Positions 1-32,431 of a DNA stretch of 32,431 nucleotides are shown one piece after another. The notes under the pieces are model-generated. The model was not told the DNA's origin and made no database searches. It saw nothing but the letters and a program-made list of their open reading frames with translations. The position numbers and the translations under genes were made by a program. The stretch covers positions 1 through 32,431 of the forward strand of contig CAZGJX010000044.1 of NCBI GenBank assembly GCA_964525635.1, read 5' to 3'. This stretch comes from an uncultured archaeon (GTDB taxonomy: Archaea > Asgardarchaeota > Lokiarchaeia > Sigyniarchaeales > SOKP01). Position 1 is the first letter of the stretch. Each line of letters starts with the position of its first letter.

Positions 1-412
1 GGAAGAGACGAGATATTTGTTCTGAATGCGTCCCAAATCGTCGTATAATTTTGGTAACCGTATCACGATGGACATTACAGATACGAGCAGTTGCCCGTGT
101 ACCATTCCCTTCCACAAGACAACGGATAATTGTTATAATTTTCTCATCAGGTAAATGAAATCCAAAAAAGGGAGTTCCTTTTCGTTCAGAAAACGTTTTT
201 TTACACGTTTTACATACAAAAAGATTTTGAGATGCTTTTGTTCCATATTTACGTCTAAAGAGGACATTTCCTTTCCCGATGATTCCATATGATTCACAGT
301 GTTCATTTGGACATGCTAATTCGTTTGATATTTCTTCCATTTGCTTTTTATATTGAGTTTTCTCCTCTTCTTGTGGGGGTTCTCTTTCTTGTAAGAGCTG
401 ATGTTCTATCAT
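1..412 (-). mobile_element. IS1-family-like transposase, N-terminal part (runs off window start)
   Basis: Not in ORF track. Manual translation from ATG 412 (preceded by GGAG): MIEHQ...LACPNEHCESYG...FVCKTCKKTFSERKGTPFFGFHL...CLVEGNGTRATARICNVHRDTVTKI, an InsA-like Zn-ribbon plus HTH. The element end is not firmly located (possibly near 490). Confidence 0.75.
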
Positions 413-503
413 ATTATCTCCATAATATGAGAGGAGATAGTTTATAATAAAAGAAAGTGATATGGAGGTATATAAGAATTATAGGACACTAAGAAAAAAT
501 GAA

Positions 504-1385
504 CTATGGTGCTATTTTAAATTTTGCGATATGCTGAGCGGAACGCTGTTGAAGGGGAATAACACATTGTCCAATGAATTTTCTTCCATGTAATTCTGCT
601 CTGTATACCTTGTAGAACCCATCATCGTGCTCCAACAACTCAAGTCTGTCAAGAGTTCCGAAGCTTGATTTTCCTATCCATGCATCTTCGATCTTTAAAT
701 CATCTACAACTCTGCTGATAAATAGATCTGCAATAAGAGTAATTTCTGCGCCATTTTCTCCGTTGGTACAATCTTCTCTTCCAAAATCACCCATTCTTTT
801 GAAGAACTCATAATACTCCTTTCCTGAATTTATATTCAATATTTTGCAGATCTCTACTAAAGGAGTATCCAATTTTTCTATTAATATTTGTATAAACTTT
901 CTCATCCTCTCTGAAGCGTTATATTTAATCAAATCAGCCAAAGCAGGCTCCAATAACTCCCTTATGAAGCTCAGCCCGATTAAAGATATTTCTCTTAAAT
1001 GTATCTTTTCTCCTTCCCGATAATTCCATAACTTCTCTTTAAATTCTTTTAAATAAGGTTGTCGAAGTCTCCCATATTCAGGATCATCATATATCCAATC
1101 AATTAACTCAACCTCTACTTCAGTTAGGATATCAATTCGTACCTCTTTTGGAATCTTGGTTCCTAGTTTCATGATTAAGAAGCCTAAGGCTAACGGTCCT
1201 TGATGCTCATTACGATGAAAGGAAAGTTTAACGATTTCGTCAAAATGAGTGTTAAAGAGCTCTGGAGTTAGGATTGAGTTATCCAACAGATATTCAAAAA
1301 AGTCTAATCCACATATCTCAACTATTTTTGCCTCAATATCTAGAAAATAATCATTGCCGCTAATTGTTGGCGACCATGTTCCCAT
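504..1385 (-). CDS. Hypothetical protein; N-terminus resembles DUF4259-type MGxW..ND motif
   Basis: Long ORF (track 504..1448). Likely start is ATG 1385 giving MGTWSPTISGND. The family resemblance is weak. Confidence 0.55.
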   Translation of the reverse strand: MGTWSPTISGNDYFLDIEAKIVEICGLDFFEYLLDNSILTPELFNTHFDEIVKLSFHRNEHQGPLALGFLIMKLGTKIPKEVRIDILTEVEVELIDWIYDDPEYGRLRQPYLKEFKEKLWNYREGEKIHLREISLIGLSFIRELLEPALADLIKYNASERMRKFIQILIEKLDTPLVEICKILNINSGKEYYEFFKRMGDFGREDCTNGENGAEITLIADLFISRVVDDLKIEDAWIGKSSFGTLDRLELLEHDDGFYKVYRAELHGRKFIGQCVIPLQQRSAQHIAKFKIAP

Positions 1386-1574
1386 ATTATTTTCACTATA
1401 TATTAACAATTTTAATTTCATATTAATTATTGTCCTAAATAATCCCACTGTTTTTAAACAAAAAAATATTGATTTAAATTGAAATAAAATTGTTAAAAAG
1501 ACAATATATTTAAATTTAAAATACTTGAATTTGCACTCAAGCGTTTTTTAAGTCTTAAATAAAGTTAGGATAAT

Positions 1575-4500
1575 TTAAATTAATTTCTTTTTCTTATTGA
1601 TTATCCATATTAATCCTATTATAGGCATCCATATAATTAAGATATAGGTTGGACCAAAAGGAATTGATTCTGGATTCTCAAAGGGAATTTCATCATTATT
1701 ATATACATCAATAACAATTGAACCATTAATATAATTTGAATACTCATCCCATGCTTCTATTGTTAAAACATGAAATCCATTGGTAAGATTTACAATCATT
1801 GAACCTGATTCAAATGAGTCTACTTCTTCACCATTAAGATAAAAATTATAAGACCCTCCTTGCGAATCAATAGAGAATAAGACATCAGTATTGTTGTCAT
1901 TAATGGATTGATATTGAAATGGATATTCAAAAATTAAGATTGGATTGGTTCTATTCCAATATAATTTCATTTCAGAAGCGAAATATTCCGAAGTCTGGTT
2001 TGTAAAAATAATACATGTATAATTCCCTAAAATTAAATCGCTATGAGTAAAATACCACTTTCCTATACCCCCGCTATGTAATATTAGTGAATATAAGGAT
2101 AAATCAGGCCTAATAATTTGAACATGTATATTTTCTGTAGACATGGTTACATTGGAATTATCATAGTCATATATAGAAAATTGAGTTGTTATTTCTTTTC
2201 CAACAGGTAATTCATTTAAATATTTAGCAACTTCTATAAATGGTGTTTTTCTGGCAATAAAATTATCGACAATAGGACCAAATTGATTATAAATTTCAGA
2301 GTATCCTATAACCGATACCGAGTAGTCACCAATCTGGTCTATTAATATATATCCTTGATAAACGCCTTCTCCGATGTTTGTTAATGTAATTAGAGAAGTA
2401 GTTAAGTCTGGTTTTGTTATTGTAGCTTCTAACGTAAGTCCATTAAGAAGAGCACTGGTATTTTGGTCTCTACAAGTGATTTTAATAAGTGTACTTTCCC
2501 CTATAGGAGTATCATCTATTGGTGTCAATGTGGGTGAAATACTACCCTTAACAATTAAAGTAGGGCTATTCGAGTAATAATGCATTTCCATTCCTAATCC
2601 ATTATCACCTGTAAATGCCCATGCATCTCCCTGATTAAAGACATAGATTCCAGGTGTATCGATATGGATAATCGATTTAAATTGAAAATCTCCTTGAGCG
2701 TGACCAAAAGTTGCACTTAACCATTGTGGATGACTGATTGCTGACTGATCAAATACAAAACCTGAAGGTAAATAGTAATCAAATTGAAAATCAGATAAGA
2801 CAGTACCAGAGATAAAATCCCAATAATTATATAAACAAACTTTTTGGCTTGTATTAATTGTGTATTCATGATGACGTTCTTCTATAAATTGGTCTTGAGC
2901 AAATCCTAAATCATATATTACTTCTGTCTTGCCCGATTTTATACGCAATTGTATAGTATCTACAGTAATAGAACCTGATGCTGCTGATAAACGAACACCT
3001 ACATAATTAGCCCCACTTGCAAAAAAAGTAGGTTGGGATGTCCATTCATGAAATTCTGCAAATCCTATGTCTCCCGGTCCAAATGTAGGATCTGCTATAT
3101 GATCATTCATTAAAACTCCATTTAGATTAACTGAAAAAGTTCCACTTGCCTCTGAATCAATAACTGTTATAATTACATCACTATAAGCTAAGATATCATT
3201 ACATTGAGCAACTTGAGCTGATGATAATGTGAATGAAATATAAGTCCAAGCACCAGAGCTTGAAATTACATATGGTCCGGTGTTAAATCCTCCAGGATTT
3301 ACATAATACCCATCAAGTTCATTTACATACACAGTAATTGCAACTGACCTTGTAATTCCTAGAATTGTAATATCTGCATATATGATATATGTTCCCGCTG
3401 AAAGCCCTCCTGGTACATTTGCTGTAACAGCGACTTTTTCTGTAGATTCCGCATTAAGAGTAAAGCTAGAGCCTAAGGTGATAATTCCATAAGTATCACT
3501 TCTTTCTGTCACTGTACAAGGTTGATTCTCTAATTCCAAATTGGTAACTTCAAAACTTCTCTCATTAGATTCGCCAGGAGTGAGGTAAAAAGCTACTGCA
3601 GTACTCTGCAACTCCCAAGATATATATCTGTCGATTACATGTAATTCTATGGGGGTGCTTACACAGCTTCCATAGGTATTTCCTTCATCATACTGAGCTA
3701 GAAAAAGATAATCTCCCGGAGCTAGATTCATTGTAGTAAACTGATATGCGTATCCATTATTTGCTGTCGATGTATCTGAAGTAAAAAAATTCCAATCCTC
3801 TCCACCATTGTTAGAATAGATAAAATTGATTATTTGTCCTTCAATTCCACTACCCTCTCTTGTCCGTAAAAAACCACAAAATTCTACTAAATCGCCAATA
3901 AAACAGTGTTTTTCCCCAAAGTTAATTGAGAAATCATCTATTCTTGTATTAGACTTATAAATATGTAATACGGTCTCCCCACTTTTAACTTCTGAAAACT
4001 CACCTTGAGCATATGCTTTTGCTCTTATATAATAAGTACCAGGATCAAGATTCTGATTCCAAGCTATTTTGACTTCTCCGTATCTATTAGTCTGACTTGA
4101 GGTAATAGTGTGCCAATTATCTGGATCAGATTGTGATGCATATTGAAAATAAATCGTGTAGCTATCTATGGGGTCCCAATTATTCAAACGCGCTTTCGCT
4201 TTAAGATTAACTGATTCTCCTTGTTTCGACATACCACTGCCATCGTTTACTGATATATCATAAATTTTAGCGTTTTTATGTGTATAGACTCTATTAGCGT
4301 CGCCTTTAAATGGATACCATGACGGACTAATGGACCATCCAAATACATCTGCTATGAATGTTATTTGGGGGTATAGATTATTTTCAAAATAACTTCCTAT
4401 TGCATCAACTCCGTATTCTATATAACCTCCTCCACCAAAAGTTAACCTTAAAATATCTTCAGAAAACCCTGGAGGTCTTGATGCAATATAAAAATTTGGA

Positions 4501-5324
4501 TTTAACGTTACTCTTGAAGTTGTTGCTCCACTACTTCCAGTCTCAAACTCTAAGACAATATTAAGTGCAGGACCTATATAAATTGTATCTTGAATATTAA
4601 TATTTAAGCTGTTACATAATTAAACTCCTAAATCATAGAGAAAAGAAAGATGTGGTACTAAAGCAGTTATTAGAAATTTTAAGACATCACCTTTTAAACC
4701 AAATTCAAAATTTAGCGTTAATGAAAAACTGGGTATTATCCACTCATCTGTATCCATATTATATAATATACTCACTGATCCGGAACCATTAAGTGTAAAA
4801 TAAGGAATTATACTCATTCCTCTTGCTATTTCTACTAGAGAGGGATTTAAGAAAAGTTTTAAAAATCCTAGATCATCAGCAACTTCCAAAAAATTAAAAT
4901 TATTATAATTTTGCTCCACAATTTCATTTTCTAATGAAACAGTAATTACATGAATTTCCTCATGTATTGGATCAATCTCTATAGATACGGTTAAATCTAA
5001 ATTAAACGTAAAAGGTCCTAATGGAATAGGTATTGTTAATAATTTTGGAGTTGTAACTGATAATCCGACATGTTCTATAATATAAGAGAACATACCCGAA
5101 AAAATATCATCAAATCCAGCATCTTCTAACTTATTTGAATTTTGATTAGTAGAAATTTTTAAATTTCCTCGCTCTTTATTATAATCCTTATACAACCCTG
5201 TAATTAGTTTTGCCTCATAATTACGTGAGTTAGGATTCATTTCATTTAATAAAAAATAAGACATTAATGAATTGTTAAAAATAAGAAATAAGAGAAATAT
5301 TCCAATGACTTTATTTTGTTTAAT
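1575..5324 (-). pseudogene. Large secreted, C-terminally anchored surface protein with Ig-like/beta-sandwich domains, interrupted by one in-frame TAA (4620-4622)
   Basis: Track ORFs 4620..5264 and 1575..4232 share a frame, and the 129 codons between them (4619-4233) are open. An N-terminal hydrophobic segment lies upstream of 5264, and the C-terminus is TM+KKKK. Confidence 0.75.
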
Positions 5325-5517
5325 ATATATCCTCCTCTTTAGAATTTAACGATTAAATAATTACTATTTTGATTCTTATACAGATTTGTTTTATAATTCT
5401 TGTAATATTAGATCAGAGAGAATTATTTAAACCTTTACTATAGTGTCTTTATAGATATCAGAACTTATTCTGAAACTATTAAATTTAAGACTAAAAAAGC
5501 ATTGGTCTTTCTTAAGG

Positions 5518-6693
5518 CTATTTGTATAAATAAATAATATGTTCAATCTTGTCTAATTTATCAAATATCCATTCTTTAAATTCCTGAAAGTTATCAATTG
5601 ATGGTGGTTCGTTATCAGGACTATGTTGAAAACTTTCTTGGTTAATAATTTCATGATTATTATTCGCCCCTATCTTTAGATAATCAATATTGCAAATAAT
5701 ATTCATAATATCTTTATTTGGAATTCTTAAACTTCTTAAAAGTTCTTCAAAATCAGTGAGATCACTATCTTTAAGTCGATAATTGGTGTTTCTCATCTGA
5801 ACCCAATCCTGTAAAAAATCGGAAGAAATTCCATCTTTCCAATGATTTGTTCTTAAGTAATTATATAATGATAAAGGATTATATAATTGGTCAAGCTCTA
5901 AATTACTTGGATTGACATGTTGACTTCGATAATTATGAAGTGTCTGAACAAATTCATTTGCTATTTGGAGATTCTTAGAGATGATTGATTCGTACTCATC
6001 TGAGAAATCTAAGAAATCTTTATTTGTTTTCGAGAACCTGTTTGTACCATCGTCTTTGAGTAATTTACGTGGAATCTCAATTTGATAGTACGATGATGTG
6101 AATTCTATTATCTTATTCCAATATTTTTTATTATAACTACTTAGAAATTTTGGTATATTCTTTGACTCATAATTATCATTTAACTCCATGTATATTTGAG
6201 TGGCAGTATTCTTAATTTGTTGGAGCTTATCTTTTAAAATAATAGAATTTTTAGATGAGGATATCAATAAATTTTCAAATTCAAGCTCTTTTTCATTGAA
6301 TTCTATATTAATGAATTTTTGCATTTTCTTATTATAAAAGATAAATTCCTGCCCGTTGGCTAGCTGGGAGACATTTTCATTGACATTGAGGATACATTTT
6401 ATATTTGAAAGTTCTAAAAGCTCTTTTAACTTATCTTTGTTGAGGTTATAAATCAAAAAGAGATTAGGTGTCTGAGAATAATTTGCTCCTGAATCACTTG
6501 TCAACATATCTTTTAGATTAAAAAGAGCCGTTGATTCCAAGTCTATTAAATTGTAGCCAATTGTGAAATTATCAAATGAACTTAGGTGCTTTAAATCCAC
6601 ATGGGGAAAGATAACTAAGTTTTTTTGTTGAAAAAACACCAAATTAAGAAATTCAGGAGTAATAAAATCTAGATCTGAGTCCACTCTAATCAC
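5518..6693 (-). CDS. Hypothetical protein (391 aa)
   Basis: Long ORF, GTG start, upstream TATA motif at 6759-6773. No recognised domain. Confidence 0.75.
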   Translation of the reverse strand: MIRVDSDLDFITPEFLNLVFFQQKNLVIFPHVDLKHLSSFDNFTIGYNLIDLESTALFNLKDMLTSDSGANYSQTPNLFLIYNLNKDKLKELLELSNIKCILNVNENVSQLANGQEFIFYNKKMQKFINIEFNEKELEFENLLISSSKNSIILKDKLQQIKNTATQIYMELNDNYESKNIPKFLSSYNKKYWNKIIEFTSSYYQIEIPRKLLKDDGTNRFSKTNKDFLDFSDEYESIISKNLQIANEFVQTLHNYRSQHVNPSNLELDQLYNPLSLYNYLRTNHWKDGISSDFLQDWVQMRNTNYRLKDSDLTDFEELLRSLRIPNKDIMNIICNIDYLKIGANNNHEIINQESFQHSPDNEPPSIDNFQEFKEWIFDKLDKIEHIIYLYK

Positions 6694-6827
6694 CTAATCT
6701 ATTTTAATCATTTAAAAATCGAATCCTATTTAGCAATAAATAGTATTAGAGATGGTCTTATATAAAGAAAAAATCTTGATGTAGATAGAAAATAGAGAAT
6801 TTAATTAAAACAAAATAAAAAAGAAAA

Positions 6828-7484
6828 TTAAGAAAAATTAAATATATTAAATAGAACTTGCCCGAGTAGGTCTCGAAAGGTTTCTATAACATTTATTCCT
6901 TGAATCGCTACTGTAGGATACACAATTAGAGTACTATCGGAATATTTTTCTTCCATAGGGAGATGTAGTTGCTGTTTAAATTCCTCAATGCTGATCTTTC
7001 TGTGTAAATCCTGCTTATTAAGTTGGATTACGTAGGGAACACCTCTCGATTTGGAAAAACTTAACAATTCCCTGAAACTGCGTTTGTTTTGCTCCATGAT
7101 CTTAGGATGGGAATCTGCAACAAAAATAATTCCATCTGCTCCATTAAGCACATATTCCCTTGTCGAAAGAAATCGTTCCTGACCAGTACAAGTAACCACA
7201 TGAACTATAATAGTAAAGTCTCTTTGATTTATAGTGGCTTCAAAGGATAAGAACAGGGAATCTTGCCATAGAGTTCTTCCATCATTTGTCTCAATTGAAT
7301 ATCCTTCAGTTACTCGCTCAGTGGAAAATTTCTCTTTTAACCTAAAAAAATTAGTTGTTTTTCCTGATTCTCCTGGTCCCCAATAAACAATTTTTAATTG
7401 AATTAAATTACCAAGGAAAAGACTATGTCTTGTATTTTCCATAGTATTAGTATCCATTTCTGATTCTGATATATTTTTAAGCAC
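6828..7484 (-). CDS. MglA-like small GTPase (Ras/Arf superfamily)
   Basis: KIVYWGPGESGKTTN (G1, cf. MglA KIVYYGPGLxGKTTN), TCTGQERF (G3 lacking Asp, as in MglA), NKQD (G4). GAGGTGA SD before the GTG start. Confidence 0.85.
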   Translation of the reverse strand: MLKNISESEMDTNTMENTRHSLFLGNLIQLKIVYWGPGESGKTTNFFRLKEKFSTERVTEGYSIETNDGRTLWQDSLFLSFEATINQRDFTIIVHVVTCTGQERFLSTREYVLNGADGIIFVADSHPKIMEQNKRSFRELLSFSKSRGVPYVIQLNKQDLHRKISIEEFKQQLHLPMEEKYSDSTLIVYPTVAIQGINVIETFRDLLGQVLFNIFNFS

Positions 7485-7505
7485 TTTATATCACCTCTGA
7501 TGAGT

Positions 7506-8054
7506 CTATGTTAACATACTCAGTTTATCTTTGAATATCTCTTTCTTGAGCTCTTTTATATGTTCTTTTAACTCTTTCTCTGTCATCTTAAGGGTATTTT
7601 TTATGGTTCCTGATTGCTCGATCTCTTTTTTAATTATAGGAGCAAATTTTTGCATTTGAAGGATCATAACTCCAATATTGACATCATTATCGCACAATAG
7701 AATTATAAGAATTTCTCTCTTTTCTTCATGATTAATTTTAATATTAGTTATAGATTTTACAAATAATTGCATATTGTTGTAGATAATAGTTGCTCTGTCT
7801 AAATAATCAGCTTCGAAAAAATCCTGCCCTTGTCTTGCCACACCATACATCGCAGCACCAATTGAACTGAGATCCCAGTAATTAAGTTTTCTGTCGAATC
7901 GAGAATCTACTGCGATAATTTTGGCATCCTGATCAACTGCAATAATCCCGTAGATATATCCTTTCCTCGTGAGTTTTCCATAATTATCTCGAATCTCATC
8001 AAGAATAGTACTTATTTTATTTTTATATAATACTTTAGGTATTTGTATTACCAT
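7506..8054 (-). CDS. Roadblock/LC7 (MglB-like) protein
   Basis: GIIAVDQDAKIIA..LSSIGAAMYGVA..LIILLCDNDVNIGVM pattern; directly upstream of the MglA-like GTPase. Confidence 0.75.
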   Translation of the reverse strand: MVIQIPKVLYKNKISTILDEIRDNYGKLTRKGYIYGIIAVDQDAKIIAVDSRFDRKLNYWDLSSIGAAMYGVARQGQDFFEADYLDRATIIYNNMQLFVKSITNIKINHEEKREILIILLCDNDVNIGVMILQMQKFAPIIKKEIEQSGTIKNTLKMTEKELKEHIKELKKEIFKDKLSMLT

Positions 8055-8161
8055 GACTTTATCTCCAAATAAAATTATTTTAAAGTGAAATATTGTCGGG
8101 AGTATTTAAAGAAAAAAAAGAAAATGCACATAAAAAGATAGATATATATTCAAAGATATTA

Positions 8162-9088
8162 CTATATAATTTTTATTTTGGATCTTTTGGTGAAATGAAC
8201 TTCTTTCTCATTATTTCTATCATTGTTTTTTATCATTACGTTGGAAATTTTTATTAATATATCATTTTCAATTGATTTAAGAACCTCTATAGCCTTTAGA
8301 TCCCAAACTAAGACAATTATATTTCCAGTATCATCTATAAGTTGGAACTTTAGTAAAAAAGACTTCTCTCCATTTTTCTTATTAAATTCTTTAAAATCAT
8401 CTATTTTTACATATCCACTCACAGAATCAATAAATCCTTCTTTATTGAATAAATCTTTAATATGTGTACTATTCACATGGGAAAGGGAATATCCATTTCC
8501 ATTACCTAATTCAATTTTTTGCAATTGTTTCTTTATTTTATCATCAATATCACTTGGTGCTAAAATTAGTGTTCCTATTTTCCCCATATGGATTTCAAGT
8601 CCCCCATTCAACCCTTTTTTTGAATATCCATTAATAACTCTTACAATTTCACCTTTTTGAAAGAATTCAGTATCTATAATTTTAACATGTTCACCCCATA
8701 CTACAATTTTAATTGATCCTGAAGTATCAGCTAGTATAAATGATCCAACAAGTCCAGGAGTATTATCTTTTCTTATAAAAGATTTTATTTGAAAAATATT
8801 GGTAATCTTACCAAGAATCACTATGTTGCTCATCCCCTCTTGAAGGTCACTTAGAGGCATAGTAAACTCATTATAATCAATCTCTTTTTCAATTTCAGAG
8901 TAGAGATCAGGATCAATATCAGGAGATTGAATTTTAAGACCCTTTTCTTTTGCAATAAGAAATAATGCTCCTTGTTCTGTTATAAATCCATGAAATTCTG
9001 ACTTCTTTCTCTTAATTTCATTATTTAATTCTTCCTCTGAGAAACCCTTGTTGATTAAACACTGATAAACTTCTTCAATATCACTCAT
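8162..9088 (-). CDS. rpa: Replication protein A-like ssDNA-binding protein (two OB folds)
   Basis: N-terminal GFITEQGALFLIAKEKG; OB motifs FIRKDNTPGLVGSFILADTSGSIKIVVW and LIDDTGNIIVLVW. Probable start ATG 9088 overlaps the upstream stop. Confidence 0.85.
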   Translation of the reverse strand: MSDIEEVYQCLINKGFSEEELNNEIKRKKSEFHGFITEQGALFLIAKEKGLKIQSPDIDPDLYSEIEKEIDYNEFTMPLSDLQEGMSNIVILGKITNIFQIKSFIRKDNTPGLVGSFILADTSGSIKIVVWGEHVKIIDTEFFQKGEIVRVINGYSKKGLNGGLEIHMGKIGTLILAPSDIDDKIKKQLQKIELGNGNGYSLSHVNSTHIKDLFNKEGFIDSVSGYVKIDDFKEFNKKNGEKSFLLKFQLIDDTGNIIVLVWDLKAIEVLKSIENDILIKISNVMIKNNDRNNEKEVHFTKRSKIKII

Positions 9089-9689
9089 TTTTAGATAAAA
9101 CGCCTTTTTCAATTAAAATATTTTTTGTGCGGTAAAAAGCATAAGCAGAGCAATTTGTTATCGCCCGAATATTTGTATTCATCAATTTTCTTGAATTAAA
9201 GCTATCCTTAAGATCTGTTATAAAGACCAGTATAGCTAATTGAGTCGAAATTTGAGGCCATAAATGAGTTGTATTAAAAAATTTATGAAGTATCTTTAGG
9301 TTTTTTCTTGCTCTCTTATAATCAAAGACAGGAGCTAATCTATGAAGCTTATGAAGATAAATTTTAACTTTTGTGTATATATTATTTTTTTTTAGATCCC
9401 ATTTGATTTTACACCGTTTTAAAAACATCTGAAACGATTTTAAATCTCTTAGAAATTTTTCAATAATATTTTTAGTAATATTATAATGGGCAACCGTATT
9501 AGTAGAGATCAGCTCATATTGCCTTTCAGATAAGCAAGGTACGATTTCAGTCTCGTAATTCACATATGTAATTGAATACTTTCGAAGTGTATAATCTAAA
9601 ATGCTCTGTTTGATTTTTTTATAGTTTATTGAGCATTCAATCATCTGAGATTCCTTATCTTTAATGGCCAATGTAAATACATTCGTCAT
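9081..9689 (-). CDS. Hypothetical basic protein; C-terminus weakly resembles a TFB/cyclin-fold repeat
   Basis: PQISTQLAILVFI...LMNTNIRAITNCSAYAF pattern; coupled to rpa; promoter motif at 9746-9761. Confidence 0.55.
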   Translation of the reverse strand: MTNVFTLAIKDKESQMIECSINYKKIKQSILDYTLRKYSITYVNYETEIVPCLSERQYELISTNTVAHYNITKNIIEKFLRDLKSFQMFLKRCKIKWDLKKNNIYTKVKIYLHKLHRLAPVFDYKRARKNLKILHKFFNTTHLWPQISTQLAILVFITDLKDSFNSRKLMNTNIRAITNCSAYAFYRTKNILIEKGVLSKNE

Positions 9690-9764
9690 ACTCTTTTTCT
9701 CTCTTTTATTAAGATTGTATATTTAGAAAAGAAAAAGTGTGGTTATATTTAAAGAAAAAAATCT

Positions 9765-9883
9765 GGGTAGGTACAAATGTTAGTGATAAAAATGCATAAA
9801 TTGATTTATTTTAGAATATTTCTCCTAAAATTATAATTTAATAAAAGAATATATTCTTCCATCACTGAATTTTGTAGGCACCC
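9765..9883 (+). mobile_element. MITE copy A (119 bp, 23-bp imperfect TIRs)
   Basis: Near-identical to 12547-12665 and to the reverse complement of 15507-15626. Ends GGGTAGGTACAAATGTTAGTGAT...ATCACTGAATTTTGTAGGCACCC. Confidence 0.9.
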
Positions 9884-9889
9884 TTTTTT

Positions 9890-10527
9890 GGGTAAGTACA
9901 AAATTCAGTGATGGTAAATTAAAATTAATTTTAGGTCTTAAGTTTCCATTAAAGAAACTTAGAAAATTCAAATAATTGTTATTTTAAATATTTTGTATCA
10001 ACTTTAACGTCATAATCAGGATGTATACAAAGTCCTTTAAACTCTATTGCTTTAGGTTCAAATAAAAACCTTACAGGAACATTACAGTCTAATCCTTTTT
10101 GTATTTCCATAGCAGTAGAAAGTCCAGCATAACCTTTTTTGTTATATACAAGAAGTAAATCAGCATACTCAATTAACCTTTTAAAAATCATGTGATTCTT
10201 AGCTTTTTCAATTAGCTCAACACTTTTATTATATACATCATCACTTGGTTCAAAAACTTTTTTATATCTATCATTTATCAACTTCTTAGATAATGCTGTC
10301 ATCTTTTGTTTAAATCTCATTGAACCACTAATTATTATTGTTTCAATTTTATTATCACAACTCAACTGGCTCACCTTGTCTTTGATTTTCAGATTTTTAT
10401 AATATAATTTATTTAACCTAAAATATATGAAGAGTCTTCTTATTTTTTAATATTATATTCATCACAATTTAAATTATCATAAAATCTTGTTAATTTTTAG
10501 TTTTATCACTAAATTTTGTACAGAACC
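9890..10527. mobile_element. Non-autonomous gene-carrying element 1 (same TIR family)
   Basis: TIRs at 9890-9912 and 10505-10527 (19/23 match). The composite 9765-10527 is flanked by AAAAATCT (9757-9764 and 10528-10535). Confidence 0.8.
9979..10374 (-). CDS. Nucleoside 2-deoxyribosyltransferase-like (Rossmann) small protein, cargo gene
   Basis: IIISGSMRF...IEYADLLLVYNKKGYAGLSTAMEI motif. Confidence 0.6.
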   Translation of the reverse strand: MSQLSCDNKIETIIISGSMRFKQKMTALSKKLINDRYKKVFEPSDDVYNKSVELIEKAKNHMIFKRLIEYADLLLVYNKKGYAGLSTAMEIQKGLDCNVPVRFLFEPKAIEFKGLCIHPDYDVKVDTKYLK

Positions 10528-10535
10528 AAAAATCT

Positions 10536-11276
10536 GGGTAGATGCAGAACCTATTGATGAATTATTTTTTATATATAAATTATATGATTAAATCAGCTTT
10601 ATTGATATGATTAAAATTTTATTATCATAAATGCTATGAAGATAAAGAAGCATAAATTTAAAAATTCAAAAAAAACAACAAGTTAAATGAAAAAAGAAGA
10701 AAAAACTCGTGATCGTCCATATATACCTGATTATGGTATTGAAGAATCAGATAATGGATTATTAAGTTGGAATTTTGTACAAAATGAGATGAAGGATGCA
10801 AAAAATTATTGGTTAAGTACTACAAGATTAGATGGTCGTCCCCATGCAATTCCTATATGGGGATCATGGATTAATGATAATTTTTATTTTGGGGGAGGTT
10901 CAGGAACACAAAATCGTAGAAATTTAGCTGAAAATCCCCATATTGTTGTTCACTCAGAAAGTGGGATTAAGGTTGTTATAATTGAAGGGAAGGCCTCAAT
11001 TGAGAAAAATGAGGATTTAATTAAGGAGATCAAGAAGGATTATATGAGAAAATACAATTTAGATCATCCTCCTCCATTTTATAGGGTAAGCAAAACCAAA
11101 GTTCTTTGTTGGAATATGGATGATTATGCTGGAACCCCAACACGATGGAAATTTATAGAACTAAAAGAATGAAAAGATATGGAAAAGTTTTGATATGGAT
11201 AATTGGGATCCCAAACAATAATAATAAATTTATTAGCAATTATCTATTTTTTTATCACTGACCTTTGGAACTACCC
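10536..11276. mobile_element. Non-autonomous gene-carrying element 2 (degenerate TIRs)
   Basis: TIRs at 10536-10558 and 11254-11276 (15/23 match); AAAAATCT on both sides (10528-10535, 11277-11284). Confidence 0.75.
10687..11172 (+). CDS. Pyridoxamine 5'-phosphate oxidase-like split-barrel flavin/F420-binding protein, cargo gene
   Basis: NYWLSTTRLDGRPHAIPIWG...RNLAENPHIVVH...VVIIEGKA motif. Confidence 0.85.
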   Translation: MKKEEKTRDRPYIPDYGIEESDNGLLSWNFVQNEMKDAKNYWLSTTRLDGRPHAIPIWGSWINDNFYFGGGSGTQNRRNLAENPHIVVHSESGIKVVIIEGKASIEKNEDLIKEIKKDYMRKYNLDHPPPFYRVSKTKVLCWNMDDYAGTPTRWKFIELKE

Positions 11277-11384
11277 AAAAATCTCTGATTAATTATTCAA
11301 ATATAATAATTCACCTACAAAATTTAATAAAATTAAGATAAATATTTGGAGTCAAATATTATATAATTTTATCAGAAACTTTAT

Positions 11385-12482
11385 TTAATAATCAATCATA
11401 TCGAGGGTTTTTTGAATAACTTTTGGTCTATCTTTCTCATATTCAAATAATTTTAGACATTTATAAAAGCTCTCAACTAAAAATTTTGTATTTTTCTCAA
11501 CTCTCTCTTTATTAAGATGATGATCTTTGCAAAGTAAATGAAATATTCTTGTTGTATTAGGTGGATTCCAATAAAGGGCATCAAAATTACTTAAAACTTC
11601 AGGTAAAAGAAAGATTTTTCTGATTTCCATTATTAGATTGTGATTCAGAGCTGAAAAGTCATAATTTTCTTTCTCACCTGTTATTATTGATTCTATATTA
11701 TTGTATTTCTTAATGAATCTCAGAGCAGTTTTTGGACCAATCCCTTTTATTCCTTGAAAATAGTCTGTCTTTAAGAGTATTGCCAAATCAATTAATTGAA
11801 ATTGATCTATACCTATGATTTTTAGACTCTCTCTTAAATCTATATATTGTGGTTCTATCTTAATGTATGTCCATCTTCCATGTTCTTTTCTTTTCAGTGA
11901 TTTCGAAAGGTTCTGTATTAATCGAGGACAACCAAATAGAAGGGAATCAAAATCTTGAGAATTTGAAAAGTGAGTAATGTGTTCCTTTACTAATTGAGCA
12001 GATTGTGCTTCTGCTGAGACAGGTGAATTAACTATAGGCACCCCAAGAGCATGTAATAATTGCTTTGATTCCTTTATTACGTTTATCCACATATATTCTT
12101 TCGATAAAGCTATTTTCCTAGCTAGCTCTTTATTGTCTTTTTCTATTGCTTGCTTATATCGTTTTTGAGCGAAACGAAAGTCATTAAGTTGGTTTTTTGT
12201 TTCTACACGTTTTAGTTGAGAGACTTTCCCATCAAAGCAAAATATAGGAAGTATATTCTTACTATAAAGAAATTTTATACGATAAAGTATTCCATAAAGA
12301 TGAGAAAATACTCTTTGTGTTCGATCAAGAAATAAATCCGTCTCATATATAGTGGTGTTCTTATGGGAAAAATTCAGAAAACTCATGATAATATTGGGGG
12401 CATCTATTGCTATGATTCTCCCCTTTAACTCTGAAAAGTCAATTTTTTGCCTCTGAATTATTGAATTTAATTTTACTCCCAT
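11385..12482 (-). CDS. fen: Flap endonuclease 1 / XPG-family nuclease (divergent paralog)
   Basis: MGVKL, IAIDA, FCFDG, AEAQ, SQDFDSLLFG, TDY, H3TH GIGPKTA, C-terminal PIP-like QKTLD. Confidence 0.85.
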   Translation of the reverse strand: MGVKLNSIIQRQKIDFSELKGRIIAIDAPNIIMSFLNFSHKNTTIYETDLFLDRTQRVFSHLYGILYRIKFLYSKNILPIFCFDGKVSQLKRVETKNQLNDFRFAQKRYKQAIEKDNKELARKIALSKEYMWINVIKESKQLLHALGVPIVNSPVSAEAQSAQLVKEHITHFSNSQDFDSLLFGCPRLIQNLSKSLKRKEHGRWTYIKIEPQYIDLRESLKIIGIDQFQLIDLAILLKTDYFQGIKGIGPKTALRFIKKYNNIESIITGEKENYDFSALNHNLIMEIRKIFLLPEVLSNFDALYWNPPNTTRIFHLLCKDHHLNKERVEKNTKFLVESFYKCLKLFEYEKDRPKVIQKTLDMIDY

Positions 12483-12546
12483 TTGAACTATATTTGATGT
12501 TAAACAATATAAAGAAAAAATAAGTGTAATTTAACTCTTGGATTTT

Positions 12547-12665
12547 GGGTAGGTACAAATGTTAGTGATAAAAATGCATAAATTGATTTATTTTAGAATA
12601 TTTCTCCTAAAATTATAATTTAATAAAAGAATATATTTTTCCATCACTGAATTTTGTACGCACCC
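12547..12665 (+). mobile_element. MITE copy B (119 bp) with 8-bp TSD TGGATTTT
   Basis: TSD at 12539-12546 and 12666-12673; TIRs match 18/23. Confidence 0.92.
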
Positions 12666-12867
12666 TGGATTTTTTATTTAAATATATACACTAATATTAT
12701 AACTAAGAATTAAAAAAAGAAAATAGATTTTTTCGTTATTAAATACCATTGATCAAAACCCTGGACTTGTAACCCTTTTTTTCTAATTTTTTAATTTCTA
12801 ATTTTCTCCTTCTTTTTTTTTTCCTTTAAATAATCTCATCTGAAGTGATTAGTAATTAAAAAAAACA

Positions 12868-14149
12868 TTGGTGAATAAAATTTCAGATTTAAGCCAAATA
12901 AAAGGAATAAACTCAAGACATATTAAACTTTTAGAAGAAAATGGTATATCTACCGCTGAAATGTTAGCGATGTCTTCTCAAAATAGTGTTGCAGACATCA
13001 ATGGGCTTGGAGATAAGACTGCAAAAAAACTTATTTGGAGTGCCCGAGATGCCTTAGGAATGACTGATTTTACTTCTGCTTCTGAGATGGATGACAATGT
13101 AGAATATTTCACTACAGGGTCTTCTGAACTAAATCGCATTTTAGGAGGAGGATTTCAAACAGGAAAATTAACTGAAGTGTATGGGCCCTTCAAATCAGGA
13201 AAAACTAATCTTTCTCATACACTTGCTGTAACTGTTCAATTACCAAAAGGAAGGGGAGGATTAGAAGGAGCTACAGCGTATATAGATACTGAGAATACAT
13301 TTTCAAAAAAGAAGATTGAACGTATCTCTAAACGATTTTCCCTTAATCCCAAAGATGTCTTAGGAAAGATCCATCATGCGAGAATTTATAGTTCAGATCA
13401 TCAAGATCAAATGATACTCCAAGCGGAAAAATTATGCAAAACTCGAAATGTAAGGATGATCATCGTTGATAGCTTAATGGCTCTACTTAGAGCTGAATAT
13501 GTAGGAATCGGAATGCTTGCAAGAAGACAAAGTGTACTCAATAGTATGATTCACGGATTATCCAGAATTGCTGAAACATATAACGCAGCAGTTTTATTAA
13601 CGAATCAAGTTGCTACAAAAATGATGGGAATGTTCTCTGCCGATGATGCTATAGGAGGAAATAGTGATGCCACAGTTCATGGATCACTTCCAAATTGTAG
13701 CACATGGCTGTCATTTCCGTGTAATGTTTAAAACAAAAGGATTCTCATCAAATAAATCCTTAAAGAGACGAGCTGTTATTGTAGATGCTCCTGATTTACC
13801 TCCAGAGGAGTGTGAATTCTATATCACAAATGCAGGAGTTGCAGATTCGGAAGAAGTTAATATACCAACTACTCAGGAACTATATATAAAATTGGAAACT
13901 TTATATGAAGAAAGTGATGATTCAATAGGAGAAAATGATACAAAAAGTGGAAATATAACTAAAAAAAACCTATCACTAACAGATATAAAGGGAATTGGGA
14001 AGGGAACAGTGGTAAATCTTAACCAAGAAGGAATAAACAATGTAGAAGATCTATTAAAAGTAGATCCAAAAGAATTATCCTCAAAAGTTAGTGGTGTATC
14101 TGAGTCCAAGATAATTGAGTGGCAAAAAATCGCTACAACTAAAATTTAA
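12868..14149 (+). CDS. radA: RadA/Rad51-family recombinase, two exons (12868-13662, 13694-14149), ~416 aa, with an extra C-terminal HhH domain
   Basis: N-terminal HhH, Walker A GPFKSGKT, YIDTENTF, Walker B IIVDS, TNQV. Removing 13663-13693 joins the two track ORFs as IGGN|IVAHG. Confidence 0.88.
13663..13693 (+). other. Putative 31-nt bulge-helix-bulge mRNA intron in radA
   Basis: Central helix GGAA(13657-60)/UUCC(13688-91), 3-nt bulges AUA(13661-63) and AAA(13692-94), flanking stems. Canonical cut sites restore the frame. Confidence 0.82.
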
Positions 14150-14182
14150 ATTTCTTTTTCTTCTTTTTTTTTATTTTGTATT
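14150..14182 (+). terminator. Oligo-T tract after radA, likely archaeal terminator
   Basis: T-rich run directly after the stop codon. Confidence 0.5.
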
Positions 14183-14266
14183 TAATCTCTTGATATCCCA
14201 ATCACATTATTTAAAATAAATAGAGATATAACTGGTAAAATAAGTATGGAAAAACTAGGGATTTTA

Positions 14267-14467
14267 TTACTCTTTTTTATGAAAAGCATCTAAAAAGGCC
14301 ATTTTTTCTTCAATAGCTAAAATATCCTCATCATCAAATTCGTCGCAATCCTGCTTTTCAAATTCTAATCTACATTTAAAGCAATTAAAGGACTCATTAT
14401 ATTCATATATTTCGAACCCGCCACAACGAGGGCAGTGATACTTTTCTTTTGGCATATTAAGTGACAT
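14267..14467 (-). CDS. Small Zn-ribbon protein
   Basis: CPRCGG...CFKC with an acidic C-terminal helix. Confidence 0.7.
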   Translation of the reverse strand: MSLNMPKEKYHCPRCGGFEIYEYNESFNCFKCRLEFEKQDCDEFDDEDILAIEEKMAFLDAFHKKE

Positions 14468-14604
14468 CTATACTATACAATATAATCAATAAATGGTAAA
14501 TAACCTATTTAAATCTCTTTATTACATAACAAATATGATATTTTTTCTTTATAAATATGTATTGGATAAAAGTATTTAAACTAAAATATAGGTGTTCTAT
14601 AGAG

Positions 14605-15198
14605 ATGGGAAATGATGATATCTGGTTTGTTCCAAAGAAAAAGCAGTCCAGCGGAAAATCAACCTTACTCATACTTTTTGCAATTAGTATAATAATCATA
14701 ATCCTTATCCCTTTTTTCAGTGATAATTTCCAACAAGTAACGGGAGATATCTTAGATACAGTCTTTAATGTACTTAAACAACTTAGTCTTTTTCTTGGAA
14801 TTATTTTAATAATAGTTGGATTTGTAAAGGCAATGAGTGAGGATGGAAGGGCGATGGGTGTAGTATTATTAATTATAGGCTTCATCTTGATATTATTATG
14901 GTTAGATCCAATCCATTTTATAAATGAAATAATGACGAAATTCGGAGGGTATGAAGATAAATATAGAAGAGAGGAGACTGATACTTTTGGTACTATAAGA
15001 ACTTTAGTTTTGGCAATTGCTCTGATAATGTTTGCAGTAGGATTATTTATTCTAAAAAATCACAAAAAAATAGGAATAACCCTTTTAATTATTTCAATAC
15101 TCCTTATGCTCATGGGATGGTTAGATCCATTTGGAATTCTAAATTTTATAGAATCTTTTTTTGATGATTCCTCTGGTTTTCCTTATGGATACACTTAA
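14605..15198 (+). CDS. Multi-pass membrane protein with two repeated 2-TM units ending WLDP
   Basis: About 5 hydrophobic segments and an internal repeat. The track start 14557 abuts the TATA motif, so ATG 14605 is preferred. Confidence 0.7.
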   Translation: MGNDDIWFVPKKKQSSGKSTLLILFAISIIIIILIPFFSDNFQQVTGDILDTVFNVLKQLSLFLGIILIIVGFVKAMSEDGRAMGVVLLIIGFILILLWLDPIHFINEIMTKFGGYEDKYRREETDTFGTIRTLVLAIALIMFAVGLFILKNHKKIGITLLIISILLMLMGWLDPFGILNFIESFFDDSSGFPYGYT

Positions 15199-15241
15199 TT
15201 TTTTTATTCTTTTTTCTTTGACCTATAAAAAATAGGAGTAA

Positions 15242-15463
15242 TTAGTACATACCGAAATATCTTAGTCCAGTATCAAATCCACATAAAATTACAAGAAAAA
15301 TAGATGGAAGTAAGACAAAAGCCATTTTAGATTTATATTTATTAGAAAGTACCATTAATCCTAGCATACCAATAATAATCCCAAAGACACCTATAACGGA
15401 GCCTATTGCAATTAAAAAGTCAAAACCTTCTTCAAATGTCTCATAATAATCGTTTAGAACCAT
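15242..15463 (-). CDS. Small 2-TM membrane protein (pilin/CedA1-like architecture)
   Basis: 73 aa, two hydrophobic helices with a basic loop, own promoter motif at 15488-15503. Confidence 0.65.
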   Translation of the reverse strand: MVLNDYYETFEEGFDFLIAIGSVIGVFGIIIGMLGLMVLSNKYKSKMAFVLLPSIFLVILCGFDTGLRYFGMY

Positions 15464-15506
15464 ATTGCATCATCTATAATTCTGATATATTTAAAAGAAA
15501 AAATAG

Positions 15507-15626
15507 GGGTGCGTACAAAATTCAGTGATGGGAAGAATATATTCTTTTATTAAATTATAATTTTAGGAGAAATATTCTAAAATAAATCAATTTATGCATT
15601 TTTATCACTAACATTTGTACCTACCC
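15507..15626 (-). mobile_element. MITE copy C (120 bp, inverted) with 8-bp TSD AAAAATAG
   Basis: TSD at 15499-15506 and 15627-15634; reverse complement of copies A and B. Confidence 0.92.
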
Positions 15627-15739
15627 AAAAATAGAAGAAATAATTAAAGAAAAGACAGGTTTTTATTTCAACAGTATAATACTCCCATCCAATATATTTC
15701 CCTAGACAATTTATCTCTATAATGAAATGAAAATTATGG

Positions 15740-15755
15740 TTTTTTTCTTTAAATA
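15740..15755 (+). promoter_or_regulatory. Representative of the shared promoter motif TTTTTTC-TTTAWATA
   Basis: The same motif occurs in gene orientation at 6759(-), 8103(-), 9746(-), 12506(-), 12813(+), 14541(+), 15488(-), 22750(+) and 29882(-). Confidence 0.7.
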
Positions 15756-15802
15756 GGGGTATTTGATTTTACTGTAAAATATAACTTTTACTATATTCGA
15801 CG

Positions 15803-16132
15803 ATGAAAAAAACAAAAGAACTTGGACTCTGTCCTAATTGCAATTGTTCAATTTTTATACATAAAACTTCAAATTATAAACGATATGCGAAATGTGAGAT
15901 ATGCGGGAATTCTTATCCCCTCCCAAAGCGGGGCAAAATTCACAACTCCGCTCTCATATGTCCTTTAAGGAATTATCCCATTTTAATTATTGAAAATAAT
16001 GGTAAAAAAGCATATTTTTGGGCAGATAGTCCTTGCTTTGATTGCGTGAACTATGACAATTGCAAACCAGTTCAAGAATTAATTAATGAATTCATGGAGA
16101 TGGAAGTGTATGAGTTTAAAAAACCAGATTAA
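15803..16132 (+). CDS. Cys-rich Zn-ribbon protein resembling the C-terminal Zn fingers of topoisomerase IA
   Basis: CPNC..CEICGNSYPLPKRGKI..CP..CFDC. Confidence 0.65.
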   Translation: MKKTKELGLCPNCNCSIFIHKTSNYKRYAKCEICGNSYPLPKRGKIHNSALICPLRNYPILIIENNGKKAYFWADSPCFDCVNYDNCKPVQELINEFMEMEVYEFKKPD

Positions 16133-17111
16133 AATTAAGAATAAAAAAGTATCTATTATTATACTTTTATATTTTCTTATAGGAATAACTGTGATTCCAA
16201 TTACGATAAGTATCCAAAAAGATTATTATCTTAGTGCATTGAAAGATGTACCTGAATCTAGATTAAATACACAAGGTTTAGGCGAAGGACTAATTCATGA
16301 TAAAGTACATACGTTTCATAAAAATCAGAGAGACATTATTCTAAGTCCTTATCTATTGAATCGCTCTTTTTATCATATCAAATTTGCTATTGTAACTGAT
16401 TCTCATGAGTGCCATATGAATATTACCCTCCTTGATCCAAATGGATTAATATATTATATTTTTAAATCAGAAGTACCAATGCGCTTTAATGCCTATTATA
16501 CCGTACCTTATGGAGTAACTATTAATGGAAATCACACAATAATCTTTACAGAAACAGAAGGTCCAAATTTAAATATTCATATAAGCATATTTCAAGGGGA
16601 TGAAATGTCTGATATTCCTTTCCCAGTACAACCTAAGGAAAATTATAATTGTTCTTTATATCTTGAATCTGATACAATGTATAAATTTTTCATAAGACGA
16701 GTAAATCCTATTGCTTATGGACTGGATGATACCTTACAGATTAACTTAAATCTAACTGCACCTAATGGTATTATTTTCAATATTTTTAATAGCAAGCCAA
16801 TTACAGCATTCAACTCACCAATAGATTTTCCCTTCGGTACTGCTATGGAAGGATTTTATACTATGGATTTCAGGAATTATCAGGCCCAACCAAACATAAA
16901 TATATTAGTACATATAGATAGGATAAGAAAAATTTCAACAGAATTGAATTCAAGCGATATAGGAAACGAGACAAACAATAATACCAGTAGCATAAAAGCA
17001 TTACCCTATATTCCTCCTGCTGCGTTTTATGGTGGTGCTGGAATAATGGGAATGGTTGCAATTATTGCCCTCGTAATTGGATATACCTATAAGAAAAAAT
17101 TTAATAATTAA
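16110..17111 (+). CDS. Membrane-anchored extracellular protein with two repeated beta domains
   Basis: N-terminal TM; repeats NITLLDPNGLIYYIF / NLNLTAPNGIIFNIF; NxT/S sequons; C-terminal TM+KKK. Confidence 0.75.
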   Translation: MSLKNQIKIKNKKVSIIILLYFLIGITVIPITISIQKDYYLSALKDVPESRLNTQGLGEGLIHDKVHTFHKNQRDIILSPYLLNRSFYHIKFAIVTDSHECHMNITLLDPNGLIYYIFKSEVPMRFNAYYTVPYGVTINGNHTIIFTETEGPNLNIHISIFQGDEMSDIPFPVQPKENYNCSLYLESDTMYKFFIRRVNPIAYGLDDTLQINLNLTAPNGIIFNIFNSKPITAFNSPIDFPFGTAMEGFYTMDFRNYQAQPNINILVHIDRIRKISTELNSSDIGNETNNNTSSIKALPYIPPAAFYGGAGIMGMVAIIALVIGYTYKKKFNN

Positions 17112-17182
17112 TCTTTATATTTTTCTTTTTTTTTTTGTAATAATTAGCAATTAGTTTAAATTCTTCTGTTAGAAAATAATTA

Positions 17183-18952
17183 TTGATGATTATTTACAAC
17201 TTATATTTCTTATTTTCATTATTTGTATTGATATTTACAACATCATATTATGTTGTAAAATATATCTATATTAAAAGAAATTATATCATAGGTGGCACAA
17301 ATATATACTATTTAGGATTATCTTTAGCCTTTATTCATATATCATTATCTATATCCATCATTTCTATCCTTTTTTTTAATATTAAAGAAGGGTATCATAA
17401 AGAGATACTATTTCAAAATAGTACTATATTTTTATGGGCTCTATCTCTAATTATCTTTTATTTTTCAAAATATATTAGACCAAAATATACAATGATTATG
17501 GATGTTCCTTCTCGATGGAAGATAAAAGGTACAATGAAATTAGGAAGGATTATATGGAAAAATAGACTAAAATCAAAATTTCATCTAAGTTTAGATGATT
17601 TAACTCAACATATGTTTATCACTGGAATAACAGGATCTGGAAAAAGTAATTTTTTGCAATCTTTTTTACTCGAACTTACAAAAAAACATAATGAAATCCC
17701 CTTTCTTCTTACAGAATTTAAGGGAGAATATCATCACTTACAAACAAAAATAAAAGATATGCTAATTCTCAAACCAGGAAAGAACTTTAGTATAAATATT
17801 TTTGATCCAGAAGGGTCAAATCCAAATATTCATGCTGAAAGAGTCTTTAGAATTTTTGAAAGTGGAGGATTATTAGACAATATTGAATATTCACCTCAAA
17901 TGGAAAAAGTATTCGTTGATATATTAAAAAAAATTATAAAAGATCCTAATTCAAGAAATTGGTCTTCTTTTAAAACCACTTCAGAGGGAGTGGGAAATGA
18001 TTCAAAAGATCCCTATTTTAAAAATAGTATTACTGCTGTACAAAATAGAATAAGAAGATACTATACGGGTAGTCTGCGAAGAATATTTAAATCAGACTCT
18101 AATTATAAGGTAAAGGATTTATTTAACTATAAAGTTCTTTTGGATTTATCTTCTATTATTGATTTAGGTGGGGAAAAAGAAGATGCTCTGTTTTTTCTTA
18201 ATATGATCTTAAAATACCTATGGGATAAAAATCTTGAAAAGGGAAGCAGAAATTATAAAGGGATTCAACATATTACTATTATCGAAGATGCCCAATACTA
18301 TGCACCCCAAGAACTCTCATCACGAACCAAATTGACTTCTTATTTGGAAGATATCGCTTTACTTTTAAGAGGGACAGGAGAATGTCTAATAACTTTAGCT
18401 ACGCGACCCAATATATCTAAAGAGATTCTAAACAATGCGGGTGTTCTTATCTGCTTTCAAATCCATATGCATAAAGAATTAATGCGAGAATTATTAAATC
18501 TACAAGAATGGCAAGTAAATTATTTATCAGAGTTGCAAAGAGGTCAATGCATAATAAGAGTGAATTCTATTGAAAAACCGTTTTTGCTACAAAATCGATG
18601 CGTTGATCGGTATTGGTTAACTAATAATGAAATTCTTGAAAACAATAATAAAATTATAAGAGATAATATTGTAGATATGGAAGAAAATATTGAAAATGGG
18701 ACTAAAAATTATATTTATGAGGGTAAAGAAATGAAAAAAATCAAAAGAAAGAAATTTAAAGATAAAGACGATTATCAAAATGGTATGCCAGACTATGAAA
18801 TTGTACTTTGTAAATTCTGCGGGAATGAAATCGATGGCCCTGATGGTTATTGTGCAAATTGTTCTACACCTTTAAAAGAAGAAGATAAAGATAGAATTGA
18901 ATTGGAGAATTTATGCAGACGGATCAAAGAAAGAGAGAGAAAAGAGAAATAA
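17183..18952 (+). CDS. Membrane-anchored HerA/VirB4-like (DUF87) ATPase with C-terminal Zn ribbon
   Basis: 3 N-terminal TMs, QHMFITGITGSGKS Walker A, INIFDP, IIEDAQ Walker B, LRGTG, ATRP, CKFC/CANC. Confidence 0.85.
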   Translation: MMIIYNLYFLFSLFVLIFTTSYYVVKYIYIKRNYIIGGTNIYYLGLSLAFIHISLSISIISILFFNIKEGYHKEILFQNSTIFLWALSLIIFYFSKYIRPKYTMIMDVPSRWKIKGTMKLGRIIWKNRLKSKFHLSLDDLTQHMFITGITGSGKSNFLQSFLLELTKKHNEIPFLLTEFKGEYHHLQTKIKDMLILKPGKNFSINIFDPEGSNPNIHAERVFRIFESGGLLDNIEYSPQMEKVFVDILKKIIKDPNSRNWSSFKTTSEGVGNDSKDPYFKNSITAVQNRIRRYYTGSLRRIFKSDSNYKVKDLFNYKVLLDLSSIIDLGGEKEDALFFLNMILKYLWDKNLEKGSRNYKGIQHITIIEDAQYYAPQELSSRTKLTSYLEDIALLLRGTGECLITLATRPNISKEILNNAGVLICFQIHMHKELMRELLNLQEWQVNYLSELQRGQCIIRVNSIEKPFLLQNRCVDRYWLTNNEILENNNKIIRDNIVDMEENIENGTKNYIYEGKEMKKIKRKKFKDKDDYQNGMPDYEIVLCKFCGNEIDGPDGYCANCSTPLKEEDKDRIELENLCRRIKERERKEK

Positions 18953-19010
18953 AAATAAGATTTTTAAGTATATATCATGCTAACTTTCTTAATTTCATTC
19001 CAAATTTAAT

Positions 19011-19730
19011 CTATAGCAATCCGTTTTGGTGAATATTATAACTAAATGCTTCTGAAAATACATTATGATAAAAATTAATTATTTTATCTCCTGTATTTTT
19101 TTTCTTTAAAAGTTCGATATTCAAAGCATTAATTCTACTAAATAGCTTGTTATTAAACATCACATTTCTATCTGTCTTAGGATTATAAGACACTTCATGA
19201 ATGAAAATTAGCTTAATTCCTTGATTTTCGCATAAAAAAATCAATGGAGCAATAATTAATTCGAAAAACTCATCTAATAAATTCTGTCTTATTTGGATAT
19301 TGGAGTAACTTGAAAGCTGAAATCTTAAGTGGTGTGAAATATTATCAATTACTAATATCTTCAATCCATATGGCAATAAAGCTGAATCTATTAATCTTTT
19401 TATAGCTTCTTTTTGATGAAGATAATCTCTAATCTTTACTTTAGGATAAATTAGCAATTTCTGCTGTAAATATTCTAGTCTCTCATTATCATTAGAATAC
19501 ATAGAAAATAACCTTTTTTTTGGAAAAAGTTCACTTGCTTGAATCCATATACAAGATTTCTTATTATTCTTATGTCTTAAAATAAAATTAGAACTTAATT
19601 GTAGAGCTAATGTTGTTTTGCCTGTTCCAGATTCTCCATATATATTAATAATTGAGAAATTGTAGAACTTTTGAGATAATATTGATACTAAATTAGTATT
19701 TTTATTTTTATTTTTAACAGAATTTTTCAT
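19011..19730 (-). CDS. RadB-like RecA-family ATPase
   Basis: INIYGESGTGKTTLALQ, LVIDNISHH; lacks the N-terminal HhH domain. Confidence 0.75.
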   Translation of the reverse strand: MKNSVKNKNKNTNLVSILSQKFYNFSIINIYGESGTGKTTLALQLSSNFILRHKNNKKSCIWIQASELFPKKRLFSMYSNDNERLEYLQQKLLIYPKVKIRDYLHQKEAIKRLIDSALLPYGLKILVIDNISHHLRFQLSSYSNIQIRQNLLDEFFELIIAPLIFLCENQGIKLIFIHEVSYNPKTDRNVMFNNKLFSRINALNIELLKKKNTGDKIINFYHNVFSEAFSYNIHQNGLL

Positions 19731-19736
19731 AAAAAC

Positions 19737-20090
19737 TCAATCCTCAAGCAGTAGATCTAATATTTCATTCTTAACAGCATCTATCTTGCTACTCTTATCA
19801 TTTTCTTCTGAATTTATGGCATTATACACATCTTGATGATCAGATTCATTGAACATTTGCTGTACCATAAATAAAGTCGCAAGCTCGTTTACTTGGTTAC
19901 TATTTTGAGAAGCGCCACCTTTTCTAAAGATAAAACTCCTTTGTGCATTACCATCCTTACTTGACTTTCTATATCTTGAATACAAGAAAAACAAGATAAT
20001 AATACCTACTATGACCAAACAATACATCGGGCTCTTATAATAAAGCATTATAAAAGCTCCAAATAAAATAATATAAAAAAACCCTTTCAT
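19737..20090 (-). CDS. Small membrane protein
   Basis: Two N-terminal hydrophobic helices; operonic spacing with its neighbours. Confidence 0.7.
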   Translation of the reverse strand: MKGFFYIILFGAFIMLYYKSPMYCLVIVGIIILFFLYSRYRKSSKDGNAQRSFIFRKGGASQNSNQVNELATLFMVQQMFNESDHQDVYNAINSEENDKSSKIDAVKNEILDLLLED

Positions 20091-20097
20091 CTTTATA

Positions 20098-20973
20098 TCA
20101 CCACTGTCCTAATTCGATTTTAATTTTTTTTCTTTTTCCTGATTTTGTCAATATTTCTATAAAATTATCCAGAGCGATATTTTCTCCTAACTGCTCTTCT
20201 GAGGATTTGTCACTAGTATCATTTAGAAAATCTGAAAAACTTACCAAAGAAATTTGATTATCATTATTTTTTTTATTTTTTGTTGGCTTTAGAGTTGGAA
20301 TGGAGTTCATATAATTATGTCTTGAAGATTTATTATACCCATTATTACCAGCTACATAATTAATCATAAATTTTACACCAATAGCTGAATATTTCAATAT
20401 AATATAGCCAAAACCGATAAAAATGAAATAAAGAAAGCTAAATTTTGCTGGAATAAAAATATCAAATGTTAAAATGTAAACAATTAGCCCCAAGAGAATA
20501 ACCACACCTATTTGACTCAATGATTTTAATGGATTGTTTGTAAAACCCACTTTTATACTACTTATATCAGCAGCTGATGGACCTGCTGCTATAAGAATAG
20601 ATATTACAATAATTCCTGCCAATAATCTATAATACCAAATAAAAGATGCATTAAGTGCTATATCAAAACAAAACCATGCAATATAGCTAGATATAAAAAG
20701 GGGAGCAAGACCTACCAAAAATGCCTGCAAAAAGCTTCCTACTCTACTTCTAATATGACCTCTCATTTCCCTATAACTCACCTTTATCTCTGATGGAACA
20801 ATTCCCATTAATAGACTCATAGTATAATGGCATAATTCATGGATAACGATTCCTATGAATGCAATAATATCCAAAAATGTACCTAAGATTCTCGAAGAAA
20901 TTGCATTTCGAAGCATATTTAGAAAGAATCCGACAATTAATATAATTAGAAATAACCAAATACTATCAAACAT
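20098..20973 (-). CDS. M50-like intramembrane zinc metalloprotease
   Basis: HELCH (HExxH) within a TM segment, GLAPL, GPSAAD. GGTGA SD before ATG 20973. Confidence 0.75.
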   Translation of the reverse strand: MFDSIWLFLIILIVGFFLNMLRNAISSRILGTFLDIIAFIGIVIHELCHYTMSLLMGIVPSEIKVSYREMRGHIRSRVGSFLQAFLVGLAPLFISSYIAWFCFDIALNASFIWYYRLLAGIIVISILIAAGPSAADISSIKVGFTNNPLKSLSQIGVVILLGLIVYILTFDIFIPAKFSFLYFIFIGFGYIILKYSAIGVKFMINYVAGNNGYNKSSRHNYMNSIPTLKPTKNKKNNDNQISLVSFSDFLNDTSDKSSEEQLGENIALDNFIEILTKSGKRKKIKIELGQW

Positions 20974-21400
20974 GAATTTATCACCATATCGATGTATATA
21001 AACAAAAAATGGGTAAAAAACCAAAAAATAAAATCATACAATTAAATTTGAAAGACTTAACCATATTTATCATCCTAATATGAGGACTTAGAATTATAAA
21101 GTACAAAGATTTTTAAACCCGAAATCATCTGGTCAAATATGTATAAAATATCGATATTATTTCATAAATTTTAGATGCTGTCTTTTTTGGTGTGATCAAT
21201 GAAAATCTGACTATAAAATTATTGTATAAAATACTTTTAGAAATATATTATAAATTCTAAAATAATTTCAGAAAATAATGTAAAATTCTTATGAATTTGA
21301 AAAATGTTTTGTAATGATAATATCTAAAAGCAAAACTCCTTCCTTAATATTCTTAAGAAAATAAAAAATTGGTTCATCAAAAAAAAATTGTGATTAAAAA

Positions 21401-22663
21401 ATGGCAACACAAAATGATCCAAATGGTTATTCTATGGGAATCCTTAGCTTAACTTGCGATATATGTGGATCTCCCGATATTGCAGATACGAAACAAGGAT
21501 ATGTCTGTAAGACATGCGGTATTATGTTGGAGATTCAAAAATTAGAATATCATAGACCTTATGTTGAGACAAAAATCCAGCACGAGGTATTATCAACAAC
21601 TAAAATAGGATTACAACGAGAGAGACTCGCTAATCCAAATGCATATCGCTTAGAAAAACTAAATAAAATGCATAAAATAAAGTCTAATGATGATTTTATG
21701 AATCAACTTGCAAGAATTGAAATATCTAACATTGTAGCTTCTTTAAGACTCTCTCCAAAACTTAAGGAATCGCTTTACAGAATTTATCTAAGGATCAGAA
21801 AAGGACTAGAATCTGGTACAAAGTTTAGAAATCCTCAGAAATTAGTACCCTTAACATTATATTATCATCTTAAAGTGAATAATATCCCTCTTGATGAAGA
21901 AAAATTATTAGAAGTCTCTAAGATCAGTAAAAAAGAGTATAATTCATTTAAACATCAGATAATAAGATTTTTTCCAAATTATTATCAGAGAGACCGAAAA
22001 AAATTTATATTAAATCGAATTCTCGGAATCGCTGAAAATTTTGGAATGGGAATGTCTTTCTATAATGAAAGTAAGATACTTTTACCAAAATTATGGGACG
22101 TAATTAAAAACACTAAAGATGATGTTATCGCAGGGCTTATTGCATCAATAGTTGCTCTCTGTCATTATAAAGAGAAGGTTACAGTAAATAGTATTTGCTC
22201 CTATTTAAATATACGAATGAGCACAATTCAATCCCAAGTAAAAGAGAAAATTTTCCAAAGATTTCAAATATCAGGATTTCAGAGCCTTGTTAGATCTTCA
22301 GATATTCTAAGAAAAGTGATAGAGAATTTATTTAGAGTTAAAGAAGAGAGAAAAATGGATTCAGAACCAGTAAAAGATAATGCCTTGAAAGAAGGTATTA
22401 TCTTATCATCTGATATAGTCCAAATAAAATTAAGTGGAAACGTGAAACCTGTGTTTAATTCTCACAATACTATGAAATATTATATTTTTGCTGTCAGAGA
22501 TGAAAGCTTAGGTGAACCAAATTTTATTTCCTTAAAAGTTCCTAAAGCTCAAAGTCTAAAACAAATTGGAAAAGAATTTAGACCTAGAGTACATAGACAC
22601 ATTGAAATTGAGTCTATAAGATATCATAGTGGAAAAGGACCGCCTCTAATATCAGCTTATTGA
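21401..22663 (+). CDS. tfb: Transcription initiation factor IIB (TFB) paralog with C-terminal extension
   Basis: Zn ribbon CDICGS...YVCKTCGIML; two cyclin-like repeats, the second ending in HTH VTVNSICSYLNIRMSTIQ. Confidence 0.75.
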   Translation: MATQNDPNGYSMGILSLTCDICGSPDIADTKQGYVCKTCGIMLEIQKLEYHRPYVETKIQHEVLSTTKIGLQRERLANPNAYRLEKLNKMHKIKSNDDFMNQLARIEISNIVASLRLSPKLKESLYRIYLRIRKGLESGTKFRNPQKLVPLTLYYHLKVNNIPLDEEKLLEVSKISKKEYNSFKHQIIRFFPNYYQRDRKKFILNRILGIAENFGMGMSFYNESKILLPKLWDVIKNTKDDVIAGLIASIVALCHYKEKVTVNSICSYLNIRMSTIQSQVKEKIFQRFQISGFQSLVRSSDILRKVIENLFRVKEERKMDSEPVKDNALKEGIILSSDIVQIKLSGNVKPVFNSHNTMKYYIFAVRDESLGEPNFISLKVPKAQSLKQIGKEFRPRVHRHIEIESIRYHSGKGPPLISAY

Positions 22664-22815
22664 CTTATTCTTAAAATCTTTCTTTTGTAATTTACTTTTT
22701 TTATTTTTCTTTTTTTGTATTCTATCTGTTATTATCTTTGTATTTTACATTTTTTCTTTATATAGACTCATATTGCTTTGACTAATAATTATAAAATATA
22801 TAAATTAAAACCAAA

Positions 22816-25800
22816 ATGAGAACACACATTAGATGTTATGGAAAAGTAGTACTTTTAGGCTTCATTGCCTTATTTTCGATATGTTTCGTACTTCCCAGTA
22901 ATAATCATTTATCTGCTGATGAAATTGCTGATACTGAGAATACGATTGCAAACTCAAGCCAACAGACCAACTTGCAGATTATTGAAGAAATTCTAGATGA
23001 AAAAGTAGCAGATTTTACGAATAATGGGTATTTTTCTCAACTCTATACGCCCTCCTTACAGGGAACTTATTACGGCTTGTATATTCTTGATATCTTAGAC
23101 CGTCTTGATTTAATTAATCAGACAGAAATCACAAATTATATCATGGCTCAATTCAATGATGACTACAATATTTTTATGGATGACTATAGTTTTCGATATT
23201 TGGATACGGATTTTGATTTGAAATATTACCCTCTTACCTCTATTTTACAGACAAATTGTTATGTGATATTGTCCCTTCAATTACTAAATCGGTTGAATCT
23301 CATCGACACACAATATATAATTCAATTTATTTGGAGTTGTTTTGATTCTGAGCAAGGTGGATTCATTGGACAACCATATGATAATAATTTAGAAGAAGAA
23401 TTTAAAATAGCAACTTTAGATAATACTTTCTTTGCCGTAATAACGCTTGACCTTTTAATGAATGATTGGATGCAATATACTACCGAAAGAGACTTAATTA
23501 TTAATTATGTCAATGGACTTCAATCAAATATACCATCAGATCTATTATTTGGAGGATTTTTGAATGATAATAATATTGAATTTGAATCACTGGATTCTTT
23601 TGACCTTAATATTCTATCCTGTTACTATGCAATTAAAACTCTGGAAATTTTTAAGATGGTTGATACAATTCGAATAGATGATTTTAATCAATATTTATCT
23701 AATCTATATGATGATGATCTTAATTATTTTCAATATTCCAGGGTGATGCCTTATAATAATTACTCCAATATAGTAGCCACAAGTATAGGATTAGATCTTT
23801 CATTAAAGACAGAGTGCCCAGCTATTAATCATTCTGAATTATTAGACTTTATAATAAATAATAGAAATGAGTATGATATTTGGGATGCTTCTACAAGTCA
23901 TAATATATATGAATTAATAGATACATTTCGAATACTTAAATCACTGGAAGAATCTGGAAATTTAGCCATATTAACTCAAACAGATAAGGAAAATATTGTA
24001 AATGCGTTAAACCTATTTAAAAGTTACTGTAGCTTTTCGCTTATTCCTAAAGAATATACCAGTCAAGAATTAATGTACAGTATTATTCAATCATTTTCAC
24101 TTTATAATAGAATCTCTGATTTAGAACTTCATGAACTTTATAAACAAATTGAAAAAACCTATTTTGATTCTTCTCAAATCCAAAGTCGTGGTTTTTATAG
24201 CTATATGAATGTAGATGGATTATATAGTATCTTAAGAACATTACCGATTGAGTATTATAATGTTGGAAATCATTATTATACAGAAGAGATTGACTATGCA
24301 TATTCACATAAAAATACATATATGGCATTAAAATCGTTGGAGAGTCTATTTAAATTAGATGATTTTGAATTCATCCATGATTTAGAAGAAATACTAAATA
24401 GTATTATAAATTCTCAATTTTTAGATGAATCCTCAAATAAGTTTGGGGCATTTTTACCCTACGAGAACTTCAGTGTAATTTTAAAAGAGTATCAAGAGAA
24501 ATTTATCTTCTTTCATTATTCCTATTATGCAATTAAATGCATGGACTTTATAACTCATTATTTAGATCTGGGAATTGTCTCTGAATTAAATTTCGATAAG
24601 AGTGCTTTAATTAGTTATCTAGAGAAAAATATTGTAGAAACACCTACTACTCTATATTACAATTCAAATAATACAAATAATATAGAGGCAATTCTACAAG
24701 ATACATATTTCCTTGTTGATTTGTTGATGATATTGGATGAATACTTATTGGATACAGAGAAGATTAAAAATTATATTTTGGAAAATATCGATTATACAAA
24801 TATTAAAAACATATACTATTGCTATAAATTAGATGAAATACTCGATTTGGGAATAGAATTTGATATAGAGCTTACTCATCTCTTGATCAAAAATATTTAT
24901 GATAACACATTAAAAGAATTCTATACTTCAACAGAACATAAGGAAATAGATGGAGAAATCTTATATTGGATATGTTATATGTCAAGAAATGATGATTTAC
25001 GAGTAAGTGTTCAATATCAAGATCCTGTAATGCTTCTTGGTGAAAATAATATTAATGTTTCTATTTGTAATATTATCCTTGAGGATTTCGGACCTTATGC
25101 TGTTGTAAAATATGAAAGCCCCAAAATAGGAACTGTTGTATTAATAAGACAAGAACAAAATCTTTATAATGGTACGATCCCTATTCCTCTCGAATCAGAT
25201 TGCTACCCAATAATTTACGGAAATATCTCCTTATATGAAGGATTGACAAAGATTGCAGGTAAATCATTGAATTTTTCGACTACCTATGATTTAACTTATT
25301 TTTATGACATTATAGAATATGAAGACTCTATATATTTCGAAATAAACTCATCCTTAATAACAGCACAAGGAATGAAAGCATTTGAAAGCATGGAAGCATA
25401 TGTCAATATATATCAAGATGAGAACTTAATTGACCAAATAACATTCCAGATGACCGATTATATATCTTATAATCATTTTAATCTTACTTACAATTACCTT
25501 TCCTTTGAAAATTATACCTTTGACCTATTTTTAAATGATGGGATAAGATTAGAGCCTTATCAAGTCACCACTTTTGAGAGAGTAAGTAATTTCGATGTAG
25601 AAATAAATTATTCTCCTGTAGTACAGCTTAACAGTGTTAATATTATTACTATAAATCTTGGAAATTGTAGTGATGATGTTATTGTTAGGTTTGAGAGCTT
25701 ACAATTAAAGACAGTAATATTTGAGAAAAATGAATATAATAACTATCAAGGAGATGTCCTTATACCTTTACATCCGGATAACTATCCTAATGTTAATGGC

Positions 25801-26292
25801 AATATCAGTGTGTATTATCAAGCAGAGAAAGTCTTTAGCAGAGCTATAACATTCGGAACTACTTATGATATTGATTATACTTATGATGTGATTAGGAATG
25901 GAAATACAATGGATTTTAAAGTTAATTCGTCATTAATTACTGGGTATGGAAGGGAATCATATTCAGAAGAACAGGTATTTATGAAAGTATATAAGGACGG
26001 AAATTTGATAACTAATAATCAAGCTTTCACAATGAGTTTAGGCGATACATGGAACTTATTTAGTTCTTCATATGAAATGCTTTATGCCGATAACTATACA
26101 TTTGAATTATACTTAAATGATGGAATTAGTTCTGAATCTATTAAGATATTAACTTATGAGGGTATCTATAATAATGCTCCACCTAATGAGCCAGTTAATT
26201 TCATGGCGCCCTTAGGGATATTTATGATAGGAATGCCAGGTTCAGTTATCATGTATACTTCATATCGAAAGAATAAAAAAATAACTAAATGA
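22816..26292 (+). CDS. Large secreted, membrane-anchored protein with prenyltransferase/squalene-cyclase-like repeats
   Basis: Signal/TM N-terminus; repeated GGF..../TYY.L.L helices (e.g. FIWSCFDSEQGGF, TFFAVITLDLL); duplicated C-terminal beta domains; TM+RKNKK. Confidence 0.7.
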   Translation: MRTHIRCYGKVVLLGFIALFSICFVLPSNNHLSADEIADTENTIANSSQQTNLQIIEEILDEKVADFTNNGYFSQLYTPSLQGTYYGLYILDILDRLDLINQTEITNYIMAQFNDDYNIFMDDYSFRYLDTDFDLKYYPLTSILQTNCYVILSLQLLNRLNLIDTQYIIQFIWSCFDSEQGGFIGQPYDNNLEEEFKIATLDNTFFAVITLDLLMNDWMQYTTERDLIINYVNGLQSNIPSDLLFGGFLNDNNIEFESLDSFDLNILSCYYAIKTLEIFKMVDTIRIDDFNQYLSNLYDDDLNYFQYSRVMPYNNYSNIVATSIGLDLSLKTECPAINHSELLDFIINNRNEYDIWDASTSHNIYELIDTFRILKSLEESGNLAILTQTDKENIVNALNLFKSYCSFSLIPKEYTSQELMYSIIQSFSLYNRISDLELHELYKQIEKTYFDSSQIQSRGFYSYMNVDGLYSILRTLPIEYYNVGNHYYTEEIDYAYSHKNTYMALKSLESLFKLDDFEFIHDLEEILNSIINSQFLDESSNKFGAFLPYENFSVILKEYQEKFIFFHYSYYAIKCMDFITHYLDLGIVSELNFDKSALISYLEKNIVETPTTLYYNSNNTNNIEAILQDTYFLVDLLMILDEYLLDTEKIKNYILENIDYTNIKNIYYCYKLDEILDLGIEFDIELTHLLIKNIYDNTLKEFYTSTEHKEIDGEILYWICYMSRNDDLRVSVQYQDPVMLLGENNINVSICNIILEDFGPYAVVKYESPKIGTVVLIRQEQNLYNGTIPIPLESDCYPIIYGNISLYEGLTKIAGKSLNFSTTYDLTYFYDIIEYEDSIYFEINSSLITAQGMKAFESMEAYVNIYQDENLIDQITFQMTDYISYNHFNLTYNYLSFENYTFDLFLNDGIRLEPYQVTTFERVSNFDVEINYSPVVQLNSVNIITINLGNCSDDVIVRFESLQLKTVIFEKNEYNNYQGDVLIPLHPDNYPNVNGNISVYYQAEKVFSRAITFGTTYDIDYTYDVIRNGNTMDFKVNSSLITGYGRESYSEEQVFMKVYKDGNLITNNQAFTMSLGDTWNLFSSSYEMLYADNYTFELYLNDGISSESIKILTYEGIYNNAPPNEPVNFMAPLGIFMIGMPGSVIMYTSYRKNKKITK

Positions 26293-26344
26293 TTTTTTTC
26301 ATAATTTTTTCTTTTTATACTTTTATCTCTAAATCTTTTTAAAT

Positions 26345-27007
26345 ATGCAACCTGATTCCTATTCGAAATTATTAGATGATAGCAAAACAACAAGGACACT
26401 AAAAAGTACCGCTAGTTCAAAAAAGAAGGATATAGAATTATTTAATGTAATTCTCGATGCCTTGAACGCCTATAAGGGAAATTACCATAAAAAATTTAAT
26501 TTCGGAAAATTAATAGCTCAATTAGGTATATCGATTAATGAAAGTGAAGATATAATTAAATTAATTCTTAAGTTTCAGAACTTATTTCATAGTACTTTCA
26601 ATGATTATGAGCTCATCCCCAAGAAAATTAATAATTCATTATATTTTTTAACAGAGAAATTTACCAGTAAAATCCAAGATAAAAAAGAAGAGAAAGATAA
26701 CAGAAATAAGACAATTGAATTAAAACTAAAGCAAGATGAATTGAATATGTTAAATGATATTATTTATATATTCAAGCATGTAAATAGAGGAAAAGGTTTT
26801 GATTTATCTTTAAATAATTCTGATCTTATGCACAATATAAAATCTCTGAAATCCTCTTATCCTGCTATATTCTATGCTAATGGAAATAATTTAATATATC
26901 CCTCAAAACTAGGATTAGAACTTGGTGAGACTATTAACTCTTATTTCAAATGTAATCGTCTTTTTGAGAAACTTATTATAGATAATTATAAAATAACAGT
27001 GATATGA
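26345..27007 (+). CDS. Hypothetical protein, possibly winged-helix
   Basis: 220-aa ORF coupled to hef; FNFGKLIAQLGIS is HTH-like. Confidence 0.6.
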   Translation: MQPDSYSKLLDDSKTTRTLKSTASSKKKDIELFNVILDALNAYKGNYHKKFNFGKLIAQLGISINESEDIIKLILKFQNLFHSTFNDYELIPKKINNSLYFLTEKFTSKIQDKKEEKDNRNKTIELKLKQDELNMLNDIIYIFKHVNRGKGFDLSLNNSDLMHNIKSLKSSYPAIFYANGNNLIYPSKLGLELGETINSYFKCNRLFEKLIIDNYKITVI

Positions 27008-27012
27008 TATAA

Positions 27013-29112
27013 TTGAGTGATTCTGAACAATATCAAGATATAGTAAACATAGTTGAAATTGAAAATAAATATCTCAATAAAGAAAAATTAGAGACAAGAA
27101 AATATCAGTTAAGAATTGCAAAGGATTGTGTAGGAAAGAATTCTCTTATTGTATTACCCACGGGTTTAGGAAAGACAATAATTGCGGTACTCGTCGTAGC
27201 ATTTAACTTAGAAAAATATCCTATTGGAAGTAAAATCATTATCATGGCCCCAACAAGACCTCTAATAAACCAGCATTATGAAACATTTCGAAGCTTTTTA
27301 TCATTACCAGAAAAAAAATATTGTATCTTGACAGGGAAAAACTTACCTAAAGAAAGACCTCAAGAATTTCAGACTCATCAAATCCTATTTTTCACACCTC
27401 ATACTTTAAGAAATGATTTAGCAATGAAAAAATACTCCTTAGAAAATACTTGCCTTATAATTTTTGACGAAGCTCATCATGCAACAGGTGATTATCCATA
27501 TGCCTTGATCGCTGATGAATATATTGATCAAAATCCTGACGGTATTATTTTAGGAATGACAGCATCACCAGGAGCAAGTAAAGAAAAAATTATTCAATTA
27601 TGTCATAATTTGCATATACCTCCTACTAACATCCATCTTAGAGCAAGAAAGGATACTGATGTAAAAGGTTATTTAAAACCACTTGACATTTATAAAATTG
27701 GAGTAAATCTTACTTCATTGATGGATGATACTTGTAAGGCAATAAAAATTCTATTAGAAGAACGATTGCAACATCTTGCTGAGTTAGATTTTATCAAAGT
27801 TAAAGCAAAAGCTCTGCATAAAAAAGTTATCAGAAAAGATCTTCTCAAATTAAATAATGAGCTTATATCTCTAGTTCATGGAGATGGTAATAAGACAGGC
27901 GTATATTCTTCTTTATCAATAAATGCTCAAGCATTAATTCTCTTTCATATGATAGAATTAATTGAACAACAAGGTTTGGATGTATTACTTATTTATTTAG
28001 AAAAATTACAAAAAGATGCAAAAAAGAAAAATAGTTCTAAAGCTACAAGGGTATTGGCTTCAGATTATCGAATCCGTCAGATTCATTTAGAATTGATGAA
28101 AAATAAAGAGCTTAATTCCCCAGTATTAGTACATCCTAAATTAAAAATACTTCGCCAAATAATTATCGATGAGTTAAATAAGAATCATGATTCTCGTATT
28201 TTAGTTTTCGTGAAATTAAGGGCTTCTGTTAGAAATATTGTAGAAAATTTAAAGGAAAATAAGTTGATCAAACCAATTAGATTCGTGGGTCAAGCTACAA
28301 AGTCAAAAGAAGATAAAGGTTTGAACCAAAAACAGCAAATAGAACTCCTCGATCTGTTTAAGAAAGGGAAATACAATGTCTTGGTAAGTACTAATGTTGC
28401 GGAAGAGGGATTAGATATCGCTGAATGTGACTTAGTTATATTTTATGATGTTGTAGCGTCAGAAATTCGGTTAATTCAGAGAAAAGGAAGAACAGCTCGG
28501 CATAGAAAAGGAAAAGTTATCATTCTCTATTGTAGAAATACCAATGATGAGGTGTATTTAAATATTGCTTTAAATAAATTAAATAAAATGCAGAGAAATC
28601 TGCAAAAACCAAGCCTTCTGAAAGAAAATGAAAAAAAGATAAAAAATAAGACACAATCTAATTTGGGAGATTTTCTATCTAAAAAGGATAAAGCTAAGAA
28701 AGAAAAAGCTCATTTAGATATAAAGGTACACTGCAAATTAGATATGAAATTTGGACTACGTAAGAAGCTGAGTGAAAATAGATTGCCCTTTATTGTTGTT
28801 GACTCGCAAATAGATATTGAATTATTTGATAAAATAGCTATTCAAATATATGATCCAAGAGACTTTTCTGAAAATAGTATCATAGGAAAAAATCAGATTC
28901 TTCAGGAAAGCCATTCCTTAGGAGTCAATATCTTTGATTTTATTGATTTTTCTGAGAATTATGAAAGTGAAAAGCGCTTATTAAAAACCAAATTTAGGAA
29001 TTTAGGGAATACTTACAATCTACAAGTTATTAATATTGATACTCCTGAAGAATTATTCTTTATTATAAAGAACATCTATCAGCATAATATACAAGAGGAG
29101 AAAAAATTATGA
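27013..29112 (+). CDS. hef: Hef/FANCM/Mph1-like DEAH helicase with degenerate C-terminal domain
   Basis: LPTGLGKT, APTRPL, DEAHHA, MTASPG, RFVGQA, STNVAEEGLDI, QRKGRTAR. Confidence 0.88.
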   Translation: MSDSEQYQDIVNIVEIENKYLNKEKLETRKYQLRIAKDCVGKNSLIVLPTGLGKTIIAVLVVAFNLEKYPIGSKIIIMAPTRPLINQHYETFRSFLSLPEKKYCILTGKNLPKERPQEFQTHQILFFTPHTLRNDLAMKKYSLENTCLIIFDEAHHATGDYPYALIADEYIDQNPDGIILGMTASPGASKEKIIQLCHNLHIPPTNIHLRARKDTDVKGYLKPLDIYKIGVNLTSLMDDTCKAIKILLEERLQHLAELDFIKVKAKALHKKVIRKDLLKLNNELISLVHGDGNKTGVYSSLSINAQALILFHMIELIEQQGLDVLLIYLEKLQKDAKKKNSSKATRVLASDYRIRQIHLELMKNKELNSPVLVHPKLKILRQIIIDELNKNHDSRILVFVKLRASVRNIVENLKENKLIKPIRFVGQATKSKEDKGLNQKQQIELLDLFKKGKYNVLVSTNVAEEGLDIAECDLVIFYDVVASEIRLIQRKGRTARHRKGKVIILYCRNTNDEVYLNIALNKLNKMQRNLQKPSLLKENEKKIKNKTQSNLGDFLSKKDKAKKEKAHLDIKVHCKLDMKFGLRKKLSENRLPFIVVDSQIDIELFDKIAIQIYDPRDFSENSIIGKNQILQESHSLGVNIFDFIDFSENYESEKRLLKTKFRNLGNTYNLQVINIDTPEELFFIIKNIYQHNIQEEKKL

Positions 29113-29639
29113 GTGAAGAGGCCTGTTGGAAAAAAGATACTACTCCTTATCTGATTTTTAGATGCAGTAAATGCAGACAATATTTATATGTTAAACGATC
29201 ACAAAGGAATAAGAAGTGCCTAAGATGTGGAAAATCCCATAATATTAAAAATATTAATGAAGAAGAGATTGTCAATGGAATGAGTATTGCTGTTAAGCGT
29301 GTAAAAGAAAGACAAAATGAACTTGCAAAGAAAACATCAGGGGGCAAACCTGAGCTTCGGGGAGCAAGCGATTTTCATGTATCATCTGATACTAAAAACT
29401 TAGGATTTATAAAAAAACATAGGAAAAGTAATGAGATAAAAGAGAGATTTCAGGTATTACTGAAAGAACTTTCAAGCAAATATAAGATATTTCCAAAATA
29501 TATGATAGAATTACTGATTGAAGATTATCAAATAGAAAAATCAGACCTTAAATTTCTAATTATCTCTGCTCTAAAAAAGGAATTATTAAAAGAAGTAAAG
29601 AAGTATTATTATCAGGTATCAAAAGTGAAAAATAAATAA
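29109..29639 (+). CDS. DUF1922-like Zn-ribbon protein
   Basis: YLIFRCSKCRQYLY....KKCLRCGK; ATGA overlap with the hef stop. Confidence 0.65.
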   Translation: MSEEACWKKDTTPYLIFRCSKCRQYLYVKRSQRNKKCLRCGKSHNIKNINEEEIVNGMSIAVKRVKERQNELAKKTSGGKPELRGASDFHVSSDTKNLGFIKKHRKSNEIKERFQVLLKELSSKYKIFPKYMIELLIEDYQIEKSDLKFLIISALKKELLKEVKKYYYQVSKVKNK

Positions 29640-29644
29640 TTTTG

Positions 29645-29842
29645 TTATCCTGTCATTTCTTTTTTGAGGATCGTTAAATGAATATAATTTTTGGGAACAT
29701 ATTTTATTTTATACTTACGAGAGCTGAACTTATAAAAAGGAATAATAATATTTGATACTTTTATTTTATGTAATTCTGAATTTAATATTATGTTTTCTTT
29801 TGCTTTAAATATAGAATCCTTCCTATTTCCCTTAATACTCAT
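29645..29842 (-). CDS. Small basic hypothetical protein
   Basis: Short ORF supported only by the shared promoter motif at 29882-29895. Confidence 0.4.
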   Translation of the reverse strand: MSIKGNRKDSIFKAKENIILNSELHKIKVSNIIIPFYKFSSRKYKIKYVPKNYIHLTILKKEMTG

Positions 29843-29895
29843 GATTAGATAATTAATTTTATTATGTTCATAATTTAAAAGTATTTAAAGAAAAA

Positions 29896-30165
29896 TCATG
29901 ATTTTTTAACTTCTTCCAAATATAATTTCATAAAGTATCTTTGACTTTTGCAAAAATCAGCTCTTTGAACATCTGAAAGACTTGAATTTGTTAGAATTAG
30001 CCTTATTTTCTCTAATATTTCAAGATAATCCTTAGTTGATTTCTTAGGCTCTCGCTTTATAACCACGTCAATTTTATTTCTTGGAGTATCTCGATCTAAT
30101 TTTGGGATTTCTAAATTGAACTTGAGTTTATTAGATGTCTCATCATGTCGAGCTTTAGAATCCAT
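29896..30165 (-). CDS. Hypothetical protein (89 aa)
   Basis: ATG-start ORF with a weak promoter motif at ~30191-30205. Confidence 0.5.
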   Translation of the reverse strand: MDSKARHDETSNKLKFNLEIPKLDRDTPRNKIDVVIKREPKKSTKDYLEILEKIRLILTNSSLSDVQRADFCKSQRYFMKLYLEEVKKS

Positions 30166-30403
30166 AATTAATTAAGATTAATTATAGAATAATAAAAAGA
30201 AAAAATAAATTAATTAAAATATATAATTTTATTAAATATATTAAAGTATATAGATATCCTGTATATTTGGAATATCTATAAACTTAATTTTATCTAATCT
30301 AATAGAAATCTAATAAGTATTTAAAATTGTAAAAATTATCTATTAAAATTAAAATTTAGCCAAGTATAATAAAATTATTAATTAAAATGTTTAAAAAAAG
30401 AAG

Positions 30404-31272
30404 TTGAGATTATTGTATAAATTACATTTAAATAAAAATCAATATATAAAATCTAAAAAAAATAAAGATTCCAATAAGTATAAACCAAAAAAAATAAGAA
30501 TCAATTCAAATTGAATTGGGGGTGTGTTTGCTTTAATATTTGGAATCTTAATTTTGTGGACTATAGATACAGAATTACCTTATAGGGAATGGACATTTTT
30601 ATTAATCATTTTAATTGTATCTTCTATTTTAATTTATCAATTTTTAAAAGAAAAGTTAGGATAGAGGAAAGCACTAAAAAAATTAAAAAAACTCCAATCC
30701 TCTAGATTATCTAGAGAGCTTAATTCAAAAGCTAATGAAAAAGAGTATTTTAATCAAGAAAATGAAGATCAATTATTATTAAAAAAACAAAAAGATTCTA
30801 CATTGCATAGTTATTGTGAGCATTGTGGACAACAAATAAAGAATATTCTCTTATTTTGTCCTTATTGTAATAATAGATTGAATGAGAAAATAATTAATAA
30901 GCATTTAGTTTCATTTAAAGGAATTGATTTACCTAAATATGAAGTAGATATCCTTACGGATTTAGAATTTATATTAGAAAGAGATTTCAAATTTGTTTCA
31001 GACAAAAAGTAAAAAGATGATCTTTCTTTTACAGTAGCTAATAATCATGTAAATGGAATTTCTATATCAAATACTAAATTAAAATTTATAATTGATATAA
31101 TTGGAGATCTCAAATTTCTTGAGTATCTTGAGTTACATTGTTCTTTAAAAACTCTACCTGAATCAATAGGGGGACTTATATTATTAAAAAAAATAGATTT
31201 AGCAAATAATAAATTAGGAGAATTGCCTGAATCTATAGGGAATCTTGGATCATTACAAAAATTAAAATTATT
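30404..31272 (+). pseudogene. Membrane + Zn-ribbon + leucine-rich-repeat protein pseudogene, truncated by IS630
   Basis: One frame with stops TGA 30512, TAG 30662 and TAA 31010 encodes 2 TMs, CEHC..CPYC and LRRs (LKTLPESIGGLILLKKIDLANNKLGELPESIGNL). Confidence 0.8.
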
Positions 31273-32329
31273 TATAACGAATTAAAGATTTTCTGATAAC
31301 TGCATAATTTTCTTATTTTTCTTGATTGTTTTTTAAATTTAAGAAAAAATCGTACAATTGCACGTAGAAATTTGGCGAAGGTCTCAAAAAAATGATTATG
31401 TGTTACTTTTTTCCGTAATTTTTTCCATACGCGCTCAATAGGATTCAATCGAGGAGAATAAGGTGGTAAATACATCAATTCCAACTTATTATGTCTTTGT
31501 ACAAATTCTTGAACCCTTTTTGCATGATGTGCTCGTGCATTATCTAATACTATGATAATTTTCTCTTTGTCTACATAATAATGAAGCAAGAGAGCTAAAA
31601 AAGAAATAAATTGTTCAGCCTTTAATGAGTCAGAAAACCCTACACATAAATCTCCTCCAAAAGGATCGACGACTCCAATGATATGTTGTCGCTTTCGACC
31701 TCCATACGTTGAAATTTCTGGTTGATGGCCCTTTAGTGACCACATTCGCACGATCGTAGGAGCATGTTGCACACTACACTCATCTAAAAATAAAATTACC
31801 GTATTTTCGGTAAGGGCATCGAATTTTTTTTTAATGCAACTACAAATTCTTTTTGACTTTCTGCGTTTGCTTTAGGAAATTTGTAGCGTGGTCGTTGAAG
31901 TGTGAAACTTAATGAATGGAGAAGTTTTTGTGCCGCACGAACACCGAGCTTCACACCAAATCTTTTCTTCACGTGATAAGCTACGCTTTTTCCTTCCCAG
32001 TTGCTAAACTCATATCCTAACGAGCGAGGGTCTGTCAAGACATCTGTTTTCAATAGTTCTTTTTGTGCTTTTGTTAGCCGAGAAGGACGTCCAGGGGGTG
32101 AACGAGGTTTCAAAGCGTCTATTCCTCCATTATTAAACAAATTTACCCATAATTGAATCGTTCTCGAAGATTTATGTAAGAGTTCTGCAACCTTTCCACA
32201 GCTTTTAAAGTCATGCATGAATATCAACGCCATATAACGCTCCCTGAGCTTAACATTTTTTTCTCTCTTGTATAATTTTAATAAATTAACACGATTAGGA
32301 GCACTTCGCATAATTTGAAGCTTTTGCAT
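31272..32329 (-). CDS. IS630 transposase, HTH ORF + DDE ORF joined by a -1 frameshift
   Basis: A9 run at 31824-31832; the -1 frame gives VILFLDEC; DNARAH and LPPYSPRLNPIERVW motifs. Confidence 0.9.
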
Positions 32330-32423
32330 AGTTTATATAAAAGTTGCCATTATTATGATATGAAGTGATATCCATGGATTATAAAAAAAGGAATAAGTAT
32401 CAGAAAACACTTAATTCGTTATA
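31273..32423 (-). mobile_element. IS630-family insertion sequence (complete)
   Basis: Ends TATAACGAATTAAAGATTTTCTGATA / TATAACGAATTAAGTGTTTTCTGATA (23/26, including the flanking TA). Confidence 0.92.
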
Positions 32424-32431
32424 AATAAATA

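Follow-up and report, generated by a model that had tools for sequence, protein, structure and literature searches.

A conserved recombination-plus-envelope gene island, probably accessory and co-regulated, in one family of Loki-type Asgard archaea

In bacteria, competence regulons that depend on ComX, SigH, or TfoX include SsbB, RecA, DprA, ComEA, ComEC, and ComFA. Haloarchaea encode many TFBs per genome, alternative paralogs of which have their own regulons, and a paralog may read a distinct element 5' of the TATA box. In Sulfolobales, the UV/TFB3 program combines Ups pili with the Ced DNA importer, made up of CedA, A1, A2, B, and D (PMC11823120, PMC6101591, PMC9905601), and DNA import in Sulfolobus requires CedD (PMC11823120). 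Asgard archaea have two clades of RadA (Matsuo et al. 2025, PMC12722695).

Here, we describe a gene island of approximately 40 kb, the larger part of which occupies positions 5518 to 30200 of the window (the whole 32,431-nucleotide stretch of DNA analyzed), while the rest lies on contigs C107 and C215 of the same genome (Table 1). The recombination set comprises RPA, a nuclease of the Fen1/XPG type, a RadA bearing a second HhH domain, and a Hef helicase that lacks the nuclease domain; the C107 part adds an HhH protein and a Hel308-like helicase. Interleaved with this set are an MglA/MglB-like pair, an HExxH unit, a remote TFB homolog, small transmembrane (TM) proteins, and two surface proteins. 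Across genera, the genes, their order, and the promoter are all kept. On balance, comparison of sequences suggests that the island is probably an accessory, relocatable, and co-regulated recombination-plus-envelope program. An earlier note on this DNA took the locus for a Ced-like DNA transfer module. The gene types it named are all present where it placed them, as found by domain and model searches and by profiles, and a conserved, co-promoted recombination and envelope cluster with a TFB homolog stands; the ATPase and pilin-like basis of the Ced analogy does not.

Table 1. Features of the island and of the insertions in the window (C, position of the promoter cytosine)
Feature	Position	Strand	Remarks
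o391	5518-6693	-	Conserved, fold unassigned; own island promoter, C at 6767
MglA-like small GTPase	6828-7484	-	Start 21 nt past roadblock gene end
Roadblock/MglB-like protein	7506-8054	-	First gene of pair; C at 8111
RPA-like ssDNA-binding paralog	8162-9112	-	32-nt overlap with o202
o202	9081-9689	-	No assignment; promoter-proximal gene of o202-RPA unit; C at 9754
MITE/TIR cassettes with 131-aa gene and PNPOx gene	9757-11296 (genes 9979-11172)		Repeat families D1-D4 and I4
Fen1-like (XPG/Rad2) paralog	11385-12482	-	C at 12514
MITE copy	12543-12642		Inverted partner of 15531-15630
Island RadA paralog	12868-14149	+	Second C-terminal HhH domain; C at 12823/12824
31-nt insert in radA	13663-13693	+	Splits reading frame
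Zn66, small Zn-ribbon protein	14267-14467	-	CxxC pairs; without island promoter
TM213, polytopic membrane protein	14605-15198	+	C at 14547, because of which the start was set at 14605
TM73, 2-TM hairpin protein	15242-15463	-	C at 15497
MITE copy	15531-15630		Inverted partner of 12543-12642; repeat families I1, I2
Zn109 and surf341 (membrane-anchored surface protein)	15803-17111	+	Overlapping, one unit; C at 15747
Zn109 Zn-ribbon gene	15803-16132	+	Overlaps surf341
HerA/FtsK-superfamily ATPase, TM-anchored	17183-18952	+	Three N-terminal TM helices
Unit of HExxH membrane protein, TM117, and RadB-like	19011-21024	-	6-7 nt between genes
RadB-like RecA-fold ATPase	19011-19730	-	Weak: 41 bits against cutoff of 172
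HExxH membrane protein	20098-21024	-	Probable start 20973
Divergent TFB-like factor	21401-22663	+	Zn ribbon, first cyclin repeat, long C-terminal extension
surf1158, signal-anchored surface protein	22816-26292	+	Alpha/alpha-toroid domain, C-terminal TM helix; C at 22756
Unit of o220, Hef-like helicase, and DUF1922 Zn-ribbon protein	26345-29639	+	C at 26311
Hef-like helicase, nuclease domain absent	27013-29112	+	NF010337, 554 bits, model positions 5-545 of 781
DUF1922 Zn-ribbon gene	29109-29639	+	Last of o220-Hef unit
o65 and o89, small genes	29645-30165	-	Each with own island promoter; C at 29890 and 30199
IS630-type transposase	31272-32329	-	HTH and DDE_3 (Pfam); contig end, breaks island

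Conservation of the neighborhood, which the earlier note proposed to check by synteny across Lokiarchaeia genomes, is extensive. Gene order is near-identical in four or more genera, all within a single Promethearchaeota family (Loki-type Asgard archaea); one relative, G038, has 19 gene families in the same order as the window, and most of these are also present in G116, G065, G111, G121, G062, and G143. In at least 40 genomes, no more than 25 kb separates the Fen-like gene from the TFB-like gene, and by genome, both occur in 69, only one in 14 and 24, and neither in 24. The TFB-like gene is found in 93 of the 131 family genomes and in none of 19 outside the family. The island Fen-like gene is found in 83 of the 131 and was not found in G046, a genome 99% complete. 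Moreover, the island flanks are unlike each other in G038 and G116, which share a genus, and the borders contain neither an integrase nor, in the four relatives checked, a tRNA gene. For these reasons, the island appears to be accessory and relocatable.

The repair genes had been taken for divergent second copies, and indeed, canonical counterparts reside elsewhere in the genome. Fen1-like has XPG_N and XPG_I domains and scores 282 bits on TIGR03674 against a cutoff of 352, and the canonical Fen1 on C89 scores 428. The island radA matches NF003301 at 263 and 45 bits in two frames, and two canonical RadA proteins score 454 (C2) and 432 (C18). A full Hef is encoded on C38 (882 bits). RPA-like has OB folds, scores 104 bits on replication factor A models, far under their cutoffs, and has a paralog with 34% identity on C9. 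Both the overlap of o202 with the RPA gene and the o220/Hef-like/DUF1922 trio are kept in relatives. The RadB label is weak, and the protein, encoded in a membrane-protein unit, may have no role in recombination.

In the envelope half of the island, the order HExxH, TM117 (a 1-TM protein), and RadB-like is identical in all relatives, and the HExxH and PSxxD motifs are invariant in six orthologs. The overlapping Zn109/surf341 pair is likewise kept, with a paralogous copy on C73, and Zn66 homologs occur in several islands. Orthologs of surf1158, which matches Pfam Prenyltrans at 45 bits, are 38 to 44% identical. The earlier note counted several small 2-TM proteins, which holds for TM73, a hairpin with an invariant Gly-rich TM1 in eight orthologs, and fails for TM213, which has four or five TM segments and aligns as an internally duplicated form of an approximately 130-aa island protein.

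Beside these genes lies a putative polarity pair. A profile of nine MglA-like orthologs matched solved MglA at an E value of 1e-27, compared with 2e-9 for the best non-MglA chain and about 1e-8 for Arf chains. A model of the partner (pLDDT 65) has Myxococcus xanthus MglB as its top Foldseek match (6izw_B, E value 2e-5), followed by Asgard roadblock proteins, and its Atlas neighbors have Robl_LC7. Complex prediction weakly supports their pairing, with a score of 0.47 against 0.01 for the best control, contacts agreeing to at least 76% between runs, and partner pLDDT of at least 77. Among 80 solved complexes, 58 reach that mark, as do 2 of 110 mismatched pairs; of these, only 7 of the solved complexes but both mismatches score at most 0.60. 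Moreover, a like complex has been solved, and the pass may therefore reflect memory. Always adjoining the pair is o391, which has orthologs in eight relatives (39 to 49% identity) and no match in Pfam, the PDB profile search, Atlas, or PHROGs.

How the island might be controlled is suggested by its promoter. The motif TTTTTTCTTT(A/T)(A/T)AT(A/T) lies 30 to 75 nt 5' of 13 of the 15 transcription units, at spacings compatible with leaderless or short-leader transcripts, and its element T6-C-T3-TATA occupies the usual site of the purine-rich BRE. The HExxH unit has a variant with G for C at 21003. The shared promoter of the earlier note is real for most units but missing from Zn66, the ATPase, and the TFB-like gene. 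The contig has nine matches to the strict pattern, where its length predicts 0.79, and the whole genome has 109; the approximately 100 matches outside the contig mean that it is not strictly private to the island. It is also enriched in orthologous islands (inside/outside: G038, 13/0; G116, 11/1; G065, 14/2), and half of all exact promoter 15-mers in G038, G116, and G006 are on the island contig. We infer that the island units are co-regulated. If so, they would switch on jointly and couple envelope changes to dedicated DNA handling and recombination, the substrate being perhaps incoming foreign DNA, sister chromosomes, or damaged DNA. The TFB that the earlier note assigned to the cluster is a remote homolog (TFIIB profile, E value 4e-7; 15.8 bits on the TFB model), with approximately 11 tfb genes elsewhere in the genome, and would be the likeliest, if unproven, reader of the promoter. 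It may, however, not be the reader, as G046, of the same genus, keeps the promoter before envelope paralogs and lacks the TFB-like gene (best match, 20 bits). In that genome, there are 15 exact promoter 15-mers, compared to 3 for the reversed control, and they lie directly 5' of surf341-family, 410-aa-family, and 378-aa TM genes.

The promoters of G046 also bear on whether the island acts on DNA from outside the cell at all. Perhaps it is an intracellular stress or repair regulon for fork rescue, double-strand-break repair, or genome-copy equalization, in which envelope changes are co-regulated and no DNA crosses the membrane. We consider this unlikely, though deserving of attention. Every clearly assigned enzyme acts on DNA inside the cell, and comparison of relatives turned up no conserved translocase in the portion of the island within the window. 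Moreover, G046 has the promoter before envelope paralogs without the recombination genes, and so the two halves are separable. Such a regulon, however, leaves unexplained both the interleaving of envelope, polarity, and recombination genes across genera and the retention of a full housekeeping set.

Why the island is patchy could be explained if it were a domesticated or decaying integrated element, the remnant of a plasmid or virus with its own recombination and replication helpers and surface proteins. Presence in 83 to 93 of 131 genomes, flanks that vary within one genus, and several copies in some genomes, such as G143, all fit, as does a second partial copy of several island genes on C73 and C21 of this genome. 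The load of insertions here fits as well. The two MITE-borne cassette genes are insertions and not island genes; the cassettes are missing between o202 and Fen in relatives and have no island promoter. A MITE pair (I1), with 100-nt arms that are 99% complementary, brackets radA, Zn66, TM213, and TM73, and the transposase breaks the island where, in relatives, the C107-type genes directly follow o89, the Hel308-like helicase being its conserved neighbor. We nonetheless find an element origin improbable. Integrase, relaxase, and capsid, whose absence the earlier note had already remarked, were not found in searches of the window genes, nor were a replication initiator, polymerase, or terminase, and border tRNA genes were absent in four relatives. 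Moreover, identities of the island Fen (66, 69, 67, 57, and 59) rank the genomes in roughly the order that those of canonical Fen1 do (80, 76, 74, 73, and 71), which fits vertical descent with loss.

The island may be eroding in the genus of this genome. Excision of the 31-nt insert restores a single 416-aa radA frame, and the insert is precisely missing from four orthologs and unique in the genome. RNA around it folds at -27 kcal/mol (z, -2.4), making it a candidate for either a bulge-helix-bulge intron or a disabling insertion, and radA may be broken here. This insert, the IS, MITE, and cassette insertions, and stops in the Fen-like gene of a sister genome, G033, jointly suggest erosion. A further point against the proposed program is that no component was identified whose function in DNA translocation or in binding DNA at the surface is demonstrated.

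The Ced analogy depended on an importer in which the ATPase is the motor, the small TM proteins form a pilus or channel, the repair paralogs process imported DNA, and control is TFB3-like. The ATPase does have N-terminal TM helices, an intact Walker A, and an hhhED motif conserved in 24 homologs; its best NCBIfam match is CedD, the protein essential for import in Sulfolobus, its fold belongs to the HerA/VirB4/VirD4 group, and its gene follows surf341 after 72 nt on the same strand. A T11 run, however, parts the two genes. None of nine relatives has the ATPase in its island (nor, for four of them, in surrounding DNA of up to 69 kb), and searches of five island-bearing genomes did not find it. 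The island promoter is absent both here and at eight other ATPase loci, and the ATPase orthologs adjoin thermosome, Tsr3-like, YchF-like, and translation genes, a housekeeping context. The CedD match, 58.6 bits against a cutoff of 600, is exceeded by two HerA-type genes of the same genome (C89 and C25) and is superfamily-level, and Foldseek ranks HerA first without separating VirB4 from VirD4. The ATPase sits where relatives have radA, and radA is displaced between the MITE copies. Judged by gene context, the ATPase is a lineage-specific insertion in this genome only, and the Ced-like reading of it is already largely refuted. The pilin-like character claimed for the membrane proteins fares no better: the TM213 and TM73 profiles hit no CedA1, TedC, or VirB2 chain among solved structures, where TM73 matched nothing, and TM213 gave a single subthreshold TrbC/VirB2 match in one of eight orthologs, the window member. 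The TFB-like factor has a cyclin repeat and a length unfit for the short TFB3 form. Overall, a Ced-like importer is highly improbable. As both lines of evidence fail, DNA uptake or transfer stays a hypothesis, and DNA exchange is a hypothetical purpose of the recombination-plus-envelope program.

Known systems resemble the island in parts. Like the MglA/MglB polarity module of Myxococcus and Thermus, the pair has the GTPase profile, a roadblock partner, and adjacent genes in one unit, but it is always followed by the 391-aa protein and lies inside a recombination island. The many TFBs recall Haloarchaea, yet the island factor has diverged much further, is encoded within the regulon it is presumed to control, and goes with a T-tract element, which one relative keeps without the factor. 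As in Asgard archaea generally, there is more than one RadA, two of them high scoring, whereas the island adds a third RadA, which has diverged further, bears an additional HhH domain at its C terminus, and keeps fixed neighbors. Bacterial competence offers an analogy only: as the island may do, it deploys an alternative initiation factor and a special promoter to switch on membrane proteins together with a recombinase, helicases, an HhH protein, and a second paralog that binds ssDNA, but the island has no homologous uptake components or identified channel or pseudopilus and belongs to another domain of life with other transcription machinery. The Sulfolobales UV/TFB3 program likewise ties a TFB-family factor to membrane and surface genes and homologous recombination, and the window has a membrane-anchored HerA/FtsK-type ATPase. 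That ATPase, however, is neither CedD by the curated model nor a conserved island member, no CedA, CedA1, CedA2, or CedB homologs were detected, and in contrast to the short TFB3, the island factor combines a cyclin repeat with a long tail. Genes for Ced and Ups are dispersed and rely on a housekeeping recombinase, whereas the island clusters a private enzyme set.

Contig C44 was taken whole (32,431 bp) from a source genome of 4.45 Mb in 245 contigs at about 28% G+C, and Pfam placed IS630-type transposase genes at both of its ends. Atlas neighbours point to the phylum Promethearchaeota. Window genes were checked by Pfam, NCBIfam and hydropathy, and the gene list of the earlier note, with its repair, Zn-ribbon, ATPase, membrane, surface, GTPase and TFB types, held throughout. 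No island promoter precedes the surface protein of the left flank, which lacks a counterpart in related islands and marks the left border of the island.

Features of contig C44, with positions and the basis of each assignment
Feature	Position	Basis
Left-flank surface protein, 885 aa, MG2-like domain and C-terminal anchor	1575-4232	
RPA-like protein	8162-9112	Pfam/NCBIfam
MITE copy	9764-9884	
PNPOx cassette gene	10687-11172	
Fen1-like protein	11385-12482	Pfam/NCBIfam
MITE copy	12543-12642	
RadA-like protein	12868-14149	Pfam/NCBIfam
Insert in radA	13663-13693	
MITE copy	15531-15630	
HerA/FtsK ATPase, three N-terminal TM helices	17183-18952 (+)	Pfam/NCBIfam/hydropathy
RadB-like RecA-fold ATPase (weak)	19011-19730	Pfam/NCBIfam
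Unit of HExxH membrane protein, 1-TM protein and RadB-like gene	19011-21024	
Hef, helicase part without nuclease	27013-29112	Pfam/NCBIfam
Several Zn-ribbon proteins, small TM proteins and two anchored surface proteins		
Small GTPase, and partner gene upstream of the GTPase gene		
420-aa protein with TFIIB-type ribbon		

The conserved island is real. The earlier note had left conservation of the neighbourhood to be established, and in about 29 kb around the Fen-like ortholog of ten genomes, synteny extended across four genera. Genome G038 carries 19 families in the order of the window: o391, MglA-like, roadblock, RPA, o202, Fen, TM213, TM73, Zn109, surf341, RadA, RadB-like, TM117, HExxH protein, TFB-like, surf1158, o220, Hef and DUF1922 (TM, Zn and surf denote membrane, Zn-ribbon and surface proteins, and o an unassigned protein). 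Most of the 19 are present with local rearrangements in G116, G065, G111, G121, G062 and G143, which span the four genera; G095 and G100 keep the island in parts, and G032, of a different family, gave a distant Fen match only. Among 131 sampled genomes of the family, 83 have the Fen-like gene, 93 the TFB-like gene, 69 both and 24 neither, and in at least 40 genomes no more than 25 kb separates the two. A search of 19 genomes from other families gave no TFB-like gene. Moreover, when four loci were extended, the island continued beyond the o89 gene with genes for a Hel308-like helicase, an HhH protein of 631 aa and membrane proteins that are 247, 286 and 1273 aa long. In the source genome the genes beyond o89 sit on contig C107 and a 410-aa family on C215, and therefore the insertion sequence at the right end interrupted the assembly of an island that measures about 40 kb in full. 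Protein o391 gave no usable match in an Atlas search and no meaningful match in a PDB profile search. We found no paper describing the island, which is undescribed as far as the searched literature shows.

The shared promoter proposed earlier is also present. Of 15 transcription units, 13 have a T-run followed by a single C, TTT and a TATA box (TTTTTTCTTT-WWATW) 30 to 75 nt upstream of the start codon, with a G variant before the HExxH unit, and the spacing led us to correct two starts, that of TM213 to 14605 and that of the HExxH protein to 20973. On C44 the strict pattern is present 9 times versus 0.79 expected, and the variant with G for C is 4.5 times rarer genome-wide. The pattern was derived from the window, yet it is enriched in orthologous islands of other genera, with 13 sites inside versus 0 outside in G038, 11 versus 1 in G116, and 14 versus 2 in G065; G062 has 5 inside and 5 outside, the latter at the island borders. 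In the window, the motif is not present before the TFB-like gene, Zn66, two MITE cassette genes, the left-flank genes or the ATPase. Elsewhere in the source genome, high-scoring sites precede the island genes of C107 and C215 and paralogs on C73 and C21, and others precede genes for surface or TM proteins.

What reads the promoter may be the TFB-like protein, an inference from sequence. The TFB paralog of the earlier note stands in part: a profile of its orthologs covers TFIIB residues 29-196, from the ribbon to the first cyclin repeat (E 4e-7), but the protein reaches 15.8 bits with the curated TFB model, whose cut-off is 384, and the sequence profile detected no second cyclin repeat. Genome G046, 99% complete, has no TFB-like gene (best match, 20 bits) and nevertheless holds 15 exact promoter 15-mers versus 3 for the reversed control, the inspected sites lying directly before three surf341-family genes, one gene of the 410-aa family and one 378-aa TM gene. 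Thus, the promoter class extends past the island and can outlast the factor. The idea of a strictly private promoter was rejected in view of G046 and of about 100 sites elsewhere in the source genome. We note that, in region 2324-19925 of L088 (contig C21), the source genome encodes a second TFB-like protein with 41-43% identity to that of the window; its gene adjoins a RadB-like gene and lies about 7 kb from a block that encodes a HerA-like ATPase of 785 aa without TM helices, a 1133-aa fusion of a kinase with an SF1 helicase, and a TPR protein. A similar group of HerA-like, HExxH and short TFB-like proteins is found on G100:C53.

The repair genes are divergent second copies, as had been claimed, since canonical radA, fen1, hef and tfb genes lie in the genome outside the window. 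Two high-scoring RadA genes are on contigs C2 and C18, canonical Fen1 is on C89, a full Hef with its nuclease is on C38, TFBs number about 11, and an RPA paralog on C9 has 34% identity to the RPA of the window. The window repair genes have 34-42% identity to the canonical copies and fall short of the equivalog cut-offs, with RadA alone passing, narrowly: its first frame by itself scores 263-264 bits against the 259 of NF003301, matching the curated RadA model (N-terminal HhH and RecA core), and the second frame carries the last 47 model positions. The Fen1-like protein scores 282 bits, below the TIGR03674 cut-off of 352, and has both XPG_N and XPG_I domains; judged by eye against textbook FEN1 motifs, its acidic active-site residues are present. 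The Hef-like protein scores 554 bits against a cut-off of 610 for NF010337, matching only model positions 5-545 of 781, and no ERCC4 match was found for the nuclease part. Finally, the RadB-like protein reaches 41 bits, far below the 172 of TIGR02237, and has similarly weak matches to KaiC, ArlH and NB-ARC. It may be an ATPase of a membrane complex rather than a recombination mediator. Its gene is the last of a tight unit with the HExxH and 1-TM membrane proteins, separated by gaps of 6-7 nt and kept in all relatives.

Whether the island imports DNA in the manner of the Ced system of Sulfolobales was the central suggestion of the earlier note, and it is not supported, as its main support, the ATPase, fails as a member of the island. 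Of 151 genomes of the order, 120 contain ATPase homologs, often more than one, and a 62%-identical copy is on contig C66 of the source genome. The orthologs of G095, G100, G011 and G032 lie in a conserved housekeeping context, in the order thermosome, Tsr3-like protein, ATPase, YchF-like GTPase and then a Ras-type GTPase with roadblock-domain proteins, a locus that spans two families (L059/L060, on G095:C1 around 1.03 Mb, and L061-L064). No ATPase was in or near the island of the 9 relatives examined, none shared a contig beside Fen-like or TFB-like genes among the genomes listed, no match was found in 5 island-bearing genomes, and none of 8 ATPase loci had the island promoter. In the window the ATPase sits in the slot held by radA in relatives, and radA is displaced and inverted inside a segment that lies between two inverted MITE copies with 99% identity. 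Moreover, against the CedD model NF053655 the ATPase scored 58.6-59.5 bits, far from the cut-off of 600; two other HerA-type genes of the source genome scored higher (73 and 67 bits), and E. coli and Caulobacter give matches to the model too. In the fold comparison of the predicted structure (pLDDT 65), HerA ranked first and was followed by DndH, VirB4 and Cag-beta, without discrimination among them. We conclude that the ATPase is not part of the island system, and so DNA-transfer models must turn to the conserved membrane proteins.

The ATPase itself looks active, as Walker A and hhhED motifs are conserved in 24 homologs, and the idea of a catalytically dead protein was rejected. A T11 run separates it from surf341, and T-rich direct repeats beside it were rejected as insertion scars, being low-complexity runs. 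In G061:C7 (L053/L054) and G125:C19 (L057/L058), an ATPase homolog lies a few kb from RPA-like genes and small TM proteins, in G061 also near a RadA-like gene. These groupings, which are not in the main island and lack its promoter, are possibly an independent association.

TM73 is a conserved 2-TM hairpin and TM213 a duplicated form of a polytopic protein of about 130 aa. Sequence-profile searches of solved structures with TM213 and TM73 returned no CedA1, TedC or VirB2 chain, and a TrbC/VirB2 Pfam match appeared in 1 of 8 TM213 orthologs, below cut-off. The likeness to pilins, as judged from sequence, is topological only, and hairpin topology by itself is not diagnostic. The proposed M50-like protease has HExxH and PSxxD motifs invariant in 6 orthologs, but neither Pfam nor PADLOC matched it to the family. 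The source genome has second copies of some of the membrane set: at 2792-11159 of L090 (contig C73) lie paralogs of Zn109-surf341 (66-74% identity), the HExxH protein (55%) and Zn66 (65%), each preceded by an island-type promoter.

For the MglA/MglB-like pair, the ortholog profile of the GTPase matched solved MglA at E 1e-27 versus about 1e-8 for Arf, and the predicted fold of its partner is a roadblock domain with MglB as top match; a PDB profile search with the roadblock protein gave nothing meaningful. A predicted complex of the two gave weak support, scoring 0.47 versus 0.01 for the best control, with at least 76% of contacts in agreement between runs and a partner pLDDT of at least 77. 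Of 80 solved complexes, 58 reach that mark, as do 2 of 110 mismatched pairs; at 0.60 or under, only 7 of the 80 reach it, and both mismatches do. Because MglA-MglB complexes are already solved, the prediction indicates likeness at most.

Whether the island moves was considered. As the earlier note held, no integrase, relaxase or capsid gene was found in the window by Pfam and PHROGs, nor was a replication initiator or terminase; PHROGs and PADLOC gave P-loop-level or generic helicase matches only, with no viral hallmark and no defined defence system. No tRNA lies near the four islands looked at, and the flanks are metabolic genes. All of this argues against mobility. For relocation or loss speak the differing flanks and patchy markers: one flank (AFOR, Fe-S oxidoreductase, DAO) is common to G038 and G065, but G116, of the same genus as G038, has another (DHQS II), and among three genomes of the source genus, one has both Fen-like and TFB-like genes, one the TFB-like gene only, and G046 neither. 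Identities of the island Fen (G033 66%, G038 69%, G116 67%, G062 57%, G065 59%) and of canonical Fen1 (80%, 76%, 74%, 73% and 71%, respectively) are similarly ordered, which fits descent with faster divergence and loss, and descent would explain the values at least as well as transfer.

The island of the source genome has itself been altered. The radA gene carries an insert of exactly 31 nt that four orthologs lack and that occurs nowhere else in the genome, and its removal restores a single frame of 416 aa. The surrounding RNA folds into a stem with opposed bulges (z -2.4), and the insert is a candidate bulge-helix-bulge intron within the mRNA of a protein, or else a possible disabling, frameshifting insertion. 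Three MITE copies of about 100-120 nt, 98-100% identical, lie within 6 kb, each immediately beside an island promoter, and two are inverted around radA-Zn66-TM213-TM73. Simple inversion between them was rejected as the cause of the radA move, as the bracketed TM213 and TM73 keep their orientation. The PNPOx cassette gene is 84% identical to L075:5982-6467, next to radA in the G143 island of another genus; because island proteins of the two genomes are about 40-76% identical, the cassette, bounded by terminal inverted repeats, appears to have been recently mobile and to target such islands. The Fen-like gene of G033 has in-frame stops. Taken together, the radA insert, the IS, MITE, cassette and ATPase insertions and the G033 stops suggest that the island is being remodelled, perhaps eroded, in the source genus.

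For the window, a tempting but wrong anchor, the ATPase, is removed. The best-supported description of the island, by its sequence, is a co-regulated programme of recombination plus envelope change. Candidate purposes are DNA exchange, or internal repair accompanied by envelope change. The whole family keeps a second, putatively co-regulated recombination set tied to envelope and polarity proteins, and the promoter element, the candidate factor and about 25 genes are concrete candidates for testing. A bolder proposal, which we consider unlikely, sees in the island a switchable programme of Asgard archaea akin to mating or competence. Its surface proteins would act with the MglA/MglB polarity switch to establish cell contact or DNA entry, and the dedicated recombinase, RPA and FEN/EXO-type nuclease would then recombine the incoming DNA, joined by FANCM-like and Hel308-like helicases. 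Were it true, the closest relatives of eukaryotes would possess, in this island, a prokaryotic equivalent of a toolkit dedicated to "sexual" recombination.

Follow-up and report, generated by a model that had tools for sequence, protein, structure and literature searches.

In Sulfolobus acidocaldarius, a full-length TFB paralogue, TFB2, acts at the promoters of a defined gene set, the D-phase regulon, and runs a programme beside that of the housekeeping TFB1 (bioRxiv 10.64898/2026.09.06.749720). The arrangement proposed here is alike in these respects, but the TATA boxes of TFB2 promoters are near-identical and their BREs similar, at varying spacing, whereas the promoters described here carry a pyrimidine sequence at the BRE position. 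Sulfolobus TFB3 is reportedly a truncated protein that has no DNA-reading core and works together with TFB1 as a co-activator, and we know of no BRE specific to it. It resembles the present case as a TFB paralogue tied to DNA damage, DNA exchange and repair whose induction activates a gene set (PMC6101594, PMC6101591). Unlike TFB3, the protein described here has lost neither the zinc ribbon nor either cyclin repeat, and its recognition helix is conserved though apparently re-specified. Haloarchaeal TFB paralogues are canonical TFBs with overlapping target sets and subtle promoter differences. The expanded initiation factors of Halobacterium and the idea that its TFB and TBP paralogues partition promoters (Turkarslan et al. 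2011, cited in the TFB2 preprint) find a likeness in the 10 canonical TFBs of the genome studied here, where, in contrast, a single divergent family pairs with one markedly different element and with a cluster of genes to which it is physically linked.

Bacterial alternative sigma factors, such as those of the ECF group, are alike in function, with one initiation-factor gene and a distinctive upstream element common to a compact regulon, and structurally the contact of the second helix-turn-helix (HTH2) of TFB with BREup has its analogue in that of sigma region 4 with the −35 element (PMC4581349). They belong, however, to another protein family, and the machinery here is TBP-dependent with an RNAP II-like polymerase. 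Brf1 and Brf2 (PDB 4ROC, 8IUE; PMC4671959) are TFIIB-family proteins with C-terminal extensions and a TBP partner that act at a special promoter class, but they serve Pol III, and here we found no sign of a second polymerase or of Brf orthology.

The stretch of DNA analysed (32,431 nucleotides, hereafter the window) contains a cluster of about 20 genes, comprising second copies of RadA, FEN1, Hef and RPA-like genes, a GTPase/Roadblock pair, membrane proteins and a TFB-like gene. From 5.5 to 30.2 kb, 14 near-exact copies of a T-rich motif precede almost every transcription unit, and an invariant T run ending in C takes the BRE position instead of a purine-rich BRE. We suggest, with a probability of roughly 0.6, that this motif serves a dedicated regulon as its core promoter and is read by the cluster's own TFB-like factor, a putative counterpart of an alternative sigma factor. 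All 12 motif sites named in the sequence-only reading were recovered, within 0–6 nt of where it had placed them and in the orientation of the downstream gene, and two further sites, 20995(−) and 12671(+), were absent from its list. The motif begins 35–79 nt before the start codon, and the sites are as follows.

6759..6772, minus strand: exact 14-mer before a 391-aa gene (6693..5518); PWM 21.3 bits; a variant precedes the orthologue in G005.
8103..8116, minus strand: exact 14-mer before an operon of a Roadblock-like gene and a small GTPase with Arf/Ras Pfam matches (8054..7506, 7484..6828); PWM 25.2 bits; conserved before orthologues in L016, L019 and L027.
9746..9759, minus strand: exact 14-mer before the operon 9689..8162 (202-aa gene and RPA-like OB-fold gene); PWM 22.4 bits; conserved in L016 and L019.
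12506..12519, minus strand: one mismatch, before a FEN1 paralogue (12482..11385), which is probably leaderless; PWM 19.3 bits; variants precede orthologues in L016, L019, L023 and L027.
12671..12684, plus strand: extra copy with one mismatch, 148 nt upstream of the RadA promoter and flanked by a MITE with target-site duplication TGGATTTT; PWM 20.0 bits.
12819..12832, plus strand: one mismatch (TTTTCC), before a RadA/Rad51 paralogue (12868..14149; Rad51 Pfam E 4e-59) that is frameshifted in the window; PWM 23.0 bits.
14542..14555, plus strand: one mismatch, before a membrane-protein gene (14557..15198) whose true start is probably an internal ATG; PWM 20.0 bits.
15488..15501, minus strand: one mismatch, before a 73-aa membrane-protein gene (15463..15242); PWM 18.7 bits; conserved in L016, L018 and L019, with an upstream MITE and duplication CTATTTTT.
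15742..15755, plus strand: exact 14-mer before a zinc-finger gene (15803..16132) and the following genes; conserved in L013, L016, L018 and L019 and at a paralogous locus on C73.
20995..21008, minus strand: TTTTTG variant before the operon 20973..19011 (membrane protein, 117-aa protein, Rad51/KaiC-like ATPase); PWM 19.6 bits; orthologues in L016, L018, L019, L023 and L024 have TTTTTCTTTATA(T/A)A upstream.
22751..22764, plus strand: exact 14-mer before the gene of a 1158-aa secreted alpha/alpha-toroid protein (22816..26292); PWM 24.4 bits; conserved in L013, L016, L018, L019 and L024.
26306..26319, plus strand: TTTTTCTTTTTATA variant, one mismatch, before the operon 26345..29639 (220-aa gene, Hef-like helicase with helicase domains found, DUF1922 gene); PWM 20.8 bits; the same TTTTTATA-type variant is kept in L016, L018, L019, L023 and L024.
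29882..29895, minus strand: exact 14-mer directly after the stop codon of 29896..30165; PWM 19.7 bits; it may drive a 65-aa ORF (29842..29645) or an untranslated RNA, its function being uncertain because the target is not conserved.
30191..30204, minus strand: weaker site with two mismatches before an 89-aa gene (30165..29896); PWM 17.2 bits; orthologues in L017 and L023 have a clear TTTTTCTTTA(T/A)AT upstream.

The exact form, TTTTTCTTTAWATA, occurs six times in the window compared with 0.02 expected from dinucleotide shuffles, and six of its 36 genomic copies fall in the window, which is 0.73% of the genome. The window also holds 13 of 321 genomic copies at one mismatch or fewer and 13 of the 82 matches of at least 18 bits to a PWM trained on other genomes only. 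One-mismatch copies elsewhere in this genome of 27% G+C are mostly noise, 146 of 285 being intragenic. It is extremely improbable, in our view, that the pattern is an artefact of low-complexity chance, of a motif carried by MITEs or other mobile elements, or of a bin of two organisms with different general promoters. Such a reading could draw on this noise, on a 119-bp MITE inserted directly upstream of sites 9746, 12671 and 15488, where its target-site duplication supplies part of the T tract, and on the fact that the cluster genes are second copies, 33–43% identical to the other copies in the same bin. However, the motif lies in the target DNA, outside the MITE terminal repeats, and no MITE adjoins 11 of the 14 sites; completeness of the bin is 100% and contamination 3%, and MITEs and IS ends are common to this contig and many others; and both gene copies occur in related genomes, where the cluster is syntenic. 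The artefact reading is contradicted by the shuffles, the synteny, the motif kept before orthologues, the counts at 80 related loci given below and the MITE boundaries.

The core given in the sequence-only reading, TTTTT(T)C-TTTAWATA, stands, but the motif is longer, with T at −1, YYYR past the TATA box and an initiator. Judged by sequence, it reads in full (A)TTTTT(T/C)C-TTTAWATA-NN-YYY-R, with a T/Y-A initiator about 15 nt further on. Several positions that the search did not impose are conserved, namely T at −1 in 68% of sites, a purine at +19, 6 nt past the TATA box, in 93% (14 of 14 in the window), and A at +35, 22 nt past the TATA box, preceded by T/Y in 77%; leaderless ATGs occur at about 30% of sites. 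Upstream of −2, no conservation was found among the motif sites. Position, orientation, conservation before orthologues across genera and an initiator at the canonical distance fit a promoter.

Across the genome, 42 of 2960 upstream regions (~1.4%) carry a sense match of at least 16 bits, compared with 13 antisense and 5 reversed, and the contig itself holds 10 of the 42. None was found upstream of the 51 tRNA genes (best score 7 bits) or the 10 canonical TFB genes (best score 12.3 bits). The motif is therefore not equally frequent before housekeeping genes, and it is not the genome's general promoter. The idea of a cluster regulon holds in that the cluster units share the motif, but they are not alone, as about 30–40 units on at least 10 contigs bear it. 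Several of the motif-bearing genes outside the cluster are paralogues that may have been duplicated together with their promoters.

Synteny of the cluster extends to at least seven genera at 30–80% protein identity, and in many Promethearchaeota orthologous units retain the motif upstream, amid flanking DNA that cannot be aligned. In 80 loci (1.06 Mb) around homologues of the TFB-like gene, the 14-mer occurs 121 times compared with 5 in the reversed control and a relaxed form 250 times compared with 19, whereas a purine analogue occurs 14 times compared with 18. Enrichment is 24-fold near TFB-like genes compared with about 1.6- to 3-fold genome-wide, and seven loci where a TFB-like paralogue lies among other genes give 21 matches compared with 1. 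In three near-complete relatives, neither the TFB-like gene nor an orthologue of the cluster Hef helicase was found (best Hef match 41–44% identity, compared with 51–59% for cluster orthologues); there the 14-mer is near background (27 vs 18), 12 of the 27 copies lie inside ORFs, and +19 is a purine in 52%. Over whole relatives, exact-14-mer counts separate carriers from non-carriers weakly. The same-genus G001 has 26 copies compared with 11 in the control, and the TFB-like gene was not found in its fragmented assembly; as a piece of the cluster helicase lies on a short contig there, the gene may be unassembled.

These data also bear on whether the T run needs a dedicated reader. It could act through DNA shape instead of base reading, its rigidity as an A/T tract determining TBP orientation or bending, or, in a compact cluster, it could serve as oligo-T terminator and promoter at once; any TFB would then be usable, and the conservation would reflect an inherited strong promoter cassette. 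T runs are common at 27% G+C, archaeal terminators are oligo-T tracts, about half of the window sites follow a co-directional gene, and the possible co-copying of paralogue promoters noted above would suit this explanation. We nevertheless consider it distinctly unlikely. Divergent gaps, where a terminator is not expected, contain at least six of the window sites, and the earlier observation of such sites was borne out for 12506/12819, 15488/15742 and 20995. Moreover, conservation is base-specific for C at −1 and for the purine at +19, orthologues of 30–50% protein identity still carry the motif upstream at a divergence that saturates neutral DNA, and the sense bias before genes, the motif-free tRNA and TFB genes and the 24-fold enrichment near TFB-like genes all speak against it.

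The proposed reader is encoded within the cluster.

21401..22663, plus strand: TFB-like initiation factor of 420 aa with a zinc ribbon, two cyclin repeats, an altered HTH2 helix (RMSTIQSQVKE) and a C-terminal extension.

This factor, unlike TFB2, diverges so far that the Pfam TFIIB model misses it. Alignment with the genome's canonical TFBs by hhalign nevertheless covered the zinc ribbon and both cyclin repeats (probability 98%, E 1.5e-13), and Foldseek with a predicted model of moderate confidence (pLDDT 71) matched the Pyrococcus TFB core (1D3U_B, also 1AIS_B; TM 0.77), all top matches being TFIIB or Brf. BREup is read by HTH2 of TFB (PMC4581349), and the canonical recognition helix GVTEVT(I/L)R(N/S)RYKE corresponds to (I)RMSTIQSQVKE here, so that the proposed comparison with canonical TFBs reveals Gln in place of both Arg of the BRE-reading helix. 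The TFB-like family has M273, S274, T275 and Q279 without exception, and in place of the first Arg it has Q at position 277, or occasionally H or N. The protein is a TFB-family member with an apparently re-specified BRE-reading helix. Since the genome encodes two TFB-like genes besides the 10 canonical TFBs, assignment to this one paralogue rests on comparative evidence only.

Bases adjoining the TATA box appear to co-vary with helix residues in two clades. Where the helix is K-MSTI-HR, C stands at −2 in 55% of sites compared with 20% elsewhere, and where it is Q-MSTIQ(R/H)QVEQ, at similar G+C, C stands at −1 in 13% compared with 62–74% and A in 54%; these are two clade-level events, phylogenetically non-independent, one of which coincides with higher G+C. 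The link between protein and element is correlative and predicted. Because the TFB-like gene moves with the cluster, the T-rich element could be read by a different factor encoded there, and the co-occurrence evidence fits any constant cluster gene equally. The promoters would then be those of a real regulon, but another regulator, from the cluster or elsewhere, would read the T-rich element and bring a canonical TFB to a weak BRE, while the TFB-like protein would be merely associated with the regulon or act without DNA contact, for which TFB3, a co-activator without DNA reading, is a precedent. Candidates could be the 220-aa and 202-aa proteins, which lack annotation, and the zinc-finger proteins; the cluster's several small products without a family and its zinc-finger products are encoded at 26345..27007, 9081..9689, 15803..16132 and 29109..29639. 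Some known activators make up for a weak BRE; TFB-RF1 of Pyrococcus (PMC5937170) likewise handles promoters without a good purine BRE, but it is not a TFB, binds upstream of the BRE and recruits the normal TFB. We regard such a regulator as unlikely here, considering that the T tract abuts the TATA box at the TFB HTH2 position whereas known activators bind further upstream, that no conserved site lies upstream of −2 or of the T tract, and that genes next to TFB-like paralogues in other contexts still bear the motif where the rest of the cluster is missing. In addition, the candidate reader is a TFB-family protein that, unlike TFB3, keeps the full architecture and a family-invariant helix, with which the −1 and −2 bases co-vary.

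The TFB-like gene itself has a different promoter.

21318..21357, plus strand: TFB-like gene promoter with a purine BRE (GATAAT), ATCTAAAAG, the conserved box AAACTCCTTCC and TTCTTAAG.

It contains no T tract. A purine BRE, TTTAAAAG and AAACTCCTWCC recur in most of the 58 homologous loci examined, and among the cluster's conserved genes the purine BRE is confined to the TFB-like transcription unit; the AAACTCCTWCC box is possibly an operator. The normal purine BRE noted earlier at 5424-5436 (minus strand), AAAGG-TTTAAATA, is likewise present. This arrangement differs from that of tfb2, which is among its own targets (positive feedback), and from ECF sigma genes, which are usually autoregulated.

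In the reading that we prefer, the TFB-like gene would be transcribed from its canonical purine-BRE promoter with the conserved box; TBP would bind the TATA box of the regulon promoters; the 420-aa protein, not one of the ten canonical TFBs, would dock the helix-turn-helix of its second cyclin repeat on the T-rich element; and RNA polymerase would be recruited via its retained zinc ribbon and B-reader-like segment. Because the TFB-like gene is under a different promoter from its regulon, a signal inducing this one gene would induce the whole set. The gene content suggests a programme of recombination, repair or DNA handling. If this reading is true, the TFB-like protein would play in a Loki-type Asgard archaeon the part that an alternative sigma factor plays in bacteria.

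The genome bin that holds the window (G000) belongs to the Loki-type Asgard archaea, Promethearchaeota, and comprises 4.45 Mb in 245 contigs at 26.8% G+C, with 100% completeness and 3% contamination. The promoter motif TTTTTCTTTAWATA, a T-rich T5C element directly before a TTTAWATA box in gene orientation, occurs six times in exact form in the window, against 0.02 expected from dinucleotide shuffles. The sequence-only reading had listed twelve such sites, all of which were recovered in gene orientation at up to two mismatches, and two more were found at 20995 (-), ahead of the operon 20973..19011, and at 12671 (+). Start codons lie 35-79 nt downstream of the motif start at these sites; Rfam and tRNA scans of the window gave no match. 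Genome-wide, the exact 14-mer has 36 copies, 17% of which fall in the window, that is, in 0.73% of the DNA. Seventeen copies are promoter-like, six are co-oriented but lie over 150 nt away from called genes, seven are intragenic, and four point in the wrong direction; in a genome this AT-rich, most one-mismatch copies are noise. About 30-40 units in the genome carry the element, 13-14 of them in the gene cluster detailed below, and the other motif-rich spots (contigs C73, C25, C15, C59, C107, C215, and C21) have among their genes paralogues of those in the cluster as well as, on C21, a second TFB-like gene. A distinct promoter element is common to a defined gene set, as the regulon of an alternative initiation factor needs.

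Genes of the cluster, called from ORFs and Pfam, followed by its membrane proteins
Window: small Arf/Ras-like GTPase with a Roadblock-like partner
Window: RPA-like OB-fold protein
Window: FEN1
12868-14149: RadA/Rad51, frameshifted here
Window: Rad51/KaiC-like (RadB/KaiC-like) ATPase
17183..18952: HerA/FtsK-like ATPase, DUF87
Window, 21401..22663 (+): 420-aa zinc-ribbon protein (TFB-like)
Window: 1158-aa secreted alpha/alpha-toroid protein, prenyltransferase-like
Window: Hef-like helicase and DUF1922 protein
5518-30165 (cluster): several membrane proteins

For each repair gene of the cluster, the genome encodes a counterpart at another place, with 33-43% identity. Because the cluster repair genes are second copies, a mixed bin or a mobile element was suspected as their source; both were ruled out by synteny in relatives and by shared repeats. 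The gene order (391-aa gene, GTPase/Roadblock pair, RPA-like, FEN1, RadA, ATPase, TFB-like, toroid, Hef, DUF1922) is kept in seven or more genera of the family, with protein identities of 30-80%, and a miniature element (MITE) and IS ends are common to the window contig and many other contigs of the bin. When the 110 nt ahead of each orthologous gene were lined up across the syntenic genomes, the motif was found to be retained and the remaining intergenic DNA to be unalignable. Retention was seen ahead of the Roadblock operon, the 202-aa/RPA operon, FEN1, the 73-aa gene, the zinc-finger operon, the 20973 operon, the toroid gene, the Hef operon, whose particular TTTTTCTTTTTAT variant is preserved across relatives, and the 89-aa gene. 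The cluster genes that lack the motif are operon-internal, save the TFB-like gene and two inserted genes at 9979..11172.

These two small motif-less genes and the HerA-like ATPase at 17183..18952, which has a 62% identical paralogue on contig C66, lack counterparts in those loci of the relatives that were examined; they resemble insertions that the cluster acquired in this genome. The RadA/Rad51 paralogue, which has a second, C-terminal helix-hairpin-helix domain, is interrupted by a frameshift near 13664-13731 that is confined to this contig; in the relatives G005, G013, G016, G017, and G004 it forms one unbroken frame. A sequencing error, a pseudogene, or programmed frameshifting could account for the break. 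The cluster FEN1 is more similar to archaeal FEN1 than to its human counterpart; a second, eukaryote-related FEN1 of Asgards ('Fen1-2') has been published (PMC12680538).

The sequence-only reading would have failed if the motif were as frequent before housekeeping genes, and this is not so, because k-mer, tRNA, and weight-matrix tests all indicate that the motif is not the general promoter. In the sense/antisense k-mer bias of upstream regions, A-rich words are enriched on the sense strand and T-rich words are not. Purine-rich hexamers precede TTTAWATA 251 times in sense and 165 times in antisense, and the corresponding counts for TTTC-TTTAWATA are 19 and 5. Read by eye, the regions upstream of tRNA genes have A-rich stretches ahead of TATA-like boxes. 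A weight matrix trained solely on other genomes and then run on the upstream regions of G000 reached at least 16 bits in 42 of 2960 regions in sense, compared with 13 in antisense and 5 reversed; 10 of the 42 matches are in the window contig. No score above 7 bits was found in 51 tRNA upstream regions, nor any above 12.3 bits upstream of the ten canonical TFB genes. Attempts at a general promoter model for this genome were uninformative: expectation maximization over 2397 upstream regions ended in low-complexity T-to-A transitions, position-specific composition around start codons showed no structure, and the flanks of all TTTAWATA copies held almost no information. The description of the general BRE as purine- or A-rich is based on the k-mer bias, the tRNA upstream regions, the hexamer purine count, and the own promoter of the TFB-like gene, rather than on a full model.

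The anatomy of the promoter was read from 250 sites of other genomes at positions that the search pattern had left free. The place of the BRE, positions -7 to -1 before the TATA box, reads TTTTT(T/C)C and is not purine-rich. At the free positions of the 250 sites, numbered from the 14-mer, T accounts for 68% and G for 2% at -1. Pyrimidines at +16 to +18 are followed by a purine at +19 in 93% of the sites, and +35 is A in 77%, with T or C before it, 22 nt past the end of the TATA box. We take this A with its preceding pyrimidine as the predicted initiator; the interval of 22 nt from the TATA box to the initiator is the usual archaeal geometry. As far as sequence alone can tell, the TATA box lies in gene orientation at canonical spacing from that predicted initiator, and in about 30% of the sites the initiator A is the A of a leaderless ATG. 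The purine at +19 is present at all 14 window sites and, among the exact copies in the genome, at 21 of the 23 promoter-like or co-oriented ones versus 3 of the 7 intragenic ones.

The T tract could alternatively have marked the 3' ends of transcripts. This reading is disfavored computationally because the +19 purine is conserved and because six sites (12506, 12819, 14542, 15488, 15742, and 20995) lie in divergent gaps. An oligo-T intrinsic terminator is likewise made improbable by the same six sites, by the register of the T run, which is fixed to the TATA box, and by the C at -1.

The MITE is 119 bp long, has the imperfect terminal inverted repeats GGGTAGGTACAAATGTTAGTGAT ... ATCACTGAATTTTGTACGCACCC, and is present in 12 copies of 90-100% identity.

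Copies of the MITE
Window, 9765-9883
Window, 12547-12665
Window, 15507-15626
Also on contigs C107, C79, C22, C17, C2, C126, C164, and C132

We considered the MITE as a carrier of the promoter and rejected it, as the motif lies outside its terminal repeats, in the target DNA, and 11 of the 14 window sites have no MITE. Eleven or 12 of the 12 copies directly adjoin the T tract and TTTAAATA, and the target duplication is 7-8 bp, T-rich, and ends 2-3 bp ahead of the TATA box. The MITE seems to target this promoter class, or a complex bound there, with the duplication restoring the T tract. Transposase/IS genes lie at both contig ends (2-412 and 31272-32329) and have 50-58% identical protein copies on many other contigs by tblastn; the terminal 55 nt of the contig recur at the ends of other contigs, a probable cause of the assembly break. 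Elsewhere in the bin, dense tRNA arrays occur on C54 (19.1-26.3 kb, about 22 genes) and C146 (5.8-8.3 kb) at a spacing of about 80-100 nt; such arrays are unusual for an archaeal chromosome and could stem from a virus, a mobile element, or a foreign contig.

The candidate reader of the element is the 420-aa protein. The Pfam TFIIB model (PF00382) detected ten canonical TFBs in the genome and left the 420-aa gene below its threshold, and the zinc-ribbon match (PF08271, E 0.0015) was short of the Pfam cut-off. Thirty-six family members all share the zinc-ribbon cysteines C19, C22, C36, and C39. The family profile matched the Pyrococcus TFB core weakly (E 5e-4); hhalign against the genome's own TFBs gave a probability of 98% and an E value of 1.5e-13 over 266 columns, which reach from the zinc ribbon through the whole second cyclin repeat. 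An AlphaFold model (pLDDT 71, core 80-92) was matched by Foldseek to 1D3U_B/1AIS_B with a TM score of 0.77 and an rmsd of 3.3-3.7 Å, and the top matches were all TFIIB, TFB, or Brf. A conserved LEYHRPY aligns to the canonical (E)WRAF, in a part of the model that has low confidence (pLDDT <50, residues 46-67). On these alignments and the model, the protein is most readily described as a TFB with a changed reading head.

In TFIIB, the first of the two arginines in the helix of the second helix-turn-helix (HTH2) and the residue three positions earlier contact bases. This helix enters the major groove at BREup (PMC4581349). The canonical helix reads GVTEVT(I/L)R(N/S)RYKE, in which T, E, T, R, R, and K are invariant in six TFBs of this genome; that of the TFB-like family reads (I)RMSTIQSQVKE, with M273, S274, T275, and Q279 invariant and position 277 being Q or H, rarely N. 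In the comparison of HTH residues that the sequence-only reading had suggested, both arginines are glutamine in the 420-aa protein. The altered HTH2 would fit a changed specificity, the helix not being lost.

The ten canonical TFB paralogues, with two TFIIB repeats each, are on contigs C9, C28, C92, C19, C4, C11, C8, C51, C7, and C42. They have no counterpart to the predicted beta-rich C-terminal extension of about 100 residues that the TFB-like family carries (here 22400-22663, residues ~350-420), which ends in a conserved KGPP. The second, more divergent TFB-like gene (C21:18762-19925) has the helix ISICNVQYQVK and motif copies nearby.

The TFB-like family has more than 235 proteins of about 400-445 aa, most of them labelled 'hypothetical', and every member with a named source comes from an Asgard MAG, mostly labelled Promethearchaeota. 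Around the homologues in species-representative genomes, 80 loci of 1.06 Mb in total contained 121 exact 14-mers versus 5 in the reversed control, and 250 relaxed forms versus 19; the purine analogue was not enriched (14 versus 18). The density of the 14-mer was about 114 copies/Mb in these loci versus 8/Mb across G000. Sixty loci with the repair cluster gave 342 matrix matches versus 9 reversed, and seven loci in which a TFB-like paralogue lies among unrelated genes gave 21 versus 1. Since these seven non-repair loci are still motif-rich, the motif appears to follow the TFB-like gene, beyond the repair genes alone.

Three near-complete genomes of the same taxonomic family have neither the TFB-like gene nor an orthologue of the cluster helicase, their best helicase match being 41-44% identical, compared with 51-59% for cluster orthologues. 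They hold 27 copies of the 14-mer versus 18 in the control, of which 12 fall within ORFs and few occupy a promoter position; 52% have a purine at +19. Other families of the order show no excess (29 versus 41). Exact 14-mer counts in 30 relatives separate carriers from non-carriers weakly. In G001, of the same genus, the TFB-like gene was not found, yet 26 copies are present versus 11; the assembly is fragmented, and the apparent absence of the gene is untrustworthy because a piece of the cluster helicase sits on a short contig.

The identity of the helix also varies together with the bases. With sites called while -2 and -1 were masked and loci grouped by helix sequence, thirteen loci with K-MSTI-HR-QVE had C at -2 in 55% of sites versus 20-22% elsewhere, and four loci with Q-MSTIQ(R/H)QVEQ and similar G+C had C at -1 in 13% versus 62-74%, with A at 54%; these are two clade-level events, and per-locus P values overstate them. 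Their direction is the one expected from helix-to-base reading. Considering the co-localization in the 80 loci, the covariation in two clades, and the absence of enrichment in relatives without the gene, we infer that the 420-aa protein would be the specific reader of the T5C element.

The main rival is a different regulator that would read the T tract and bring in a canonical TFB, in the way known for TFB-RF1 (PMC5937170). Against it, the T tract is flush with the TATA box, no conserved site is found further upstream of the tract, TFB-like paralogues in other contexts keep motif-bearing neighbors, and helix and bases covary. We favor direct reading by the TFB-like protein.

The own promoter of the TFB-like gene is of the ordinary kind, and most of the 58 homologous loci that were examined preserve it. 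Its purine-rich BRE is GATAAT here and gaaaag, cgtaag, or gataag elsewhere, followed by (A/G)TTTAAAA(A)G and then by an almost invariant CAAACTCCTWCC and TTTCTTAG. The sole conserved-gene unit without the T-rich element is therefore the gene of the candidate reader, a layout that matches what a two-tier cascade would look like. At 21333-21357, the almost invariant (C)AAACTCCTWCC is found downstream of the TATA box and before the start site, ahead of TTTCTTAG; it has one other copy in the genome (C164:2558) and is a candidate operator of the whole cascade.

A sequence-based division of promoters among archaeal TFB paralogues, similar to that of sigma factors, has long been argued. To our knowledge, few clear promoter differences among these paralogues have been found so far. 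In Sulfolobus TFB2, the best of the recent cases, the BREs are similar and differ in spacing only (bioRxiv 10.64898/2026.09.06.749720), whereas here T5C occupies the place of the BRE. Sulfolobus TFB3 is a DNA-damage co-activator (PMC6101594, PMC6101591), and the haloarchaeal TFB families embody a kindred idea; none of the three is known to have a distinct pyrimidine BRE. In the literature searched, which covered part of the journals, neither an Asgard promoter consensus nor the present TFB-like family nor a pyrimidine BRE was described.

At the level of sequence, the comparisons establish a core promoter that is conserved, oriented, linked to the cluster, and equipped with T5C at the BRE place and, linked to this promoter class, a full-length, putatively re-specified TFB paralogue. 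To the mechanism as a whole we assign a probability of about 0.6. Its fullest form, for which we see even odds, is that Promethearchaeota have a lineage-specific TFIIB-family factor whose DNA-reading helix was re-specified from the purine BRE to T5C, and which, with TBP, would drive a dedicated phylum-wide regulon of RadA, FEN1, Hef, and RPA-like duplicates for recombination and repair, the GTPase/Roadblock pair, and membrane proteins, as the lower tier of a two-tier cascade headed by a canonical promoter.

The pairing is a sharp one, joining one divergent TFB family, one element at the BRE place, and one linked gene set, all conserved in the phylum, and the prediction is testable with recombinant proteins and short DNA although the organism is uncultured. 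The motif offers a means to predict the members of a cellular program in uncultured Asgards, and together with the factor it would form a defined inducible pair of promoter and factor for future genetic tools. The diversification of TFIIB-like and replication/repair paralogues in an Asgard setting bears on the origin of eukaryotes. If true, sigma-like partitioning of promoters by a TFB paralogue would have its clearest case to date here, and the closest relatives of eukaryotes would offer a prokaryotic precedent for specialized TFIIB-like factors with recognition sequences of their own next to the TATA box.

Follow-up and report, generated by a model that had tools for sequence, protein, structure and literature searches.

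What places short repeats beside TATA-type octamers in this Asgard archaeal DNA, and how far does the arrangement extend? The window, meaning the whole stretch analysed, comprises positions 1-32,431 of the forward strand of contig CAZGJX010000044.1 (assembly GCA_964525635.1), from an uncultured Asgard archaeon (Lokiarchaeia; Sigyniarchaeales; SOKP01). The original prediction was that a MITE family inserts here at a fixed distance upstream of TATA boxes, guided by TBP/TFB-bound DNA. The positions given for its three sites were all confirmed on the sequence, and the features at these sites are as follows (genes at or near the sites were called by crude ORF scans).

9081-9689, minus strand: host gene of site 1, start 56 nt downstream of the octamer
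9746-9753, minus strand: site 1 TATA-type octamer, TATTTAAA on the plus strand and TTTAAATA on the minus strand
9757-9764: AAAAATCT, first of three copies, TATA-proximal, the duplicated target of site 1
9765-9883, plus strand: MITE copy 1, 119 bp, 98% identity with copy 2
9884-9889: TTTTTT where MITE copy 1 adjoins cargo element X, in place of the expected 8-bp duplication
9890-10527, plus strand: cargo element X, 638 bp, bounded by detected TIRs
9979-10374, minus strand: 131-aa ORF of cargo element X (ORF scan)
10528-10535: AAAAATCT, second copy, common to elements X and Y
10536-11276, plus strand: cargo element Y, 741 bp, TIRs decayed
10687-11172, plus strand: 161-aa ORF of cargo element Y, pyridoxamine-5'-phosphate-oxidase-like (Pfam PF01243, E 1.4e-8)
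11277-11284: AAAAATCT, third copy, distal
12539-12546: distal TSD TGGATTTT of site 2
12547-12665, plus strand: MITE copy 2, 119 bp, with the IRL-like GGGTGCG end on the TATA side
12666-12684, plus strand: site 2 target, comprising TSD TGGATTTT (12666-12673), spacer tta and TTTAAATA (12677-12684)
15242-15463, minus strand: ORF downstream of site 3, start 24 nt past the octamer (leaderless geometry)
15488-15506, minus strand: site 3 target, comprising TATTTAAA (15488-15495), spacer aga and TSD AAAAATAG (15499-15506)
15507-15626, minus strand: MITE copy 3, 120 bp, in the opposite orientation to copies 1 and 2
15627-15634: distal TSD AAAAATAG of site 3

Site 2 lies in the divergent fen/radA intergenic region, with the radA start 183 nt downstream. 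At site 1 the spacer gaa separates the octamer from AAAAATCT, and it is the IRR-like GGGTAGG end of the MITE that adjoins the TATA. This site had been taken for a simple MITE insertion, a reading that must be abandoned: the far side of the MITE is TTTTTT (9884-9889) and not a second AAAAATCT. Site 1 is a tandem of three elements, the MITE followed by X and Y, with AAAAATCT present three times.

The 119-bp repeats are MITE copies of a transposon family in Loki-type Asgard archaea (Promethearchaeota), which ranges from the 119-bp MITE through gene-carrying derivatives of 0.6-0.9 kb to an autonomous IS of 1.63 kb. The genome holds 11 full MITE copies without coding sequence, ten of them 97-100% identical and the other 90%; they have 23-nt TIRs, and nine of the 11 complete copies have perfect or near-perfect 8-bp TSDs. 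A transposase-coding element with the same ends, the autonomous partner that the original prediction called for, was found at G000:C73:11821-15758, and intact 1.63-kb copies with perfect TSDs occur in other genomes (L024, L027, L029, L031 and L036). The IS carries its own conserved BRE/TATA and so does not borrow the TATA of the host.

The DDE transposase encoded by the IS is about 470 aa long with an N-terminal zinc ribbon, and intact homologues were found; D190, D249 and E373, invariant in 13 sequences, form the predicted triad. An AF2 model (pLDDT 81) has its best PDB match in the ISCth4 IS256-family transposase (6XG8/6XGX; Foldseek E 4.6e-11, TM 0.44-0.57). The modelled catalytic fold is IS256/Mutator-like, a helical insertion separating the second D from the E. 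HMM scores against IS families reach only 17-50 bits, set against curated cut-offs of 125-240: the best IS256 score is 37.5 bits, under the cut-off of 150, the best ISH6 match (E 2.7e-8) falls under its cut-off of 240, and the NCBIfam models for ISLre2 and ISKra4 gave no match at E<=1. The family resembles IS6/IS26 in its TIRs starting GG, 8-bp duplications, arrays of abutting elements and weak HMM similarity around the first catalytic D. Membership was nevertheless rejected, as the scores of 35-50 bits stay below the cut-off of 125, the Asgard protein is twice as long (about 470 aa versus about 230-250 aa) and the fold is IS256-like with an insertion domain. Judged by family models, the transposase is unclassified and outside IS6, ISLre2 and ISKra4.

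Genome-wide, the central claim, a MITE family with 8-bp TSDs at a single-nucleotide-fixed distance from a TATA-type octamer, was upheld. A TATA-like octamer lies 3 nt from the 8-bp duplication at 14/14 insertion loci of the window's genome; ten are exactly TATTTAAA, and the remaining four are CATTTAAA, TTTTTAAA, TATAAAAA and TATATATT. The frequency of TATTTAAA is about 7e-4 per intergenic position and strand, and against this background ten exact octamers in 14 at one offset (binomial P 2.6e-26) rule out chance. The same spacing is obeyed at 17 sites in related genomes and eight in metagenomes, about 39 sites in total, and the distance from the octamer to the element tip is exactly 11 bp.

Position weights from 31 sites define an asymmetric 15-nt target, TATTTAAA-KAA-AAAA, with 15 conserved positions. 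As integrated, the target reads 5'-TATTTAAA-KAA-AAAANNNN-3', 19 bp overall, of which the last 8 nt are duplicated. Variant octamers used across the family (TATATAAA, TATTAAAA, TATAAAAA, CATTTAAA and TATTTATT) are all TATA-box-like. The A-run is near-invariant among targets and is carried by only 4.7% of TATTTAAA sites. Occupancy is 10/145 for TATTTAAA plus A-run, compared with 0/79 for the reversed octamer, which was never used as a target, and 0/83 for TATATAAA.

Could such regularity arise from random or merely AT-preferring insertion, followed by selection for copies just upstream of promoters? Insertion inside coding sequence is rare (1/14 loci, the C126 copy, which interrupts a 533-aa ORF) although half of the TATTTAAA octamers are intragenic, so purifying selection clearly shapes the surviving set. 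Selection cannot, however, make a single-nucleotide offset, a fixed octamer polarity or a repeated identical 8-mer, and the copies, at 98-100% identity, are young. We regard this account as highly improbable, and it is refuted by a 3-nt spacing that holds at about 39 independent sites.

It might also be supposed that the octamer belongs to an element with longer true ends, or that the repeats are segmental duplications of promoter regions, given that the 19 nt TATTTAAAGAAAAAAATCT are identical at site 1 (C44) and at C107:5863. This shared 19-mer departs from the consensus at only three free positions, though, and the sequence past the octamer is unrelated between sites. The octamer is one-sided, a variable 8-bp duplication separates it from the TIR, and it stands beside either end of the MITE (7:5). 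In a genome of the same genus (L077, G002:C286), an empty site, orthologous but not identical (72% identity), keeps the site 1 promoter block TATATTTAAAGAAAA with its octamer and without the element. The orientation data and this empty site refute both versions, to which we assign a negligible probability.

Read towards the host gene, the target is a T-tract followed by TTTAAATA, and in these genomes the combination appears from its sequence context to be a real promoter type. Gene starts are concentrated at 23 or about 47 nt past it, and ATG-ORFs lie at 23-26 or 46-52 nt from 13/29 unoccupied strict-motif sites, against 24% for any TTTAAATA. Three unoccupied targets lie within the window:

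8103-8121, minus strand: target-type promoter, TATTTAAA-gaa-AAAAAAGA on the plus strand (inverted repeat I4), 48 nt before the ATG of the gene at 7506-8054 (minus strand)
12814-12832, plus strand: target-type promoter, T8-tcc-TTTAAATA, 35 nt before the radA TTG at 12868
15737-15755, plus strand: perfect target, TGGTTTTT-ttc-TTTAAATA, with the ATG at 15803 lying 47 nt downstream and the T-tract and TATA conserved in four species of the genus

An inserted element is thus normally found immediately upstream of a promoter that stays intact. The claim that the promoter survives insertion is borne out: the 11 nt beside the TATA are unchanged and the element is usually upstream of the host gene's promoter. 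A host gene directed away from the element is present within 16-132 nt at 8/12 foreign IS loci and within 24-98 nt at 6/14 loci of the window's genome. Occupied sites are at promoters more often than unoccupied motif sites, an excess that could reflect TBP occupancy as well as selection.

How, then, is the target recognised? The original prediction invoked host factors: the transposase would dock on TBP or TBP-TFB at the TATA box and integrate a fixed distance upstream, the A-run being a mere local active-site preference or the mark of one promoter class. Spacing exact to the nucleotide from a motif that matches the archaeal TATA consensus in full agrees with such tethering, as do the TATA-like character of all accepted variants (including an AT island in 59%-GC DNA), the coincidence of the 15 conserved nt with a promoter module kept among species, the true promoter-upstream position of most sites and a precedent in the same transposase superfamily (PMC3942029). 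Against it, one exact octamer with fixed polarity recurs at 22 of about 39 sites, though TBP binding is nearly symmetric and promoter octamers in these genomes are generally diverse; the A-run is required yet is not general at promoters; one insertion is intragenic and another (the C79 copy) sits between convergent genes; and the cuts, made at 3 and 11 nt from the TATA, would coincide with TFB contacts on the DNA, judging from known TBP-TFB-DNA structures. That TBP, or a TBP-TFB paralogue complex marking the T-tract promoter class, physically guides the transposase is thus possible but rather doubtful.

The narrow choice of octamer, the A-tract requirement and the intragenic and convergent-intergenic sites favour direct DNA readout over TBP/TFB guidance. 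We think it somewhat probable that the transposase or transpososome reads promoter-module DNA directly, needing no TBP/TFB tether. The transpososome would recognise the sequence or shape of the 15-bp module, with the DNA-binding part of the transposase held at a fixed distance from the active site. Full elements place the IRL (the transposase-5' end) beside the TATA in 19/19 autonomous copies; the loss of orientation control in the MITE would be explained by its two tips, which both start GGGT.

Several observations run against direct readout, the excess of occupied sites at promoters among them. A footprint spanning the BRE position and the TATA would cover about as many nucleotides as the 15 that are conserved, the A/T-swap tolerance of the TATA-like variants fits a minor-groove reader such as TBP, and the GC-rich locus L036 keeps the AT octamer and not the A-run.

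Promoter-seeking integration is known in bacteria (TnGBS, ISLre2, ISKra4) and in eukaryotes (Ty3, Ty1, Tf1), and full-text literature searches found no archaeal case. The comparison with TnGBS/ISLre2 and Ty3 made at the outset proved apt, the transposase having a predicted Mutator/IS256-like fold. The bacterial elements insert upstream of the sigmaA -35 box at a somewhat flexible distance of 15-17 bp, and contact with RNA polymerase/sigmaA has been proposed for TnGBS (PMC3942029). Like them, the Asgard family combines a DDE transposase of the Mutator/IS256 superfamily with integration at a constant short distance ahead of a core promoter element that is left intact, and the orientation of full elements relative to the promoter is conserved, which in the bacterial case is ascribed to asymmetry of the two inverted repeats. 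It differs in its Asgard hosts, in a landmark made of a TATA-type octamer and a T/A-tract instead of a sigmaA box, in its exact spacing (11 bp) and in the IRL, not the IRR, facing the promoter. IS256 (ISCth4), the closest in structure, shares the 8-bp duplications and the DDE triad, in which a long helical insertion again separates the second D from the E, but inserts essentially at random. For archaeal ISH6, whose duplicated 8-mer is AT-rich, the authors speculated on a promoter bias; in contrast to the Asgard family, a fixed landmark beyond the duplication has not been reported for it. Yeast Ty3 (TFIIIB-tethered), Ty1 and S. pombe Tf1 likewise occupy a defined position beside a transcription initiation site, a safe haven. 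These, in contrast, are eukaryotic retrotransposon integrases whose targeting is proven to act via protein-protein contacts with little DNA sequence requirement, whereas the sequence requirement of the Asgard family is strong.

The family gives the promoter-seeking transposons of bacteria and yeast a counterpart in archaea, one that enters a simple 19-bp target with a precision of a single nucleotide. One transposase, a short target and the 119-bp donor would make up a manageable in vitro system in which promoter DNA can be compared with the TBP/TFB complex, and exact-distance insertion from a 15-bp motif may serve as a programmable-landing tool. Were TBP/TFB guidance true, a prokaryotic transposon would for the first time be seen tethered to basal transcription machinery of the eukaryotic kind, and this in the archaea most closely related to eukaryotes; PIC-tethered integration of the Ty3/TFIIIB type might then have had a forerunner here. 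The family also marks the T-tract-plus-TATA promoter class in genomes without mapped promoters.

With all determinants on the TATA side and in the duplicated 8-mer, repeat hits on one site are possible and build tandem arrays such as the three AAAAATCT copies at site 1. The cargo cassettes therein show a route for stacking single genes in front of promoters. Elements X and Y have one copy each in the genome, and the 131-aa ORF of X matched no family in Pfam and NCBIfam scans. The TTTTTT junction beside X may have arisen either from a composite move of the pair or from subsequent rearrangement.

When the ends of the mini-element (MITE) were located by a fuzzy scan of the whole assembly from which the window derives (4.45 Mb, 26.8% GC), 11 full copies were found together with other elements sharing the same ends. 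The family is real and recently active. It had originally been predicted, from three sites, that insertion takes place at a fixed distance from a TATA box, and the genome-wide comparison bears this out: at 14 of 14 loci an all-A/T or nearly all-A/T octamer lies exactly 3 nt from the 8-mer adjacent to the element tip. This octamer is exactly TATTTAAA at ten loci, and CATTTAAA, TTTTTAAA, TATAAAAA and TATATATT at the other four. The genome contains 3071 occurrences of TATTTAAA, of which 1515 fall in crude intergenic DNA, and the binomial probability of ten exact octamers in 14 by chance is 2.6e-26. The octamer adjoins either end of the MITE (7:5), and is therefore not part of the element. Other genomes and metagenomes add approximately 25 independent sites of the same geometry, and position weights from 31 sites give the consensus TATTTAAA-KAA-AAAA and then four nucleotides that vary.

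Intact 1.63-kb autonomous copies (IS) with the same ends are present in 14 of 61 related genomes, as well as in GTDB species genomes and metagenome contigs; a pattern search of metagenomes returned 24 matches, eight of them false positives inside a conserved gene. Perfect 8-bp duplications flank several of these foreign copies (at loci L024, L027, L029, L031 and L036). The L036 site lies on a contig of 59% GC. It reads GAAA-TATTTATT-cgc-GAATGGTC and its duplication is perfect; the AT octamer is retained there and the A-run is not.

In the window, the three MITE copies (9765-9883, 12547-12665 and 15507-15626) all show the predicted order of TATTTAAA octamer (read towards the element), 3 nt, 8-bp target and inverted repeat, with the octamer on one side only of each copy. 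The elements are 119-120 bp long, with imperfect 23-nt ends, GGGTAGGTACAAATGTTAGTGAT and GGGTGCGTACAAAATTCAGTGAT. The features surrounding copies 1 and 2 are as follows.

9890-10527: TIR-bounded cargo element X, carrying a 131-aa ORF
10528-10535 and 11277-11284: further copies of AAAAATCT at site 1
10536-11276: TIR-bounded cargo element Y, whose ORF is PNPOx-like (Pfam E 1.4e-8)
11385-13731: divergent genes for FEN1 flap endonuclease (minus strand) and RadA (plus strand), with MITE copy 2 in between

At site 1 the geometry of octamer and duplication stands, and the simple MITE insertion originally described does not: MITE copy 1 and element X are joined by TTTTTT (9884-9889) where the second AAAAATCT would be expected. 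This could have arisen if the two transposed together as a composite, or through a later rearrangement. The three copies of AAAAATCT fit repeated insertion at one TATA-proximal position. Within this tandem the outermost element shows the greatest end decay, and the youngest member is the MITE. Elements X and Y each occur only once in the genome. The first start codon in the RadA frame is a TTG at 12868. An Rfam scan of positions 9000-16500 detected no RNA family.

In the direction leading away from the element, the motif consists of a T-tract, TTC or TTA, and TTTAAATA, in that order, and several observations bear on whether this is a promoter. One unoccupied motif, which precedes the ATG at 15803 by 47 nt, is kept in four species of the genus within otherwise diverged DNA, and the site 1 promoter block is kept without any element in a same-genus genome (G002), providing an empty-site control; no empty sites were recovered for window sites 2 and 3, where the intergenic DNA is too diverged. 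Among unoccupied strict-motif sites, 13 of 29 are followed within 130 nt by an ATG-initiated ORF, with distances concentrated at 23-26 and 46-52 nt; the proportion is 24% when any TTTAAATA is considered and 21% for the opposite direction. Of the foreign IS loci, 8 of 12 have a host gene pointing away from the element, 16-132 nt beyond the octamer; the corresponding figure for this genome is 6 of 14 loci, at 24-98 nt. Including the motif before the ATG at 15803, three promoters of the target type (T-tract, TTC/TCC, TTTAAATA) lie unoccupied in the window, 35-48 nt before gene starts:

8103-8121: unoccupied target-type promoter
12814-12832: unoccupied target-type promoter
15737-15755: unoccupied target-type promoter, the one before the ATG at 15803

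With the three occupied ones, this makes six such sites in the window. On the strength of motif conservation, gene starts and host-gene direction, the element usually ends up 11 bp upstream of a promoter that it leaves intact, as predicted, with three exceptions: a family copy on contig C126 sits inside a gene, whose 533-aa frame is restored by deleting 126 bp; the copy on C79 lies between convergent genes; and at L036 the IS separates the octamer from the sole nearby gene. Octamer profiles by position upstream of crude ORF starts showed only a weak TATA signal, and no promoter consensus was obtained from tRNA upstream regions, there being only 32 tRNAs, many in one array. Two dense tRNA arrays on C54 (19098-26196) contain 21 of the 32 ARAGORN tRNAs of the whole assembly; they may belong to a mobile element or virus, or be a sign of missed intron-containing tRNAs elsewhere.

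The original prediction had transposition guided by TBP/TFB-bound DNA. Such tethering would suit the octamer variants accepted across the family, which are all TATA-like, and the conserved 15 nt, which match the conserved host promoter module. However, a run of A (at least six in the next positions 2-8) follows only 4.7% of TATTTAAA sites, yet is found at nearly all targets. In this genome 10 of 145 TATTTAAA sites with the A-run are occupied, against 0 of 79 with the reversed octamer and 0 of 83 with TATATAAA (Fisher P ~0.015 each). The octamers of promoters in general are diverse, some insertions lie outside promoters, and the IS's own promoter, conserved in all copies, has a purine-rich BRE and TTTATAGG or TTTAAAGG ~33 nt before the ATG. 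Tethering appears the less likely reading but is a serious alternative. The evidence points to a strong sequence-specific component in targeting; its simplest form would be that the transposase reads the DNA directly, and towards this the site comparisons lead us to lean.

The autonomous partner sought by the original prediction lies at C73:11821-15758, shares the MITE's ends and is the sole transposase copy in this genome, its gene being split by a group II intron.

L001:2913-5224 (locus on C73), minus strand: complete group II intron with a 490-aa RT/maturase ORF

The intron encodes a reverse transcriptase (Pfam RVT_1, E 3e-38) and matches Rfam RF00029 (L001:2913-2989) and RF02012 (L001:5052-5160). 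Compared with intact homologues, it breaks the transposase precisely at the first catalytic D-E, between exon boundaries ...GYDEI and HMRISGK..., and its splicing would be predicted to restore the frame. Related RT genes are also found on C36 and C58.

Only 55 relatives of the transposase were detected among 1.84 billion representative proteins, the intact ones being ~470 aa long, and a 13-sequence alignment contains invariant, predicted catalytic residues D190, D249 and E373. Models of the IS6, IS66, ISL3, IS256 and ISH6 families gave sub-threshold matches only, the ISKra4 and ISLre2 models gave none, and a sequence search of the PDB found no match. The AlphaFold model (pLDDT 81) is structurally closest to the IS256-family ISCth4 transposase (Foldseek E 4.6e-11). 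Database homologues, from MAGs of Lokiarchaeota, Sigynarchaeota and Promethearchaeota, are named 'hypothetical protein' or 'transposase'. Taken together, these results assign the protein to the Mutator/IS256-like assemblage, in a lineage that is unclassified. IS6 membership, initially suspected because the TIRs start with GG and the duplication is 8 bp, was rejected on HMM scores far under the cut-off, a protein twice as long and the IS256-like fold. Short contigs bearing this IS in MAGs labelled Spirochaetota, Bacteroidaceae and Patescibacteria (L032, L034 and L038) are most likely binning errors, not transfer.

The closest known systems are bacterial promoter-targeting Mutator-like elements, whose insertions lie 15-17 bp upstream of the -35 box, in a conserved orientation, and for which contact with the initiation complex is proposed and unproven (PMC3942029). 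Archaeal ISH6 duplicates an AT-rich 8-mer, with promoter preference only speculated (PMC3942029), and our literature search found no archaeal TATA-linked targeting. The present family targets promoter-proximal positions in a new, archaeal form. Its autonomous copies are also oriented: the transposase-5' end (IRL) adjoins the octamer in all 19 with a visible TATA-side flank (two-sided binomial 3e-5 for the first 16; Fisher P 0.008 against the 7:5 of the MITE). Because of this orientation we considered promoter capture, with a host TATA driving the transposase; it was rejected, as every IS copy has its own conserved promoter. The IRL tip begins GAT or GGT and the opposite end (IRR) GGGTAG, whereas both MITE tips begin GGGT. 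This fits a control of orientation through the asymmetry of the two ends, the explanation proposed for TnGBS/ISLre2 (PMC3942029), although selection may also be responsible.

Approximately half of the autonomous copies have mismatching flanks, and copies of the family with two such flanks are listed here.

G000 (this genome), C107:5863-5981
G000, C73
L025, L028, L033, L018 and L061

As the two flanks differ and each resembles the target of another site, recombination between copies, and hence genome rearrangement, is suggested. Elements of the family also often abut one another, with tips 8-10 nt apart:

L065:255-1054
L020/L041:1147-1156
G000, C164:6289-6299
L071:1704-1713

In the L065 tandem the successive spacers, AAAGATTT then AAAAATTG, are unlike each other, a difference not expected if one site had simply been used again.

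What the first reader, a model, noticed from the sequence alone, without database searches (positions are those of the whole stretch)
13647..13702. Canonical bulge-helix-bulge intron inside the radA mRNA
Seen: radA changes frame at the conserved IGGN/IVAH motif. The extra 31 nt (AGTGATGCCACAGTTCATGGATCACTTCCAA, 13663-13693) fold as follows: central 4-bp helix GGAA/UUCC, 3-nt bulges AUA and AAA on opposite strands, inner stem GUGAU/AUCAC plus CCA/UGG with a 7-nt loop, and outer exon-exon pairing (UGCUAU 13647-52 with GUAGCA 13697-702). Known: archaeal splicing endonuclease EndA cuts after the 2nd nt of each bulge and RtcB ligates. Those cuts give GGA GGA AAU|AUU GUA GCA CAU, an exact restoration. 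The well-established archaeal mRNA example is crenarchaeal cbf5. Inference: a spliced protein-coding intron in an Asgard-like recombinase. It may be a splicing switch (287-aa truncated vs ~416-aa active product), analogous to the ligase-dependent splicing of HAC1/XBP1.
Basis: partly seen in the sequence, partly recalled or inferred. Interest (0 to 1): 0.93.

Follow-up and report, generated by a model that had tools for sequence, protein, structure and literature searches.

The report
tRNA-type mini-intron in Asgard radA
A 31-base insert that breaks a RadA-type recombinase gene of a Lokiarchaeon-type (Asgard) archaeon folds into the RNA shape cut by the archaeal tRNA-splicing enzyme and is kept with compensating base changes in nine related genomes, so it is very probably an intron that must be spliced out of the mRNA, a kind published so far for the coding part of only one crenarchaeal gene (cbf5).

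Summary
Removing 13663-13693 (31 nt) joins exon 1 (12868-13662) to exon 2 (13694-14149). The two exons match the RadA profile at positions 3-269 and 270-315, with nothing missing or duplicated. The flanks fold as a bulge-helix-bulge (BHB): a 4-bp helix GGAA/UUCC, 3-nt bulges AUA and AAA, and an inner hairpin. Cutting after the second nucleotide of each bulge restores GGN|IVAH.

DNA contigs from three further salt-marsh samples carry the insert unchanged. A 31-nt insert sits at the same site in 11 gene copies from 9 of 135 family genomes (4 genera). About 78 other copies are uninterrupted.

Across the 11 copies the central helix is paired in every cell, and 5 of 8 inner-stem pairs show compensatory changes. 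Exon 2 stays open (145-151 aa) and under purifying selection.

The genome encodes two EndA subunits, RtcB and 18 intron-bearing tRNAs. It also has similar mini-introns in aIF2-gamma and RNase HII.

No RNA data were available, so splicing itself is inferred. The "splicing switch" idea is untested.

This scan has met the same radA intron in another genome, and other BHB mRNA introns in this genome and in other Asgard genomes. The searchable literature reports such an intron inside a coding sequence only for cbf5.

The parts
12825..12832 (+). TATA-like box TTTAAATA after a T-rich tract, 36 nt upstream of the start codon (possible radA promoter)
   Evidence: Read from the sequence. Function is inferred only.
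12868..13662 (+). Exon 1 of the RadA paralogue (265 codons; start TTG 12868 or GTG 12871): N-terminal HhH domain plus most of the Rad51/RecA ATPase core, ending ...DDAIGGN
   Evidence: Pfam Rad51 E 5.9e-59 and HHH_5. NCBIfam RadA NF003301 263.7 bits, profile 3-269. RAD51/RadA structures E 1e-54.
13647..13656 (+). 5' strand of the outer (exon-exon) helix h: UGCUAU 13647-52, 2-nt bulge AG, then G13655 and A13656 pairing with U13696 and U13695
   Evidence: This helix is built mostly from invariant codon letters and is weak or relaxed in 5 of 11 relatives.
13657..13660 (+). 5' strand of the 4-bp central BHB helix (GGAA, in exon 1)
   Evidence: Pairs with 13688-13691. Paired in 44 of 44 cells across 11 sequences, with one A-U to G-C double change.
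13661..13663 (+). 5' bulge AUA; predicted cut between 13662 and 13663
   Evidence: Geometry. The rule 'cut between 2nd and 3rd bulge residue' is from PMC2738675.
13663..13693 (+). 31-nt intron
   Evidence: Its removal makes the RadA profile matches abut at 269|270. Absent from about 78 orthologous copies and present in 11. Present in 3 independent DNA assemblies.
13664..13687 (+). Inner hairpin h': GUGAU 13664-68 with AUCAC 13683-87, CCA 13670-72 with UGG 13680-82, 7-nt loop
   Evidence: 97.7% of cells paired. 5 of 8 pairs have changes on both sides.
13688..13691 (+). 3' strand of the central helix (UUCC, last part of the intron)
13692..13694 (+). 3' bulge AAA; predicted cut between 13693 and 13694
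   Evidence: Invariant AAA in all 11 sequences.
13695..13702 (+). 3' strand of the outer helix (UU, then GUAGCA)
13694..14149 (+). Exon 2 (151 codons plus stop): end of the RecA core (IVAHGCHFRVMFKTKG...), an acidic linker and a second, C-terminal HhH domain
   Evidence: NF003301 profile 270-315. Pfam HHH_5 at residues 94-142. Open in all 11 intron-bearing copies. dN/dS about 0.11.

Best explanation
The 31 nt at 13663-13693 are an archaeal bulge-helix-bulge (BHB) intron inside the coding sequence of a RadA-paralogue mRNA. In the primary transcript, the last bases of exon 1 (GGAA) pair with the last bases of the intron (UUCC). This forms the 4-bp central helix, flanked by two 3-nt bulges on opposite strands, an intron hairpin on the inside and a short exon-exon helix on the outside. 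The host's heteromeric splicing endonuclease (two EndA-family genes) cuts after the second nucleotide of each bulge, and RtcB ligates the exons. That gives ...GGA GGA AAU|AUU GUA GCA... and a 416-aa RadA-type protein with N- and C-terminal HhH domains. The 31-nt intron is probably released as a small circle. Shown here: the anatomy, the exact reading-frame restoration, reality of the insert in DNA, conservation with covariation, selection on exon 2, and presence of the enzymes. Inferred: the cleavage and ligation themselves. The intron is old within one Lokiarchaeia-type family and has been precisely lost many times, or has spread among alleles.
For: (1) Exact abutment: exon 1 matches RadA profile 3-269 and exon 2 matches 270-315.
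(2) The BHB fold has z = -3.29. The canonical form is the MFE or within 0-4.3 kcal/mol of it in all 11 homologous inserts.
(3) Real DNA: contigs from three further samples span the insert with 0 differences and no gap.
(4) A 31-nt insert lies at the identical site in 11 copies from 9 genomes of 4 genera. Every other orthologous copy in 82 genomes has an uninterrupted 397-433-aa frame, apart from a few cut by contig ends.
(5) Covariation: 90.4% of cells are paired, against 25-53% when partners are slid. Seven pairs change on both sides, and 0 of 500 shuffles reach the observed score. The central helix is 100% paired, including an A-U to G-C change that uses the Gly wobble base. The inner stem has U-A to C-G, G-C to A-U and G-C to C-G/U-A changes.
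(6) Exon 2 is complete (145-151 aa) in all 11 copies. Its dN/dS is about 0.11, against 0.17 in intronless genes.
(7) The host has two EndA-family genes, one RtcB and 18 of 50 tRNA genes with introns. Asgard EndA is reported as the broad-specificity (alpha-beta)2 type (PMC5829648).
(8) The same genome has a strict 29-nt BHB insert splitting the P-loop Lys codon of aIF2-gamma, and a 30-nt insert with an in-frame TGA inside the GIDEAG|KGPV motif of RNase HII.
(9) The cut rule matches the published cbf5 introns (PMC2738675).
Against: There is no RNA evidence: no run on record as RNA holds the locus, so no spliced junction and no circular intron has been seen. The outer helix is short in the window (A-U and G-U, then a 2-nt bulge before 6 more pairs). 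In 5 of 11 relatives the 3' bulge opens into an 8-9-nt loop, so the motif is strict in some copies and relaxed in others. The outer helix shows no convincing covariation, because its letters are fixed by codons. The gene is an accessory paralogue, found in 82 of 135 family genomes, so inactivation would be tolerated more easily than for an essential gene. Frame 0 runs through the insert without a stop in all 11 copies.
Confidence: 0.85

Rival explanations
1. Broken or split gene without RNA splicing. On this reading the 31-nt insertion (for example a small palindromic element) inactivated the paralogue. Alternatively the two ORFs (287 aa and 161 aa) are made separately and act as a two-piece RadA.
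For: The genome has two other full-scoring RadA genes, and the paralogue is missing from 53 of 135 family genomes, so loss would be tolerable. In the window an ATG at 13667 lies in the exon-2 frame inside the insert.
Against: Exon 2 is intact and under purifying selection in all 11 copies across 4 genera. The insert keeps its length of exactly 31 nt and shows compensatory RNA pairing, which a dead insertion would not. In 10 of 11 copies a UAA in the exon-2 frame closes the insert, so the ATG seen in the window is not a conserved start. The break falls inside the GGN|IVAH core strand.
Confidence: 0.06
2. Translational recoding. On this reading the ribosome reads into the insert and shifts +1, or hops over it as in T4 gene 60, so no RNA processing is needed.
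For: Frame 0 has no stop inside the insert in any of the 11 copies. A +1 shift at the last insert codon (CUA-A) would enter the exon-2 frame. A conserved hairpin could in principle stimulate recoding.
Against: The ten insert codons change radically between copies. The third codon, for example, encodes A, V, N, F, K or E. The variation follows RNA pairing and not codon position. A 10-aa insertion would sit inside the most conserved core motif. The UAA in the exon-2 frame in 10 of 11 copies leaves a single possible shift site with no known shifty sequence. For bypassing, the only AAU landing codon (13693-95) keeps frame 0 and runs into the stop at 13729-31.
Confidence: 0.03
3. Regulated splicing switch. 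The intron is a BHB intron, but its removal is conditional, for example on DNA damage. The cell would then toggle between a truncated 287-aa form and the active 416-aa recombinase, by analogy with HAC1/XBP1.
For: Only circumstantial. The gene lies in a DNA-repair neighbourhood: FEN1/XPG, a HerA-like helicase and a RadB/KaiC-like ATPase. The unspliced frame gives a defined truncated product in all copies (285-295 aa).
Against: Most orthologues do without the intron. Similar mini-introns sit in housekeeping genes of the same genome (aIF2-gamma, RNase HII), where a switch is implausible. No dedicated sensor nuclease is indicated. The out-of-frame tail is not conserved.
Confidence: 0.08
4. Assembly or sequencing artefact.
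For: The window comes from a metagenome-assembled genome of 245 contigs.
Against: Contigs from three other samples carry the insert identically. Eight other genomes carry a homologous 31-nt insert at the same site.
Confidence: 0.01

Closest known systems
BHB intron in the cbf5 (aCBF5 pseudouridine synthase) pre-mRNA of Crenarchaeota (Watanabe 2002; Yoshinari 2006; Yokobori 2009, PMC2738675)
   Same: It is an intron inside a protein-coding sequence, with a BHB or BHB-like fold at the exon-intron borders. It is cut between the 2nd and 3rd bulge residues by a heteromeric splicing endonuclease. It sits in a catalytic or conserved motif and has a patchy distribution explained by lineage-specific loss.
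   Different: The gene differs (a RadA paralogue) and so does the phylum (Asgard, Lokiarchaeia-type). The length is fixed at 31 nt. Splicing is not yet shown at the RNA level. It is one of several mini-introns in the same genome, not a single case.
Archaeal tRNA and rRNA BHB introns (hBHBh' and relaxed HBh'/BHL motifs; Marck and Grosjean 2003, from memory; PMC5829648)
   Same: The motif geometry, the predicted enzymes (EndA, RtcB) and the small size are the same. The host has 18 intron-bearing tRNA genes.
   Different: The substrate is an mRNA, so splicing must precede or compete with translation, and the exon part of the motif is constrained by codons.
46-nt BHB intron in the 5' UTR of Haloferax volcanii HVO_1309 (Schwarz 2020, PMC7714728)
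   Same: An mRNA is processed by the splicing endonuclease at a BHB, and a circular intron is detected.
   Different: That intron lies in the untranslated leader and does not interrupt the reading frame.
HAC1/XBP1 unconventional splicing (Ire1 plus tRNA ligase/RtcB)
   Same: A short intron is removed from an mRNA by an endonuclease and a tRNA-type ligase, with a change of reading frame downstream.
   Different: The endonuclease (Ire1) and its stem-loop motif are different, and the process is stress-regulated. No evidence of regulation exists here.

Membership tests
Archaeal BHB (EndA/RtcB-spliced) intron | Two 3-nt bulges on opposite strands separated by a 4-bp helix | tested here: met
   GGAA/UUCC with bulges AUA and AAA. 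The helix is paired in 44 of 44 cells in 11 homologues.
Archaeal BHB (EndA/RtcB-spliced) intron | Flanking helices h' (inner) and h (outer) of at least 2 bp (strict hBHBh') | tested here: inconclusive
   The inner helix is met (5 bp + 3 bp, 97.7% paired). The outer helix is 2 bp (A-U, G-U) followed by 6 bp after a 2-nt bulge in the window. It is strict in about 6 of 11 copies and relaxed (3' bulge opened to 8-9 nt) in 5. Relaxed motifs are accepted by (alpha-beta)2 EndA according to PMC5829648.
Archaeal BHB (EndA/RtcB-spliced) intron | Cuts after the 2nd nucleotide of each bulge give a functional joined RNA | tested here: met
   Cuts at 13662|13663 and 13693|13694 join RadA profile positions 269|270 exactly. 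In G063 only these borders give N-I-V.
Archaeal BHB (EndA/RtcB-spliced) intron | Helices maintained by compensatory substitutions among homologues | tested here: met
   Seven pairs change on both sides; 0 of 500 shuffles reach the score; slid controls are 25-53% paired against 90.4%.
Archaeal BHB (EndA/RtcB-spliced) intron | Host encodes the splicing endonuclease and the RtcB ligase | tested here: met
   PF01974 hits at C18:18795-19022 and C105:10281-10529. PF01139 hit at C119:10187-11494. All are over the cut-off.
Archaeal BHB (EndA/RtcB-spliced) intron | Spliced RNA and excised (circular) intron observed | not testable with these tools
   No run on record as RNA holds the locus. No cDNA-like protein was found.
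Archaeal BHB (EndA/RtcB-spliced) intron | Precise presence/absence at the predicted borders among orthologues | tested here: met
   The same-genus G001 and about 78 other copies lack exactly these 31 nt. Metagenome contigs 88-92% identical to G110a lack them precisely.
RadA/Rad51 recombinase | Full-length match to the RadA profile (N-terminal HhH plus RecA core) | tested here: met
   NF003301: 263.7 bits for exon 1 alone (cut-off 259) plus 44 bits for exon 2. This is the third paralogue after C2 (454 bits) and C18 (432 bits), and it carries an extra C-terminal HhH.
HAC1/XBP1-type regulated unconventional splicing | Stress-activated dedicated endonuclease and condition-dependent splicing | not tested
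   No expression data. Mini-introns in housekeeping genes of the same genome argue against a dedicated switch.
Programmed frameshift or translational bypass | Conserved shifty site, or matched take-off and landing codons that restore the frame | tested here: not met
   Insert codons are not conserved. A UAA lies in the exon-2 frame in 10 of 11 copies. The AAU landing codon at 13693-95 stays in frame 0.

The most novel reading that the evidence does not exclude
The radA intron may be one visible piece of a lineage-wide layer of mRNA splicing by the tRNA-splicing machinery in Lokiarchaeia. In this reading its removal is rate-limiting or conditional, so that the recombinase paralogue is switched on post-transcriptionally (for example after DNA damage). 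Its patchy spread over four genera would then reflect lateral movement of the intron and not only loss.
Probability: 0.1. Interest if true: 0.9.

Novelty: new member of a known kind. Interest (0 to 1): 0.74.

Why it matters
In the papers I could search, endonuclease-spliced introns inside archaeal coding sequences are documented only for cbf5 of Crenarchaeota. A 2020 study still calls it the only case besides a Haloferax 5' UTR intron.

A conserved, covarying BHB intron in a recombinase gene, with similar inserts in aIF2-gamma and RNase HII of the same genome, has two consequences. First, the closest archaeal relatives of eukaryotes probably splice several mRNAs with their tRNA-splicing enzymes. 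Second, standard annotation mislabels such genes as frameshifted or truncated. Here a 287-aa 'RadA' and a 161-aa orphan would be called.

This bears on how intron-containing protein genes and RNA-ligase-dependent mRNA splicing could arise before the spliceosome. It also gives a concrete, testable substrate for Asgard EndA and RtcB.

Tried and rejected
(1) RNA evidence. The look-up of sequencing runs listed no holder on record as RNA, so expression and splicing could not be examined.

(2) Genome-wide scan of G000. I searched for strict BHB motifs (4+3+2 pairs, L 12-90) and kept those where excision fuses two long ORFs. This gave 1258 hits, against 1184 for a mirror-topology control. The background is AT-rich chance pairing at gene-gene junctions (all other C44 hits lie at ORF junctions). 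It swamps the signal, so no count of mRNA introns can be given. The scan did recover radA and aIF2-gamma.

(3) Search for a spliced, cDNA-derived protein. The best full-length relatives of the window's exon 2 are only 68% identical. Full-length proteins 95-96% identical to exon 2 of G110a lie on contigs with genes on both strands, so these look like DNA of intronless relatives.

(4) The same pattern in the other three families of the order found no further carriers. The pattern is exact, so divergent flanks would be missed. The protein census found no additional broken copy in the family.

(5) Rfam: no family matches 13400-13950.

(6) dN/dS: many pairs are saturated at synonymous sites. Only 7 intron-bearing exon-2 pairs were usable.

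(7) The careful tree search did not finish, so the quick IQ-TREE tree was used.

Full report
**The observation.** The window (contig C44 of a 4.45-Mb, 245-contig genome) carries a RadA-like ORF at 12868..13731 (287 aa). It leaves the conserved sequence right after ...DDAIGGN. A second ORF at 13664..14149 in another frame continues with IVAHGCHFRVMFKTKG....

Translating 12868-13662 and 13694-14149 separately gives P0001 (265 aa) and P0002 (151 aa). Against NCBIfam RadA (NF003301), P0001 covers profile positions 3-269 and P0002 covers 270-315. Pfam Rad51 is likewise split at 196/198. So exactly the 31 nt at 13663-13693 are extra, and no residue is missing or duplicated.

**The fold.** Reading 5' to 3':
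- An outer helix: UGCUAU/GUAGCA, plus G-U and A-U next to the bulge.
- The 4-bp helix GGAA(13657-60)/UUCC(13688-91).
- The bulge AUA (13661-63).
- An inner hairpin: GUGAU/AUCAC and CCA/UGG with a 7-nt loop.
- On the return strand, the bulge AAA (13692-94).

This is the topology of tRNA-intron BHB motifs, with helix, then bulge, then helix on each strand. [quoted passage not shown] It places the cuts at 13662|13663 and 13693|13694.

RNAfold gives -22.9 kcal/mol for 13640-13710 (z = -3.29, 0 of 200 shuffles as good). The MFE slips one A-U pair, and the canonical form is 0.7 kcal/mol higher.

**Is the insert real DNA?** Logan contigs from three further salt-marsh samples (X3, X5, X6) span 13663-13693 with no difference and no gap, and no joined form appears. 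The insert is not an artefact of one assembly.

**Relatives.** The genome belongs to a Lokiarchaeia/Promethearchaeota-type family, judging by the names sources give to homologues. A protein census of the 135 genomes of that family found this RadA paralogue in 82 of them, about 90 copies in all. Eleven copies have short frames of 259-295 aa. The rest are uninterrupted at 397-433 aa, apart from a few cut by contig ends. The intronless set includes G001 of the same genus, at 87% identity.

A pattern search (GGNGGNAAY, gap of 20-50, ATHGTNGCNCAYGG) found the same 11 copies. They lie in G000, G015, G056, G063, G110 (two copies), G113, G119, G124 and G127 (two copies), across four genera. Each has an insert of exactly 31 nt at exactly the same site. 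No carrier was found in the other three families of the order. Three further hits (G050, G051, G054) are uninterrupted genes with an upstream GGN.

All 11 copies have a complete exon 2 of 145-151 codons in the shifted frame. Where synonymous sites are not saturated, exon-2 dN/dS among intron-bearing copies is about 0.11, compared with 0.17 among intronless copies. Exon 2 is therefore translated in its own frame.

**Covariation.** I aligned the 11 sequences without gaps (A1) and counted pairs for the canonical structure. Overall 90.4% of cells are paired, against 25-53% when the partners are slid by 1-3 columns. Seven pairs change on both sides, and 0 of 500 shuffles reach the covariation score.
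- The central helix is paired in every cell. In G056 the A-U pair has become G-C, using the wobble base of the second Gly codon.
- The inner stem shows G-C to A-U (G113), U-A to C-G (G015, G124), U-A to C-G at the next variable pair (G124, G127a), and G-C/C-G/U-A alternation in the upper stem.
- The 3' bulge AAA is invariant.
- The outer helix is the weak part. It is built from codon-fixed letters (GC of two Ala codons, AU/GU of the Ile and Val codons) and shows no real covariation.

Per-sequence folding shows a strict hBHBh' in about six copies. In five copies the 3' side is relaxed, with the bulge opened to 8-9 nt. Asgard EndA is reported as the (alpha-beta)2 type with the insert that confers broad specificity (PMC5829648), and relaxed motifs are also the rule for cbf5.

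**The host machinery and context.** G000 encodes two EndA-family proteins and one RtcB, all above the Pfam cut-offs. ARAGORN calls introns in 18 of its 50 tRNA genes.

Prompted by earlier notes of this scan, I checked two other genes myself.
- The aIF2-gamma profile match starts only at profile position 19. Immediately upstream, my own motif scan had found a strict BHB with a 29-nt insert (C142:4667-4695, minus strand). Its removal gives GTG GAT CAT GGT A|AG ACC ACA, that is VDHGKTT.
- RNase HII contains an in-frame TGA inside a 30-nt hairpin. Its removal turns GIDEAGS*... into GIDEAG-KGPV.

So the radA insert is one of several mini-introns of 29-32 nt in protein genes of this organism.

**Evolution.** In a quick ML tree of 74 orthologues the gene tree follows the genera. 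The intron-bearing alleles are scattered: 8 changes are most parsimonious, and at least 3 are forced by well-supported branches. The 11 inserts are clearly homologous, with the same length and shared sequence. This points to one old gain followed by repeated precise loss, as proposed for cbf5. Lateral spread by recombination between alleles is the alternative.

G127 holds two intron-bearing copies and one intronless copy. Metagenome contigs 88-92% identical to G110a lack the 31 nt precisely.

**Rivals.**
- A dead or split gene is contradicted by the intact, selected exon 2, the fixed length and the RNA covariation. The ATG inside the insert (13667) is specific to the window, and 10 of 11 copies have UAA in the exon-2 frame at the end of the insert.
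- Translational recoding is unlikely. The insert's codons change radically between copies, and only one possible +1 site remains. The only matching AAU landing codon for a hop keeps frame 0.
- An artefact is excluded.
The gene is the third RadA-class gene of the genome (C2 at 454 bits, C18 at 432 bits, this one about 263+44 bits). Similar introns also sit in housekeeping genes.

**What is known.** Searches of the held literature found BHB introns in coding sequences only for crenarchaeal cbf5 (PMC2738675). A 2020 paper states that cbf5 is the only mRNA example besides the Haloferax HVO_1309 5' UTR intron it describes (PMC7714728). A 2026 preprint treats Asgard tRNA introns but not mRNAs. Rfam has no match.

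Earlier notes of this scan, which are AI notes, report three related things: the same radA intron in another genome, other mini-introns in this genome, and environmental RNA showing exact splicing of BHB introns in other Asgard genes. I confirmed the first two kinds myself and could not check the RNA claims.

**Verdict.** The best explanation is an EndA/RtcB-spliced BHB intron in a RadA-paralogue mRNA (confidence about 0.85). It is a new member of a known kind. Interest is high because of the lineage and because it is part of a wider set. It is tempered by the lack of RNA evidence at this locus.

Noticed in passing
G000 contig C142:4667-4695 (minus strand; outside the window): A 29-nt strict BHB insert lies directly upstream of the aIF2-gamma profile match, which starts at profile position 19. 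Its removal restores the P-loop VDHG-K-TT by rejoining a split Lys codon (A|AG).
   Followed up: partly
G000 contig C4:29572-30216 (minus strand; outside the window): The RNase HII gene has an in-frame TGA inside a 30-nt hairpin that interrupts GIDEAG|KGPV. The shape is BHB-like, but it was not caught by my strict motif filter.
   Followed up: partly
window 13973-14119 (+): This RadA paralogue carries a second, C-terminal helix-hairpin-helix domain (Pfam HHH_5, residues 94-142 of exon 2) after an acidic linker. Orthologues are about 400-430 aa, whereas canonical RadA is about 320 aa.
   Followed up: partly
window 11385-12482 (-), 17183-18952 (+), 19011-19730 (-): This is a DNA-repair neighbourhood. 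A FEN1/XPG-family nuclease is divergently transcribed from radA. There is also a HerA-like helicase (DUF87) and a small RadB/KaiC-like ATPase.
   Followed up: partly
window 12809-12832 (+): A long T-tract is followed by CCTTTAAATA, 36 nt upstream of the radA start. This is a likely TATA box and would give a nearly leaderless mRNA. An earlier scan note describes a similar T-rich TTTAAATA motif upstream of repair genes in another genome.
   Followed up: no
loci L041/L046 (G110) and L045/L047/L056 (G127): Two genomes hold more than one copy of this paralogue. G110 has two intron-bearing copies. G127 has two intron-bearing copies and one intronless copy. These could be true duplications or mixed strains in the bins (contamination 6-9%).
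   Followed up: no
window 13664-13693 (+): In the window the exon-2 frame is open through the insert (GTG ATG ... CAA), which gives the 161-aa ORF 13664..14149. In the 10 other copies the last insert bases form UAA in that frame. Frame 0 has no stop inside the insert in any copy.
   Followed up: yes
window 13494-13634, run X3 record 2: A 151-nt contig from another salt-marsh sample matches with 13 differences. This suggests a related strain, or a close relative's copy of the gene, in the same habitat.
   Followed up: no
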